A stretch of 64,000 nucleotides of DNA from Amoebophrya sp. A120 (taxonomy: Eukaryota > Protista > Dinoflagellata): the NCBI GenBank assembly GCA_905178155.1, contig CAJINV010000002.1:9187412-9251411 (forward strand), written 5' to 3'. A program made the position numbers and the translations under genes. The notes under the pieces were generated by a model. The model did not search any database, was not told the origin of the DNA, and worked only from the letters and a program-made list of their open reading frames with translations. Shown in pieces: positions 1 through 64,000 of this stretch; position 1 is the first letter of the stretch, and every line of letters starts with the position of its first letter.

Positions 1-200
1 TGATCTTCGTGGTCGAATCTCGCTTGCGGTGTTTTCTTTGAGGTAGGGGAGACGAAGAGACGCATCGTGGAGTATCAAGAAAGAAACCACAGCACTTCTC
101 TATCGGCTTTTTGCACGACTGAGAGAAGCAAGTGCCGCTACCTGATGCATCTGCGTAGGACTAAGATCATATACGACTTACGCTGAACAAGGGAAAAAAT

Positions 201-3200
201 ATGTCTGCCTTCTTTCAGTTATCGTCGAGTATGCTTCAAATCCCTCGATTGTGCCTGAATTTGGTTTAGCCTTTCTGACGGTCGCAGTATCTCTTAGACA
301 TCCGGCGCCCCTACTATTAACGAGTACAAAACTAGTACCCCTACCCTGCTTTTCATACCTGTGTCTGGCCTTGACCAGTCGAGTTGCAAAGATGTTGGGG
401 CTTCCCATCACCGTGCGCTCGCCTGTCGCGATTCCCGTGGCGTTTTCCCGCGGAAAGCACTATGACAGGAACACAAAGGGAGGGCATTCTTCGAGCTCCT
501 CATCAAGCAGTTCTGCATTCACTTCAAATAACGGCAGGATTAATAAATCTTCTTCGGCCACCAGCACATCAGCAGCATCTCGCTCCTTAATCGCCGTGTC
601 CAAAGACAAAACCGCCACTGTGGTTGACGCCGGGTCCGTTTTTCTCTCGCAAATTTCCGGTGGGTCTGTGTTGGTGTATCGAGTCGGAGATTCCTGCGCC
701 CCCGCGGAGAGCAATTCTAGCTCTAGGGAACTGCGATCAACACCGTCCTCCGTCGCACCAGCGAAACAGAGCAGCAATGTCACATCTACCACGGGCCAGC
801 AAACAATCGCCTGCATTGATCTTCAGTGCTCCACCAGCGGCCAGAGGGACGAATCACGAGGGAAGAAGTCAGACGATGTTGTGATCATCGCAGTGGGTGT
901 CTGCGCCGCCTCCGCAACGCCTGCTACCTCACCCTTGGAACATCAATGCCAATCTGCAGAAGGCAATTATGCTGATGGGTGCGCAAGCGAAATCCATGTC
1001 ATTTCCTGTTGCACCTCGTCCTCGTCCAGCAGCTCGAAAGGGCCAGAAAACGACACGAAAACGAAATCGGTCGCGAAGATCAAACCGGAGGATTTCCCAC
1101 CGTCGTGGCGTGGCGGCGTGTTTCAGGTGAAAGTCGTGCCGCAACCTTCAAAGTCAACCTCGGCGGCCACTTCGACAAAATCTTTGCTCGTTGTTGGTTC
1201 CGAAGAAGTCTTCGACCATTGCCGAAAACCGCCACAAGACGCTCATATAACCGGTTGGGCAGTCGATTTTGATTCCGGTCTGGACACCAATATTGCAGCT
1301 AAGAAGATGAAAACGACTTTATCTGCTTCGTCCCGATTGTTCACCGTTCGTCCTCCGCTGGGCGCGAGCCTGCAGCTGGCGGTGACGGAGGCGAGTGTGT
1401 TCGCTTACTGCAGCGACGAGGATTTCGATTTATGCAGCGGCGGTGGTATAGAAGACAAATTTGGATCGGTGTTTTGTTGGCAGGACGCCCTGCTGGTACC
1501 TCGTCCCGGTGCTCCGTTCTCTCCTGTCCAGCCGAAAATCCTCGTGCGCCCGGACATGCTGAAGCGGTTGCAGAGTCGAGAACAGGTTGAAGAAGCGGGT
1601 GGCGACACTGTGGCGAAACATAAAGCATTCTCTTCGACGTCTTCTCGAGAGGAAAGGCATCACGCAAACGAACAGGACCAAAATAGTACCCGCATCGTCG
1701 GCGTCGTCGCCGTTTCACCGCCGAAGGCTTCCCGATCCGCCTCTTCTGCTGATCGGTTGTTTTGCCTCACCGGTTCCGGCCTGCTGCTGTGTTGCAACGC
1801 GGGCTCAGGGCAGGTCGAGCGCTACACGCAAGTCGTGGCGAGGAAAAAGAACTCAACTGCAAATCATAAAGCCGGAGGACAAGCTCCTTGTCCTTCTTCC
1901 GTAAGAACTGGCGCCAGGGAAGAACTACATGCTCGCCCACTACATGAACCGCAATCCTGTGCGTACGCACTCGTTAGAGTTTCATCTTCAGGACCAAGTG
2001 GTGCATCGTCTTACCTTGCGGTTGGGTTAGCAAACAAGATCAAACTGCTGTCCGAGGACACTTTGGAGTGGAAAGTGACGGTCCCGGTTTCCTTTCCACA
2101 ACCAAGTACGACTTTGCCCGACAGAACGGACTCCGCCACTGCGGGATGTCCTGCAATTCGCAAATTGTGGAGCTTTGAGCAAGATGATTCCAAAGTGCTC
2201 CTCGCGCTCGATGATTACGGTACGATACAAACCGTTGATTGGTCCTCGGCCCCCTGCTCCAGCGGTCGTCCTGGAACAGCGGCGAGAATAAACACCTTTC
2301 ATCGTTCGACAGCATTCTCCCTGACCGATGCAACACGTGGGAAGGCCATCGGTGTCAGTGGCATGCTGAGCTGCTACGAAACCGGTGTCCACTACCACGA
2401 CAGTGGCACGAAGCTCGCGCTTTCCTCATCAGAACTTAGCCGCGGTGCTGACCACGACGCACTTCTTCGCGAGAGCAAAGATGATGCAATGGATGGTGAA
2501 AATCGATCAGCAGAACTACAGGAAAAAATCTTCTTCAACAACTGCAACCGCCTCGTAACCGCATTTTCCTGCGATGAGACGGCGAACGTGCTGTGTGTCG
2601 CTTCTTACGAAGATCCCCAGACCGAATCTTCTGCGGAGAGAATTCACCTGTTCGCATTGGACGACGGTCAGCAGTTGCAAGGGCCCGAGTTGGTGGTAAG
2701 GGTAAGGTCAAGATTGTCAGAAAATAATGAGCACCACGTGCACGATTTTTCTTACGGGAAGAATACATCCACTACGACATCACCCGCCAGTAGCGTGAAG
2801 ACCAATCATTCCCGCAGCAACACCAACACGCCGATGCATCAAGGCAGTAATTCCTCTTCGACCAACCACCGTGACAGCGTCGCGAGTCTTGCCTCCTGCG
2901 CATCGAAGAGTTCTGCATTTTCGAAGGAGAAAGAAATCGCGTTTCAGAAGGAGCGCGTGCAGAACAAAATCAAGTCACAACTGGGCTTGCCACCACCGTC
3001 GGTGAAGAATAACAACGGTGGAAAGACGTCAAGGACCGCACGCGTGGGGTCTTCTTACGCTAGTGCAGCGAGCTCTTCTACCGGACGTTTCAAAAAGGGA
3101 AACAAGAGCAGCGACTACGATCACGACCAGTCCGACAGCTGCAAGTCGGGAGTTCTTCCCTTCAGCCCGACTGCAAGAAATGAAACTACTTTATCCGGGT

Positions 3201-6200
3201 CGAAGAAGAGCGGGCTAGTATTTTCGCGAAAAGGGGAGGCAAAACGAAACCCAAGCGGAAGCCACAACTACGAAACCGCTCTTTCCGTCCGCACCTGGGG
3301 CGACACGACGGTTCTCGCCGCGGCCAGCTTCGACCCGCTTTCCACCAGTATTGAGGTGCAGATGTGGAAGATTTGGGCGGACGAGTCGAAGGCGTACTGT
3401 TACAATGCGGATCTGCTCTATTCGTCAAGTTTTCCGTTGTTGACGATCGTTGCTTTTGGCGTGAAAAATTATGCCACAGCAAGCTCAGCACACCAGAACC
3501 ATCCGGAAACTAGAAAGATAAACAGTCGGGGTTGTAAAAGCAGCACGATCACGATGTCCTCCTCGGAAAAAAACGCAGGGGCCGTGATCAAGTCGTTCGC
3601 AGTCTCGAGTGAAGGCGCTGCGGTTTGGATGGTGGTTGACAGTTCTTCGTCTTCATCTCGCACAAGTTCTTCGGCTTCATCCGGAGCGAAACCGAAAGTC
3701 TCGTCGCAGACACATACCAGTGCCCCGCCTCCCACGACACTAGTTCAGTTTTCCGCGACCTCTTCCTCCAAAAGCGGGACGGAGAACAAAGTTCTGCGCT
3801 GCGTGAAACGAGAATGCAGCTCCTCTTGTTCTTCTTTCGGCGGAATGGCGGTCGTGCCTTACAGTTCCCCGCGCGGGCCAGAAGTAGAGGAACACGGTGC
3901 AGCTGGTCTTCTAGCCTACGCGCGTGACGACATGATTCTCGACCACGAGCTTCTCGTTGTTCATGATGAAAAAGCCCTGTTTTGCTACGATGCCAAGACC
4001 GGGGAACAACTTGCCGGCGGAAGGCAAGTCGTTTTTGACGGAGGTAATATTAAAACGTTTGTATCGTCTTCAAAAACGAAATTTGCGGCTTCTGTGACCG
4101 GTCGCCGGACGTCGTCGTGTACATCTTCTAGTTTGATTGAACTGTTGGACGACAACTCCACCACTACCGCCTCCGTTGGGTCTCGGCGGCGGCGCTTTTT
4201 GTACGCTGCAACTGCAGTGACTACTATGTCAACTTCGACAAAGATCACGCCTCCCAAGTCCAAGGCTTCCTTGGCGGCTGGTGGTGCGAGCAAGACGAAA
4301 ACGAAAACCGGTGGGGAAGAAGCGCAGGGAGCCAAGCACCACCAGGAATACCTCACCTCGATCCTGCTTTTCGAAATCGTGTTGGTTTTCGATGCGGAGA
4401 GAGAAAAAAGCAACAGCACGACCGCGCAGAACGATAGGCGAACTTCAGATGGTGCAAGAAGCAGAGACCACGCAGCACTCGTCGTGCCAACCGTAACAAT
4501 CACGTTGCTCAAAGAATTCAAGCCTGTAGTAAGTGCGAGCTCATCCGCAACTTCGAATTACAATGTTCTTCAGAGTTTGTGTCTTTTCGACCGCAGAGTG
4601 CACGAGGATTTGTACGAGGTTGCTGGCGAACCACAAAACCTTCACAATCTGACGAATTCCTGGCACAAACATTCTGCGGCAAACAACTTGACCTTGCTTA
4701 CCATGGGGGTTGACGGAACAGTTTTCGAGTACGGGTTGGACGACCTCGTGTCATCTCAAGAAACTACTGCAACATACCCGCAGGAGGACCAAGATGCTCT
4801 TGCCGCAACAGCAAAAAATCGTGAAGTTTTGACCAGTTCAACATCGTCTTCTATCAGGCAAGCTGCAAACATTACCACTCCCATTACGTCCACCCAAAAG
4901 GCGAAGCACGACGCGCTAAGCTGGACGGTGAATTCCAATGCGTCCTCTGGATCTGCCGCGACGAGCAATTACTTCCAGCAATCGACGAACAGAAGGAGGT
5001 CGCTGGGCAGAAACTGGGGCCGACAAACGCTGGTTGGAAAGCCGGTGTTGAACTCGGAGGACCTGATGCACATCATGAACATGACCGGGGGAAGCTCCTA
5101 CTCGTGTGCGAGTCGGCGGGAGGAGGACTTGCTGGGAATGACGAGTTCTTGTCAGCAGCAGCAACAGAATCTTTCCGTGGTCATGGAGATGGACCAGGCC
5201 ATCGACTTGGTGAATGGCTTGCGACAGAACTGCTCTACTTCTGGCAGTAAAGGAAACAGTAACAGAGAGCAGCAGCCCGGGTGCATGACCACGACCGCGT
5301 CCGCTACAAATCCAGATCAAATTGTTCCAACCACTCCTGCCGCCGTGCAGACGCCCCACATGCTCGTGTCAAAGCAATTGAACTTTGACAGCGCCTCAGC
5401 AACGGGGAAAAAGCACAAGCAGGATGACTGCAGCTTCGACAAGAGCTGCGCTGGCGAGAGCGTCGAAGATGAAACACCAGTTGGAGGAGCAGAGAGGAGC
5501 AATTTTTCCTGCAGCCGTAGTTCCGCTTCTAGCGCATCCTCTTCTGCTGGTCATTTCTACACCGCCGGAACGCAGCGAGTGTTCGAGAAAGTGGAATTGC
5601 GGACAGTGGTGGGAAGTGCAAAAGCTACATCTCCAAACATTGGTTTGCCGCAAAAAAACTTTGTTCCCAAGAAAAGTAGCGCCAGTCTGCACAAGATCGC
5701 AACTGGAGGCGTTCTCAGTGCCGCTCATCGTGCCGCCCCTCCACCGCGCCTACCGACACCGACGGTGCACCAGCAGAATCCCGTACTTGTCCCCTCATCC
5801 ACAACCAGTTCCTCGTCCAACTCCCCCCGCCTGTTCATGCCGCCGCCCCGCCCGGTCGGGAGTGTGAGCGACGTCCACTCTGGCGACATTTTGACCAAGA
5901 ATGTTGTTGCAGTCGCCGGAAATGATCCGGGTTTCATCCCTATGCCGCTGCACATTCAGAACCAGACAGACAGCCAGAGTCCGGCGTCGAACTACAGCAA
6001 CGCGAATTCCCCGTCTGTGACAGTCTCCTCTGCTTCAAATGTAAACTCCTTGTCTTCGCAGAAAAGTCCGCAGTTTTACACCAACCTCCCAACCACGACG
6101 GTCTCGAGAACGACCACTTCGAAGAATCCAATCTCCACCACAGCACGCATTCGAGCGACGTCCTCCTCGCGAAGTCCGAAAATATCTGTGCAAAAAATGG

Positions 6201-7348
6201 ACAAGAATCTACTTCGGGGAGGTGGTGGTGTTCACGATCGTAACAGCCCGGTGATAGACCACTCTTATGCCAACGCTACTAACTCCTTTTCCTCTTGTTC
6301 CGGAAGTGGAGGGCATGGTAGCAGCAGCAGCAGCAGCAGTGCGGGAATGAATGCAGCCGTTTCATCGTCCGGCTCCGGTGGGAGTTCGCGCGCGCTGAAG
6401 AAGAATCCGTTTCTATCCAAGAACTCCGGAAATTTTTTCAGCACTCGCGACAGCCACAACCTGCAACTCGTTTCGCCGAGTATCAGCGAAGGAAGAGATG
6501 CGACGACGAGAAACGGCGGTAGAGCCACAGCTACAACGGAAGACTACTACAGCACAAGGGCAGCGGGAGAAAATAAAGCCACGTCCACAACTACTTCGGA
6601 CACGAAGAGGTCGCCACAACCAGTGGCGTCGTTAGTAGGTGCGGATGTCGACGGAAATTCGCTTGGACAGAAAAATCTTCACACACAAACAGAAGACGCA
6701 TCGCAAGCAGCCACCGGGGGGTTTGGGGATCACGCCGCTCACTTCCCGGGATCGGACAGTAACTTGATAGAAGACTCGCTGATTCTTAGTCCCAGCCCTG
6801 AGAAAGAGATCGGTTTGGTGCCCGATAAAGGAAGTGCAAGTGTGAAAGAGAAAACACAACGCTTCGGCGACGAGCGCCGCGAGGTGGCTACAGGAGCTAC
6901 AAGTAGTACCAAAGACAAGTTCTCGTGGTTGAAAGAGAAGTTGACCGACGCTGCGGACGCGTTGCGGTATTTGGACATTGCTGGAGTCTTGCGGGACGGA
7001 GATAGCGACATGGACGCTGTCTTGCAAGACTTCTTGGGGGAAGCTGAGAAGGTGCGTGACTCCATGCTCTTGAGGAAGAAGATGAACAAGAGCAGCAGGA
7101 GCAGTAGCGGCAGTAGCGCAAGCCTTTCGCGCCAGGAGGAAGCTCGAAAAAGCGAACAAGAAAAATCGGAGATGAAAGAAGTAGATAAAGGTACAACTAC
7201 TGAGGAGTGTAATACTAGATTACGGGATGTCTCCTTTCACTCGGAGATCGAAGAAGAGCTTTTCCGTACAGCGCAGGAACAGGACGGTGTGTTGCAAAAG
7301 GCAACCAGGATTTTGTCCCAGTTCGAAGCTGAAAAGCGCTCACGATAG
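201..7348 (+). CDS. Very large Ser/Thr-rich protein with probable divergent N-terminal WD40 beta-propeller region (WDR62/MAPKBP1-like, tentative)
   Basis: Uninterrupted ORF 251..7348. Proposed exon 1 is 201-250 (ATG at 201) with a phase-compatible GT-AG intron 251-378, giving ...PRFRVAKMLGL, reminiscent of the LEKVLGI start of WDR62/MAPKBP1 propellers. Short hydrophobic beta-strand-like segments are separated by long low-complexity insertions, followed by a disordered region and helical C-terminus. The family call is by eye only; an alternative start is ATG 392. Confidence 0.6.
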
Positions 7349-7912
7349 AAGAAGAAGAAAAATGCACGACGACCAGAAGTCAAAGGCTTCTGGTCGCGTG
7401 CATTTAAGTTGGAGTTTGAGGAAGAGTTTCTGGCCAGTGTCTGCTGTTCTCACAATTCGTTATAATTTTTTTCTCGTTCTTACTCATTGACATTGGATTC
7501 TTTCATCCATTTTCCAGTGTCTTGTGACGCATAGAGTTTTTTGATTTTGAGTCGATTTTCTTTCTGTCGAAGATAAATCTCTCGCGTCGCCGTGTGCGTG
7601 TTTCGAGAGCGAAACAAACGGAGTCGTGTTTCATCAAACTGCCCCTCGAGTTTCTTTTTGTAGTAAATGAAAGGAGGAGGTGACACGTGACAGTGTGCGT
7701 GCAGATGCAAAAGAGAGCTGTTGCACCTGTAAGTCGTGTCTGCAATCATTTCCTTGCTTGTGACCAAAGTGATGAACAAATACTAAACCAAGCTGAGTAC
7801 TTACCATGTGTTTTTACTCGAGCTTGAGCTGTAGCAGCTTTTGCATTTTTCTTCTCAGAGTTGAAACATGATGAAGAAACGGAGCAGTACTTAGCTTGTG
7901 AACCGCTACCAG

Positions 7913-10900
7913 ATGTCGAGTTTGAAGGACCTTCCCTCCCTGAACGCGCCTGGTCGGCGGCGGTCGGGTTTTGATTTGGATCCGAGTATTTTTGACACTG
8001 ACGAGCCAAAATCCAGTGCTGCCGGAAACAAGAAATCAAGGGACCCGCTGGGAGGAGGTACTTCCTTACAGAAGATACATGAAGATTGATTATGATGCAT
8101 GGTCTAATTTGCTTCTCGCGTTACTACTACTAGGCTTCTTTATGCATTCCATTTTTGTCTCCTAGATTAGAAGTGGTGTCAGCACATACTTGAATGAATG
8201 AATTATCTACAGGTGATGCTTTGGACAATTTTCTGCCTTTCGGCGAGCGCCCCCCGACCGCGGAAGAGGAGGAGCTGGAGGCGGAACTGGCCCGGCAGAA
8301 CGAAATTTTGAAGGGCGAGCTGAACCGGAAGGAACAGGAGACTCTACTCACGGACACCACGCTGCTGAGCCGCAAAAACGCCAGCACGATCGTGGACGGC
8401 GTGGTGAGCCCCGACATTCTGGACTCCACCGGGATCCTAGGCAACAATCGCACGCTGCCGCAAGACGAGGACACGGAGATTGACGACATTCTCGGCGACA
8501 TTCTAGAGGACGACCAGGAGGCCAAGGCGAAGCTGCTGAAGCGGTCCCAGACCGAGCCGCCGGCGCTGCAGTCTGCGGCCACGAAGCGCAATAATATCGC
8601 GGCGAAAGAAGCAGACCTGATCACCAGCACCTCGGAACGGAGCGCCGCTGTAGTTGCTGTGCCGGGCAGCAGCGCAGCTGCAGGAAGTAGCAGTGCGGGG
8701 GGCATCAACCTGGGGTTCTCGTTGAAGGTACTTAAGGAAAACTGTTACGTAGAGCGAGGAGCTGTGCCTAGCGATTGCGTTGGAACGCAACTGCAGCAAC
8801 GCCCGACAAGAAGTACCACACGTAAATAAAGTCATTCCAAATCAATGCCAGTGACCTCGTGAAAAACTAAAACAGGAGTCTTCCGGCTCTGGCCTCTCCA
8901 CGGCAAAGGATGCGGACGCGAAGCAGAAGCAGAAAGAGGCGACGCCGCCGCCCATGGGCGCGAAGCGGCGCGGTGGGTTCCAGACCAAGCCAAGCCTGGT
9001 TTCGGAAGACAGCGACGACGATTTGTTTCTCCCCATGGGCCCGAAAGAGGACAAAAAGACGGCAAATGTCGAGAACAAGGACAAGACCATAGTACCCACT
9101 GCTGCCGAGAGCACGAACAACCAGGCCTTGTTTAGTGCGGCGGAGCTCGGTTTCAGTGATAGCGACAACAACGGGCCCGATTCGGTGGTGACCAAAAAAG
9201 ATCAGGCGGGACCTCTCTCTGCTTCCGCGCTTGCAGCGGGCAACAATGCAGCTTCCACGGCCTCGACGACCGGGCCGCGAACGAGAAGGAACCTCGGCCT
9301 GCGGCTGAATTTCGACAACCCGGCTCCGAGCGGCACGAAGAACACCACGGACAGCAGCGGGACTGGGTCCGGTACAATAACCGGAGCCGCCGGCGCGGCG
9401 AATAAACAAGCAGACACGTCGAGCTCGTCGAAGCAGGACACTTACGACGAGGACGACGACCTACCGATCTTCGGGGCCGCGGTCAACAAAAAGCGCACGC
9501 TCGACGACATGGCGATACCGAGCCCCAAGAACCAGAAAGTGGTGAATCCGCAGTTCGCCAGTCTCACTACCAATTTCAACAACGAGGAAAACAGCGTGCA
9601 GTCCGCGCGCGGCGAGTCGCCGTTGCAGAAGGCGCGCGACCTGCAGAGCTCCAAGGAGGCCGACATATTCGCCCCGGGAGACGATTTCTTGAAGAAGCCG
9701 CCCCGGCGACCGCGCGGGGAGCAGGTCGGCGGGAGTCTGCTGAACTTTCAGACCCGAACAAATTATCCCGCACAGGCGGGAGGTGGACAATCGAATACCG
9801 CGACCTCGAGCGGGAACGAAGGCGGATCCGCGCAGTCGCATACGACCACGCCAGGAGCTGCTGCTGGCGTCGTGAATTTGCAGCAAATGCCGGGGGGCGC
9901 CGGAGGTCTTTCAGCGCAGAATGGTCAGGGTGGGACGAACAACAGTAATTCGAACTCCAATAACCTCCTTTCCACTTCCATGCTTTCCGCCACCACCGTC
10001 GCCAACCCGGGCAGCACTGCCAACAGCGTCCGGCCGAGTCGCCGACAGTCCGCGGAACAGGCCGCAGCGCTCGGAATCGGCAACAACATTGGCTCCGCGG
10101 TTCCGCAGGGAGCGAACCTCGTTGTACAACCTGGTGGCGCACCGGGAACTACAACCCCGATGGTCATCCAGGCCGGAGCAACAGCGCAATTCGGAGGTGC
10201 GACAGCGGCTGCTTTGCTTTCCTCGAATAACCCGCAGACGGCGTTTACGTTGAAGCAAGCGGAGGAATACGCGCGGAATTTGGACGAGCAAACGAACACG
10301 ATCAAACAACTGAAACTGGACTTGGTGCAGGCCAACGCGGAACTGCAGGAGCAGTCGCTGAAGGCCAAACGGCTGGAGAACGAGATCACGGAGCAGGATC
10401 TGAAGCAGAAGCAGCAGAAGGAGAAACAAAAATTGGAACTAGAGTCGGAAAGGGAAAGGTTCGACCTGGAGAAGAAACGGTTAGAGAACGAGCTGGATCG
10501 GGTCAAAACCGTGCACGCCGAGGAGATTCGGCACCTGCAAGAGTCGAAGCGCATGCTGACCGAGTCGCTCGACCTGGAAAAGGAGCAGTGTCGTCGCGAC
10601 GAGCAGCGGAAGGGACGCGAGGAGTGTGAGCGGTTGAAGCGACAGTTTCTGGACGACCAGGGTGAAAACGAAAAAAGGCATCAGAGGTATGGATCTAGGG
10701 TTTTTTTGGAGTGCATATGCACTAGAAATGCTGTCGCTGTCGGATCGTGCTTTACTGTGTCAAAAGATCCAGAAGGGTCGCCTGTGCGACGTATGTACTG
10801 TGGTACGAAACGCAATAACCAATTTACCAAATTTAAATTTTGAATTCAGGCAAGTGCAGATTATCCGGGAGTCCACCGAGAAGGAAATCGAGACGATCCG

Positions 10901-13900
10901 GAACTCCGCCAGCTCGGGGGTGCAAATCAACTCGTTGCTCGAGCGCGTGCACGACACCACGTTCCAGATGGATTTGCTGCAAAAGAAGATCGAGTCGCAA
11001 CGCTCCGCCGAAGACCAACTGCGCGAACAAGGGCTGGACAACCGGGAAAAAATGATCCGCGCCACGGAGAAGCAATTGCAAGAGCAGTCAAAGGAAGTGG
11101 AAACCCAGCGAAAGAAAATGACCGACCTGATCAATCGGATGGAGGCTGAACTGGCACAGCAGCAATTACACGCAAACGAACACGCCACGGTGGCCAGTGA
11201 AAGGTGCATAATATTAAGACCTAACTTGCTCATCATGATCCACTTTGCCAATAGGTTGTTGCTATGTGAAAAATCGGTCGGTGCGAGGTATCAAATGTTT
11301 TTACCACATTGTATACGGGTAGTACGTTTTGCAATCTGAAACCTGTGATGCCAAATTTACCAACGCAGACTCGAGCGGGAGCACGCTCGTTTGCTGGAGA
11401 TGCAGCGGTCCTTGAAGGAGGAGCGGGCCAAACAGTACGAGGAAACGAAGGTAGAGCGGCTGCGGTTGGAGGAGAAGGAAGTGCTGCTGAACCAGAAGCT
11501 GCAGCAGCAGACCGAGGAATTTGAGCAGAAGCATCGGGCGGTCACTGAGAAGGAAGAGCGGGTGAAAAAGTTGGAAAACGCGATCGAAAGCTCGAAGCTG
11601 AATTGCGAAAGGAGAATAAAAGAGTCCGAGGTGCTGATTTCGTCGGAAAGAAAAAATTTGCTCCTGGAACTTGAGCGGTTTGAGGAAAAGAAACGGGACT
11701 TCGTTTTGAAAGAAGAGCAGTTCAAACAGGCGCAGGGAAAGCTGGAGGGGGAGAAAATGAAATTTGAGGAGGACGTCGCGAGAGTCAAGGAGTTGGCTGA
11801 AAAGGTAGTTGAATTATGCTTCTGGATTCCGTAGCGTTAGTGGTCCTTGTGGTTGCAGCTGCACATGAACCAACTGTAACTTTTTTTTCTGCGCGAAAGA
11901 GAATGAAAAAGTTAGTATGTCGTGCGTAGCAGTTATATCAATTTACATGATCAAGCAAGAGGGTTGCACACTCCGACGTCGGGCTGGCTGCCCGATGTCG
12001 ACCAGCTTCCGCTGGTTCTCTGTCCTCTATCTAGAATCTCCGCTTCGTCCGGGCTTGCCTGGACTCGGCGTTTTTTCAGCTCTTCGGTTCTCGGAGAGTG
12101 GATAGTTTACGGAGGAGTGTCTCGATGAGAAAGCGAGGCGTACTTGTACGCTTCAGGCCTTCGCTCTGGTTCTGCTTCGCAGTTCCGCCTTGTCGTTTCC
12201 GGCATCGCCGATCCTTAGCGTGGATCATTGCGATGTACGACAAGGAAAGAGCTCCGGCGGTTCCGTCGCCATTGAACTGCTCAAGCCATGAGCAGGACAT
12301 AGTAGACGGCGTGCACACTGCCGCGTGCATGTAGCCCGGCTCAGCCGGGCGCTGGGATATCCTTCTGACCGGGGAGGATGTCTTGGTGGGAAGATGGCCG
12401 ATGCGCGGCTCTTACAGTGCAAAGAGTTCGCGTGCTTCAGCTGTTTTTCAGGCTATCTGCGGGTGGTGGTTTGAAGAAGTCGATGACGGCTCGCGGTTCT
12501 CGCGAGTCCCACTGCTCGGGGAGTGGAGAGGTGCAGCCGCTGCGATGCAGTGCCTGCGCCTCTTCACGCCGAAAAAGGCATACGTCCGGCGGCAGCTTAG
12601 CCTATGGCTGGCGCCGCTTTATTCGGCAACACGCAACGGTCAACAGCACAGCTGATTACAGCTGTGGCCTGCCGCTCTGTGTGTCGCGGGCGGTTCGTGC
12701 TTTTGCGCTTAGCATCGTAAGGCGCAATGTAGCACCACCACCAGACGTCCAAACGGACGCGGGCCGCTCGCCTGTCATTGATGAAGCCGCGCGAGCAGGG
12801 GCGCCGCGCTTCACTTTGACAGGAATCCCCTACTGAAGAGCCCCACCGAAGGCCAAGGCTACTGGTATCCATTTAGGGCGATGCCCGAGGTCAGTGACGT
12901 TGTCACTGGCCGGGGCCAGAGTAACACACTGTACACGCACAGCATCACGCTAACGCTGACAAACACCCACGAACAAGGGGCACCCCGCGCCCGCATACCC
13001 CCCTCGCCGATGGCAGGGGGGCGCCCGATGGGCTGACTATTACTAAGCGACTTGCTGTTGCACAGACGCCGGCACAGCCGATGGCTGTGCCGGTGAGATG
13101 AAGGCTTCGTTCTCCCCACCACACCTCCCAGCACCTGGGCGCGCAACTCCACAGGCACAGCCCCGCAGGCGCGGCGGTTATGTTGTTGAGTCGCATGGCT
13201 AGGCTGCAAGTATTCGTTGGTGTGCACCACATGCGACGTCGATGATGTCGCCTGCGGGTGCTGGGTCGGGGTTGGGCGTCCACGACATTGTTGCTGCATC
13301 TCTTCGGGGTTTGCAAATACCTTGTCGTAGCCATTGCGCCGGCGCTTGGTTTTGTCCACGATGTGGATGTCTCTGAGTCGCTTGTGCTTTGGTATCAGGG
13401 GTGCTGACTTGGAAGGAGAGCTGAGCGCGTTAGCCTATCGGCGTCGTTGCTCCGTCCTTCGCCCCTCGACGTCGGTCCGCCGGCGTTGATTGCCTGCAGG
13501 TGATTAGCGCAGTCGAGGGGTTCAGTGGTTGGTGTGGGGGCGAGGAGCTGTGGTGCAGTTTTAGCAGGTCCTTCTCCTGTTTCGGATTTCTCTGCTGCTC
13601 CACGAGCCAGAGTCGTTCGATTCATCCAGCGTACCTGGGGACGCTTGATTTGCCTTTTTACATTTGGAGCGCCAATCCTGGCGTCTCAGACAGGTCGCAG
13701 CGCGATGTGCTGCGTCCGCTAGATCACATACCCGCGGGAACTTCCCGGAACTTAGTCACGATTGGGAGCAAGACCCCGCTGCGTCGCCCGGGTTCCGGGC
13801 TCCACGGCGGTGCCCTACCCCGGCGCGTTTCCCACGTGCTCGCTACCTAGCTACAACACAGCCCCGCGCGCCTGGATCTCTGCACCGACAGAGCCAGGCC

Positions 13901-15934
13901 GCCCCGTTGAGTCACATTTGGGGAAGATGTTCGGTGGGCCATGTCGTGTTCCACGGCTTGGCCCACCTTCACGTCCGGGGCGTGGCTCTGTGGGGTTTGA
14001 GAGCTTGGCTCGCGCGGCTTGCTACTTGTAGCTCGCTGTGCCGGCCGGGTTCTCTTCTTGCTCGCCAGTGTGACCGTCGCAGGGCGTCCCGCGACGAGGA
14101 CTGCAGCGCGCGTCAGCACTGCCTTCGATTATCATCGTTTCCGCGCGCTTTCGCTCGTTGGGTGAATTGCGCCAGGAATGTGAATTTATATAAGCAGCCA
14201 ATTGATTCTCTCTGCCGCACCACCACAGGCCGAGAACCGTCGCAAGCAGGTGGAAAAGATGTACCTGGAGGGCTGTGAAATGCGGGAGGAAGCGAAGCAG
14301 GTCCACGGGAAGATCGTGCAGGACCGCGCCCTCCGCGACGGCGAAATTGGCCGACTGAAGGCCCTGCAGCAAATGATAGAGCGGCAACGCTTGGAGCTGG
14401 TGCAGGACGCCAGTGTGCGCGTCGCCGGCGGCAATCCGTCCTCGCTGCAACCCGGGGGCGGCGGCGGGGGTGGTCACGGTCACGCACCCAGCCGGCTGAT
14501 GATGTCCCAACATCAGCAGATGACGCCGGGGCTCGTCATGCAGCAGCACCAGATGCCGTTCCATTCCACCGCGGGGTCGCTTTCTGGGGGAGGAGTCAAC
14601 GGTTTGGCCAACGACCTGCTGTCCAGTCCGCAGCTGCACTTCGGTCCGTTTCCCACCGCAGGGACCTCCTCCAATGGGGGAGGAGGTGGCTCTTCCTCTA
14701 GCACCCACGGGAGAACGATGAATCAGGTCGTCCCGCCGATCAAGAGCGCGCTGCCAAACAGCTCTTCGCAGAAGGAAACGCTGCAGCTCGTTTCCGGCAT
14801 CCACCCGCCATCTTCCGGCCGCAGCCCCGCGGGAAGCTCGGTGCTGGGTGCGCAGAAGCACTTGATCAGTATCGCGGAAAACGAGCTGAACAATGTTGAT
14901 CATGGGGGTGAACAAGTATCAAGTGCAAAAATGTCTGGGTCTGGAAGAATGCAAGCTTGTCATGCTTGTCGCACATGACTCTTGAATTTGTCATGCACAT
15001 TACCCAAGAGCCCCATTTTTCTGTCATGCAGAAACGCAGTTTGTCATCATGCAGAATAGGCAACACCTAGAAGCTCCGAAACTTGTCATGCTGAGCCAGC
15101 ACTTCTGGCCTCCTCATGATACGCCACCCAGCATCACAAGTTTCCAGACCCAGACACTCTTGCGTTTGATAACAAGGAGTAGATCACGACTTCGCGGAAG
15201 GAGCAGAACCACGCATCGACTCGATGCTTGGCAGTTACAAAAGCACGACCGGAGCTGCAGTAGTTGGTGCGCCGCCCATGATGGCCAGCAACGATGTTGA
15301 GGGCGGCCTCAACAACAACCAGACAATTTCTCCTGAAGATGTAGAAATGCAGATGCCTTTACTCGCAAGTACTAACGCCGGCGCGACCGCGGGAGTTCCG
15401 CTTACTGGCTCGTACCAATTCACGAAATACCACAACGCTGCGACCGCGGTCTCTTCCTCTTCATCTGCGGCCGATACGCTGTACACGAACGCGCTCGGGG
15501 CGTACGACAGGACGACGCTGCAGCAGCAGTTGCAGAAATGGACGTCCACTTCCGATGACGTGCGCGCGCAGATGAAACAGGCGAGCAAGCACATCCTTGG
15601 CGTCAGCGCGAATGGCGGGATTCTGACCGATCAACAAAGTGCTTTGGAGCAGGACCGGAACAACCTCAGTCGTTCAATCGTGCTCGAAACCAGCAGACTT
15701 GGGGTCGTGGGGAACAAAACGCCGATAAGAACGGGGAGTAAAAATGAGATCGGAGCATCAATCGAAAACAATAACAAATCCTTCATTTCGCTGGACAACG
15801 AGGATGCGGATGTCGAGCGGGGTCGTGCGTTGTTGAATTCCGTCGGCGGTGGGGGTCGAAATGCGAACGACCAAAGTTGGAACTCGTTGCACGACGGAAG
15901 CATGGCAAACTACGCGAATACCGGGACGGTATGA
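7913..15934 (+). CDS. FBF1: Fas-binding factor 1-like (centriole distal appendage/transition fibre) coiled-coil protein, 7 exons
   Basis: Phase-consistent exons 7913-8057, 8213-8727, 8876-10686, 10850-11203, 11369-11804, 14229-14916, 15177-15934 (five GT-AG introns plus one TIR introner). The N-terminal IDDILGDILEDD motif and the coiled coil ECERLKRQF...HQRQVQIIRESTEKEIETIRNSASSGVQINSLLERV...LREQGLDNREKMIRATEKQLQEQSKEVETQRKKMTDLINRMEAELAQQ resemble the FBF1 C-terminal domain as recalled. Confidence 0.7.
11805..14228 (+). other. Unusually long (2424 nt) GT-AG intron with GC-rich interior, probable mobile-element-derived insertion
   Basis: Donor AAG|GTAGTT at 11805 and acceptor CCACAG|GCC at 14228 join ELAEK to AENRRKQ in phase 0. 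The interior (about 11960-14180) is GC-rich, unlike the AT-rich 100-260 nt introns typical here. No recognisable protein domain. Confidence 0.7.
14917..15171. mobile_element. TIR introner, family A (divergent copy), 255 bp, TSD ACAAG
   Basis: Left end TATCAAGTGCAAAAATGTCTGGGTCTGGAA, right end TTCCAGACCCAGACACTCTTGCGTTTGATA. ACAAG at 14912-14916 and 15172-15176. Removing 260 nt gives E-Q-G-V-D-H, in frame with ORF 15224..15934. Confidence 0.92.
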
Positions 15935-16920
15935 CGAAGGATTCAAAAGAACTGAAGGCGCGCTTCTCGCGTCCTGTTTGGACGAAGGAGACGATCTTTC
16001 ACCTGTTTGATGAGCTATGAGAAGTGAAGAATGAAACTGACGAGGTGCGAGCGCAATATTGTTCTTGAAGTTCTTGATGGTTCAAGTCAACCCGTTTTTT
16101 GGATCTTGACGTGATAGAAACTGTGCCGAGCTATTTGCGAGCTTTTTTTACCGAAGAGTTGAACTGAAAACAGAGCAACCTGTTAGATGGCCGAGGATTT
16201 TATTGAATAAGTTACAGTATGTGTTATCACTATCAGTAGTGCACTCAAAACAAACAGAAGAGCACAAGAAGGATTCTGAAATTACTTTCTCTGAGCTCGC
16301 AAAGTTCAATAGACAGAAATCGTACCTGCTCCTTAAAGACGAAAATCGCACTCCTCCGCATCTTCTCCTCTGAGCAGGATGATCGAGAACAATAGCCTGA
16401 GGCAATGGGATGTGGAGTATCTGCCTCATCTGTCATACTGTTCAGAATATAGACGGTTCCACTTCTTAAAAATACCGTTACCATAAGGCCGCTGCCTGGT
16501 ATTGCATTGTATGAATAAGCAGGATAGACTGCAATTTTTACAATAGTATGCTGCACCCTTTGCCAAAGGCGCACAATAAATCGATCTTTGATTTCGTCGG
16601 CTTTTGGCGTTCAACGATTTGACATCCCTGAAGATCTCCCTTGAGTTTCTTGGTTCAGGAATTTCGCTTCAGTCTGTTCCAGCACTCGCTGTGAAATAAG
16701 TAATTGCAATAAACATTTTGTCAGCGACACGAAAAACATACTTATTTTTAGAAATGGAAACCACAACTACATAATGTTGGCATCTCGTGGCTCTGCTCCG
16801 CGGCTTAGCTATTGGATAATATGCGTTCGATCGATGATATTCGGGCGTTGTTGATACCTCAGTCTTTTCTTCAGCCAATTTCTTGATCGTAGTACTTAAT
16901 AAATACGGGGAAGGAAAAAT

Positions 16921-19903
16921 ATGGCAGAAACAACCGCAGCAAATGACCCGGAGGTAAGTATTTCTGCTGAACGTTTTTCTTTTCTTTTTTGAAATGCAGT
17001 GGCCCAGAAGTTAGGTGGACTAGGACGAGTATCATATGTTTGAAAGCACGTTTTGTTTGTCCTTTTGGAGGACATGACCCTCTATATCAGGTAGCGCAAA
17101 CCGCACCGCCGGAACAAAAGCAAAAAGAGGAGGAAAAAGAACGCGACAGTTCCGCTGCTGAGGATTTTTGTGGCGATACGAAAGGCAAAGATACCGACGA
17201 AAATCTAGATGCTGAGGCAGCAGCCAAGGACCAGGAGGTCGACAGTAGCAAAGTTGATATGGCTGCTGACAAGCTTGATGATGACAAATTGCATGTGGCA
17301 TGCGAGCGCGAGGAGCTGAGCGCAAACAAGAACCACGGTGGATCTACCAAGATGGAAGTCGATGGCAATCACGGTGCACCACGGCCTTCCTCCTCTGAGG
17401 ACGAAGTTGCTAAGGCTCTGTCGAAGGATAGCGAGGAAAAGAAGAAAATGTTGAGTGAAAAAGAAGATCTCGCCTCTGGCGAATGTGTCGATAAAAAAGA
17501 CGAGGCCAAAAAGGACGACGAGGATGATGTAGTTGAGAAGAAGAACGATAGTACTCGAGCAGCGCGCAGCGGCTCTATGTCAGCGAAAGAAGGCCGCGAC
17601 GCAGAAAAACCGAAAAAAGAAAACGGTGAAAATGATGTCAGTAAGACGCCCGTCGCGACGGATCGCGACCACTTTCACGACCAGCTAGATTTTGGGGAGG
17701 AGCACCAAAATTCTAATAACATTGTCAAGGAACAGAGCGACGACGAGCACGCTTTACTCTCAGATTTTGGAGGCGAAGGAAGCGACAAAAATGATGGCGG
17801 CGAGAAGAAGACCCGACGCCGCAACTCCGACCCGGAAGCGGAGGCTCGGATGCGGCAAACCAGCCGCAACAACAGTTTGCGGAACAGTGGGGATTTGGAC
17901 GATATTCTGACCGACAGGAAGGACAAGTCTTCGATCTTGGTGAAGCAGGAGCGACCGAAGCAAGAGGTGCAACGCCGGGATCGCCGCCTGTTCGGCGCGT
18001 TACGGAGTCATCTGGTCAGTGCGAAAAACGCGCAGGAGCTGAACCCGCAGGCGCTGGAAAAAACCCGGGAAAACGAGAAGAGAATCAATGAAAGGTATGG
18101 GGTACTACGATCCATTAGCAAGCTAGGCAATTGTGGTCTAATATGTTGTCTTGCCGATTTCCTTTTTTGAATTTGCGGGTTAAGCTTTCATGATCTATTC
18201 CTTCGACTATAATACATAGCATTGCATTGAGAACAAAATTGAATAAGGTCGTGTATGTCTGTCAATGTCTTTTTGAAATGAACCTAACTACCCTTCTTCT
18301 ATCCCAGGATCACTCGCATGAAGCAGGAGGAGGAAGAGGCCCGGGAGAAGCTGCGCCAGAAGCAGATTGAGGAGCGGAAGAAGGTGCGGCGCAAGCAGCG
18401 GCAGGAGCGCAAGATGCAGGACGTGGTGGATCTGAAGGAGCGGCTGGAAACGCACTACAGCCACATGCGGAATTTCTTGCGAACCACCACCGACGGTGGC
18501 CCGGTGGTGTTTTACCTTCCGAAAAAACACAACGCGGTCACGGAAAAACTGCTCAAGGAGTCTCGAACCGCGATGGATAGCAAGATCGCGACCTTTTCCG
18601 ACATTGTCACCGACGCAAAAAAGTACGACATTTCCGACGCGGACAACTTATCCGACTCCTTTGAACCAGAAGATGCGCTGTACAGCGAGGAGGACAGGTT
18701 CGGCAAGGAAAGAACCAAAATGAGGCTGCAAAGCAAAGACCAGGAGGTAGTGCTGTTCTCTTACTGTTGGATAAGTACCCTACAAACATGTTGTGCCCGT
18801 GTGTACTTTGTTGAAATTGATGGTGAAATGAAGAGCTGCGATGAGCCGGTCATCTGATGAACGCGAGCACAAGTTATACCTGATGGAAAATGTAAGGATG
18901 GAGCGTCTGTCGTATCTCTTTCTGTTGCAGCTCCGGAGATCTTCTAAACTGCCAAAAATGTTGCAAAAAACACAAACAGCTTGCCCTCCTTGGCCCGGAA
19001 CTGCGGGGCCTCGGGCGAGGCGGGGCGAACAACAATAAGGACCTCCGGGACCCGGCACGGCGAAACCAAATACTACCGGAAAAGGGCGACACCCGAGCGA
19101 ATTTCCGTTCGGGCAACGTGGTATTGCGGCAAAAGCGACGACTCTCCAGCGACAAAAGCGACGGCGGGGCGGCGGCCAAGCGGCCGGTGCTGACGCGAAA
19201 CAACGGCACGAAGGGCCCTCCGGGGAAGGGGGCAGGAAAAAGGGGCCGGCGTTCGGTGACCCCGAGACGCGGCCGGTCTCGGTCCCTCCGCGGGAAGCGG
19301 AGAGGACGGTCCTTCAGCGGAAGCAAGCGGCGGCGGTCATTCAGCCCGAGAAAAAGGTCCCTCACGCCCCGGAGAAAACGGTCTCTCACCCCCAGAAGAA
19401 AACGGTCTTTCACCCCCCGAAGGAAGCGCTCCCTCACTCCCAGAAGGAACCGGTCGCGGTCCGTCACCCCGCGACGGGGCCGTTCGCGCTCAGGATCGAA
19501 TTTCCGCAAAAAGCAGCGGTCTCCGTCTCGGTCGAGGTCCTTTTCCCGATCGAGATCCCGCTCGCGGTCGCGGTCCCGTGGCGGAAGGCGGTCCTTCTCG
19601 CGCCGCCGATCGTTCTCGCGTCGCATATGGCATTCTCAAACGTTACATTCTTAACTGTTACAGGAATTTGTCATGCAAGAACGGCGAAAGTGAAAGGGGG
19701 AAGATTGCGCCTTGTACATTACAGATTTGGCACAGATTTAGAGTCTTTTTAGCCCTTCGTAGATTTGTCATGCGCAGCAGCTTAATCGTGGCGATCTTGT
19801 TGGTGAATTTGCATGGCAAATCATGTAACAGTTGAGAATGTAACGTTTGAGAGTCCCATATCGCAGGTCGCGCTCGAACAGCAGGCGCGGAGGTAGAAGG
19901 TGA
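16921..19903 (+). CDS. PNN: Pinin (Pinin/SDK/memA domain) with C-terminal RS domain
   Basis: Exons 16921-16953, 17091-18094, 18308-18746, 18980-19625, 19866-19903. Motifs RRDRRLFGALRSHL and NFLRTTTDGGPVVFYLPKKHNAVTEKLLKES match the pinin domain including the RSB-type motif. Acidic N-terminus and Arg/Ser-rich tail. Confidence 0.85.
19330..19480 (+). repeat. Degenerate 24-bp coding tandem repeat (KRS[L/F]TPRR) in the pinin RS domain
   Basis: Translation RRSFSPR KRSLTPRR KRSLTPRR KRSFTPRR KRSLTPRR NRSRSVTPRR. Confidence 0.8.
19626..19860. mobile_element. TIR introner, family B, 235 bp, TSD TCGCA
   Basis: Left TATGGCATTCTCAAACGTTACATTCTTAACTGTTACA, right TGTAACAGTTGAGAATGTAACGTTTGAGAGTCCCATA (about 50 bp imperfect TIR). 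TCGCA at 19621-19625 and 19861-19865. Removal extends the RS tail to RRRSRSNSRRGGRR-stop. Confidence 0.92.
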
Positions 19904-20782
19904 GAAAATGGAGTCACTCGACGGACTTGGTTTTGACTTCTGAAAGATGATGAAAAAGCATGCTGTTCTTGCTCGTCAGTACCGACACCGTAGTGCAACT
20001 TTCCAAGCGGAATGATTGTTGTTTCACAGCTCAAGCGATTGTACGGACGGTGTCGAGGAGTCAAAAATCTCAAACAGATGAACCAAGATAGAAGTTTGTT
20101 GTAAGTTCTCCGCTCTACTTAATGTATTACACATGATCACTGCTAACGTGTAAAAATTTCTACAATCGAGGCACTGGCCCGAGCGCCATTGATTGCTTAC
20201 AATTCCAAACAAGCATGAACTTCTCAGAAAAGTTGCTTCATGGTATTGTCGTAAAGTGTTCATCTTCACTTCAACATCATTATCATGATCACATCATCAC
20301 ACGAAGTGTGTGGTACTTACCGAATCAATACTTTGAGCGCAAAGGGAAAGCAAAAAAGACGCGAAAGAGCAAAATCGAAACGCTGAAGTGAAAAGCAAAG
20401 CCGCTGAGTCTAGGCACAAATTTCGGAGAGAAGCGCGACATGAGAGTGAGAGAATTGGTCGAGTTTTTTTCTGGTTTTTTGGAAAAAACAAAGTTAACTT
20501 TAATTCACGTCCGCAGTTTTTGGACACCATTGTGCAATTTTCAAGCCTACCCGCTCTGTTACTATTAGCCTACTTACCCTGTGAACTCCTCTAGCCTGCC
20601 CAAGTGTATGATAGAACCTCCACTAGCAGGACACAAAAGAACACGCTCGTTTTGATACTGTATCCAGCCTACCCTGAAATCCACAATTAAACTCCAATTT
20701 TCATCACCACAAGAAATATCCATGCGTCAGTTGTTTGCACGAGTATCTACTTACTTCTGAAAAAGAATCGAAAAGGAAAAAG

Positions 20783-22943
20783 ATGTTTGCTCCTCGTCTT
20801 GTGCTCCGAAAAGCCCGGCCGTATGCAACTAGTGCCGGCGCTGGTGCGTTGGTTTTTTATGCCTCTCAGCAGGACGAAACCCCGGGCCAGTTGGCGCCCA
20901 TCTTGGTTGCGGATGCGATTGCTTTTCTTGGAAAGGAGCTGTTCGGTGGAAGCAGCAGCAGCACAGCACAGAGGCTCGGCTTTGTCGGACGGGTTGCGGA
21001 CTTCTGGGGGGTATATAGAACAAGATAAATAATATATAAGGGGTTGTTCTTTTTTATTTTTTTTGCGTATGTACACCTGTGGTGGCTTTACCTCTATGCA
21101 GACCCAGACGGTCGCATGGCATTTTTTCATGCTCGTAGCCAAGACTTGTTGAATGGATCCACCAGATTCGAGAATACTTAGCAATACAAACACGCTTAGA
21201 CGCACTCTGGCCGGCTGGCGCGTAAGCAGCTCGAGCAAGAGGTCAAGACCTTGAAGGAGGAAGCCGAGGATTACGTAGCCGATAGCAAAACCGTGCAACG
21301 GCTCGTGACGATCGCGAATTCGTTGGACACGCGCGATCATTCGAACGTGGAGCCTTATTGCGACATTCTCGCAAACGTGGACGAAAGAAATGACGACCAC
21401 CTCCGCATTATTACAATGAAAAATGCCCCCTCCCCATATCAAAACGGAAATCTGTGATGCAGATTTGTGGTCACAAATCAGCTTTGTGATGCTAGAAGGC
21501 AAAAGATCCGGACTGTAGTGCTGTCTAGCGTGGGAAAGCCTTGCAGCTCCAGGATGACAGGAGGCAACTGGAAGTGGGAAACAGCATGACAGATTACCTG
21601 CAATCTAGGCCGCAGCTTCGTCTCTTGGCCTTCTAGCAATACAAGTCGACTTGTGTACTCAAGTACAGCATCACAACTTCGCACATCGTCCGTTTCCGAT
21701 ACGGGGGGGGGCTTTTTTGACTTTGATACGCATGCTTGTGGACGCCACGAATCGCTACAAGGAAGCTCTCAAGGCGGTATTCTTGCAGATTGAGATTCAC
21801 TTTTGCTACGCATGAAACCGTTCTTGTTATCTAATATCATGCAGCACAATCTTTTTCTCACGGTCACAGTGAAGTAGTTTCGATAGGGTTAGGCTTGTTG
21901 TCCTTTGTTTCAGAATCCGGTTCGCTAGGACGGACAAGGAGCGACAGAACATTTTTTTTCCCCAAATACAGCGCCGGGACGCGCGGTCTATATCTGCATA
22001 CGAGCACGCGCGAACGGAGGATGCTGCAGATTATCCGACAAAAATCGCCGTAATTGACTGCAAGAAGATCGAAAAAGCCCTTGCAAAAGCATGGAACCTC
22101 TACGCGTACGCAGAATGCAAGGCGGTGCCAGAGGGACATGCATCGGGACTCAGTAATTCTCTGCAGACCAGGATTGCGAGAGCGCAATTGTATAAAGCTT
22201 TTCCCTACTGCTCAGGCGACTCCTGTTGACCCATCTTGATTCCGCTTTCGTTTTTGGTACATTGACTTCGCTGTTTTTCTTCGTGTCGATCTCTGTTTCA
22301 GCCGCCCACACAGAAAAATTGTCACTTGTGAAAAAATTCCCACAGGACCGCGTCCCCGGCCGCCCTTGCGGCGTGCAAGGACCAATCCTGGCTCTTGACG
22401 AAGCGGCTGACCTCCGGGTTTGCATCGCTTTATGACGAGGTTGCGCCCTACGTTAAGCCAATGGTGATCGCCACCGTGACGACCGCGACGACGATCGCAG
22501 TCCTGACCATCCCGGTCGACTCGCACAACAACACCATTGGAATGATCATCGCGGAGAAAGTGCCGGAATGGACGTCCCTGCCACTAAACTCCATTTCCCT
22601 GTCCAGCTTTTCCCCGCGACAGGTGCTGTCAAGGGTGAGAGAGATTCCGCCGCAGATTGAAACCTTCTTTCGTGACCGGAGTGGGAATCTATACCATGTG
22701 ATTTCGACGCCAACCTGGGAGGAGGCGAAAGCCAACATGAATCGGCAACAGGAATACATGAAGGACTTCGTGAATCGAAATTGCTCGATGGACAACGTCA
22801 AGAACGGCACGAAAAACGTGGTCGGCGGGCTCATTAAGCGGGTACGCAGCGAGAACGGTTGGACGTTTCTGCGACCCAGCGGCTCAGAAAAGTCCATGGC
22901 TGGCAGCGACGAGGGTTTGAGCCCACCGGAAATCAATGTGTAA
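20783..22943 (+). CDS. Hypothetical multi-exon protein, possibly mitochondrial membrane-associated
   Basis: N-terminus MFAPRLVLRKARPYATSAGAGALVFYA (basic presequence-like plus hydrophobic stretch). Coding segments at about 21199-21408, 21734-21776, 21890-22215 and 22346-22943, the last with a hydrophobic segment MVIATVTTATTIAVLTI. Some junctions are unresolved. Confidence 0.5.
21409..21728. mobile_element. TIR introner, family D (divergent copy), 320 bp, TSD CGCAT
   Basis: Left TATTACAATGAAAAATGCCCCCTCCCCATATC, right GATACGGGGGGGGGCTTTTTTGACTTTGATA. CGCAT at 21404-21408 and 21729-21733. Removal gives DHLRMLVDATNRYKEALKA. Confidence 0.85.
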
Positions 22944-25166
22944 AAACAAGAAATACGTGTTGTTTTTTTGCGGTCGCGAACGGGCAAATTTATTTGAATT
23001 GATGGACGGTGCTGGTATCTACCACTCAAGATGCGGTATGCGCATTTTGAATTTGGCCCACGACATTAGGTACACTAGAATATAGCTAGTATGGGAGTTG
23101 AGGATCTGTGTTTCGTGTTGCAAAGATGTTTCGATACGATTTTTTTACAGAGTAAACAACATTGTAGAAAATAATGTGATGCTAGTATGATTGAAATATC
23201 TTCCCGTTTTTGCATGCCCACAATATCTAAAGAGAAATCGCGACTCATCGAGTTGTGTCAGCGTGTAAGATTTTCCGGTTTGATAACCGCGTTTTCGAAC
23301 ACAACTCTGGCCTGAGGGAAGGCGGCCGCATGCGCTTTCCGAAACCAGAGCAAATACGTGTCGTATTTATTTTCAAACCTAATGACTGACGCTCATGGAA
23401 TTTGAAGCTCTATAATGGTTGTGCAACTATTTAACAGCCATTCTTTCTCGTGAGTATCCGCAGATCCCCTTCCTCGAGAACTCACTTGAAAAAAAGATGA
23501 AAATCGAGCTCCGTCGGTTTTTTGTATTGATTTTCTGAAGTTTTGACTTTTGGAAAAAATAAAAATCTAGTGATGGTTTCTATTGGTTTCGTTCAGTAGT
23601 TTTTCAAGAACAGGACCTAGCCGGAGACTACTTCAGCTTGTCCAAATATCAGCCTCCGGTATTTTTTTGCCGTCGTCTTTCCTACTGAGTTTTGGTTGTC
23701 CACTTGAAGAAGTAGTAGAGCTAGCTGCTGCAGTACATCTGCGATCTGTGCTCCTCGCTAGAAAAATAAAAGAGCTGACTTGTCACCTCTGAGTGTATGA
23801 AAAGTGGCCACGCGTTGGTTGAAGCGGAGCTCCTGAGAGTGTGAAAGCAAGTACACTGCCGGACACTTGAACCGTCAACGCGGAAAAAAGAAACCACGTG
23901 CTGAATTTGACTACTAAACGAGCTGGTGAGCTAAGAAAAAACTCGGAAAAGACGATACGAAAATAAAAACGTAAGCGACCGTTCCCCGGATCTGGATGAA
24001 GCAAGTGGGACTGTTTTTCAAGGTTAAGTCGTGTTCATTGTGCCTGCGGCCAACCTTGACCAGAAAAAACTTAGATATGGGCGGAATTGGCGTAAAAAAT
24101 AAAAGTCGACCTCCTCGGCGACTTTGTTCTGCAGCGATAACTTTTTACATGTTTTTGCTCTTATACGAATTACTTTGCTCGAAAGTGCAAACAATTCTTT
24201 CACTACTCTTCGCATGTCCTCCTGTTTTTTTGTACCTGATGCCTACCTAGAGGTACTGGTAGAGAAATTTGAATTTCGTAGAGAAACACGACCAGGCCGA
24301 GGTAGTTACAAAACAGTTGCCGTTTGTTGATATAGAAGGATGTAGATTTTGAAGATTACTAGATTTCAGTAGTTCGTTGTGAAAAGAATGACGCATTGCC
24401 CAAAAGCTACAAAAACGCTTAAGATAGTACTTGCTTACTTATCTGTGATAGTGATACGAAATAAAAAAATCATGGCAAAGGCAAAGCTCTTTTTGAGCAG
24501 TAGAATCAAGTACTAATCAACGATTGATCACCACTACCGAAGAAACCACTCGTAGCGGCCAACCAAGTCGAGTACGTGGAGGCCAACGGTGTTTGTTTAT
24601 TTGTTGGGACGGAAGCCTGTTTTATTGATTTTCGCAAGTAGGCATACTACTACATCGCGGATCTACTCACATGAAGTGCGAAAGCATCCTATGGGGTAAG
24701 TAGTAAAAGAAAAGCCACCTCATAATGCAGCACTACAGAAACAGGTACATCACTCCAATTGGCTGTGTCGCTGCTCGCATTTTTCTTCAGCAACTTTAAA
24801 TAGCCCAGACTAAAAATTTTCCTTGCGTATAAGATCATGGTATCAGCATTTAATTTTCAATTTCTTTTTCTGTCGCTTTTCGTTCCTTCTCTGGACAAAT
24901 AAAGCAAAGACAAAAACAAAGCAATACACTTTTACTTCTTTTCTAAAAAATAAAGAGACCGTATCAAAGACTTCTGGTAACGAATTGAGACTTTTCTTCT
25001 TTTGTTGGAACCAAACGATGACAGCAGCAGGGTTCTAGAATCTTTGTTTCTGTTGTGAAAGTTCAGACGATCTTCGATTTCGCAAATCAGCCGCCTACAA
25101 TTATCTGTCTCCGTGCAGCACTTTCAACTTCTGCGCCGTCGGAAAAACTACAACGAACGAATAAGT

Positions 25167-28100
25167 ATGGAGTATTTGCGAACCTCTTTATCTAGCACCG
25201 CGAGTGGACTTGGTCTTGAGCCTGCCGCCGTGCTTCCTTCACTTTTTTCTTCCTGTAAGAACTCCGTTGGAGAAGATCCTTCGGTTCTGTCGCCAACCGG
25301 GCTGCGAGAGCACTGCGGAGATGAATCTGTGGCGAAGGAAGATCATGATTCCGTCTTGCCGCAGTTCGCTTGTAAAAAAGGTGCCGAAGATGTTGAAAAG
25401 ACGGACCAGCGGGACACCGTGGCATGCTACGATGACAAGGTTCCTTGTGTTTTCGCTACCACAGCCGGAATCACAAAAACTTGTGTGACAACTACTTCCG
25501 ACGTGGCAGCGTCGCCATCTTCGGGGGTCATTGACAGCGACGTGCCCTGCGATGGTGTGAAGACTACCGCTGCAACCGGTACGGCTACTACCAAAAATGT
25601 CAACAACGTGCTTGGGCTTGCTTGTTCTACGCCACCAGATGAACGACCAGAAGCGCCTTTGAAATTTTCCGAGACGATGAAACAAGAGGAGGCTGTCCAT
25701 GTCATCTCATCGCACGAGGTACAGATCGAAGCCGCCGCTTTTCCAGCGATCTCCACCCCGGCCGACCGCGAATTTGTTTCTCCGAATATCGAAGACAGAC
25801 TTGTCGAAGAATCGAAAAAATATGAGGGTCCGATGGAGGACGAGTCGAAGTCGGAATTAGTGGTTTTGAAAGTGCAGGAAGAGAAAACGCAGCTGAAAAT
25901 GAATGACAGCACAGGACGAGCCCAAGTCAGCGCGCCAGCAACAGCCTGCGCCGAAACATCATCAGCCGGCCCGTATATGATCAACGATCCCTCGCGGTCT
26001 TTGCCCGCGCCGACGAAAAAGCTCTCCGAGAATTGTTCGACTCGGGTAGGAGACGCCTCGTCGTACTGCGGTGCTTCTACCACATCCACCAATCGCTCCT
26101 CGCCCCGCTCCACCAGCACGGATTCTGAGCGATGCGGGGTTGGAGCGTCCTTCGTTGGAGTGGTGAAATCTGTTGCTGTCGACGCAGAGGAAATAAAAGG
26201 AAGTACGTCGGGCCACGACGGCTGCAACAAAGACGAGAGGGATGTTGAGTTGGTTATTCACGACCCGCCCCCGTCCCGCCTTTTTGTCGAGCAAGCGCTT
26301 GTCGGTGTCGCGAGCTGTCGTGTAGTTCCTCACGAAGCCGAACGGCAGCCACGACAGTTAGAGTTTGGATCTGATTCAGCATTTTTGGAAATGTCGAAGA
26401 CCACCAGCAGTACCGGAATGTTGCAAGGTGATAACGTTTTTAGTATCGATTGCGCCACCACCGATCGCAAGGACGAAGTCAATGACGAGATCGAAATTAA
26501 TGGAGGAAAGACCGCAACACCCGTTCTTCTTCTTACCGACGGAGATTCTGCATCTCTAAAGCCGTCGACAGCACCAGCACCAGCCGAATTACCGTTGTCA
26601 AAGATTTCACCTTTATTGGCCCCCTGTACAAGAAGCCTGTCCAACGGCGAAGACGGTGAACATCCAAGTGAATTACGTACAAGCGAAACTCCGGCAGCGT
26701 CAAGCCCGAAGCTCGTTTCTGTGCATACTGGAGAAGACAATAGTCAAATTGAGAAAAAGATCAATATGATCACCAAGTCCAATATTAAAGGCGAAAATGA
26801 AAACGAAAACAATCGAAACCAAGAGGAACACGTGGACGATCACAAGGCCCGCGACCGTGTGGGTAAGACCGTGGTAGCCGCAAGCACTACTACTACTTTC
26901 GCTTCCCCTGGTGGAGGGAGTACTACAACTTTCGCTTCCCCCCTGCAGCAGCAACATGACCGTGAATCTCTGAGCCATGATGATGTGTTTCACTCTCCGT
27001 GCTGTGACGATCAAGTTCCAGTTTTTGCGTCTAACGATTTATTGATGACAGAACAAGCTCCTGCAGCGATGAACTTGAACATCAATCCAGAGCAGCGAAT
27101 GCGCAAGGACGCCACGGGTCCTGGGCGGGAGAGGCCAAATCTTCGAGTTGAGGTTTTTATTGACAACAAGGAGCAAGAACAGGAAAACAAAGATGAGCGT
27201 CGGCTGCAGTTACAAGAGCAACAAGAGGCTGATCGTTTGGACAGAATCTTAGAGGCGAAGCGCAGCAGCGACAAGCTTGTCTTGGAAATCGCGGAGAATT
27301 TACTGTCATCCGTCACGATGCCGGTGAACGGTGGAGGCAGGTCGTCTTGTGCGAGCCGGGTATCCTCAACCGCAGGGGGTTCCGGTTCGATGCAGGGAAC
27401 AAGAACTGGCGAGCAAACGGGTGAATTAGAATTACACTCGCAACGAACGTACAAGGAGACCTACATCGGTCAGTTTCTCGGGGCGCTCAGCAGGTCCCAA
27501 TCCTTGGGGTCGCCCGAGACCACGGGAGTGAAATTAGTGAGAACAACTTCATCTACTTCGAACAGGTTCTTGAGCGTGTCATCTTCTGGAAGACCCAGCA
27601 GAACTTCTTCATTACTGACGAAGAACAGTCAAAATCACCATTGTGCTGTCCTTGGGGCTGAAACAAGCAAAGCCAATGGGTCAAAATCAAAAACATCTGG
27701 CGAAGCTGTGCAGAACTACGCCAATAGTACTGCACTTGTATTGAAGGACTATGCCGAGAAGGAGAAGAAAGATCAAGAAGAAAACCTTCAAAAATACGAG
27801 GCAGCAATGGCACTACACCACCCGCCCGGGAGGACGAGTAAATTACTTCATCCAGGAGGCGAGCTGGATAAGCAAAAGCATGAGATTTTGGAAAACACGA
27901 CGTCCGGTTCATCACCCGACCAGGAACAAAAAGTCGACGCTGGTCAGCATGTTGGTCTACGACAAGAAGAAAATGGAGCCGCTGGTGCGAGTGTGAACAA
28001 ACCGCGCTCCTACTCTTCATTTCTTTGCGTGGAGGAACAGAGTCCCGGGAAAATGGATTTGCAGTCGATTAAGCAGCGGGTCTGGGAAAATTACAGGAAC

Positions 28101-31100
28101 TTACAAAAAGAGGGCAAGGCTCGCTGCGCAGCCACGGCCAACTGCATTCAAACGACTTCCTCGGGTGCCTGTCAACACCACGTATTGACGGACGACAACA
28201 GCAGTAATTGCGGTACTAGCAGGAGCTACGTTGGGTGCGCGCAGTATGATGAAAACGTGCCACCTGATCGCGGTGCGGCGAGCAACATCTCATCATGCTC
28301 GCAGCAAGACAAGCCAGCAACTAGAGCCTTTCCAAGCTTCTTTGATCGTATGAAGGCACACACAATGCGGCTGCTGCAGCGACAGCGAACAGGTGGGAGG
28401 ACCTCTCGCGCCAACAGTACCTTCGGCGTCAACACTTCGCCAGCGGGAGGGAAAGATCAAGAGGCGCAAGAACACGACCAAAATGCTGCGACATATCCGC
28501 AATCGGAAACTTTGGAAAATAACAACACTGGCACCCGCGAACAGCAAGGACCGACCGACGAAAGCGACACAAAAGGCGCAGGAGCGGCGACAGAGCTTCA
28601 GACAACTGCTCAAGACTCGAACTTTTCACAGCCTAACGGTTCTTCCACCCAAGAGATACCCATCGTGGATACGCAACTGCAGCAGGAGCAAAATTCGTCC
28701 TCTCGGCCGCATTTGTTTTTGCGGAACGTGCACAAGAGCGAGCGCGAGCAGAAACAGATACAGAATGTGCGTCTGCACCAACCGCAAAACAATCAACGTA
28801 AAAAAACCTCTACCGGCCTCCTGGTTGTGAATAGCAACCCAATCGCCACGACTGCCAGCAGAGACATCACGACTAGATCGAGAAACTTTTCTTCGGTGTC
28901 GACGCATCACCAGGGCGGAGGAGGTGCAGCGGGTCCTGGGACGACTACGACGAGGAGTTCTTGCAGCACTGCTTCACAGTCTTGCCGCAACAATTTCAGC
29001 TCTAGTCGGCAGAATCATAATCACAACTTCTATCAAAACCAGAGGCTGTCGTACGCGCAGTACCAGCAGCAGAAATATGAGCAGATCCAAAGGGACCGTG
29101 CCTACCGCCGCCGCGTGCGAGAACGGGAACAGCAGTGGTATTACCAAAACCAGCAGGAGGCGCTACAGCGGGAGCACGAGCTGTACGTAGAGCAGTGGGA
29201 GGAAGAGTGTCGGCAGAGGAATCAACATTTTCACATGCTGCAGCAACAGGAACAGCAACAATACGGATACAACCAGCAACATCAAAATATGAACCAGTTT
29301 GATAATGATGCTCCACCCCATGATGACCCGGGTCGTGGGCAACAGCAGATGAACCAGCAGCAGCATAGTGTTCAGATGCAGGGACAGTATCAGGAGCAAT
29401 TGTATCATCGCCAGCACCTCCGCCAGCAGAATCACCAGCAGTGTCAGTACCAGGAGCAACAGTTGGCGCTAGAACAGGAGCAGCTGCGCGAAGAGCAGAT
29501 GCTCTTGGAGCAGGAGATGCTTCGGGAGCTATCAAAATGAAAAATCCCCCCTCCCCACATCAAAACGAAATTTCTGATGCTGGATTTGCGTACACAAATC
29601 CGATTTGTATTGCAGGAAGGCACTGCGGCCAGATTCCCAGGCTAGGTAGGGGCGTATGAGTCTAGTTGTTCAGCATGCCAAACGGCTCCCCTTTAGGCCC
29701 AACAGCATGGCAAATCGCTTCCGTAATGGGGCGGAGGCTTCTGCCCTTGTCTTCTTGCAAGACAGACGTGATTTGTGACCTCAAATCAGCAGCGCAAATT
29801 TTCGAAAACATAACTTTGCAATATGGGGAGGGGAGATTTTTCATTTTGATAGGAGCAGCAGATTTTCCAAGAAGAGCAGATCATTCGAGAACAGGAGGAG
29901 CACATGCGTTTGCAGGAAGAGGAGGAGATGCGTCGCCGGCGGCAGGAGGAACAGGACGAACAGCTGCGGCTGGGGCAGGACCGGAACATCGATGATGTGG
30001 TGCACATGCAGTATCAGACGCAATTGGAAGATTATCATGCGCAGGAGCAAGAACAGGCGGGGGCTGTTGTTCTGCCTGCGGATGTTGTGCATCAGCAGTA
30101 CAGCTGCAACCAACAAATTGTCACCCCACAGGAACAACGCCAGCAGCACGTCGTGCTGCTGATGCCCTCGCAGCGGCCTTCAGGAGCTTCTGTAGCGGGT
30201 TATGTATGCGGATCACCTCTCGGGTTGGTGCCACCTGTCACAATGCATCATAATCTGCCAGGGGGCGCAGCGGTGATGCATCATAATCAACATCTAAGCG
30301 ACCACGCAGTAGGACAGCAACATTGTTCTTCATCGGCGCAATTTATGAACACCACTAGTACGGTCTGCAGCCCGTACGCCGGCAACTACCCCAAAATGGC
30401 AGTTGGAAGTCCCAGTGGTTTGGTGCTCCAAGATACGGGGATCGATCATTACCTCCAGCAAGAAGAATTCGCGAAGCAGCAAAACAAACAAGAAAAACTG
30501 CGGTTGCAGTTGCAACAGCAGGGATATAAACCGGCAGCTTGTCAAGGTCCAGAGGAAGATCATTCAAATGCTGGGCCACACAATGTTAATTCGATGCCGC
30601 AAACGGTGTCAGAGGAACTTTTTCACCAGCAAGTTGCGTTGCAGCAACGGTTAGAGCACGAGCTGGAGCAGCAATTGATTGAAGCTAGTCAAAATAAAAA
30701 GTCCTCAACCTCGACCACGAGTGTCTTCCCTTCACTCGACGAGCAGCTGCAACACCAAGGGCTGCAACAAGAGGAACAATACCAGTACGACTTCTCAGGA
30801 TCATCCTGCGCTCAGAGCGTCTCCGAGAAAAATTTTCCGCGCGACGGCTCGCGAGGTGGAGCGGGAGTCGAAGTGGTGCAGCAGTATGATCTACAGTCTG
30901 GAATAAAGACAAACAACTACAATGGCGCCGGTCAAGTAGTCCATGATACAGTTCTTGCCGCGAGGACGGACGCCGTGCAGGAGGCTGCTTCCATGATCCC
31001 CTCCCCGGCCACGGCAATGTACAACGACGCCATGTATCATTTGCAGCAGGGCGATTCCTTTATGCTGGACTCCGCCACCGGAGCCGGCAATGAGAATGAC

Positions 31101-32325
31101 CAAAACGCGGGCGGAGCTGCTTGTACAGCTGTTTTTTCTTTCTACTTATTTCGATTGATTCATTTTGATTTGCCGGACAGAAGAAACAGCACGTCAAGCC
31201 ACTTCTGATAAAAATAAAACCATCTTTCTGCTTGTTGCTGTCAAGTACATTCGTTGCCTGTGGGTGTGGTGTACTTATAATTCTCGGTTACGTGGTTAAG
31301 AATACCTGGCTGCGTTTTTATATTTTGCATGTCGAACAAATTAAAATTATCGGCATGACGAAAAGTATCTGAAAAACCAAACAGGCAACACAAATCCGAG
31401 TTACGCCTTTCACGACGCGCACCAGCTGAGTACCAAGTCGACGGCCGCACCGACCGTGCCGAGTTACAATGGCAAGATGTCGGATCCGGACACGAAGGAC
31501 ATTCTGGTGAACGAGAACAAAAAAATGGCGCACGAAAACACAACAACTACCGCCGGAGCGTTTTTTGCCAACCAATCCCGGATGGGTGGGTCCTCTGGTG
31601 ACACGTCTTCATGTGAAACTGCGGAAAATTTTGATCCGGTCTGGGTCCCGCCCCAAGGTGGTTTTAACGGCCGGGAGGAAAGCGAAAATCATGGAAATCC
31701 AGCTGTGCAGAACAACGAGGACCACGAAGCGGTTAGCAAGAAGAACCAACAGCAACATGAACAAAACGTGTATAGTAATCAAAAACAGAGCAACACAATA
31801 AATCATAAGGCGGCGCAGCAGGAGAAGTACAACTATGCTAGCAGCTCCAATTTGTATCACAGTTTTACCAAAAACCATCCAAGAGCCACATCGTACGCTT
31901 CAAGCACGACGAGTCACCAGAATTATAAAGCGACATCTTCGACGACTTCGACGGGATTTTACAATAGTTATTCGGAGGTCGTAAAGTTTGGAAAAAATAA
32001 ACATAACGCCGGGTCTAATATTACCAGTGGTTCCACGACACAGGTGAATCTGCAGGGAAATTCAAATTTTGGAAGTAGAGCGAGCGTGTCTGCATCGAGT
32101 AAAAAAACGAAAACCACGACGACGGCGAGCGTGGACCCTTTTGCGGCACTGACCATGCAGTTCTCGGATGCTGTGCAAGAGAACGTGGAGCGCTGCAAAA
32201 AGGAGCGGGAGGAACGTGCCGCCGGTAATGTTGGAGGGCAGGTGGTAGAGAAGGAATTGGATCACAAATCTTTACTGACCCAGTTATTAAACGACCTGGA
32301 TGAAGATTGCGACGAACAGTTGTAA
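25167..32325 (+). CDS. Large low-complexity, Gln-rich hypothetical protein
   Basis: ORFs 25113..29540, 29904..31208 and 31456..32325 are joined by the introner at 29530 (LRE-Q-QIFQEEQ) and a probable GT-AG intron 31123-31384. No recognisable domain; the start codon is uncertain. Confidence 0.7.
29530..29851. mobile_element. TIR introner, family D, 322 bp, TSD GGAGC
   Basis: Left TATCAAAATGAAAAATCCCCCCTCCCCA, right TGGGGAGGGGAGATTTTTCATTTTGATA. GGAGC at 29525-29529 and 29852-29856. An in-frame TGA lies within the left TIR, and removal restores the Q/E-rich frame. Confidence 0.95.
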
Positions 32326-34920
32326 GCTCTCCACTCTACTTCCTTGATGTTTTAGTTTTTTTTTTGAGATATGGATAGACTCATTTCACACTTTTTACCA
32401 GACCTCTGGTATTTGAGAAGCAGATGCAGAAAGATACATGAAATATGTTGGCAAGAGAGGATCTGCAAATAGGCATGTTCTAGGTTTAAAGTTGCTTTGT
32501 AGTATGTGCATAAATGACATAGATAAAGACCATTGTCTAAGAAAACGCTGGAGCAATGTGATAAGCAAGTAATCGTTTATGAGCTTCGAGCTTTGTACCG
32601 GTAAAGTATCGATACAGTTCTCGTTTCCGTGTCGGATCGGACAACACAGTGAAAAAGCTAAGTTTTTTTAGAACCGGTGGATATATATTGAATAGAATTT
32701 TCTTTCATACTCATAGCTCTAAGAGAATGTTATACCCTATTAATTGTTTGGCTACAAACTAGTACTCGAACAGTATTTATCTTCTTCACAAGAGTACCGG
32801 AATGCATGTACCGCCGTCGCGGCATCGTCAATTAAGTATCATAGCAGCAAGTTTTGGGCTGCAGAATATTTAGGTAAGTACGTTCGGCCGGCGGGGGCGG
32901 AGATGAATTTCGAGCTGGCTCTCACGAAAGACGCGATGCTGAAGTTGTTGCGGCTTTGCTGCAACCAAGGCGCGGATGTGGCAAGGTCACGGCGTGATAC
33001 CTTCGGTCACGCTCATCAATTTGCGAGTACTGAATCCTTCTTATGATGAGAAATTTCTTATCCCAGGAGCAATGCAATAGTACGAGTCAACGTGTCATCA
33101 AGGCAAAGGCTGTAGTTTCAGCATTTGTTGCAATGTACCCATGTTAGACCACAAGTTGAGAAAAACAAACGCAGCACCTCATGCATACCTACGAAACAAG
33201 CTCATAAGCTGACACTGATTTTTTTATTTTTTGCGCTCTAGGCATGATTTTCGTTTTCAATTGATTCGTGCAAATGCTAGTACACTTTTCTGTGATGTTT
33301 TCTTTGTACCGGAAAGTCTAGTCAAGCCTAGTTCAATTTCAGGATTTCTACAACCTGCAGATCTACAATAATCTCTCTCTGCAGGCGAGACCGGAGCTAA
33401 ATGTTGCGACCTTGCTTTCCTTTTTTTCTCCAGCAGTTTGAACTTGTTTATGAAGTCAAGAACTGATCATAGGTTTTCGCTCTCAAATGTTAGAGAAGTA
33501 TATCGATTTTTTACAAGTTTTCTTTTTGTCTTACCGACAGCGTACTCGAAAAAAGATTAGGTAGTACTCTACATTTTGCAGTTGTCTATAGAAAACAACG
33601 AAACTCGTCTCGCTTTTTCGTGGCTACGTTGCGTTTCCACTAGTTGGCGAGGCTGGTAAAACGATAACGACTTGAGAAGTTGTCTTCCGTGTATGTTATT
33701 TGTCGTTTCAACATCCTAGCTACTTGGTATATAGAATTCTATGGACTAGAAACAGCTCAATCGTGACTGCGAGGAGTGTTTCGCGATGCAGCGGACGACG
33801 GGCTTCGATTTTCAGATCAGAAGCAAGGCCAAGTGGTCTTATTCTTACAAACACGGAGACTGCGGAACAGTGCCATGCGTCAGAAAAAGTATATGGGGAG
33901 TGCCACTTCACGTATTAAAAAAAAAGCAAACGGTTTGAAGTTGAACAACAAAGGCGAAACGTAGGGGGTCTGTGCTTGCCTGCTGACACAGTTAAATGAA
34001 CCTAGGTCAACATCAAACGCATTTTCGAACAGGAAATGGAAGCTACTGATCGGTAATCACTCGTGCCAGGAACTCATATACTAATACTTACTTTGCGACG
34101 ATATGTTTACAACTAAGTAGAGAAAGCGGTAGTTCTTGTCAGTGCGCACCGACTTCCTTTGATTCGGGAACGAGAAAGCAGGGTAGGAAATCTTTCGCAC
34201 TGCATGAAATCGATCTCAAGGCACAGGCGCACAAGATAATGACGAAAATCAGGGCTTTGTGTTGCTGTTGCGTTGCCGCCACAGCTTCCTACGTTTTGTT
34301 GTATGTGCAAATCTTTATCACCGTAGATAGATTACTTAAGTGTGAGTCTAGCCAGTACGAGTTTGTAGACAGCATGGCATAGCTATACTTGCAATGCGTG
34401 TTGATGTCGTGTTTTGCTTTCAGCTGCTACCGATGAATCTTGAATGACGAAGGTGACAAAAAACGATGATAGACTGGTGGAACCTATGAACGCTTGACGT
34501 AAGAAATGGCACAGTCTGACTCTGAGTCTACTCCTTGTTGTCCCGCAGGCATCACTTCGCTGCATAATTCGACCACCAGAAAGAGTGCTTGCTTTGTTTT
34601 GCACCTGGCTGGCTCCAATATCTGTGCGAGGCGCGAACCATGTGTCACATCATGAGAGGCCTATTTCTGGCGATGAAACGAGAGTAGTGGTCAGTGAGTA
34701 GCCGTTTCCTTCTAGAGGGGAACTTAGCAAGTAGTAAATCTTATCATAGACAACTACATGCGATCTGCTGCCATAATTTCTTTCGCGAAAGTCGTCCGAG
34801 CGATAGCAGTACCTCAGGCCCTCGTCAAAACGTGGTATAGAAGGTGAGTCCGTAGGTTATAGAGGTGCAGCTTTATGAACGAGTGCGCCATTTGCTAACA
34901 CTTGACGAAACCACACTGCT

Positions 34921-35383
34921 ATGGGTTGTGCCCTCCCTTCGTGCGGCGCTCCGCCGTGCCCGCCGAACGCAATCGACATTGTTGCCGACGTGCCGGGCTC
35001 GGACCCGACGCACAGCACCTTTGACGTTGTAGCGAAAGGCATGTTTATGCCGGAGCAGCTGCGTCCTTTTTTGAGCGAAAAGGAGTACGAGGACGTCATG
35101 ACCGAGGTGAACACCGTGATCAAGAGCCGTACTTACCCGGTCCGAGGAGTGCTGCCCGCCCAAACCAGGGTTGCTCGCTCTGTGGTGTTTGCTGATCGTC
35201 ACGATTTTTGCCGCGCTCGACTGGATCATTGCACGGTCCATCCGGAAGTTGGACAAGTGTGAAGAAAAAGTGAAGCCGTGGGAGGAAAAGGGGCTCGTGG
35301 TCCGCTTCTACAAAGGGGTTCCGAGCTTGAAGCCGCCCTTACAAAATAACCTGATCCGAGTCCACATCCCGCCAGGGCGGTAA
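34921..35383 (+). CDS. Small lipid-anchored membrane protein, Erf4/GOLGA7/CHIC-like (tentative)
   Basis: MGC N-terminus (myristoylation/palmitoylation-type) and PEQLRPFLSEKEYEDVMTEVN helix followed by hydrophobic LLALWCLLIVTIFAALDWII. Two overlapping ORFs are joined by a phase-1 40-nt GT-AG intron 35129-35168. Confidence 0.6.
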
Positions 35384-36179
35384 GTAATGGGTTTTCATTT
35401 GTGGCTCGCTAATTGGGATGATTTTTCGATCGTCTGAATATGAGCGGTGCGGTCTTCGTCTTGGTTGGACTTGAAGATGATATGAATGCTTTCTATAGCG
35501 ACGTGGTGGCTGGAAGTTTGTAATCAGGCATTTGCGGGCAGCTTGTCATCGTGTCCTCCTCACTTCAGAATCTGCAACTGCAGGAGCTATTCTTTTGCCG
35601 GCTGTTGCTAATCTTTTTCGAAAAAATTTTCTCCTAGCATATTGCTCCGCTTTGGAGGATCATCTTTTTCTTTCGGAAAATAGTTCGCAACGCAATCAGA
35701 ATTGCTTCTTTCGTAGCCTGATTGCCCGTTGATGCGTACGAAGATTCATACGACTCACGTATAGAAGTACAAGTAGAAGAAGAAGCCTGGAAAAGCAGGA
35801 CCGATTTCATCGTGACCTGCTATTATCATCGTATCTATGCGTTCCGTTCTTGTTCTTCATTCACTCAGCGGCTGAATACTTAGATCTACGAAGCACCACG
35901 ACGCATCGTATTCCAGGATGAAGATCAACTACAAACGTGCTCAATCCTATTGCATATGCTTGTGAACACGTCAACAGTTGTGGTGGATTTCCATTTTCAC
36001 AATACCGCTTGGAAAGGATTCCGCAAAAGGTTTTCCGATCAATTTCAATTCTGCAGAAAAAAATAGTTCCTCTATGTATTCATTCCTGAAGTTGTGCCTT
36101 TGCCCGCAACTGCGAATAGAAGACATTGGTATTGTTCCTGATAAATTTGTCGCGACCTTCACCAGACGCAGACTTGCGC

Positions 36180-39100
36180 ATGGCAACCGCTCCCGGCAGG
36201 TCTGTCCAGCAGGTCGGCGCGGCCGGGGCTGATGCCGGCGGTGCAGCCGAGATGAAAAACCGGACGGGCGATGTGGAGAACCCGAACTCCCACAGCAAAC
36301 TCGTGGTGTACAAGAGTCGGGTGGCGTATGTACGGAAGATATGTCGCGAGGACGAGTATCTCTTGCCGCACCTGAGGCATCCACACCGCGAGCACTTTGA
36401 GCACTGCCGGCGGATAATCCTGGACATCAAGGAATGGTGTATTGGAACTGTTTGTGAGGTTGATTTTGGAGGAGCATAGGAGTGCAACGACCCATTGTTT
36501 CTTAAGTCTGTACCTCTTGGTTTTATTGCATAAAGTACGTAGATCTAGAACTAGTACTAGATGCAATATGTATCCGGCATGGTGCTATCACTGAGGAGGA
36601 CGAACATCGAGCCCAAGCACCGCTGTGACGGAGTATCAACATTTCCGGACTCCAACTCAGGGCCAATCCGGCGTTTTGGCACCAATGGCTGAAGGACGGT
36701 GGGCTCCCCGATGCGGAGGTGGAACCGGACCTGATTTCCATGCGGCCAGACCAGGTGATGACCCGCATGCGCACCTGGCTGCGGTACCCGGAGCGCGCGC
36801 TGTCCATCCGGTGGCAGTCGGTGTTGACGGACATGATTCAGGTGCTGACCGACCTGGGGATGCAGCTGAACGACCTCTACTCCATGCTGTCCAACGACCG
36901 CTTTTCCGTCGTCGCGCTGTGCGACGTTTTCGCGGCGTACGACGAGATCGAGCGGGTCACGGTGCAGATCAAGCGGAAAAAGCGGCGGAAATTCATCGAA
37001 ACAAGCTGGAACTGCGACAAGGAGAAGCGGTTTCTGCTCATGGTGTTTCTCGAGTGGAAACGCACCGTGGAGTACGAACGGGACATTGAGGTGTTAAAGC
37101 AGTACGTGGAAAACACGAAAATAGCCTTGCAAGACGCGGTGGAGGCGAACGCCATGCACGACTTTCTGTTGCAGTTCAAGTTCCGGTATCAAATGTAAAA
37201 ATGTCTGGGTCTGGAAGATCACCAGGTTTTTCATGCATATTTTCAATGACCCATGATGTCTGTGATGCATGCCCTAGCATCACAGATTTTTAGAGGACTT
37301 TGTGATGCCTTTGCCGCATGAGAAATGCCCTCTCCGCGTTGCACAAACTTGAGTTCTCTTGCTGGTCATGCTCATGCAATACTTACAAATTTTTTCAGAA
37401 TCCAGAGACAGCATTACAAGTTTAGAACCTTCCAGACCCAGACACTTTTGCATTTCATATCCGGCTCGAAAACGAGGTGCTGCCCGCTCTCGAGAAGACG
37501 GAGCAGGAGTTGATCGAGGTGAAAGTGGAGCGGGATGCGTTGCAAAAGGCCAAAATCCAGTTGGAGAAGGTATGACCCGCTCAGACGTTACAATCTCAAC
37601 TGTTACAATAGAATCTGGATTTTGTGATGCAAGAAGTGCATGATCTACCCAACTCGCATAGCTTTGCGCATGACAAGTTCTGGAGTGCCAAACCGCACTA
37701 GAATCTGCCGAAATTTGTATTGCGAAAAGCGCAATACTCTGCACGTTCCTCATGCTCTTCATGCAACACAAATTCCAGATTCTATTGTAACGCTTGAGAT
37801 TGTAACACCTGAGCGGGTTATAGAAGGAGTTGAAACAGGTGAAAAAGGAGTTGGAAATCACGAAACAGCTGTACGACCGGATCAACCGGAAGATCCGATA
37901 TCAAATGTAAAAATGTCTGGGTCTGGAAGAGTGCAACTTGTGATGCTGAATTTGGATTCCACAAAAATCTGTATTGCATGAGCAGCAAAGGGAGTGTAAT
38001 TTTTGCTACGCGGAGAGGGCATTTGTCATGCGGAATAGGCATCGCGAAGCCCTCAAAAAATCTGTGATGCTAGGGCACGCATCACAGACATCATGGCCCA
38101 GGCAAAACATGCATGACAAGTCTCAGAATCTTCCAGACCCAGACATTTTTACATTTGATATCCGAAGATACATCCCCAACGTGGCGAAGTTGGGGGAGCG
38201 GTTGGGCAGGTTCATGGAGGAGGCGCTGGTCCGGTTCGTGTTGCAAGGCTTCACGGCGAACAAACTGCAGGAGTTGCGGTTCATGTTCAAGAAGCTGAGC
38301 GCCGCGCACGCAGACACGCTCTTAAAGGTAGAGGAGGACGCGAAAGAAATTAGGGGCTTGAACGACAACATCGCAGATCTGGAGTTGAAAGTGTCGAAGT
38401 TGGAAGAGGCGTTGGCACATAATATCGGTATTCTCTTTGCTTGCATGTATCATGAAATTAGTTGTGCAGATTGAGTCCATGAATAGAAGAATTGGTACAA
38501 GGAGGAACCAGGTACCCTACCGAACCAGGTACCCTGGACCAGGTACCTGGGACCAGGTACCTGGGACCAGGTACCCGGGACCAGGTACCCTGGGACCAGG
38601 TACCCTGGGACCAAATACCCAGGGACCAGGTACCCAGAAAGCAATCCCCGTCCTTGGGTTGGCAGTTTGGTGGGTGGGTTCGTTTTTCGCGTGCCAGGGC
38701 GCCCGCTTCCGGGCGGCCAGAGCGGCGTACTGTGGTGCGCTGTATCCACGGGCGCGTGCGAAAAAAGTCTGCACATTTGGCCACCGCGTAGCATGAAGAA
38801 AGGAGCGGCCTCCCCTGGTTCTAAAAACGGCGGACCGGCGTACCCTGTTCCGTTGGTGCCTACAAGGGCTGGGCGCCCTATGAAAAGAGGCACCGGGGGC
38901 CCACGTCCAGGCATTCGCGTCTGGGTGCCGGTTGCCCACATCCAGGCATTCGCGTCTGGGTACCCGGGCCGTTACCCACGTCCGGGTATCCACATCTGCG
39001 CACCGGGTGCCCCCCTCCGGGCACCCCGGTCCGGAGATGTGCCCACCTGGTGCCCAGATGTGGATATCGGCTGTTGCTGAACTGTGGGCACCCGGTGCCC

Positions 39101-41160
39101 AGATGTGAGTGCCAGGATGTGGGCACCTTGCGTCCGGATGTAGGCGCCCACCTTTTCACCTTTAGCTAGCAGAAAGCCCCACGAAAAGTCAAGCGGTTTC
39201 ACATCTGGATATCTACATCGAGGCACCGGGTGCCCACATCCGGCCACTGCTACCCACATGCGGCCATCTACATCTGCGTACCGCGTGCCCACATCCGAGC
39301 ACCCGGGTACGGAGATGTGGGCAGCCGGTGCCCAGGTGTGGACGCCCAGACGTGAACCGCTTGAGCTTTCGCGTGACTTTTTTTTTCAAGTAAAAGCTCA
39401 AAAGGTGCTCACATCCGGGTATCCACATCTCCGGTCCGGGTGGCCACATCCGGGCCCCGGGTACCTTGGTCCCAGGGTACCTGGTCCAGGGTACCTGGTC
39501 CAGGGTACCTGGTCCCAGGGTACCTGGTCCCAGGGTACCTGGTTCCTACCTCTACCAGAAGAATTTACATGATATGAATACAATTGCAGAGCGTAAGAAG
39601 CACTACGCGGAGCGAACGCGCATGGCGAACAACGAGTTGCAACAGCAAACCGCTATCAAATGTAAAAATGTCTGGGTCTGGAAGAATGCAACTTTTGATG
39701 TTGCATTTGGATTCCAAAAAAATTTGTATTGCATGAGTACCAAAGGAAAGGCAATTTTTGCTACGCTGAGAAGGCATTTGTCATGCGGAATACGCATCAA
39801 GAAGCCCTCAAAAAATCTGTATTGCTAGGGGGTGCATCACCGACATCATGGCTCATGCAAAACGTGCATGACAAGTGTCAGAATCTTCCCGACCCAGACA
39901 TTTTTACAGTTGATAACCGCGACGAGAATACAACACGAACACGAGATCCGGAATGTTCTGTTGCCCAAAATCGAGCGGATTCTGCAGGAGTTCGCGGATT
40001 TTCGAAAGGAAACCGCGAAGAAGGAACAGATGCTGAACAACCGGATCAAGAAACTGCAGGAAGATTTGGACGACATGCGGGCGAAGTACCTGTTCGAAAA
40101 GCGGGAGAAGGAGCTGTATCAGCAGCGGTCCGCGGACTTCGAGTTCCAAACGCAGCAACTGACGGAGAAGAGCGGCAAGTTGGAGAAGGAAAACACCGCC
40201 ATGAAGCGCAAGATTGCACAGCTGACGAAGGAGAACCAACAACTGTTGCTTTTGACCCAGGGCATCGGCCCGCCGGTGCCCGGGGGCTACATGTGTTTGG
40301 TTTGTCAAGAGGACATCATGACGCGGAACCGGCAGGCGAAGTTACAATCCGTCGGGAACGCGGACCTGGCCCGGGTTCGGGAGAGGGAGAAGGACCAGAG
40401 CGGGAGTTCCACAGCGCGGCGGGAATCGCAATCGCCGGCAAGTCAGAGAAGAGCAGGGGCCGCGAACAACCGCAGCAGCTCTGCGGAGCCGGGACCCCTC
40501 GACGCGGGCGGTGGCAAGGTGATCAGCATGCAGGACGTGAGTCAGAGGATTTTTCAGTCCCCGTCGAAGCGCGAAAGTCCGGAGAAAAAGCAAAAGGAGG
40601 TCCAAGCCGCGCTGCGCGTAGCAACCAACTACGAAAGGAAAGTGGAAGACCGGGGAGTGACGGACTCCTCCGGAGTCGACGGGAATCTTGACTTAGGTTT
40701 TGGCGGGTCGGATGAGCCGGAACAGCAAGATCCGGCTCATGAAGACCAGCACGGGGGGACGAAAGCAGAGGAAGTCATGCGCGAGGGCGAGAGTGGGGCC
40801 GGAGATGAGACTGCGGAAAACGAGCGAAAAACCACGGGGACAGGAAATGTAGTTGACTCGCAGCATGATGGCTTTTGGGACGACGTAGTTGATGGAGGTG
40901 GAGAAAGTCTTTTACAGGGAAGCAGACCGCAAGCTGCACTGCCAGATGCACAAAACGGAAAAAGCCATCAGGTAGAAGAGAACGTCGGGACCGAAGGTGT
41001 CACAAAGCAAGCCTTCATGACGCAGCTGGAAGTTGATCCGCGGGTAGGGAATGTGGCTGGAGATACGCTTGGTCGAGACAGTGCGAATGAGCATGACAAA
41101 CGTCTCGACGGCCGCCCTGGAAGTGGAGGTCGTGACGCTCCTGCTGAAAATGACGGGTAG
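36180..41160 (+). CDS. Hypothetical coiled-coil protein, 7 exons, four junctions formed by TIR introners
   Basis: Exons 36180-36436, 36661-37186, 37465-37570, 37828-37898, 38166-38427, 39590-39653, 39921-41160 give one continuous frame (LLQFKFR-LENEVL...IQLEK-ELKQV...RKIR-RYIPN...AHNI-ERKKHY...QQTA-TRIQHE). Long heptad-rich helices and a CxxC (MCLVCQ). Confidence 0.8.
37187..37459. mobile_element. TIR introner, family A, 273 bp, reverse orientation relative to other family A copies, TSD TCCGG
   Basis: Left TATCAAATGTAAAAATGTCTGGGTCTGGAAG, right CTTCCAGACCCAGACACTTTTGCATTTCATA. TCCGG at 37182-37186 and 37460-37464. The interior matches the reverse complement of the 37899 copy. Confidence 0.95.
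37571..37822. mobile_element. TIR introner, family B-related, 252 bp, TSD GAAGG
   Basis: Left TATGACCCGCTCAGACGTTACAATCTCAACTGTTACAATAGAATCTGGA, right TCCAGATTCTATTGTAACGCTTGAGATTGTAACACCTGAGCGGGTTATA. GAAGG at 37566-37570 and 37823-37827. Shares CTCA.ACGTTACA.TCTCAACTGTTACA with the 19626 element. Confidence 0.93.
37899..38160. mobile_element. TIR introner, family A, 262 bp, TSD TCCGA
   Basis: Perfect 32-bp TIR TATCAAATGTAAAAATGTCTGGGTCTGGAAGA. TCCGA at 37894-37898 and 38161-38165. Removal gives RKIRRYIPNV. Confidence 0.96.
38494..39556. mobile_element. Non-autonomous foldback/MULE-like element, 1063 bp, 9-bp TSD AGAAGAATT, inside canonical intron 38428-39589
   Basis: AGAAGAATT at 38485-38493 and 39557-39565. 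Ends GGTACAAGGAGGAACCAGGTACCCT and AGGGTACCTGGTTCCTACCTCTACC are imperfect inverted repeats, followed by inverted arrays of about 15-16 bp GGGACCAGGTACC(C)T units. GC-rich interior with repeated GGTGCCCACATCC-like motifs and no coding capacity. Confidence 0.85.
39654..39915. mobile_element. TIR introner, family A, 262 bp, TSD ACCGC
   Basis: Left TATCAAATGTAAAAATGTCTGGGTCTGGAAGA, right TCTTCCCGACCCAGACATTTTTACAGTTGATA. ACCGC at 39649-39653 and 39916-39920. Colinear with the 37899 copy. Confidence 0.96.
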
Positions 41161-41792
41161 TGGAGAGGTTGATCAGAGAAATGTAGGAGATCAAGCTCGC
41201 TGCAAAAGAAATTTGCTGCGAGTATTGCTGTGAATCCTACGAACACGATCTGACTGCTCTTCGCAAAACGACCAAAAATCCTGCTCCGCGAAATCATTTG
41301 GTGAAATTTGTAGAGTAGAGCCCAGCTGCGCGCCTTAACTTTATTTTGTTTATGTCGATCTAATCTGTGAAATAAATTGACATTGCGTGTGATGCTTTCG
41401 ATCTTTTCAACCTCTGACCAGTAGTGCATGAATGTGTGAGCGTAGCATGCTTCAATTGCGGCCGCCATGCAGCAAGGTTACCAACTCCAGCGCGATCGTA
41501 GAAAAGCTGTGTTCTTCACCGAGCTTTTAGCACGAGCCGTTGGAAGATAGTTTGTACGAGGTTCCATGCCCGTGCACAAGTTGAAATTGATATAGGAAAA
41601 ATCACACAGCGAACAGGCGGCGCCTGACTGGCCCCATATTCGCGGCACCCCCGGCCGCTTCTGTTCCGCACTTGCGCAGGCGCCGCACAACGCTTATTAC
41701 TTAGAGTTTACTCTTGCAGTGCTCTTATTCAGTGCGCTAATATGACAAAGGCTGAGATTTTTGCTTCTAAGTAGAGGTGCCAGAAGATAAAC

Positions 41793-42479
41793 ATGCCGAT
41801 TCCGACGGTCATCTCTGGCGAGAGCCTCGCCTCCGCCCTGGAGAATCTCGTCCCAAACCTGGACGAGGATACGCGCGCTTATGCAGTTGACATGGTGTGC
41901 GAGGAGCAGCCGGAGACCGGCGAAGCATTAGCCGAATTACTAGGGCCGTTTTTGGAAGAGCACACAACGGATGAAGACGTTGATGAGCTATGCAAGCGAA
42001 TCTTTCAAAAAGTCGCATCAACGCCAACCTCCGCGTCCGCAGCACGAGTTACGGGAGACGTGAGCGCTACTACAGATATCTCCAACCTTGCAGCCGCAAA
42101 TGCAAAGAGTACCGCAGAGAACTTTTCGAAAAGCGATGCTGAGCCCGCTTCACCTGAGAACAAGCCCATCAGTTTTGCATCCCGCGGGGCGGAGATGAAA
42201 AATCTCGCCGATTTGATGAAGGTTTCCGATCTGGGCTTGAGCGATGACCCATTCTCAGCCAATCCTGGAGGAGACAGAAAAGCTTACACGGTCCAAGAGG
42301 TTGACAACTCTGCCGTGGCTAGGCGGCAAGCTAAGAGGCGCCAAAAAGCGACCGGATTAAAATTGACAGGCAGCGGTTTGACAAACTCGGATGCGAAGAT
42401 GTTTTACCAAAACCGCTTTAGTAAGCGTATGCTCGATCTCTTCCAAGAAGGAATCAAAGTCAGTCGCGCCGGCGGCTGA
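41793..42479 (+). CDS. Hypothetical protein with N-terminal helical PWI-like domain resembling the ABCF3/GCN20 N-terminus (tentative)
   Basis: 228-aa ORF with ATG. LDEDTRAYAVDMV...LAELLGPFLEE...DVDELCKRIF pattern. No Walker motifs downstream. The 3' end could be spliced. Confidence 0.55.
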   Translation: MPIPTVISGESLASALENLVPNLDEDTRAYAVDMVCEEQPETGEALAELLGPFLEEHTTDEDVDELCKRIFQKVASTPTSASAARVTGDVSATTDISNLAAANAKSTAENFSKSDAEPASPENKPISFASRGAEMKNLADLMKVSDLGLSDDPFSANPGGDRKAYTVQEVDNSAVARRQAKRRQKATGLKLTGSGLTNSDAKMFYQNRFSKRMLDLFQEGIKVSRAGG

Positions 42480-43628
42480 CACGAATTTAGCGAAAGCATC
42501 TTCCCAATGTTTTGTAAAAATGCTCCCGAGCAGGAGTAACGAGAAAAAAAAAACATTCGCGGAGTGTTGTCCCTGTTCTGATTCAAAGTTGGTGGACGTG
42601 GATCCACCATGAACCGTCGCCCTCGACACCAACAGATGTTCGTGTTTCATGGACCTTCAGAGACATCATTGTTTGAATTCAATATGGACGTCTCAAAATG
42701 TTAGCGGAACCAAACAAAAGAGCTGTTTTAGCTGCATAATCAGCTGAGCGAGAGTGGGTGCGGACCGAATCCAAAACTACATTTTCAAGTTATGATTGTT
42801 TTGAGGCCATTGCTCTTCTCAAAGTGCTAGCTTCATACACAAAGTAGCTTCAGTTACGAAGCAAAGAGGCAGCAAGATATTTTTGGAAACTGAACTCAGA
42901 GACTCAGCTAAACGGAAAAAGAGGGGATGAAAGCTCTGAATGTGAATTTCAAAAGTAAAAAGAAAACAAAAGACCAAAAATGGGACATGATGCGTCAGCG
43001 TCTGCTTTGATGTGTCCTGTAACTGTAAGCGATACATATAGGCACACTTTTTCTCACGATTTTACCCAAAGATTCATGCCCAGCTAGCATGGACAATCAC
43101 AAGAGCAAGAGCGTGCAGAAGATCACTGAGCGAGGACACTTTCTTTGATGTTGTTGTGTCTGTTCCAGCTCGGTCGTGTCTTTTTCCGCTGTAGTTTCTT
43201 TCTGTTGAAGCCATGAAGTCCGAGTCAGTTATCCGTGTCTTGTTCGGTCTGGATGTCCTTGTCGAGTGTCAATCTCTATTTATTTCCACCGAGATTCAAT
43301 GTTGCCACGCCTGTTCGTAGGATTTAAGAAATAATGGGACAAATAAAAAATGGTTGAGGAACTGTTTTTAGCTGCGATGGAAAGGATTGATTGAACGAAT
43401 AGTAGATCTAGATTCATTTGTTTTATGCTCAAACTCAAAGAGATTCAAAACTGAAATTCGTGCGTTTAGCATTCCCTGGCTCACCCTTAAGGCGATCTTC
43501 AGGTGTAGATGGGATTCCTGAATTTCTCGTCACGACGAGGACACCTCCGTGAGATATAGTCTCTGTGTGTTGCCTTTCGTTTAAGATTGAGTATAGTGCC
43601 AGCGCCAGAAGAGAAGCTCTCCAAGGCA

Positions 43629-46600
43629 ATGAGCACTGGCGACGGCAGCGCTGCGGGGCTAAACGCAGCCCTGCCACCCAGGAACGAGTGGATCGATGTG
43701 GGCAAGCTCAAGGACACAAAACACATCAACTATGGCTATCAGCGCGTCAAGACCGCAAGCGGGGGAATGGCGTGGCGTAAGTTCACATCGAATGCCATTG
43801 CCTACCATGAAAAGCGTGGCACAGGGAACTGCTATGGCCTTGTTGCAGTGGACTCCCGGCATCAAGCGCCGGTCGCGATTGGCGAGACCAAGGCAGTGGA
43901 AACAGCGAAGCTGCTGCAGACTCGGCTCCACACAGCTGGAACGAAGACAAACAGCGAAAGAAGAGAGCTAGCATCGCAGGCTCAAAAGTATCAATGTCAG
44001 TTACAGCAGCTCCAGCGGGCTTACGCTTCAGCATCGGCGTCGTCTTCCTCCTCCTCGTCGTCGACGCTTTGTCGCTCCCTGCAGGTCTCTCATCGCAACA
44101 TTCATGCAGATGCGCTCGAAGTGTCGGCCATTTCTTCTTCGGCCTTCTCAGCAAGAGCACCAAGTGGCGAAAAGCCGCCGTCGTGGGCGATCGAGGACGG
44201 GTTAAATTCATCTGCTGCTTGCGCTGACCGCGCAGCAAAAACGATGCCACATGCCCATGCGGCTCTCTCGGCGGAAGATCTCGTTTTGCCGGGGAATGTG
44301 CCAGCACCGACGAGCAATGACATCCCGGATGACGTTCATATCATCGAGCTCATCGAAATAGTATGCCGTGTCAAGAAGTTTTTTTCCTCGCAACAGTTGC
44401 TGCTTTCAGATAAGCGGAATGAAAATGACAGGCACTGTGTGTAGTTTTATGTGCCCATCCAAGGTTGGACTTGGATAGCATTTCTGTTTGCACTGACTTG
44501 TATGACTTTCAGCGCCCTTTTTTTATAAATTTAGATCATTGAATGCAGCGTGCATAGCTTCGAGGTATAAAAGAACAAGCCGACGGAAAGAAAACGACTG
44601 CACAGGGATAAGTGAGTCAAGACATCGATCTAGAAACCCACCTCTTGCCTCCTAAATTTGCCGCGAAGCTTCACAAGCCGCACAGGTCCCACAAGGGATT
44701 GCTGAAATCGTTAAAATGGTACAGAGGCAGTCACAGTGCGACACAGACATTCGCGAATGTCTGCAATCCATCCGGTATCACTTGCGTGTGTCTTGTTTTT
44801 TGAGAGGATTTTTTTTTTCTTTGATCGTGCTGTTGTAGGAGAATGAATGAAGCGAACACCCAAATATTCATTTCTTGGATCCCATTTATTCTTTGACATG
44901 TGAATTTCTTGGAGCCCATCATCTACGAGCACGAAAAACATTCCCACCTACGATACCGATACGTAGTTTCTTTGAAAACATAAACAGCAACGAATGTTGG
45001 TCCTTTTTCATAATAAAACAGCACACAACCAGCCAGAATCGCCATGGTTGTGCAGAAGTTTTTCCGAGATACGCAACTACTTCGATCGAGAACGAGACCT
45101 ACTTGCTGCGGCTGCCCGTGCAAATTCAGGGGAGAGCGAACTGTCGCGCGAGGATATTTTGTTCAACGAGATTTTTACCTATTTCAAAGAGAGGGCCGTC
45201 TTGGTGTGGTTGTTACGACGAATTCGAGATGCAGAGCAGGGCAGCGCCAGAAACAGTAACGCTGCTGCGGGTAACGTGAATGCAAATCTTCAGTCGACAA
45301 GCTCTAGTACAAGGACGCTGCTCGAGAACGGCCACGCCATGCGACTGTTGGGCGAAAAAGGAGCAGAACGCTTAGACAAGCAACGCGCACCAGCTGCTCG
45401 TCTGGCGATACTGGATTCGGAGATCAAGACTGGAAGCACCAGAAGCAACCATCACAACAATGCACAAGTTACCTGCGGCGCTGCCGAACCGGAACCAGCA
45501 GCGGGAGCAGGTTTTGCACAAGTAAAGAAACACCAAGAGCCGGACTCGCCACGACTATTAGACGACCGCTCCAAGATCATGATCAAGAAAGAACAGGAAA
45601 ACCCTGGCAACGACCCATCCGCGTCCCTGTCCAGGCAGGGCGGTTCCAGTCAGCACCAGCCAGCAGCGAATCCTGGTCCTGATTTTGAAAAAAGCGGAAA
45701 AACTAGCATCAAGCAAGAGAAAAGATCATCGGCGTCACCCATGGTTAGCGAAACTCCTATTTTGAAAGCTGAGTCTCTTGATTCTCCCGACGTTCAATTC
45801 AAGGCAGAAGTGCCCCCTCCTGAAAACGTGACGATTGAAAGATCCATCAAGCGGGACCCAGAGCTGATCACCACGAGTTCGGCCGGAGAGCGAGAGAAGT
45901 GCGCTTCCACGACCCGAATCAAGTGCGCGCCCACCTCACCCGGGGCCGCTGGTCGTCGCTGCAGCCGGGTCAACTGCGAGCCTGAATGCACGAGCAAGCG
46001 CGATCCTGTGCGCATTAAGAAAGAGCCCACTTCACCAACGTCGCCGGAATCACCCCGGTTTCGGGTCAAGCAAGGTCTCATCTTCCCCAATACTTGCGAG
46101 GAGGCAGGAACATTGCGCGCCAAGAAGGAGCAGCACTCGCCTTCCACTAAAACGCAGTCAGAACGTATCGGCTTTTTGGGTCGTCCACTGCAACAAGTAA
46201 AGCGGGAAGCTGCACCCGTTTCCGTGAATAGGTCTGCGAACAATGCGACATGCGAAACACAACAAAACGCAGGGGGGCATTTGGTTGGTGACGAGAAAAG
46301 CAAAAAAAAGCAAACAGCTTCGTCGCTTGCCTCCTGCGCGACCGCAGCTAAGCGTGAACGTCCACTGGAAACCGAGCACGAAGATACCAGCAGCGATCAT
46401 GGCGCTTCAACTTTTCATCTTCCAGCGAAGGTAGTAGAAGGGAGAAAGATCATAGCTTGCCGTCAGCTGAGCAACATGGCTGAGCCAAGACCCCGCAGCT
46501 TTTCCAAGGTAGCAGATAAGGCCCAAGAAAAACAAGCCGATCAGCGGCTCACCTCCTGCATCCAAGACACCACCCACCCACCCGCCAAGGTCTTGCTGAA

Positions 46601-49600
46601 AAGCGAAAACTATCCGGAGGTGAGCGGATGGTATTTCCTGACGCATACCGTGACGCAGGTCGGGGGCCTGATCTACCCGATGTACAAATCGGAGCTTGCC
46701 ACTGGCAGGCCGGTTTTCACGCTCGGCGCAACGCAACCCGGACGCGACAACGTAGCCGGAGTGGACCTGGTGCAGTGGGGGATTTGTGGGCCACTCGGCA
46801 CGAAAACGCTGTATCCAAAGAGACAGAACCTCTCGTCCAAGAAGTTGCAAAATCACCAGAATAAGCATGCAGATGAGCACATGCACAAAAAACAAAAAGG
46901 TCAGCGCCGGCACCGAGAGTTGCACTCCCCCGCCGACAACAATTCCTTTTTTCATGCAGGTGACGGAAAAAAATAAGCCACGCAGGCTTCTACAAGCTGT
47001 ATCTATGTATCATTAGCGCTTTTGGATGAAGTTGGTTTGTCTCCTCCTCCTGGATAATGTAGAGGGCCGCTGTAATGCGCGGGCCGGGTCCGTGTCGCCC
47101 GCTCATCTTGTCACAATGGCGTGGACTTGGTCTATAAAAGAGGACAGCCAGGTAGTGACCGACAGCTACGCATGTGTCGTGGGCGTTTCGTTTCCCACTG
47201 CTCTCGACATTTCAACGTTTCGCGTTTTTGATCACCCCAAACCGACGGTCATCGCTCCGGGACATCAAGGAAAAGTGGAAATTCCACCGGCGGTCGCGGA
47301 TCAAGGAATTGGCATGCCGAAGGGACTTTTGTCAGCGTTTCTGAAGAAACAAGGCAAGTGACTTTTCGTGCGTTTTTTTGGTGCTCGTATTCTTGATGAT
47401 AGTTAAGAGAAGGGCTTGCGCATCGTTTACAAAATCAAACGGAAATGCATACTTATCACCAGGTGCCTGCTGCCGCAGATTTTTCGAAGACGCGTACCAG
47501 AACCGTTTTCATCGCGCAAGGCCGGCAGTGACCACAGGCGCTTCCTGCTGCCTCTGCTGCGCATTCTTTCGGAGCACGAATACGAAAATTGCGGCGCATG
47601 GCGATCTGCACCGGGCCTGCTTCGGAAATTCCGGAAAGATGCCCCAGGGTATGCACTGCTACAATTTCCTCGATGTGGAAGAAGTGGAGGCTGCTGAGAA
47701 CTTTCTGGACGCCGAGTACACGAGGATGCGGCTGCAGACTGGCGTTGAAGCAGGTGAACAGGACAAGCAAAAAAAGCAGTCCGCCCTGTCAGTGTACCAG
47801 GAGTTTTTGGCGAGATTGGAGTACGAGGAGCACTGTCTTGGCGAACAGTCGAACTCAAGTCACTGCTCGACAACAAGTAGCAAAGGGTTTCCAGTGCCTT
47901 TCAAGATCGAACCAGCCTTCTTACCATATCCAGACTGAAAGTGATCGTTTGCCTGTGCCAGCGTAGCCAACTGTTCCACGAGAGAACTACGTGTATTGTC
48001 AGCCCCCATGATCATGTGGAAAAATAGAAGATGCACTTGGAAGGATCGCTGCGCTCTCATTCCTGTTTGAGCTGCTGTTGTAACGCCTCGTGAGAAGGCA
48101 GGGTGTGGGTACTTGAAAAGTTGCGACGCGTTGGCAAGCGCGCTAGGATATTTTCCAAGTTCCATACTATTGGTTGCGGATCTGGAGCGGCCTTCCCGCC
48201 AACGCTTGGCGCTCTGCGGAGAGCGTTCGAGAAGGACTTGGGAAAACGGTTCGCGCGAAGCAGGGAGTGCTCATCCGGTAAATGAGGTGCTGATCCAGCG
48301 AGGGAATCGCTCAGCATATCTTCGCCAATCTATTTCTTTGTGTTGACATGTATGAAAAGAACAAGCAATAATTTAATGGACTGGACAATGTCGACGAATT
48401 TTTATTTTTCAAATGACCAGATTCTTCGCCGTTCTCCAGCACGGACAGTGCCAATGATTCTTCTCCATCCTCGGAGAGCGATGTCGCGTGGTCGCCCAGC
48501 GTACCCCTGCCGCGACCCCTGCCTCATGCTATTCCGCACCTTCGCAGTCGCGGCAAACCCATCCGTCCAGATGTTCGGGTATTTTGTGCGTTTTGGTGTA
48601 CGTAGTTGTAGATGCGTTGATGGAGTTTGGGTCACAATTACTTCACCACCAGGTTTGATAAGCTACTTCGCTCTTTCTATAAATGTTGGCAGATTTTTTG
48701 TTGCCTTTTGGGATTTGCCAAGTCCCCGCTCGTAGAAATGAATAAGAAGACCAAGAACTATTGATTACTACCCCACGTCAGGGAATCACTTACGTGCCCG
48801 GCTGGAAGTACATGAAGTTGTTCTTGCTGGAGAAGGCGCGCTCAAAGGATAAGCTTGAGGATGAACACGCACGAAGAGGGTTGGTGAGCTACGAGGACCA
48901 AGATAATGTCTACGTTTTGAAGAAGAAAGTGTTCGGCACGCGTAAGGTCCCAGTACCATCAAAGGACCCAGCGGAATACGATTGCTGGCGTGTGCAGTTT
49001 AAGCACAGGGAAGTGGGAAAGAAGACAACGCGGAGGATGAAGCGGTATGAAATATGAATAGAAAAAAGACAAATAGTTCGATTTACGTCGCATATTTGCA
49101 TAAGGGACATGATCGAAGTGTGCATTTGATGAATGTTTAGCCCTTTCTCCCAAGAATACATGCTCATGAACAGCAAGATAGTGCTAGAGGAATAAAAACA
49201 AAAGGTTTTTTTTCGTCGCGCCGAAGTTCCGCAAGCTTCGTGCTGAAGCCTCGGAAAAGGGACTTCCAGTACCGACCCGGCGCGAGGCAAAAGCAGCTGC
49301 GTTAGAGGACGCAAAGCGTATCATAAATATTTGTTCTACAATGGTTTGTCCGATGCGTCGGTGTCGGAGAAGGAGCCTGTCATCCATGTGATTGATGCTC
49401 ATCGGGTGAACGGTAGTACTGTCATGGCGAACACGAGTGACAGCCAATGAAAAGTAAGACATTCTTGTTGGGAAGCTTCAGAAGTAAACGTGTCAAAACG
49501 GGCATTATGTTCGTGTTCAACATTTTCGCATGAATTATACACCACAGTATTTCGGCGGTTGTCTCTCAACGTTGCGGGGGCGTTGCAACCGGGAATTGGA

Positions 49601-50368
49601 AAGTTCGCGGGAGGAAAAAAATCTAACACCGGCGTGCTCGGGGTTTCCCAGTTGTCGGCACAAAATAAAAGGACACGGGACAGGGGCGCACTGAGAGGAC
49701 AGTTACAACTTTTTAGCAAGAAGATACTACAAAGGTACAAAGCGAACATGAAGGCCAAAACCCCGATGAAAGTGTGGTCAAAGAAACGACAATGCCGGAG
49801 CAGAGCGCGTAAACCCGGCTTGGTTCAGGTACGCATATCTGCTGTTGCGATATTACTGTTACTTTTTACACGTACCGTAATACGACCTGCAAGAACGTGA
49901 TGGCATAATGTAAGGGTCGAAGCTTTATTTTGCTGCACATATGCAGGAGCATTTTGGACAGTTTTAGTTTTTCTTTTGAAATATCAGTTTTTGTCGGCCT
50001 GGCGGACAGCGAAAGCCGCGCGCGTCGACCACCCGGCTGCCCCGGTACGAATGCAACGTCATATCAAGAAGACCACCAACGACCCGCTCCGCAAGAAAAT
50101 CGTGGCCCAGGGGAAAACGGTTTTCGATTTCCGGAAAGTGGCGAAGAAGCTGCTGAAACCCCGGCGGGCAGCAATGGCTACCAAGAAGTCGGAGTTGTTC
50201 GTGCCGAGTTCTTCCACCCGCAGGAAGGCGGAGGCTGCAGCTGGGTCTGTGCCGCATGTCCGACCAGCCCACCAGCCCACCATGGATCCACGTGAGTTTC
50301 GATTCGTCGGACCAACAACCAAACTCCCGAAGACGCGGGACATGTCGAAGGGGTTCCGACGCCCCTGA
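43629..50368 (+). CDS. Probable multi-exon gene (or two adjacent genes): disordered IKxE-rich middle, Cys-rich segment and C-terminal AP2-like segment
   Basis: Successive + strand ORFs 43587..44444, 44994..46976, 47026..47361, 47378..47938, 48761..49057 and 49976..50368 separated by AT-rich gaps. GT-AG intron 49045-49204 yields GITYVPGW...CWRVQFKHREVGKKTTRRMKRFFFVAPKF...EAKAAALEDAKR. The full exon structure is not resolved. Confidence 0.45.
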
Positions 50369-51686
50369 AATCAGATAGTAGCTGTAGTTTCATTTTCTGA
50401 CATTCCTATCTACACTATTTCTCCAGGAAGCCCTCGCACTTCTGATTCACGCTGCTGTATGAACAACGTTAATTGTCCGCAACTTCTACAAGTCGCAGGG
50501 AGGTACTACGGTATTTTCCAGAGATAAGCACAAGTGTGGAGTTCGACTGCAAAGAACGCGCCGAAATGTTTTTTAGGAAAATAGAGCGCTGCAGGTAGAT
50601 CTACTACAGGATGTTTCTTTCATATGCCACCGTACGTAGAGCTAGTAGACTCTCGGTCATCGAAACGTCAATTAATTTTGCGAAAGTGATGAAATATTCT
50701 TGAAAAGCGTGCACGACGTTAGGTTTTGCGCCTCTCAGCCTTGTGCTAAGATTATACGAGAGTTTCGTGGCGAAAATCGTGTCAAACAAAACCGCGACTG
50801 TTTCCTATGTATTGGATCTGGCACACTGGTGGACCAGTCGAAGCCCCTCGCTTCACTAGGATCCATTTCTCCTTTTGACATACTATGTACATAATCCTGC
50901 TCTCTGATGATAGATAACTAAGGTCACTGTCTTATTTCCATCCTTGATCCTTCGCCGCAGTTTTTTGTCGAGGTAAAACATTGCTCACACACTCAAAGGG
51001 GTTGCGTCGACATCTAACTCGAAGTTTCACAATGGGTGCGACTTTGACACGGTTGTTTTATTAATAGCGCCACTCTCTACTTGTGCTTTCTCCTCTGCGT
51101 AAGTATGACGTGAAGAGTTCACGTTTTCCTTATTCCTTTCGACGTGATGCATACCGAAGACGCAGAAGGTGTGCTCGCTCTGCTATGCTATCCAGAATGA
51201 TGAGCAGCGAATCATTGTAAGCGGTTTGAGTTTCGCTTCGTTATATCGTTTCTGCTTTTAGTGACAGCTCACTATCTTCGAGTGCCCATTGCAATGCTCG
51301 ATCCGTTTTTTCCGAAGAACATACACCGACCGGTCTTTCTCACCTTCACTTGGAAGTGAGCCCATGCAGCTGCACTTACAAACTTCGTTTATGTTTTCTC
51401 GGATAAGTGGCCCTGCGTCGTGTGGTTTCATAGCCTGTTGTCGATAGATATTTCCCTGTCAAATATTGAGTCGCAGAGGATCACAGCAGGAGCAGCAGCA
51501 GTATTACATACGAGCTACCTGTTCAACCGGGCCATAGTTTCGTGATATTCCGGCCTAACTGGAACTTCACATATTTTTTTTATCTATTAATCCTTTCGGA
51601 AACGCAATGATTTTTCACATTTTCACTTTTTAACTTCCCTTCTCGCCTTCGAACGCCTTCTCCTGCTGCACAAGTTCGATCCGGAA

Positions 51687-51715
51687 AGGGTTTAGTTTAG
51701 GTTTCAGGGTTTAGG
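51687..51715 (+). repeat. Short degenerate interstitial telomere-like (TTTAGGG) tract
   Basis: AGGGTTTAGTTTAGGTTTCAGGGTTTAGG, within a segment bracketed by near-identical CACTTTT(T)AACTTCCCTTC repeats at 51624-51642 and 51717-51734. Confidence 0.5.
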
Positions 51716-54703
51716 ACACTTTTAACTTCCCTTCATTTTGATTCGATTCCATTTTACAGTATGTTGCACTTGATTTTTTACCGGCCTTCGTGTAGTCTTT
51801 CTTGAGCTTATTCATAGGAAGATTGGCCAACGAGGAGCGTATCTCACATCACAACTGCTGTCGCTATTGTGTGATGCATGCTCGGGTTTGGTAACCCGCT
51901 CCATGCGAGAAGAAAGTTGTTGTAGCAAATGCTGCATGTTTTACACTATTTCTACTTCCCAGGCCCAGTCCCACTCCCACAGGTGTTTCCCAAAGCCTTA
52001 CTTCCCAAACCAAATATATTGGCAGAGTACTTGTTTTTCTTCTCAGGCAACAATCAAAGAAATTATGAAGGATGGCCAAGCATTTCTTGTGCATGGAATG
52101 TAAGTGTAAGTGTATCCAACCAAATTGTTATTGTTGTTCTGTTTTTTTAGTTTTGCTTCCCAATCCAATGGACAGATTTCAACTAACATTCTTAATATTT
52201 CCGGCCGTTGCAAGTTTCCTATTTTGTCCACCTCCACACGCGTAACGCTGCAGGAAAATTTGGAGCGACGCGACAGCTATACACGCTTGCAGTTTCGCTT
52301 GTGATTTTTCTTGTTGTTGTACTCCAGTGCTACCGTCACACCACTGCGAGCATAGCAAGCCTGTAAAATTTCGACTCGATTCGATCCTATTCGTACTTGG
52401 CACGAAATCTGTAGAAGTCCTGCTCTATAATTTTGAACTACGAAAATACGCGACCATCGCGAGGATCTTTATATGGTGTGCCTAGGTAGCTTAACAAAGG
52501 TAAGTAGTTTGCATAGAAGCTGAGTACAGCTACAGAGGTGTCCTCCCCCAACCCCATAACGCATGATTATTGAGAGAAGAGACCCAGTAATCTAGTCCTT
52601 TCTTTATCCCGGTTTTAAAGTGAAAAGTTGCACTTGAAGCCACTCAATGCTTTGACTAAAACCCAATCACTTCGTTTGGAAGACCAAGCGAGCCCAGAGT
52701 ACGTATAGTACTTCAGCTTGTGCTTATTGGTCTGCGGATTTCAAACGGAAAAACTAAAAATCATTGTGCCGCATCCGCACCGCGACGGCATTGCATAGTG
52801 TAGTTCACATTTCCATATAAGCCACCAAAAAAAAAAGTTAAATTTTCGATGGTTCGACTGGTTTACATCTTGTTCCCACATGATTTGAATGCCGGGAATA
52901 TATTGGGATACGATACCCCGTCTGGTTTTTAGATCAAGTTATAAATTTCCATGCCTTTATTTATTACCTATCTTTCCATAAATAAGTAGCTTGAAACGCT
53001 TCCGCTACTCATGGTGTGCCTGCATCGCTAGGTGCTGCTTGTCCATGAGCAAGCGGTGCACTCAAGCAACAACAGTGCACTGTGGCAGCACCGTTCTCAA
53101 TTTTTCCAGTTTGACGCACGTTTTTTTTGGCGACATGAGAACCTATCGGCCTAGTTTGGTTCATTTGAGTCCCGAAACTAGAGAACATATATATAATTTT
53201 TTTGCATAGCCGCTTCTTGTTTTTCCTTCTCAAGTCAGTTCGAAGTCAAGCAGTTCCTTCGAGAGCAGTTTCTGGCTCACCTTGGTAGCTATTACAGTAC
53301 CGAAGAAGCTTGCGCCATATTGTTTTTCCTTCTCATTAGCCCGGTGCAAAAAAATGCAACTTCATGCTGATCCATCACTGCTCGTACCTATTTTTGTTTG
53401 CTTCGTTCTCAAGTGAAACAAATGGAGCGGATGAATTTTAATTCAATCCCTGCTTCATAGCAACAGACTCGGGATTTGGCACGATATTTAGGATGAATTT
53501 CCAAGAAGCATGCAGAGAAAAAAAAAGTGAATGCTTTGCCAAAGAGCGAAGCAATCCATATGGCATCCACTGCGGTGTGGAGTAGAAAACTCTCGAACAA
53601 AGCGGAAAAAGTTAAAGAAGATCCTGCTCCCAGTGCTGTGCATTGCATGCCGCCTCAAGGGCGGTGTGTGTGTACACGCCCGTGGAGCTACTAATTGGAT
53701 CCAAAATTTTATCTTCAACAAAAGGGTTCGAAATGAAAAATGTCAATCAGGCCGAGGCGAGATGCATGAGAAAAAATAATTAAATTTGTATAGTTAGATG
53801 AAAACCAGACTAGTATGGAAGTGACTGATAACTTAGACAGGGTTTAGGGTTCGACGTGTGCTCCCGTCTGGCGCGTGAAGTTATTACATTGGCCGGTACA
53901 AGACTATCGGTGGGCCTGCCAGGGTTGGGCTAATTTCCCTGTCCCCCCTTAAGCATGATGTCGATAAGCCCGGGGTTTGTATGAGACGTGGGCGGGGTGC
54001 AGGTTCCTCGTTAGCCGCCTCTACTAAAACTAGTACGCGTGGTCAAGTTTAGCTCATGAAGTAACTCGCCGGAGCTCTTACAGCCCCGATTCCACCCCAG
54101 TCCTTGCGTCCTTGTTTTCAGAATTCCGGTCCGATCCAACTTATTCTTATATTTTTATTTTTCGAAAGAAACGAATGCGAATCACAATCAAAATCAATCG
54201 GAATAGCACCAACACGAAGAAGAACAAGAAGCATAGGGCTTGTTTCTATGTCCGTGAAAATGTTGATGTGAATCAGAAACAAAACGTCAAGCTCCATAGT
54301 TGACAATACAGGACTCGGCCAAAAGTCTTCATTTTACAACCGGAGCCGCGGCGTTGTTCTGATGATGTGGCCCTCTAGTCTGTTTCGTTTGCCGTTCTCG
54401 TCTTGAAGATAGCTCTTCTCATGGATCATGATCCATCTGCGTTGGAAGAAAATTCCCACAGCCATGTGGAGTAAAGTATCGTGAGGGACGCCTTCTGATT
54501 CTTATGTCGAGCAATTTAGATCACCATCACTTACACTTGCGCCGAAGCGTTGCCTTTACGTACTTATGTGAATGTGGGCTGAAAACGATGAAGGTCGGTA
54601 TTTAATGCGGCTTCCCTGCTGAAGCAAGGCAAAATCTCGAAAAGCTACCCACACGACCCCTGCCACCGTCTGCAGATACCACAAGAGCTGCACCACCTCT
54701 CTG

Positions 54704-57700
54704 ATGCAGGCACCAACCTCGGGGAGCAGCCCCCGCGACGGCGAGATGCCCTTCGCGCTGGGTCAACGGGTGAGCGTGAACCGCCGACTCGGACATGTGC
54801 GCTACATTGGCACCCCGCCGTTCGCTCCCGGCATCTGGGTCGGCATTGAACTGGACGAACCCGTTGGGAAGAACGACGGCAGCGTGCAGGGCAAGAAGTA
54901 CTTCAGCTGCAAGCCGAAGCACGGCGTCTTCGTCAAAGCCGAACAGGTCAAAGCGGAGGAGTCCGCGGCCTCGGTGGCCTCGAGTTCCTCCAGCCGCGCC
55001 GCCCCCTCGAGCTCGGCAGCGCCCGTGCCCAAAAGTGCCGCGGTAGGTACTTTGAGTATTTTGTTCAGATCGAGGAGATTTTTTATGTTCCTCAGCATTT
55101 GGTTTTTTTTTTTTCTCGTGCTGTTTCGGATTTGAATTTTTTGCGCTTGCGCACGTTTCGCATGGCGGAAATGGATGTAATGTTCGCTTATTTTATGCGC
55201 TAATCACTGACACACGACACTGGCGCCGGTTTGACGTAGTACTTCATGATCAGGGCAAATAAATTTTTTCAGCCGCCACTTCCTCTTCGTCTTCTGGTAG
55301 TTCGTCCGCGTCTTCGCGCGTGCCCTCCGGCAGTCCTCGCGACCAGCAACATCCCGCAGCCGCGTCCAGTAGCAAAGCTTCTTCGAACAACAATCCACCT
55401 GCGACATCAGCGCAACAGGCACAGCCCGCGTCGGTGCAATCCGCGCGTTCCGCGGCTACCTCGTCCAGTGCGGCAGCGGAGTCGAGCAGCCAAAGTGCGG
55501 CGGGGCAGCAACACGAACAGCAGTACCAAGCATTGCGGAAGAAGTACGACGATTTGAAGCGGATCGCGCAGCAGTACAAGGCCCAGAACGAGTATGGGAG
55601 CGTCAGGATTGAAATCGTCAAAGTTGAAATACTTAGTTTGTCATGTATAAAATGCAGCCCACAGATTGCCTCTCTTGCAGAGTAGGCAAGTGAGGCAGAT
55701 TGTAAGCCTCTTGAGGGGTAGAAGCTGAGCTGCTAAAGTAGCATGACAAACGACGTCTTCCTTACCCAAACAGCGTGACAAACTGGATTTCGGTTCTACC
55801 CAAATTTGTCATGCGCCACTTGGAAGTGGGTTAGAAACTTTCATCCCATTTATGCATTACATACAAGTTATTTGAACTTTGTGTCGATTTCAATCTTGAC
55901 ACATCCAGAACGAGGAACTGAAAAAGGCCTTAAAAGATCACGCCTCCACCACCGCGGCGAACAGGACGCAGGCCCAAGCGAGCACGGAAAACGAGACGCT
56001 GGCGAAAGCGGAACTGGAAACCGCGCGGTTGGAGTTAGAGTTGAAAAGCAGCGAGATTGAGGAACTGAACTTGAAATTACAGGAGGCAGATGACGCTGCG
56101 GGAATGGTGCGGCTAAAAGGTCTTCTATATGGATTTATTAGCGTGGCGTGTTGATCAGTCTCAGTGCGTGCTTGCTCCTGCATGTGCTGCTAGGTGAGTA
56201 GTTGCATCATGTTGAACAACTATCGAGATGCAAATATGATCATTCTTATCTCAATCCTAGGTCGCGAGTCCCAGTCCACCCTTTCTGCCTACGAGGAGGC
56301 GCTGCAAGTTTTGAAAAAGGATATTGAGAGGAAATATCCCCCCTCCCCATATCGAAAAGGCATGCTTCCGAAAATTTGTGTTGCTGATTTGAGACCACAA
56401 ATCACGTCTGTCTTGCAAGAAGACAAACGCAGAGGCTTCCGCGCCATTATGGAACCGATCTGGCATGCTGTTGGGCCTAGAGGACAGCCCTTTGTGATGC
56501 TAAGTAACTAGACCCAAACGCCCCTCCCTAGGCTGCGGATCTGGCTGCGATGCCGTATTGCAAGACAGCGCGCATTTGTGTACACAAATCCTGCATCACA
56601 GATTCCCATTTGATATGGGGTGGGGGCTTTTTTCATTTTGATAAAGGAACTGGAAAAACGGGACCGGGAAGTGGAGCAGAAGGAGAGTCAGTTGAACCAC
56701 CTCACTGCCGACCTGGCCGACCACAAGCAGCTCGCCCAGCTGACGTTGAAAAATGAGGGGAACGAGGCAGATTTGCAGAACTTGCAGTCGGAGATGGTGG
56801 AGCTGCTGGAGAACCAGTTGGAGGAAAAAAACTCCGTTCTCGACCAAGTTCAGCTCGCGGTCAACGACATGCAGGTGGAACTAGAGCAAGCCTACGCGGC
56901 AAACGAGGAATACCGGGTAAAAGTGAAGGAGATGGAGCGTAACTTGAAAAAACACCTGCACGTCGTTGAAGCGGCAAAGGAGAAAGGGATGAAAATTTCG
57001 CTCGGTAAGTACATTGATTCAATCTTGTTCCCACGTGAGGACCACATTTTGCTCAAGGAAACATTCCGTCTTTGTGAAATAGTACTCTGCCACCTTTGCA
57101 GATGTAATGCATACTTACTTCGCACGAAGACGAACTTTATCAGGCGCCGATCTCCTTGCCGCGTATTCCCGTTCCTACGCAGAGCAATTGGAGATTTTCC
57201 GTGCCTGTTTGCCCGACCAGATCCAGACCCACGCTACTCCGCTGGATGTTTCGGGCTACAACCTGATCGCACAAGTCTCCGAATTTATCGCAGACTTCCT
57301 GTTCGATTCTCTTCCCGACCGGTTTGACTGCGCGCCCATCTGGTGGGTGCAGGTTGACCTGCGGAGCATCCAGCACTCCCTCGCGATTGTCTTAAAGACC
57401 CTGTTCGCAAAGTTGGACGGTGGAGATTACGGAGTTGCAGCAGCAGCAGGAGAAGCTTCGGGAATCAAAACTAGAAAATTACGGCAAGACGTTGAGCAGG
57501 ATTTGAGCTTCATCGCCAACGTTGCCTCCGACATCCAAGAGCTCGAATCCTTCTCCCACAATCTCATTTCCGCCCTAGAGCACCCGGAGGGCATCATTCC
57601 CGGGTCGCTGCAAACGCAGGCGGGCGCAATGGCGGCAAAATTTCAGAGTCTGGTAACCAAGGTGCTGGCGGGCGGGGAATCCGAAGATGAGGGGGAGGAG

Positions 57701-60018
57701 CAAGCGAGGGTTGGAAGTTCATCTGTTTCCGCCTCCTCGACGCAGCAGAACCGAGATAGAATCCTGAGTGCGCCGATGTTTCACCAGCTCTACGCCTTTG
57801 CGAGGTTGAGCAGACACATTATCAGTGAGGAGGACGACGACGATGCGGCGGTTGGCGCGCAAAAGTCTGTGGTTTTGGAGCACTTTCGCGATCTGAAATT
57901 GCTTTTGGAGGAGAAAAAGCTTGTGCCGGCCTCTACTTCATCATCCGGCGGAGATGCAGAAGTCGCCCAGGATCTACTTGTTGGGAAGAAGAAAATCAGT
58001 CAGCTGCAAGGATCCACGATTCCGGTCACAGTGTCAGGCTTCGCTGCGAGTGCGCAGGAGCGGAAAAAGCTGCAAAAGTCGCTCACTGCCTTGACGTCCT
58101 GGTTGCGTGCGTGCGAGGAAGAATCGCATCAGCTTGGAACGAGTACGACAGCACAAAAAAGCAGCATTTCGATTTTTGAGAAACTGGAAAAGACTGTAAG
58201 CGAAGCCCTGCTAGTTGTGGACCAGCTTGTGACTGGACCTGGTCCTGGAAAAATAACAGATGCAAATAGCTCAGCAACTACGACATACAATCAAAACCAA
58301 GAACCAGAGTCGCAACCCGTACTACCCCGGCAGTGGGTGAAGATCGCAACGAACAATTTGAGTATTGCGCTACAACAAATGAACAACTTGAAGCCGGACA
58401 ATAAGAAACTACGAGAAGAGTTGGAGAAGTCGACGAATGAAAACAAGAAACTCTCCGCCCAAGTAGCGGACTTGCAGGGAAAAACGAAAGAGCTAGACCA
58501 ACAGGCCGCCAAGTTTTTCGTCAGCTCCGAGATCGGAGACATCGCGAAAACGGAGGTGGTATCAAGTGTAAAAATGTCTGGGTCTGGAAGAATGCAACTT
58601 GTCATGCTGTCTTTGGATTGCAAAAAAAATCTGTATTGCGTGACCAGCAACAGGAGTCCAGTTTGTGTTACGCGGAGAGGGTATTTCTCATGCGGAATAG
58701 GCAGCAGGAAGCCCTCTAAAATCTGTGATGTGATACCGCTCGTCTTAAAAAAGGCCTTTAGAATTTATTCCCATAGATACATATTCACAAGCGCTTAAGT
58801 AGCAATGCTAAGTTTTTTCCGATTTAGTTTTCCCGTAGAAGTTTACTTTACGAGGTAGCTTAGCATATACTGGCTTTAGTAGGCCTCTGAATGGCAAAGG
58901 GACGAACTGCCCGTAGACCTCCGATGTGATGCTAGATCATGCATTACATGCGTCATGGATCATACAAAATGTGCATCACAAATGCCGGAATCTTCCAGAC
59001 CCAGACATTTTTACAGTTGATAGGTGGTGCAACTGAAAAAGCAGCAAGCGGTGATGGAAAACGTATCCTGTGTAAAAACGTCTCCACACCAGAGTTGTAA
59101 TGCAGATTTGCAAAGAGAAAGACAGGAAGACTTGTAATGCGCATCCCCATGAGAGCCATTTCCAATCGTGTTTTGGAATTTGTGATGCTGTGAACAGGAT
59201 GAGCAGCTGGATTTGTGATGCGGCTGCACTTGCTAACCTGCACTACACTGCAGAGTGCAACTTGTCACGCGTGACTCACAAAACTCCTAGGTTTGTGTTG
59301 CAAAATCCCCATCCTGACTCTGGTGTGGGTACGTTTTTACTCAGGATAAAACGACCTGCAGATTCTGGTCGAGGAATCGAAAAAACTGGAGAAGAAATGC
59401 GTGAAAGCGAACAAGGAAAAAGAGAAATACACGAAGAAAATGGAGGAAATGGAAAACCAACTGAACGACTTTAGGAACAACCAAAAATCGAGCTCCGCGA
59501 AGGAAATTAGTGCGTTGAAGCAGTTGTGTGCGAAGTACCGCCGGGACCTGTACGGGGACAGGATGCAGAGGTTTCAGTCGAACTATTTGGTTGACCTCAT
59601 CTCCTCATCTTCTTCTGCCGATGACGCTGCGGGAGAAGGCGCGGGTGGCGACTTTGTGGGCGGCGGAAGCGATGCCAGTGGTGCGCAACTGAGGACTAAT
59701 CTTCAAGATATCGGTCCTCGGCAGGACCACCTCCTCCCGAATCTTCTCCAGCTGGCGAAAACAAAGTTAGTGGATTTGGAAAGGCCTCAAGATTGGATAG
59801 CAGACACGATTTCAAAAATCGATGACACTGCGACGTCGAAGGACCACAGGGAGCGGCTCCGCGGGACTACAGAACGCGCGCCGTCTCTGACCATTTGTTA
59901 CGAAAAGCCGTTTGCCAGCTCGTCTGTTGCAGAAGATGAGAACAAGACTCAGAAACTAATAGCTACTATACCTGACATCGTGCAATTACGAACTGAATTG
60001 CTGACGTTGCGAAGATGA
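54704..60018 (+). CDS. DCTN1: CAP-Gly domain coiled-coil protein, dynactin p150(Glued)-like, 8 exons
   Basis: CAP-Gly signature GQRVSV...GHVRYIG...FAPGIWVGIELDEPVGKNDGSVQGKKYFSCKPKHGVFVK, then a Ser-rich linker, coiled coil, helical domain and second coiled coil (p150 layout). Exons 54704-55046, 55273-55592, 55915-56119, 56261-56321, 56649-57004, 57102-58559, 59028-59063, 59354-60018. The CAP-Gly domain is secure; DCTN1 orthology is inferred from architecture. Confidence 0.7.
55593..55909. mobile_element. TIR introner, family E (degenerate), 317 bp, TSD ACGAG
   Basis: Left TATGGGAGCGTCAGGATTGAAATCGTCAAAGTT, right AACTTTGTGTCGATTTCAATCTTGACACATCCAGA. ACGAG at 55588-55592 and 55910-55914. Removal gives KAQNE-ELKKALKD. 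Confidence 0.85.
56322..56643. mobile_element. TIR introner, family D, 322 bp, reverse orientation relative to the 29530 copy, TSD AAGGA
   Basis: Left TATTGAGAGGAAATATCCCCCCTCCCCATATC, right GATATGGGGTGGGGGCTTTTTTCATTTTGATA. AAGGA at 56317-56321 and 56644-56648. Removal gives VLKK-E-LEKRDRE. Confidence 0.93.
58560..59022. mobile_element. TIR introner, family A, 463 bp including a nested insertion, TSD GGTGG
   Basis: Left TATCAAGTGTAAAAATGTCTGGGTCTGGAAGA, right TCTTCCAGACCCAGACATTTTTACAGTTGATA. GGTGG at 58555-58559 and 59023-59027. Removal gives KTEV-V-QLKKQQ. Confidence 0.95.
58731..58924. mobile_element. 194-bp insertion nested in the family A introner, 7-bp TSD TGTGATG
   Basis: TGTGATG at 58724-58730 and 58925-58931. 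Subtracting 194+7 bp from 463 gives 262 bp, the length of the 37899 and 39654 copies. No TIRs. Confidence 0.8.
59064..59348. mobile_element. TIR introner, family C, 285 bp, TSD AAACG
   Basis: Left TATCCTGTGTAAAAACGTCTCCACACCAGAGT, right ACTCTGGTGTGGGTACGTTTTTACTCAGGATA. AAACG at 59059-59063 and 59349-59353. Removal gives VMEN-D-LQILVEES. Confidence 0.94.
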
Positions 60019-60916
60019 TATTCTGAACTACTTTCGTTTTCGTTTAGGAACGTCGGCGTGTAGTTGAGCCGAAGCTCGAATACTGACCGACCCAGCCTCG
60101 TTCCTGCCTCGTAAACAAGACGTGACAAAAGCTTACAGCCACTGGTGTTGCTGCGGCAGTGCGTTCGAGAAAATGTTAATGTTTCCGTGGGCGGGTTCAT
60201 TGTGTCCTCGTGCAACAAGCTCGAATGAGATTTTGCTGTAATTGTAAATTTGTACTTCATGCACGTGCAGCATTGAGCACTGAAACAATAGGTCCTGTAA
60301 GAGCAGGGCCCTTACGTCGTGAAAAGATCTCAGACTAGATTATTCGCAGCATCGTCGTGGTGACCTACTACTTCCAGCAGGGAGGCTTGCGTGACCTTCA
60401 TTTTTCGTTTCAGCAAACGCCCGACCCATTCTGGCTTTCGTCGGCGTGAGATGCGGCTCAGGATGTAGTAGTACGCCTGCGTCGTATTGATGTGGATTTT
60501 TCATCGTAAAAATCGTGATTGTCAACGTGAAAGTGCTGTCTTTTCATTCGTGTCGTCGCGACTGAAATGGCGTTTTTCGCAAGATTCATCATTTTTAAAA
60601 ACCCGACAAAAGTGACAGGTTTTTTTTTGTTCTGATAGGCTCCTGTGGCGGCTGCAGCCACATGGAAGTTGATGATGATTCTGTTTTTATTTTCGACGTC
60701 AAGCTAGGTAAGCGTAGGGTGAGTTCGCTTTCGTTTTTGTATTTGATATAGCAAGTACTTACAACCTCGCCCTCATAACACTGTCCCTTTTGACTAAAGT
60801 CTAGTATGGCCGTCCTTCTTATTGCTTAAATTCTATCCCATGTGAGCTTTTTACCAGTTTTTTGTCACGTTTGAGTTCTTCGTGCTATTCTTGCTCTTAA
60901 CGTCAATCAGAGGATC

Positions 60917-63900
60917 ATGTCGACGCCAGAAAAGAAGAGCAGTCCCGCCGAAGATCTTTCTGCAGTAGATGCAGATGGAGCTGCGGCTCCTGGCGTACCG
61001 CAAGAGGAACATCAAGCTGAGGAAGTAGATCCGAGTCTAAATTTGCTCTCAAATACTAACCAGGAGGAGGAACAAGCTGTGGACTACTACAATCTTGATT
61101 CCAATGTGGACACGACGCAAGCGCAGCAGCAGGAGCAGCTTCAAGAAGGGCTACGCCAGCAAGGTCCCCCTAGTCCGACGTCGCACCATGCCTCCTCTCC
61201 CGGAGGTGGATCCCCGGATCGGGGCAGCGTGGTGAGCGGGTTTGAGTCCATGCTCCGGCAGTTGCAGGAGGGAGTGCAGGGTGACTCGGACGAGCTGGAG
61301 GAATCCGTGTCCGATTCTCAAGAACTATCGCCAGAAGAAGACGAGGATGACGACGGAAACATGAACGAAAGCGACGAAAACAAGTTCACAACTGAGGACG
61401 AGCGGAATTTTCTGCAGCTGGCTGGCATGCAAAATCCACAGCTCGTTCTCCCGCCGGGTACTATGGTCAATCCAGGAGGACCAGCAGTTGGAGTTGCCCC
61501 CCCGGGATCTCCACCGGCGCCGCTGGTGAACTTCGACCGCTTTCACTTTTCCGCCGAGGACGTGCAGCGACGAGAGTCCGTGTTGTGGGCCCGCATCAAC
61601 GAGTTAGAGAAAGAGTTGCAAGTTTTGCAACTGGAAGACATCAGTCAACAGGGCGGCAGCAGCAAAAACACGACGGAGGAGCACGTGGTGGCTGGAGGCG
61701 CTCCAGGAGGACGGCGGAGCGGTTCGCTCCCAGGGGATAAGAGCGGGGGAAGAAGTAGCGGTCCGAAGCATGCTTTTGATAACGCCGATGAAGACCACGC
61801 CCTGCGGCAGCAAATCGCCAGCACCGGAGATCAGATCGTCGGCGTAGATCCCATGGGTATTCTTGCACAACTTCTACGCTAGAAATTTATAGAGTGCAGT
61901 ACAAGTACAGTCATGTAATAAAAATCCATCCTTTATCGCTCGGTTTTGAACTCGTAGCCGTAGGCACCTCCAACATGCTTAGTTCTCCATTGGCCCTGCT
62001 ATGCGTTCCGAACAAGAACTTCGCCGCATTTCACTTAGAGACCAGACGTCAAAAATAGACATACGACAAAGCAAGAGCAACCCTTTTTAACTATACAACC
62101 AGGTGGCTTGATGAGCAGTCCGAACCGGGAGCACTTGTTGTTGAAAGACCAGCACCCCGTCTTATCGCAAATCCAAGAAGAGCAGAGCGGCCTCGATCAA
62201 GACTACGACGCTAATGTGGGCACCACCTCCGAGTCCGACCTGGCACCCTCCTCGAACAAAAAAGCGCCGGTGATGGTGGAAAGTAACACACCCACCGACT
62301 ACCTCCCTGCACCGGTGTACATGGACGCGGACACCGATAAGGAGTTGCAATTGCTGAACCTGCGCAACGGCTTACCGCGGTACGCGCACCGCACGAAGAT
62401 GTCCGATTTGCAGATCATGTCGACGGACTTCGGGCCGGCGGCTTCCTCTGGCGGGCCCGAATCTTCGCAGCTCGTCGTCCCGTATCCCAGTGCGGCAACG
62501 AAGCAGCAGGGATTACCGACCACGGTCCAGATGACCACGGGGGGGCTCGGCTCCACCACCGTGCCGACCGACACGGAGGTGTCCCACGCAACGACGAAGC
62601 GGTCCGAGGCGGATCAGGAATCGCTGCACGATACTAACCTCATTTCCTCGTCGAAGGCTGCCTTTGGTAGTACTACAACTAGTAGTGCCAACGTGGTTGA
62701 CCACAGTGCCGGCCCGGCCAGTACTAGCACCGCAAGGCTCAGGGGTCCACCCACGACCAGCTCGTCCGCTGTTCCCACTAGTTCTACTTTCACGAGCAGC
62801 ATCAGTTCCTTGATGACGAAGCACGATTTCACGGAGGCGCAGACATTCATGCTGAACCTCGCAGTAAAAGCGAAGGATGAGGCGATTCAGCAGAACAATG
62901 TGGACCGGCTGACGGTAGAGATGAAGCGGGAGAAGCAGCTGAAGAAGTATATCACGGAAAACTCGATGCTGAAGGGTCAAATTATGCAAATGCAGCACGA
63001 ACTTGGCTCCCTCCAAATGGTGCAACAAAGTCGAGAGGAAATGTGGTCGAAAACCTTCCAAGACTGCCAAAAGGTACTACAGTTCACTAGGAAAGAACTA
63101 CCAGCACAAATTTTTCTTTTTTCTGGTCTACTCGTCAATGCAGTGTAAGGTGTATCTATGCTCTTTGATGTTATTTTTTCTTGAAGAAATCTATATCAGC
63201 CGCAGGCGCAGCTTTTGAATTTGATAAACGTAAACCGTATTTATCCACACCATTGACCACCTCCAGGCTCTCGCCACGATGCATTTGCACCACGAGCGAC
63301 TGCGGCAGGCACTACAAATCGCGGACCCGCACGCTGCCGCACAATTGCTTGCGAACGAAAAGCATTCGATCAGCGGTTCGCTACCGCCAATGTCCGTCAG
63401 CGGGGTGCCCACGGGAGCGTTCATTCCGACGCCGATGTTGTCTGACTTCACGGAAGGCACTATGACCCAACGCTCGGCGACCGGAACCTCCAAGGCTCGC
63501 GGAAGCGCGTCGGTCGCCCCGCAACAGACGCTGACCGGGTATCGTGGCGGTGCGGCCGGGCTCAGTGCCTTGGCTGTGCAGCAGAGCGCCACTGGAGCGG
63601 CGGACGCAGCGATGAATATCGCGGTACCGACAGCCTCCGCCCACATCCGGCGCGACGTGCTGGTGCAGCCTTCGCGGGGTGGAACAAGCCGCAGCAATGC
63701 CGGCAGTAGGTTTGCGAAGGTCCTTGCCACCCCCTCCGAGCACGTTCCGCCAGCTGGAGGCTTCGGCGAACAGCAGGCTTCCGAACTGAATACCAGGTCG
63801 TTTGGAGGACCAACAGCCTCCTCCACCGATCAGGGCACTCGACGGTCGGCGAATGTGCGGCGCGCTCCGGACGATCAGCAGCCCGTGGAGCTGACGGCAG

Positions 63901-64000
63901 AGGAGAAGCAGCGGCAACTCGACCGGATTATCTCCGAGGTGGTCAATTCCGCGTCCAGCTCCGCCACGGAAACAGACTCCTCCAAGCAGACGCCCGGCGC
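60917..64000 (+). CDS. Hypothetical acidic/disordered protein with coiled-coil segments, 3' partial
   Basis: ORFs 60917..61882 and 62108..63148 plus an open GC-rich frame from about 63267 to the window end, separated by AT-rich intron-like gaps (about 61857-62102 and 63073-63266). Confidence 0.65.

What the first reader, a model, noticed from the sequence alone, without database searches (positions are those of the whole stretch)
29530..56643. Same element family works in either orientation (family D)
Seen: the 322-bp copies at 29530-29851 and 56322-56643 are reverse complements of each other along their interiors (the spurious peptides of ORF 29662..29844 minus and 56194..56511 plus align), yet both sit in + strand genes and both restore the frame on removal. 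Known: spliceosomal signals (5' site, branch point, polypyrimidine tract) are strand-specific. Inference: the removal signal is symmetric, either the TIR hairpin or bidirectional motifs, and not a classical polarised intron signal.
Basis: partly seen in the sequence, partly recalled or inferred. Interest (0 to 1): 0.8.

Follow-up and report, generated by a model that had tools for sequence, protein, structure and literature searches.

The report
Two-way transposon introns of Amoebophrya
Two inverted copies of a small transposon-like insert sit in same-strand genes of the marine parasite Amoebophrya A120, where such inserts are already published; one copy is cleanly missing from spliced transcript contigs and the other likely is, likely because mirror-image ends show the splicing machinery the same signals whichever way a copy lands.

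Summary
A (29530-29851) and B (56322-56643) are inverted copies (260/322 identical) with TAT...ATA inverted ends and 5-bp duplications. Removal must be 327 nt (element plus one duplication); it deletes in-frame stops rather than repairing a frameshift. The window is Amoebophrya sp. A120, and these match its published introner elements (Farhat 2021). B is skipped exactly in a spliced contig; for A the RNA evidence is indirect. In other loci both orientations interrupt conserved enzyme genes, and a second family lies both ways in one gene whose ortholog aligns without gaps. The inference is only partly supported. Inverted ends make the sense-strand first and last 30 nt of A and B 24/30 and 26/30 identical, so even a polarised signal survives inversion. 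Both copies also allow a GA-AG reading, but 29 of 36 elements allow no G[TCA]-AG. Two-way introners are published for Polarella and Aureococcus; I found no statement for A120. This scan noted the same thing on other A120 DNA. Best guess (0.55): a relaxed spliceosome cutting 1 nt before and 4 nt after the ends. Tests for selection on the RNA hairpin were negative.

The parts
29530..29851 (+). Family D copy A: 322-bp TAT...ATA inverted-repeat element (orientation used as reference)
   Evidence: TIR 24/25; folds as long hairpin, z -7.95; 8 in-frame stops; X1 contig piece ends at 29524 with 221 letters left (indirect)
29525..29529 (+). Upstream 5-bp duplication of A (GGAGC); second copy at 29852-29856
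56322..56643 (-). Family D copy B: inverted relative to A, inside a + strand gene
   Evidence: 260/322 identical to A in reverse complement; skipped exactly (327) in X2 contig and in P0001; hairpin z -4.36
56317..56321 (+). Upstream 5-bp duplication of B (AAGGA); second copy at 56644-56648
21409..21728 (+). Distant family D relative, probably in A orientation (score 270 vs 239, weak call); duplication CGCAT; no G[TCA]-AG reading possible
   Evidence: skip of 325 in 186+144 raw X9 RNA reads, 76 start points; registers; orientation
25059..31208 (+). Host gene of A (Gln/Glu-rich, no family hit); frame runs open at least 900 nt either side once 327 nt are removed
   Evidence: no homolog found for residues 600-1400
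54704..60018 (+). Host gene of B: CAP-Gly plus coiled-coil protein P0001, 1133 aa (dynactin p150/CLIP-170-like; that name is recalled), with 3 GT-AG introns and 4 introner-type introns
   Evidence: PF01302 E 3e-29; 100% match to A120 protein; exon map; all 7 joints in X2 contigs
37187..37459 (-). Second family (F2), inverted relative to 37899 and 39654 in the same gene; no G[TCA]-AG reading
   Evidence: skipped 278 in P0002; ortholog P0003 gapless across it
37899..38160 (+). F2 copy; no G[TCA]-AG reading
   Evidence: skipped 267 in P0002
39654..39915 (+). F2 copy; no G[TCA]-AG reading
   Evidence: skipped 267 in P0002
58560..59022 (+). F2 copy with about 200 extra internal bases; duplication GGTGG allows GT-AG
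   Evidence: skip 468 in X1 and X2 contigs; alignment
14917..15171 (+). F2-related element, duplication ACAAG
   Evidence: removal of 260 opens a frame 733 nt up and 755 nt down
37571..37822 (.). TAT...ATA element of another family, duplication GAAGG (allows GT-AG)
   Evidence: skipped 257 in P0002
59064..59348 (.). TAT...ATA element, duplication AAACG; no G[TCA]-AG reading
   Evidence: skip 290 in X1 and X2 contigs
55593..55909 (.). Decayed element ending AGA instead of ATA, duplication ACGAG; no G[TCA]-AG reading
   Evidence: skip 322 in X1 and X2 contigs
19626..19860 (.). TAT...ATA element, duplication TCGCA
   Evidence: not covered by my RNA lays

Best explanation
A and B are inverted copies of one multi-copy TAT...ATA inverted-repeat element with 5-bp duplications, likely a non-autonomous DNA transposon, and element plus one duplication is missing from spliced transcripts (shown for B, likely for A), likely cut out by a relaxed spliceosome that reads only the mirror-image ends. 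Insertion by a transposase acting in trans would be blind to gene direction (inferred). After inversion the sense strand still begins TAT-N7-AAA and ends TTT-N7-ATA (shown). The cut likely falls 1 nt before and 4 nt after the element (taken from earlier scan notes; only weakly tested here). The intron would then begin N-TAT, copying positions +2 to +4 of the host's frequent GTAT donor. The T-tract of the 3' arm would serve as pyrimidine tract and the end hairpin would bring the two sites together. The terminal Gs are not required (shown: several removed elements allow no G[TCA]-AG).
For: Organism: P0001 and P0002 are 100% A120 proteins. Signature: A120 introner IRs start TAT, 7 variable nt, then at least 3 A (PMC7789003 section 11); seen in 36 elements. 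Copy number: X5 summed depth is about 45 outside and 27,000-190,000 on element bins (rough, not a copy number). Exact removal: B, 55593, 58560, 59064 in X2 contigs that also skip GT-AG introns; 21409 in 330 raw RNA reads, with 0 in DNA contig run X5. Both orientations: family D 6 like A (plus 1 weak call) and 3 inverted relative to host genes. Removing the two inverted copies in L002 gives one open frame of an alcohol-dehydrogenase-like protein (PF08240). Removing two A-like copies in L001 does the same for a PseB-like protein (PF02719; 2gn4). F2 lies both ways within P0002, and ortholog P0003 aligns 344/486 without gaps across all four junctions. Register: all 9 predominant A120 non-canonical pairs have T at +2 (Table S4). 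One L001 element with a decayed duplication gives M-R-G-G-E-I only for cuts -4/+1 to -1/+4 (homolog M-H-G-G-E-I). GTAT starts 4 of 7 RNA- or annotation-supported canonical introns (background 0.047, p 1.6e-4). A120 has U2, U4, U5, U6, U2AF and SF1 but no detected U1 snRNA or snRNP27. Loss of SNRNP27K goes with +4 U donors in yeasts (PMC10581693 abstract).
Against: Nothing here shows the spliceosome acting: no lariat, branch point or knockdown data. All 12 window duplications are perfect, so RNA cannot place the cut. G at the -1 position is only 15/36 vs 27.6% background (p 0.048, uncorrected) and not different from its mirror control (C 9/36, Fisher p 0.21). AG at the predicted 3' end is 3/36, at background. 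A branch-like YTRAY motif is in the last 60 nt of only 5/36 sense vs 7/36 antisense strands. No sign of selection on the RNA hairpin. Table S4 pairs depend on aligner placement inside repeats. The SNRNP27K link comes from fungi. The GTAT count is small (n=7). A's joint was not seen directly, and no RNA joint was seen for F2 at 37187, 37899 or 39654. Farhat et al. found no transposase in A120.
Confidence: 0.55

Rival explanations
1. A separate, non-spliceosomal activity recognises the terminal hairpin or its TAT/ATA core and cuts at a fixed distance, as proposed for Euglena nonconventional introns; orientation blindness then follows from the structure.
For: Ends are predicted to pair (mean probability >0.5) in 34 of 36 sense strands; A and B fold far better than shuffles. 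Terminal dinucleotides are free. U1 snRNA was not detected. An 8-nt exon between two elements in L001 fits local, element-by-element recognition. In Euglena a complementary CAG/CTG pair near the ends is required (PMC12501133 section 7).
Against: No excess of G-U over A-C pairs (34 vs 37) and no sense/antisense folding difference, so the hairpin is explained by transposon ends alone. Family D tolerates A-C mismatches at arm positions 4, 5 and 7 in the A orientation (L001 2785, L003 2927). 15% of A120 canonical introns share the same DR/IR layout, which suggests one machine.
Confidence: 0.25
2. As in Polarella and Aureococcus introners, ordinary dinoflagellate G[TCA]-AG sites are recruited from the duplication, and only insertions that happen to supply them persist. 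For A and B this would be GA-AG.
For: A and B both allow GA-AG. Such readings are mildly enriched: 4/12 in the window (p 0.019) and 7/36 overall (p 0.043) vs 9.2% of random exon sites. The mechanism is published for two-way introners (bioRxiv 10.1101/2020.10.14.339549).
Against: 29 of 36 elements allow none. Three of these are skipped exactly in RNA data (21409, 55593, 59064) and three more in P0002 with ortholog support. The 7 cases are spread over four different registers. It cannot explain the system; it could hold for A and B alone.
Confidence: 0.1
3. The elements are removed from DNA (precise somatic excision or empty alleles), not from RNA.
For: The ends look like cut-and-paste transposon ends; X1 and X2 are only guessed to be RNA.
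Against: The same X2 contig skips GT-AG introns too. X9 is recorded as RNA-Seq. DNA contig run X5 shows 0 for the 21403->21729 joint, and its long pieces run into the ends of A. Contigs drop rare variants and some X5 joints were not counted.
Confidence: 0.04

Closest known systems
Amoebophrya sp. A120 introner elements / non-canonical introns (Farhat et al. 2021, PMC7789003; read: abstract, sections 10, 11, 12, 16, found passages, supplement part 4 and Table S4-S6 rows; figures not seen). Also Gozashti et al. 2025, PMC12130899 (passages)
   Same: Same organism; TAT+7+AAA inverted ends, 5-bp direct repeats, free terminal dinucleotides, hairpin, 235-463 nt, multi-copy.
   Different: Nothing structural. 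In what I read, 'orientation' refers to gene order or methods; two-way splicing and a fixed cut position are not stated there.
Polarella glacialis and Aureococcus introner-like elements (Roy et al. preprint 10.1101/2020.10.14.339549; read parts 1-2 of 4; supplements closed)
   Same: TIR/TSD DNA-transposon-derived introns; several classes (2, 3, 6, 7, 8, 10 and others) create introns in either orientation.
   Different: Those use GT/GC/GA and AG sites drawn from the duplication or the element end; most elements here allow none (29/36).
Euglena nonconventional introns (PMC12501133; read abstract, section 7, passages)
   Same: Non-GT-AG introns with complementary ends and frequent direct repeats; MITE origin proposed; machinery unknown.
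   Different: Core motif CAG/CTG set 3 and 5-6 nt inside the borders, not TAT/ATA; unrelated lineage; 'orientation' does not occur in that paper's main text.
Fritillaria borealis non-canonical introns (seen only through passages of PMC11282704 and PMC7789003; the original paper was not read)
   Same: TIR/TSD-derived introns without GT-AG.
   Different: Preferred AG-AC/AG-AT borders; here no preferred pair.

Membership tests
Amoebophrya A120 introner elements | Lies in the A120 genome | tested here: met
   Two window genes are 100% identical to A120 proteins
Amoebophrya A120 introner elements | Inverted repeat at both ends starting TAT, 7 variable nt, then at least 3 A | tested here: met
   A: TAT-CAAAATG-AAAAA; B: TAT-TGAGAGG-AAA; profile of 36 elements
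Amoebophrya A120 introner elements | 3-5 nt direct repeat over the exon/intron borders | tested here: met
   Perfect 5-bp repeats at 12 of 12 window elements
Amoebophrya A120 introner elements | Repeated in the genome | tested here: met
   2-3 copies in the window, 9 more in L001-L004; very high summed contig depth
Amoebophrya A120 introner elements | Removed from RNA as an intron | tested here: met
   B: joint in X2 contig; 21409: 330 reads. For A only indirect
Amoebophrya A120 introner elements | Identity with one of the 1,954 published A120 families | not testable with these tools
   Family sequences are not in the supplement text searched
Polarella/Aureococcus-type two-way introners | Intron creation in either orientation | tested here: met
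   Family D 6 (+1 weak) vs 3; F2 both ways in one gene
Polarella/Aureococcus-type two-way introners | G[TCA] donor and AG acceptor supplied by duplication or element end | tested here: not met
   Possible in 7 of 36 elements only, A and B among them
MITE / non-autonomous TIR DNA transposon | Short, TIR, TSD, no transposase, multi-copy | tested here: met
   the element ORFs were not searched against families but are short and lie in either direction
MITE / non-autonomous TIR DNA transposon | Autonomous partner with the same ends | not testable with these tools
   No genome held; Farhat et al. report no transposase in A120
U2-type spliceosomal intron | GT/GC-AG ends | tested here: not met
   Neither A nor B allows GT-AG or GC-AG
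U2-type spliceosomal intron | Lariat formation at a branch adenosine, snRNP dependence | not testable with these tools
   No lariat data; YTRAY in 5/36 sense vs 7/36 antisense 3' regions
Euglena nonconventional intron | 5'-N3CDG...CH'GN5-6|R signature | not tested
   Not scored; the conserved core here is TAT/ATA plus A/T tract
Structured RNA families (group I/II intron, snRNA) | Rfam match | tested here: not met
   0 matches at gathering score in the window

The most novel reading that the evidence does not exclude
A120 has a splicing machine blind to both orientation and terminal dinucleotides. It measures a fixed distance from the transposon's mirror-image ends, whose TAT copies +2 to +4 of a GTAT donor read by U6 without U1 snRNA or snRNP27. 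Any insertion of these transposons, anywhere in an exon and either way round, is then silent: a mobile element that is an intron from birth.
Probability: 0.35. Interest if true: 0.75.

Novelty: already known. Interest (0 to 1): 0.38.

Why it matters
How A120 removes its non-GT-AG introns (65% of RNA-supported introns) is open. Two-way removal narrows the search: the signals should lie in the roughly 30-90 symmetric terminal nucleotides or their pairing, not in the family-specific middle. It would also explain why these elements spread through coding exons without needing favourable target sites. The elements are published, two-way introners are published for other algae, and orientation blindness is close to what inverted ends predict, so surprise is moderate.

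Tried and rejected
Whole-genome orientation counts: no genome held; records behind L001-L004 not held, so counts rest on the window plus 3 of 4 loci. L004 (3 elements found, 2 of family D) was left out because its gene strand could not be told. One L001 element with a decayed duplication (4305-4607) was missed by the finder and is not among the 36. G-U vs A-C wobble test for a selected RNA hairpin: 14 vs 9 in the window, 34 vs 37 in 36 elements, p 0.81. The three G-U pairs in B's arm are an inherited family asymmetry, present as A-C in A-oriented copies, so rejected as compensation. Sense vs antisense folding: no difference. Polarity of duplication bases: inconclusive. A crude GT-AG gene predictor misplaced the donor in 3 of the 6 RNA-known introns, so its GTAT count (9/39) is not used. 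Protein search for A's host gene: nothing at E<=0.001 among 7,985 scored candidates. The look-up of sequencing runs: no RNA holder listed for 27000-36900. Raw RNA runs X8 and X9 had no depth at A; X9 and X10 had none at B, so no splicing efficiency by orientation. Rfam: no match. Pfam: 3 of 23 ORFs with any hit, 1 above cut-off. Literature: 7 searches gave no paper stating two-way splicing for A120. Subscription papers (Huff 2016, Henriet 2019, Roy 2023 journal version) were not read, figures of PMC7789003 were not seen, and bioRxiv supplements were closed; any of these may state it.
Full report
1. Observation. A (29530-29851) and B (56322-56643) are each 322 bp, begin TAT, end ATA and are flanked by perfect 5-bp duplications. 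A matches the reverse complement of B at 260/322 positions (blastn E 1e-82). The central 142 nt match 115/142 inverted but 70/142 in the same direction, equal to shuffles (69 +/- 4), so the inversion is real. The spurious peptides align 39/56. Two corrections: the removable unit is element plus one duplication, 327 nt; and as this is 109 codons the insert does not shift the frame but brings 8 (A) and 2 (B) in-frame stops.

2. Organism and family. Two window genes are identical to proteins named Amoebophrya sp. A120. Farhat et al. 2021 (PMC7789003) describe A120 introner elements with 3-5 nt direct repeats and inverted repeats that start TAT, 7 variable bases, then at least three A. The window holds 12 such elements, all with perfect 5-bp repeats. 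An exact-pattern scan gave four more loci, L001-L004, with 9 further family D copies. These come from another assembly and their strain is not established.

3. Are they removed? For B, yes: an X2 contig skips 56316-56642 (327) and in the same record the GT-AG introns beside it and the elements at 58560 and 59064; depth inside B is 0 in X1 and X2. X1 and X2 are guessed RNA, one sample, but their contigs lack GT-AG introns. P0001 skips the same seven stretches. A distant family D relative at 21409 is skipped (325) in 330 raw reads of RNA run X9 and in none of the DNA contigs of X5. For A the evidence is indirect: a 798-letter X1 contig lies on 28948-29524 and has 221 letters left; the joint table was cut at 15 rows. 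Removal opens a frame of at least 900 nt on either side. No raw reads covered A or B, so efficiency is unmeasured.

4. Both orientations. Relative to host genes, family D is A-like in 6 copies (A, three in L001, two in L003) plus one weak call (21409), and inverted in 3 (B, two in L002); two L004 copies were left out. Removing the two inverted L002 copies yields one open frame of an alcohol-dehydrogenase-like protein, and removing A-like copies in L001 does so for a PseB-like dehydratase. The best case is a second family: 37187 is inverted against 37899 and 39654 inside one gene, P0002 skips each exactly with one duplication, and an ortholog from another organism aligns 344/486 with no gap across those junctions. 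None of the three allows a G[TCA]-AG reading. I saw no RNA joint for them.

5. What this says about the signal. On the sense strand A and B share 24/30 and 26/30 of their first and last bases, 61/90 and 59/90 over 90 nt, and nothing above chance in the middle. Over 36 elements the 5' arm and the reverse complement of the 3' arm have the same base profile. Orientation blindness is therefore built in: a hairpin reader and a polarised motif reader both see the same thing after inversion. A and B also each allow GA-AG, so the pair alone does not exclude the Polarella route of drawing splice sites from the duplication (preprint 10.1101/2020.10.14.339549). The wider set does: only 7 of 36 allow any G[TCA]-AG, over four registers. 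That is a mild excess over the 9.2% expected (p 0.043), which counts slightly for the rival.

6. Mechanism. Earlier unreviewed notes of this scan report two-way removal and a cut 1 nt before and 4 nt after the element on other A120 DNA; I took the cut rule from them. My own tests are weak but compatible. All nine predominant A120 non-canonical pairs in Table S4 have T at +2, including CT-AG, which is A's reading under that rule (B would be AT-GG). One L001 element with a decayed duplication gives the conserved M-x-G-G-E-I with R only for cuts -4/+1 to -1/+4 (in one search the tool shows the query's first GTG as m, the chain reads MHGGEIF). G at -1 is 15/36 (p 0.048, uncorrected; mirror control 9/36, p 0.21), and AG at the predicted 3' end is 3/36, at background. 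Under this rule the intron starts N-TAT; 4 of 7 supported canonical introns here start GTAT (p 1.6e-4). A120 keeps U2, U4, U5, U6, U2AF and SF1 while U1 snRNA and snRNP27 were not detected, and SNRNP27K loss goes with +4 U donors in yeasts (PMC10581693 abstract). I therefore favour a relaxed spliceosome reading the symmetric ends (0.55). Shown: anatomy, inversion, exact removal, freedom from G[TCA]-AG. Inferred: transposase insertion, cut position, spliceosome, role of the hairpin. Against a selected hairpin: G-U 34 vs A-C 37 and equal folding of both strands, though ends are predicted to pair in 34 of 36. A Euglena-like separate activity (PMC12501133) remains open (0.25).

7. Novelty. The elements are published for this genome, and intron creation in either orientation is published for Polarella and Aureococcus. 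In seven searches and the passages read I found no statement of two-way removal for A120, but several key papers, figures and preprint supplements were out of reach. What may be unreported is the combination of orientation blindness with dinucleotide blindness and a fixed cut. Verdict: real, of an already known kind, a useful constraint on an unsolved splicing mechanism; interest 0.38.

Noticed in passing
window 38494-39556: 1063-bp element of another type with a 9-bp duplication and dense internal inverted/tandem repeats, nested in the GT-AG intron 38428-39589 that P0002 skips. A 9-bp duplication suggests Mutator-like (recalled).
   Followed up: partly
window 21011, 21777, 22190, 38428 (vs 55047, 56120, 57005): 4 of 7 supported canonical introns start GTAT, the same TAT that opens the introner ends.
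   Followed up: partly
window 55583-55914: Element with AGA instead of ATA at its 3' end and a 10-nt direct repeat at the borders is still skipped exactly.
   Followed up: partly
L001 1012-5402: PseB-like (UDP-GlcNAc dehydratase) gene split by at least 12 elements, with an exon of about 8 nt between two of them; F2-related copies appear both ways.
   Followed up: partly
L001 2785-3105, L003 2927-3247, L004 4207-4528, window 56322: A family D sub-lineage carries a fixed asymmetric arm (arm positions 4, 5, 7-9), giving G-U pairs in one orientation and A-C in the other; both persist in genes.
   Followed up: yes
window 23661 and 20776: X8 has one extra T behind 23661 in 810 of 878 reads (0 of 368 in X9); X9 reads A for G at 20776 in all reads. 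Likely strain or allele differences.
   Followed up: no
window 58560-59022: F2 copy lengthened by about 200 bp inside, still skipped exactly.
   Followed up: partly
window 146-63148: The longest ORFs are all on the + strand, fitting the co-oriented gene blocks of Amoebophrya; most have no Pfam hit.
   Followed up: no
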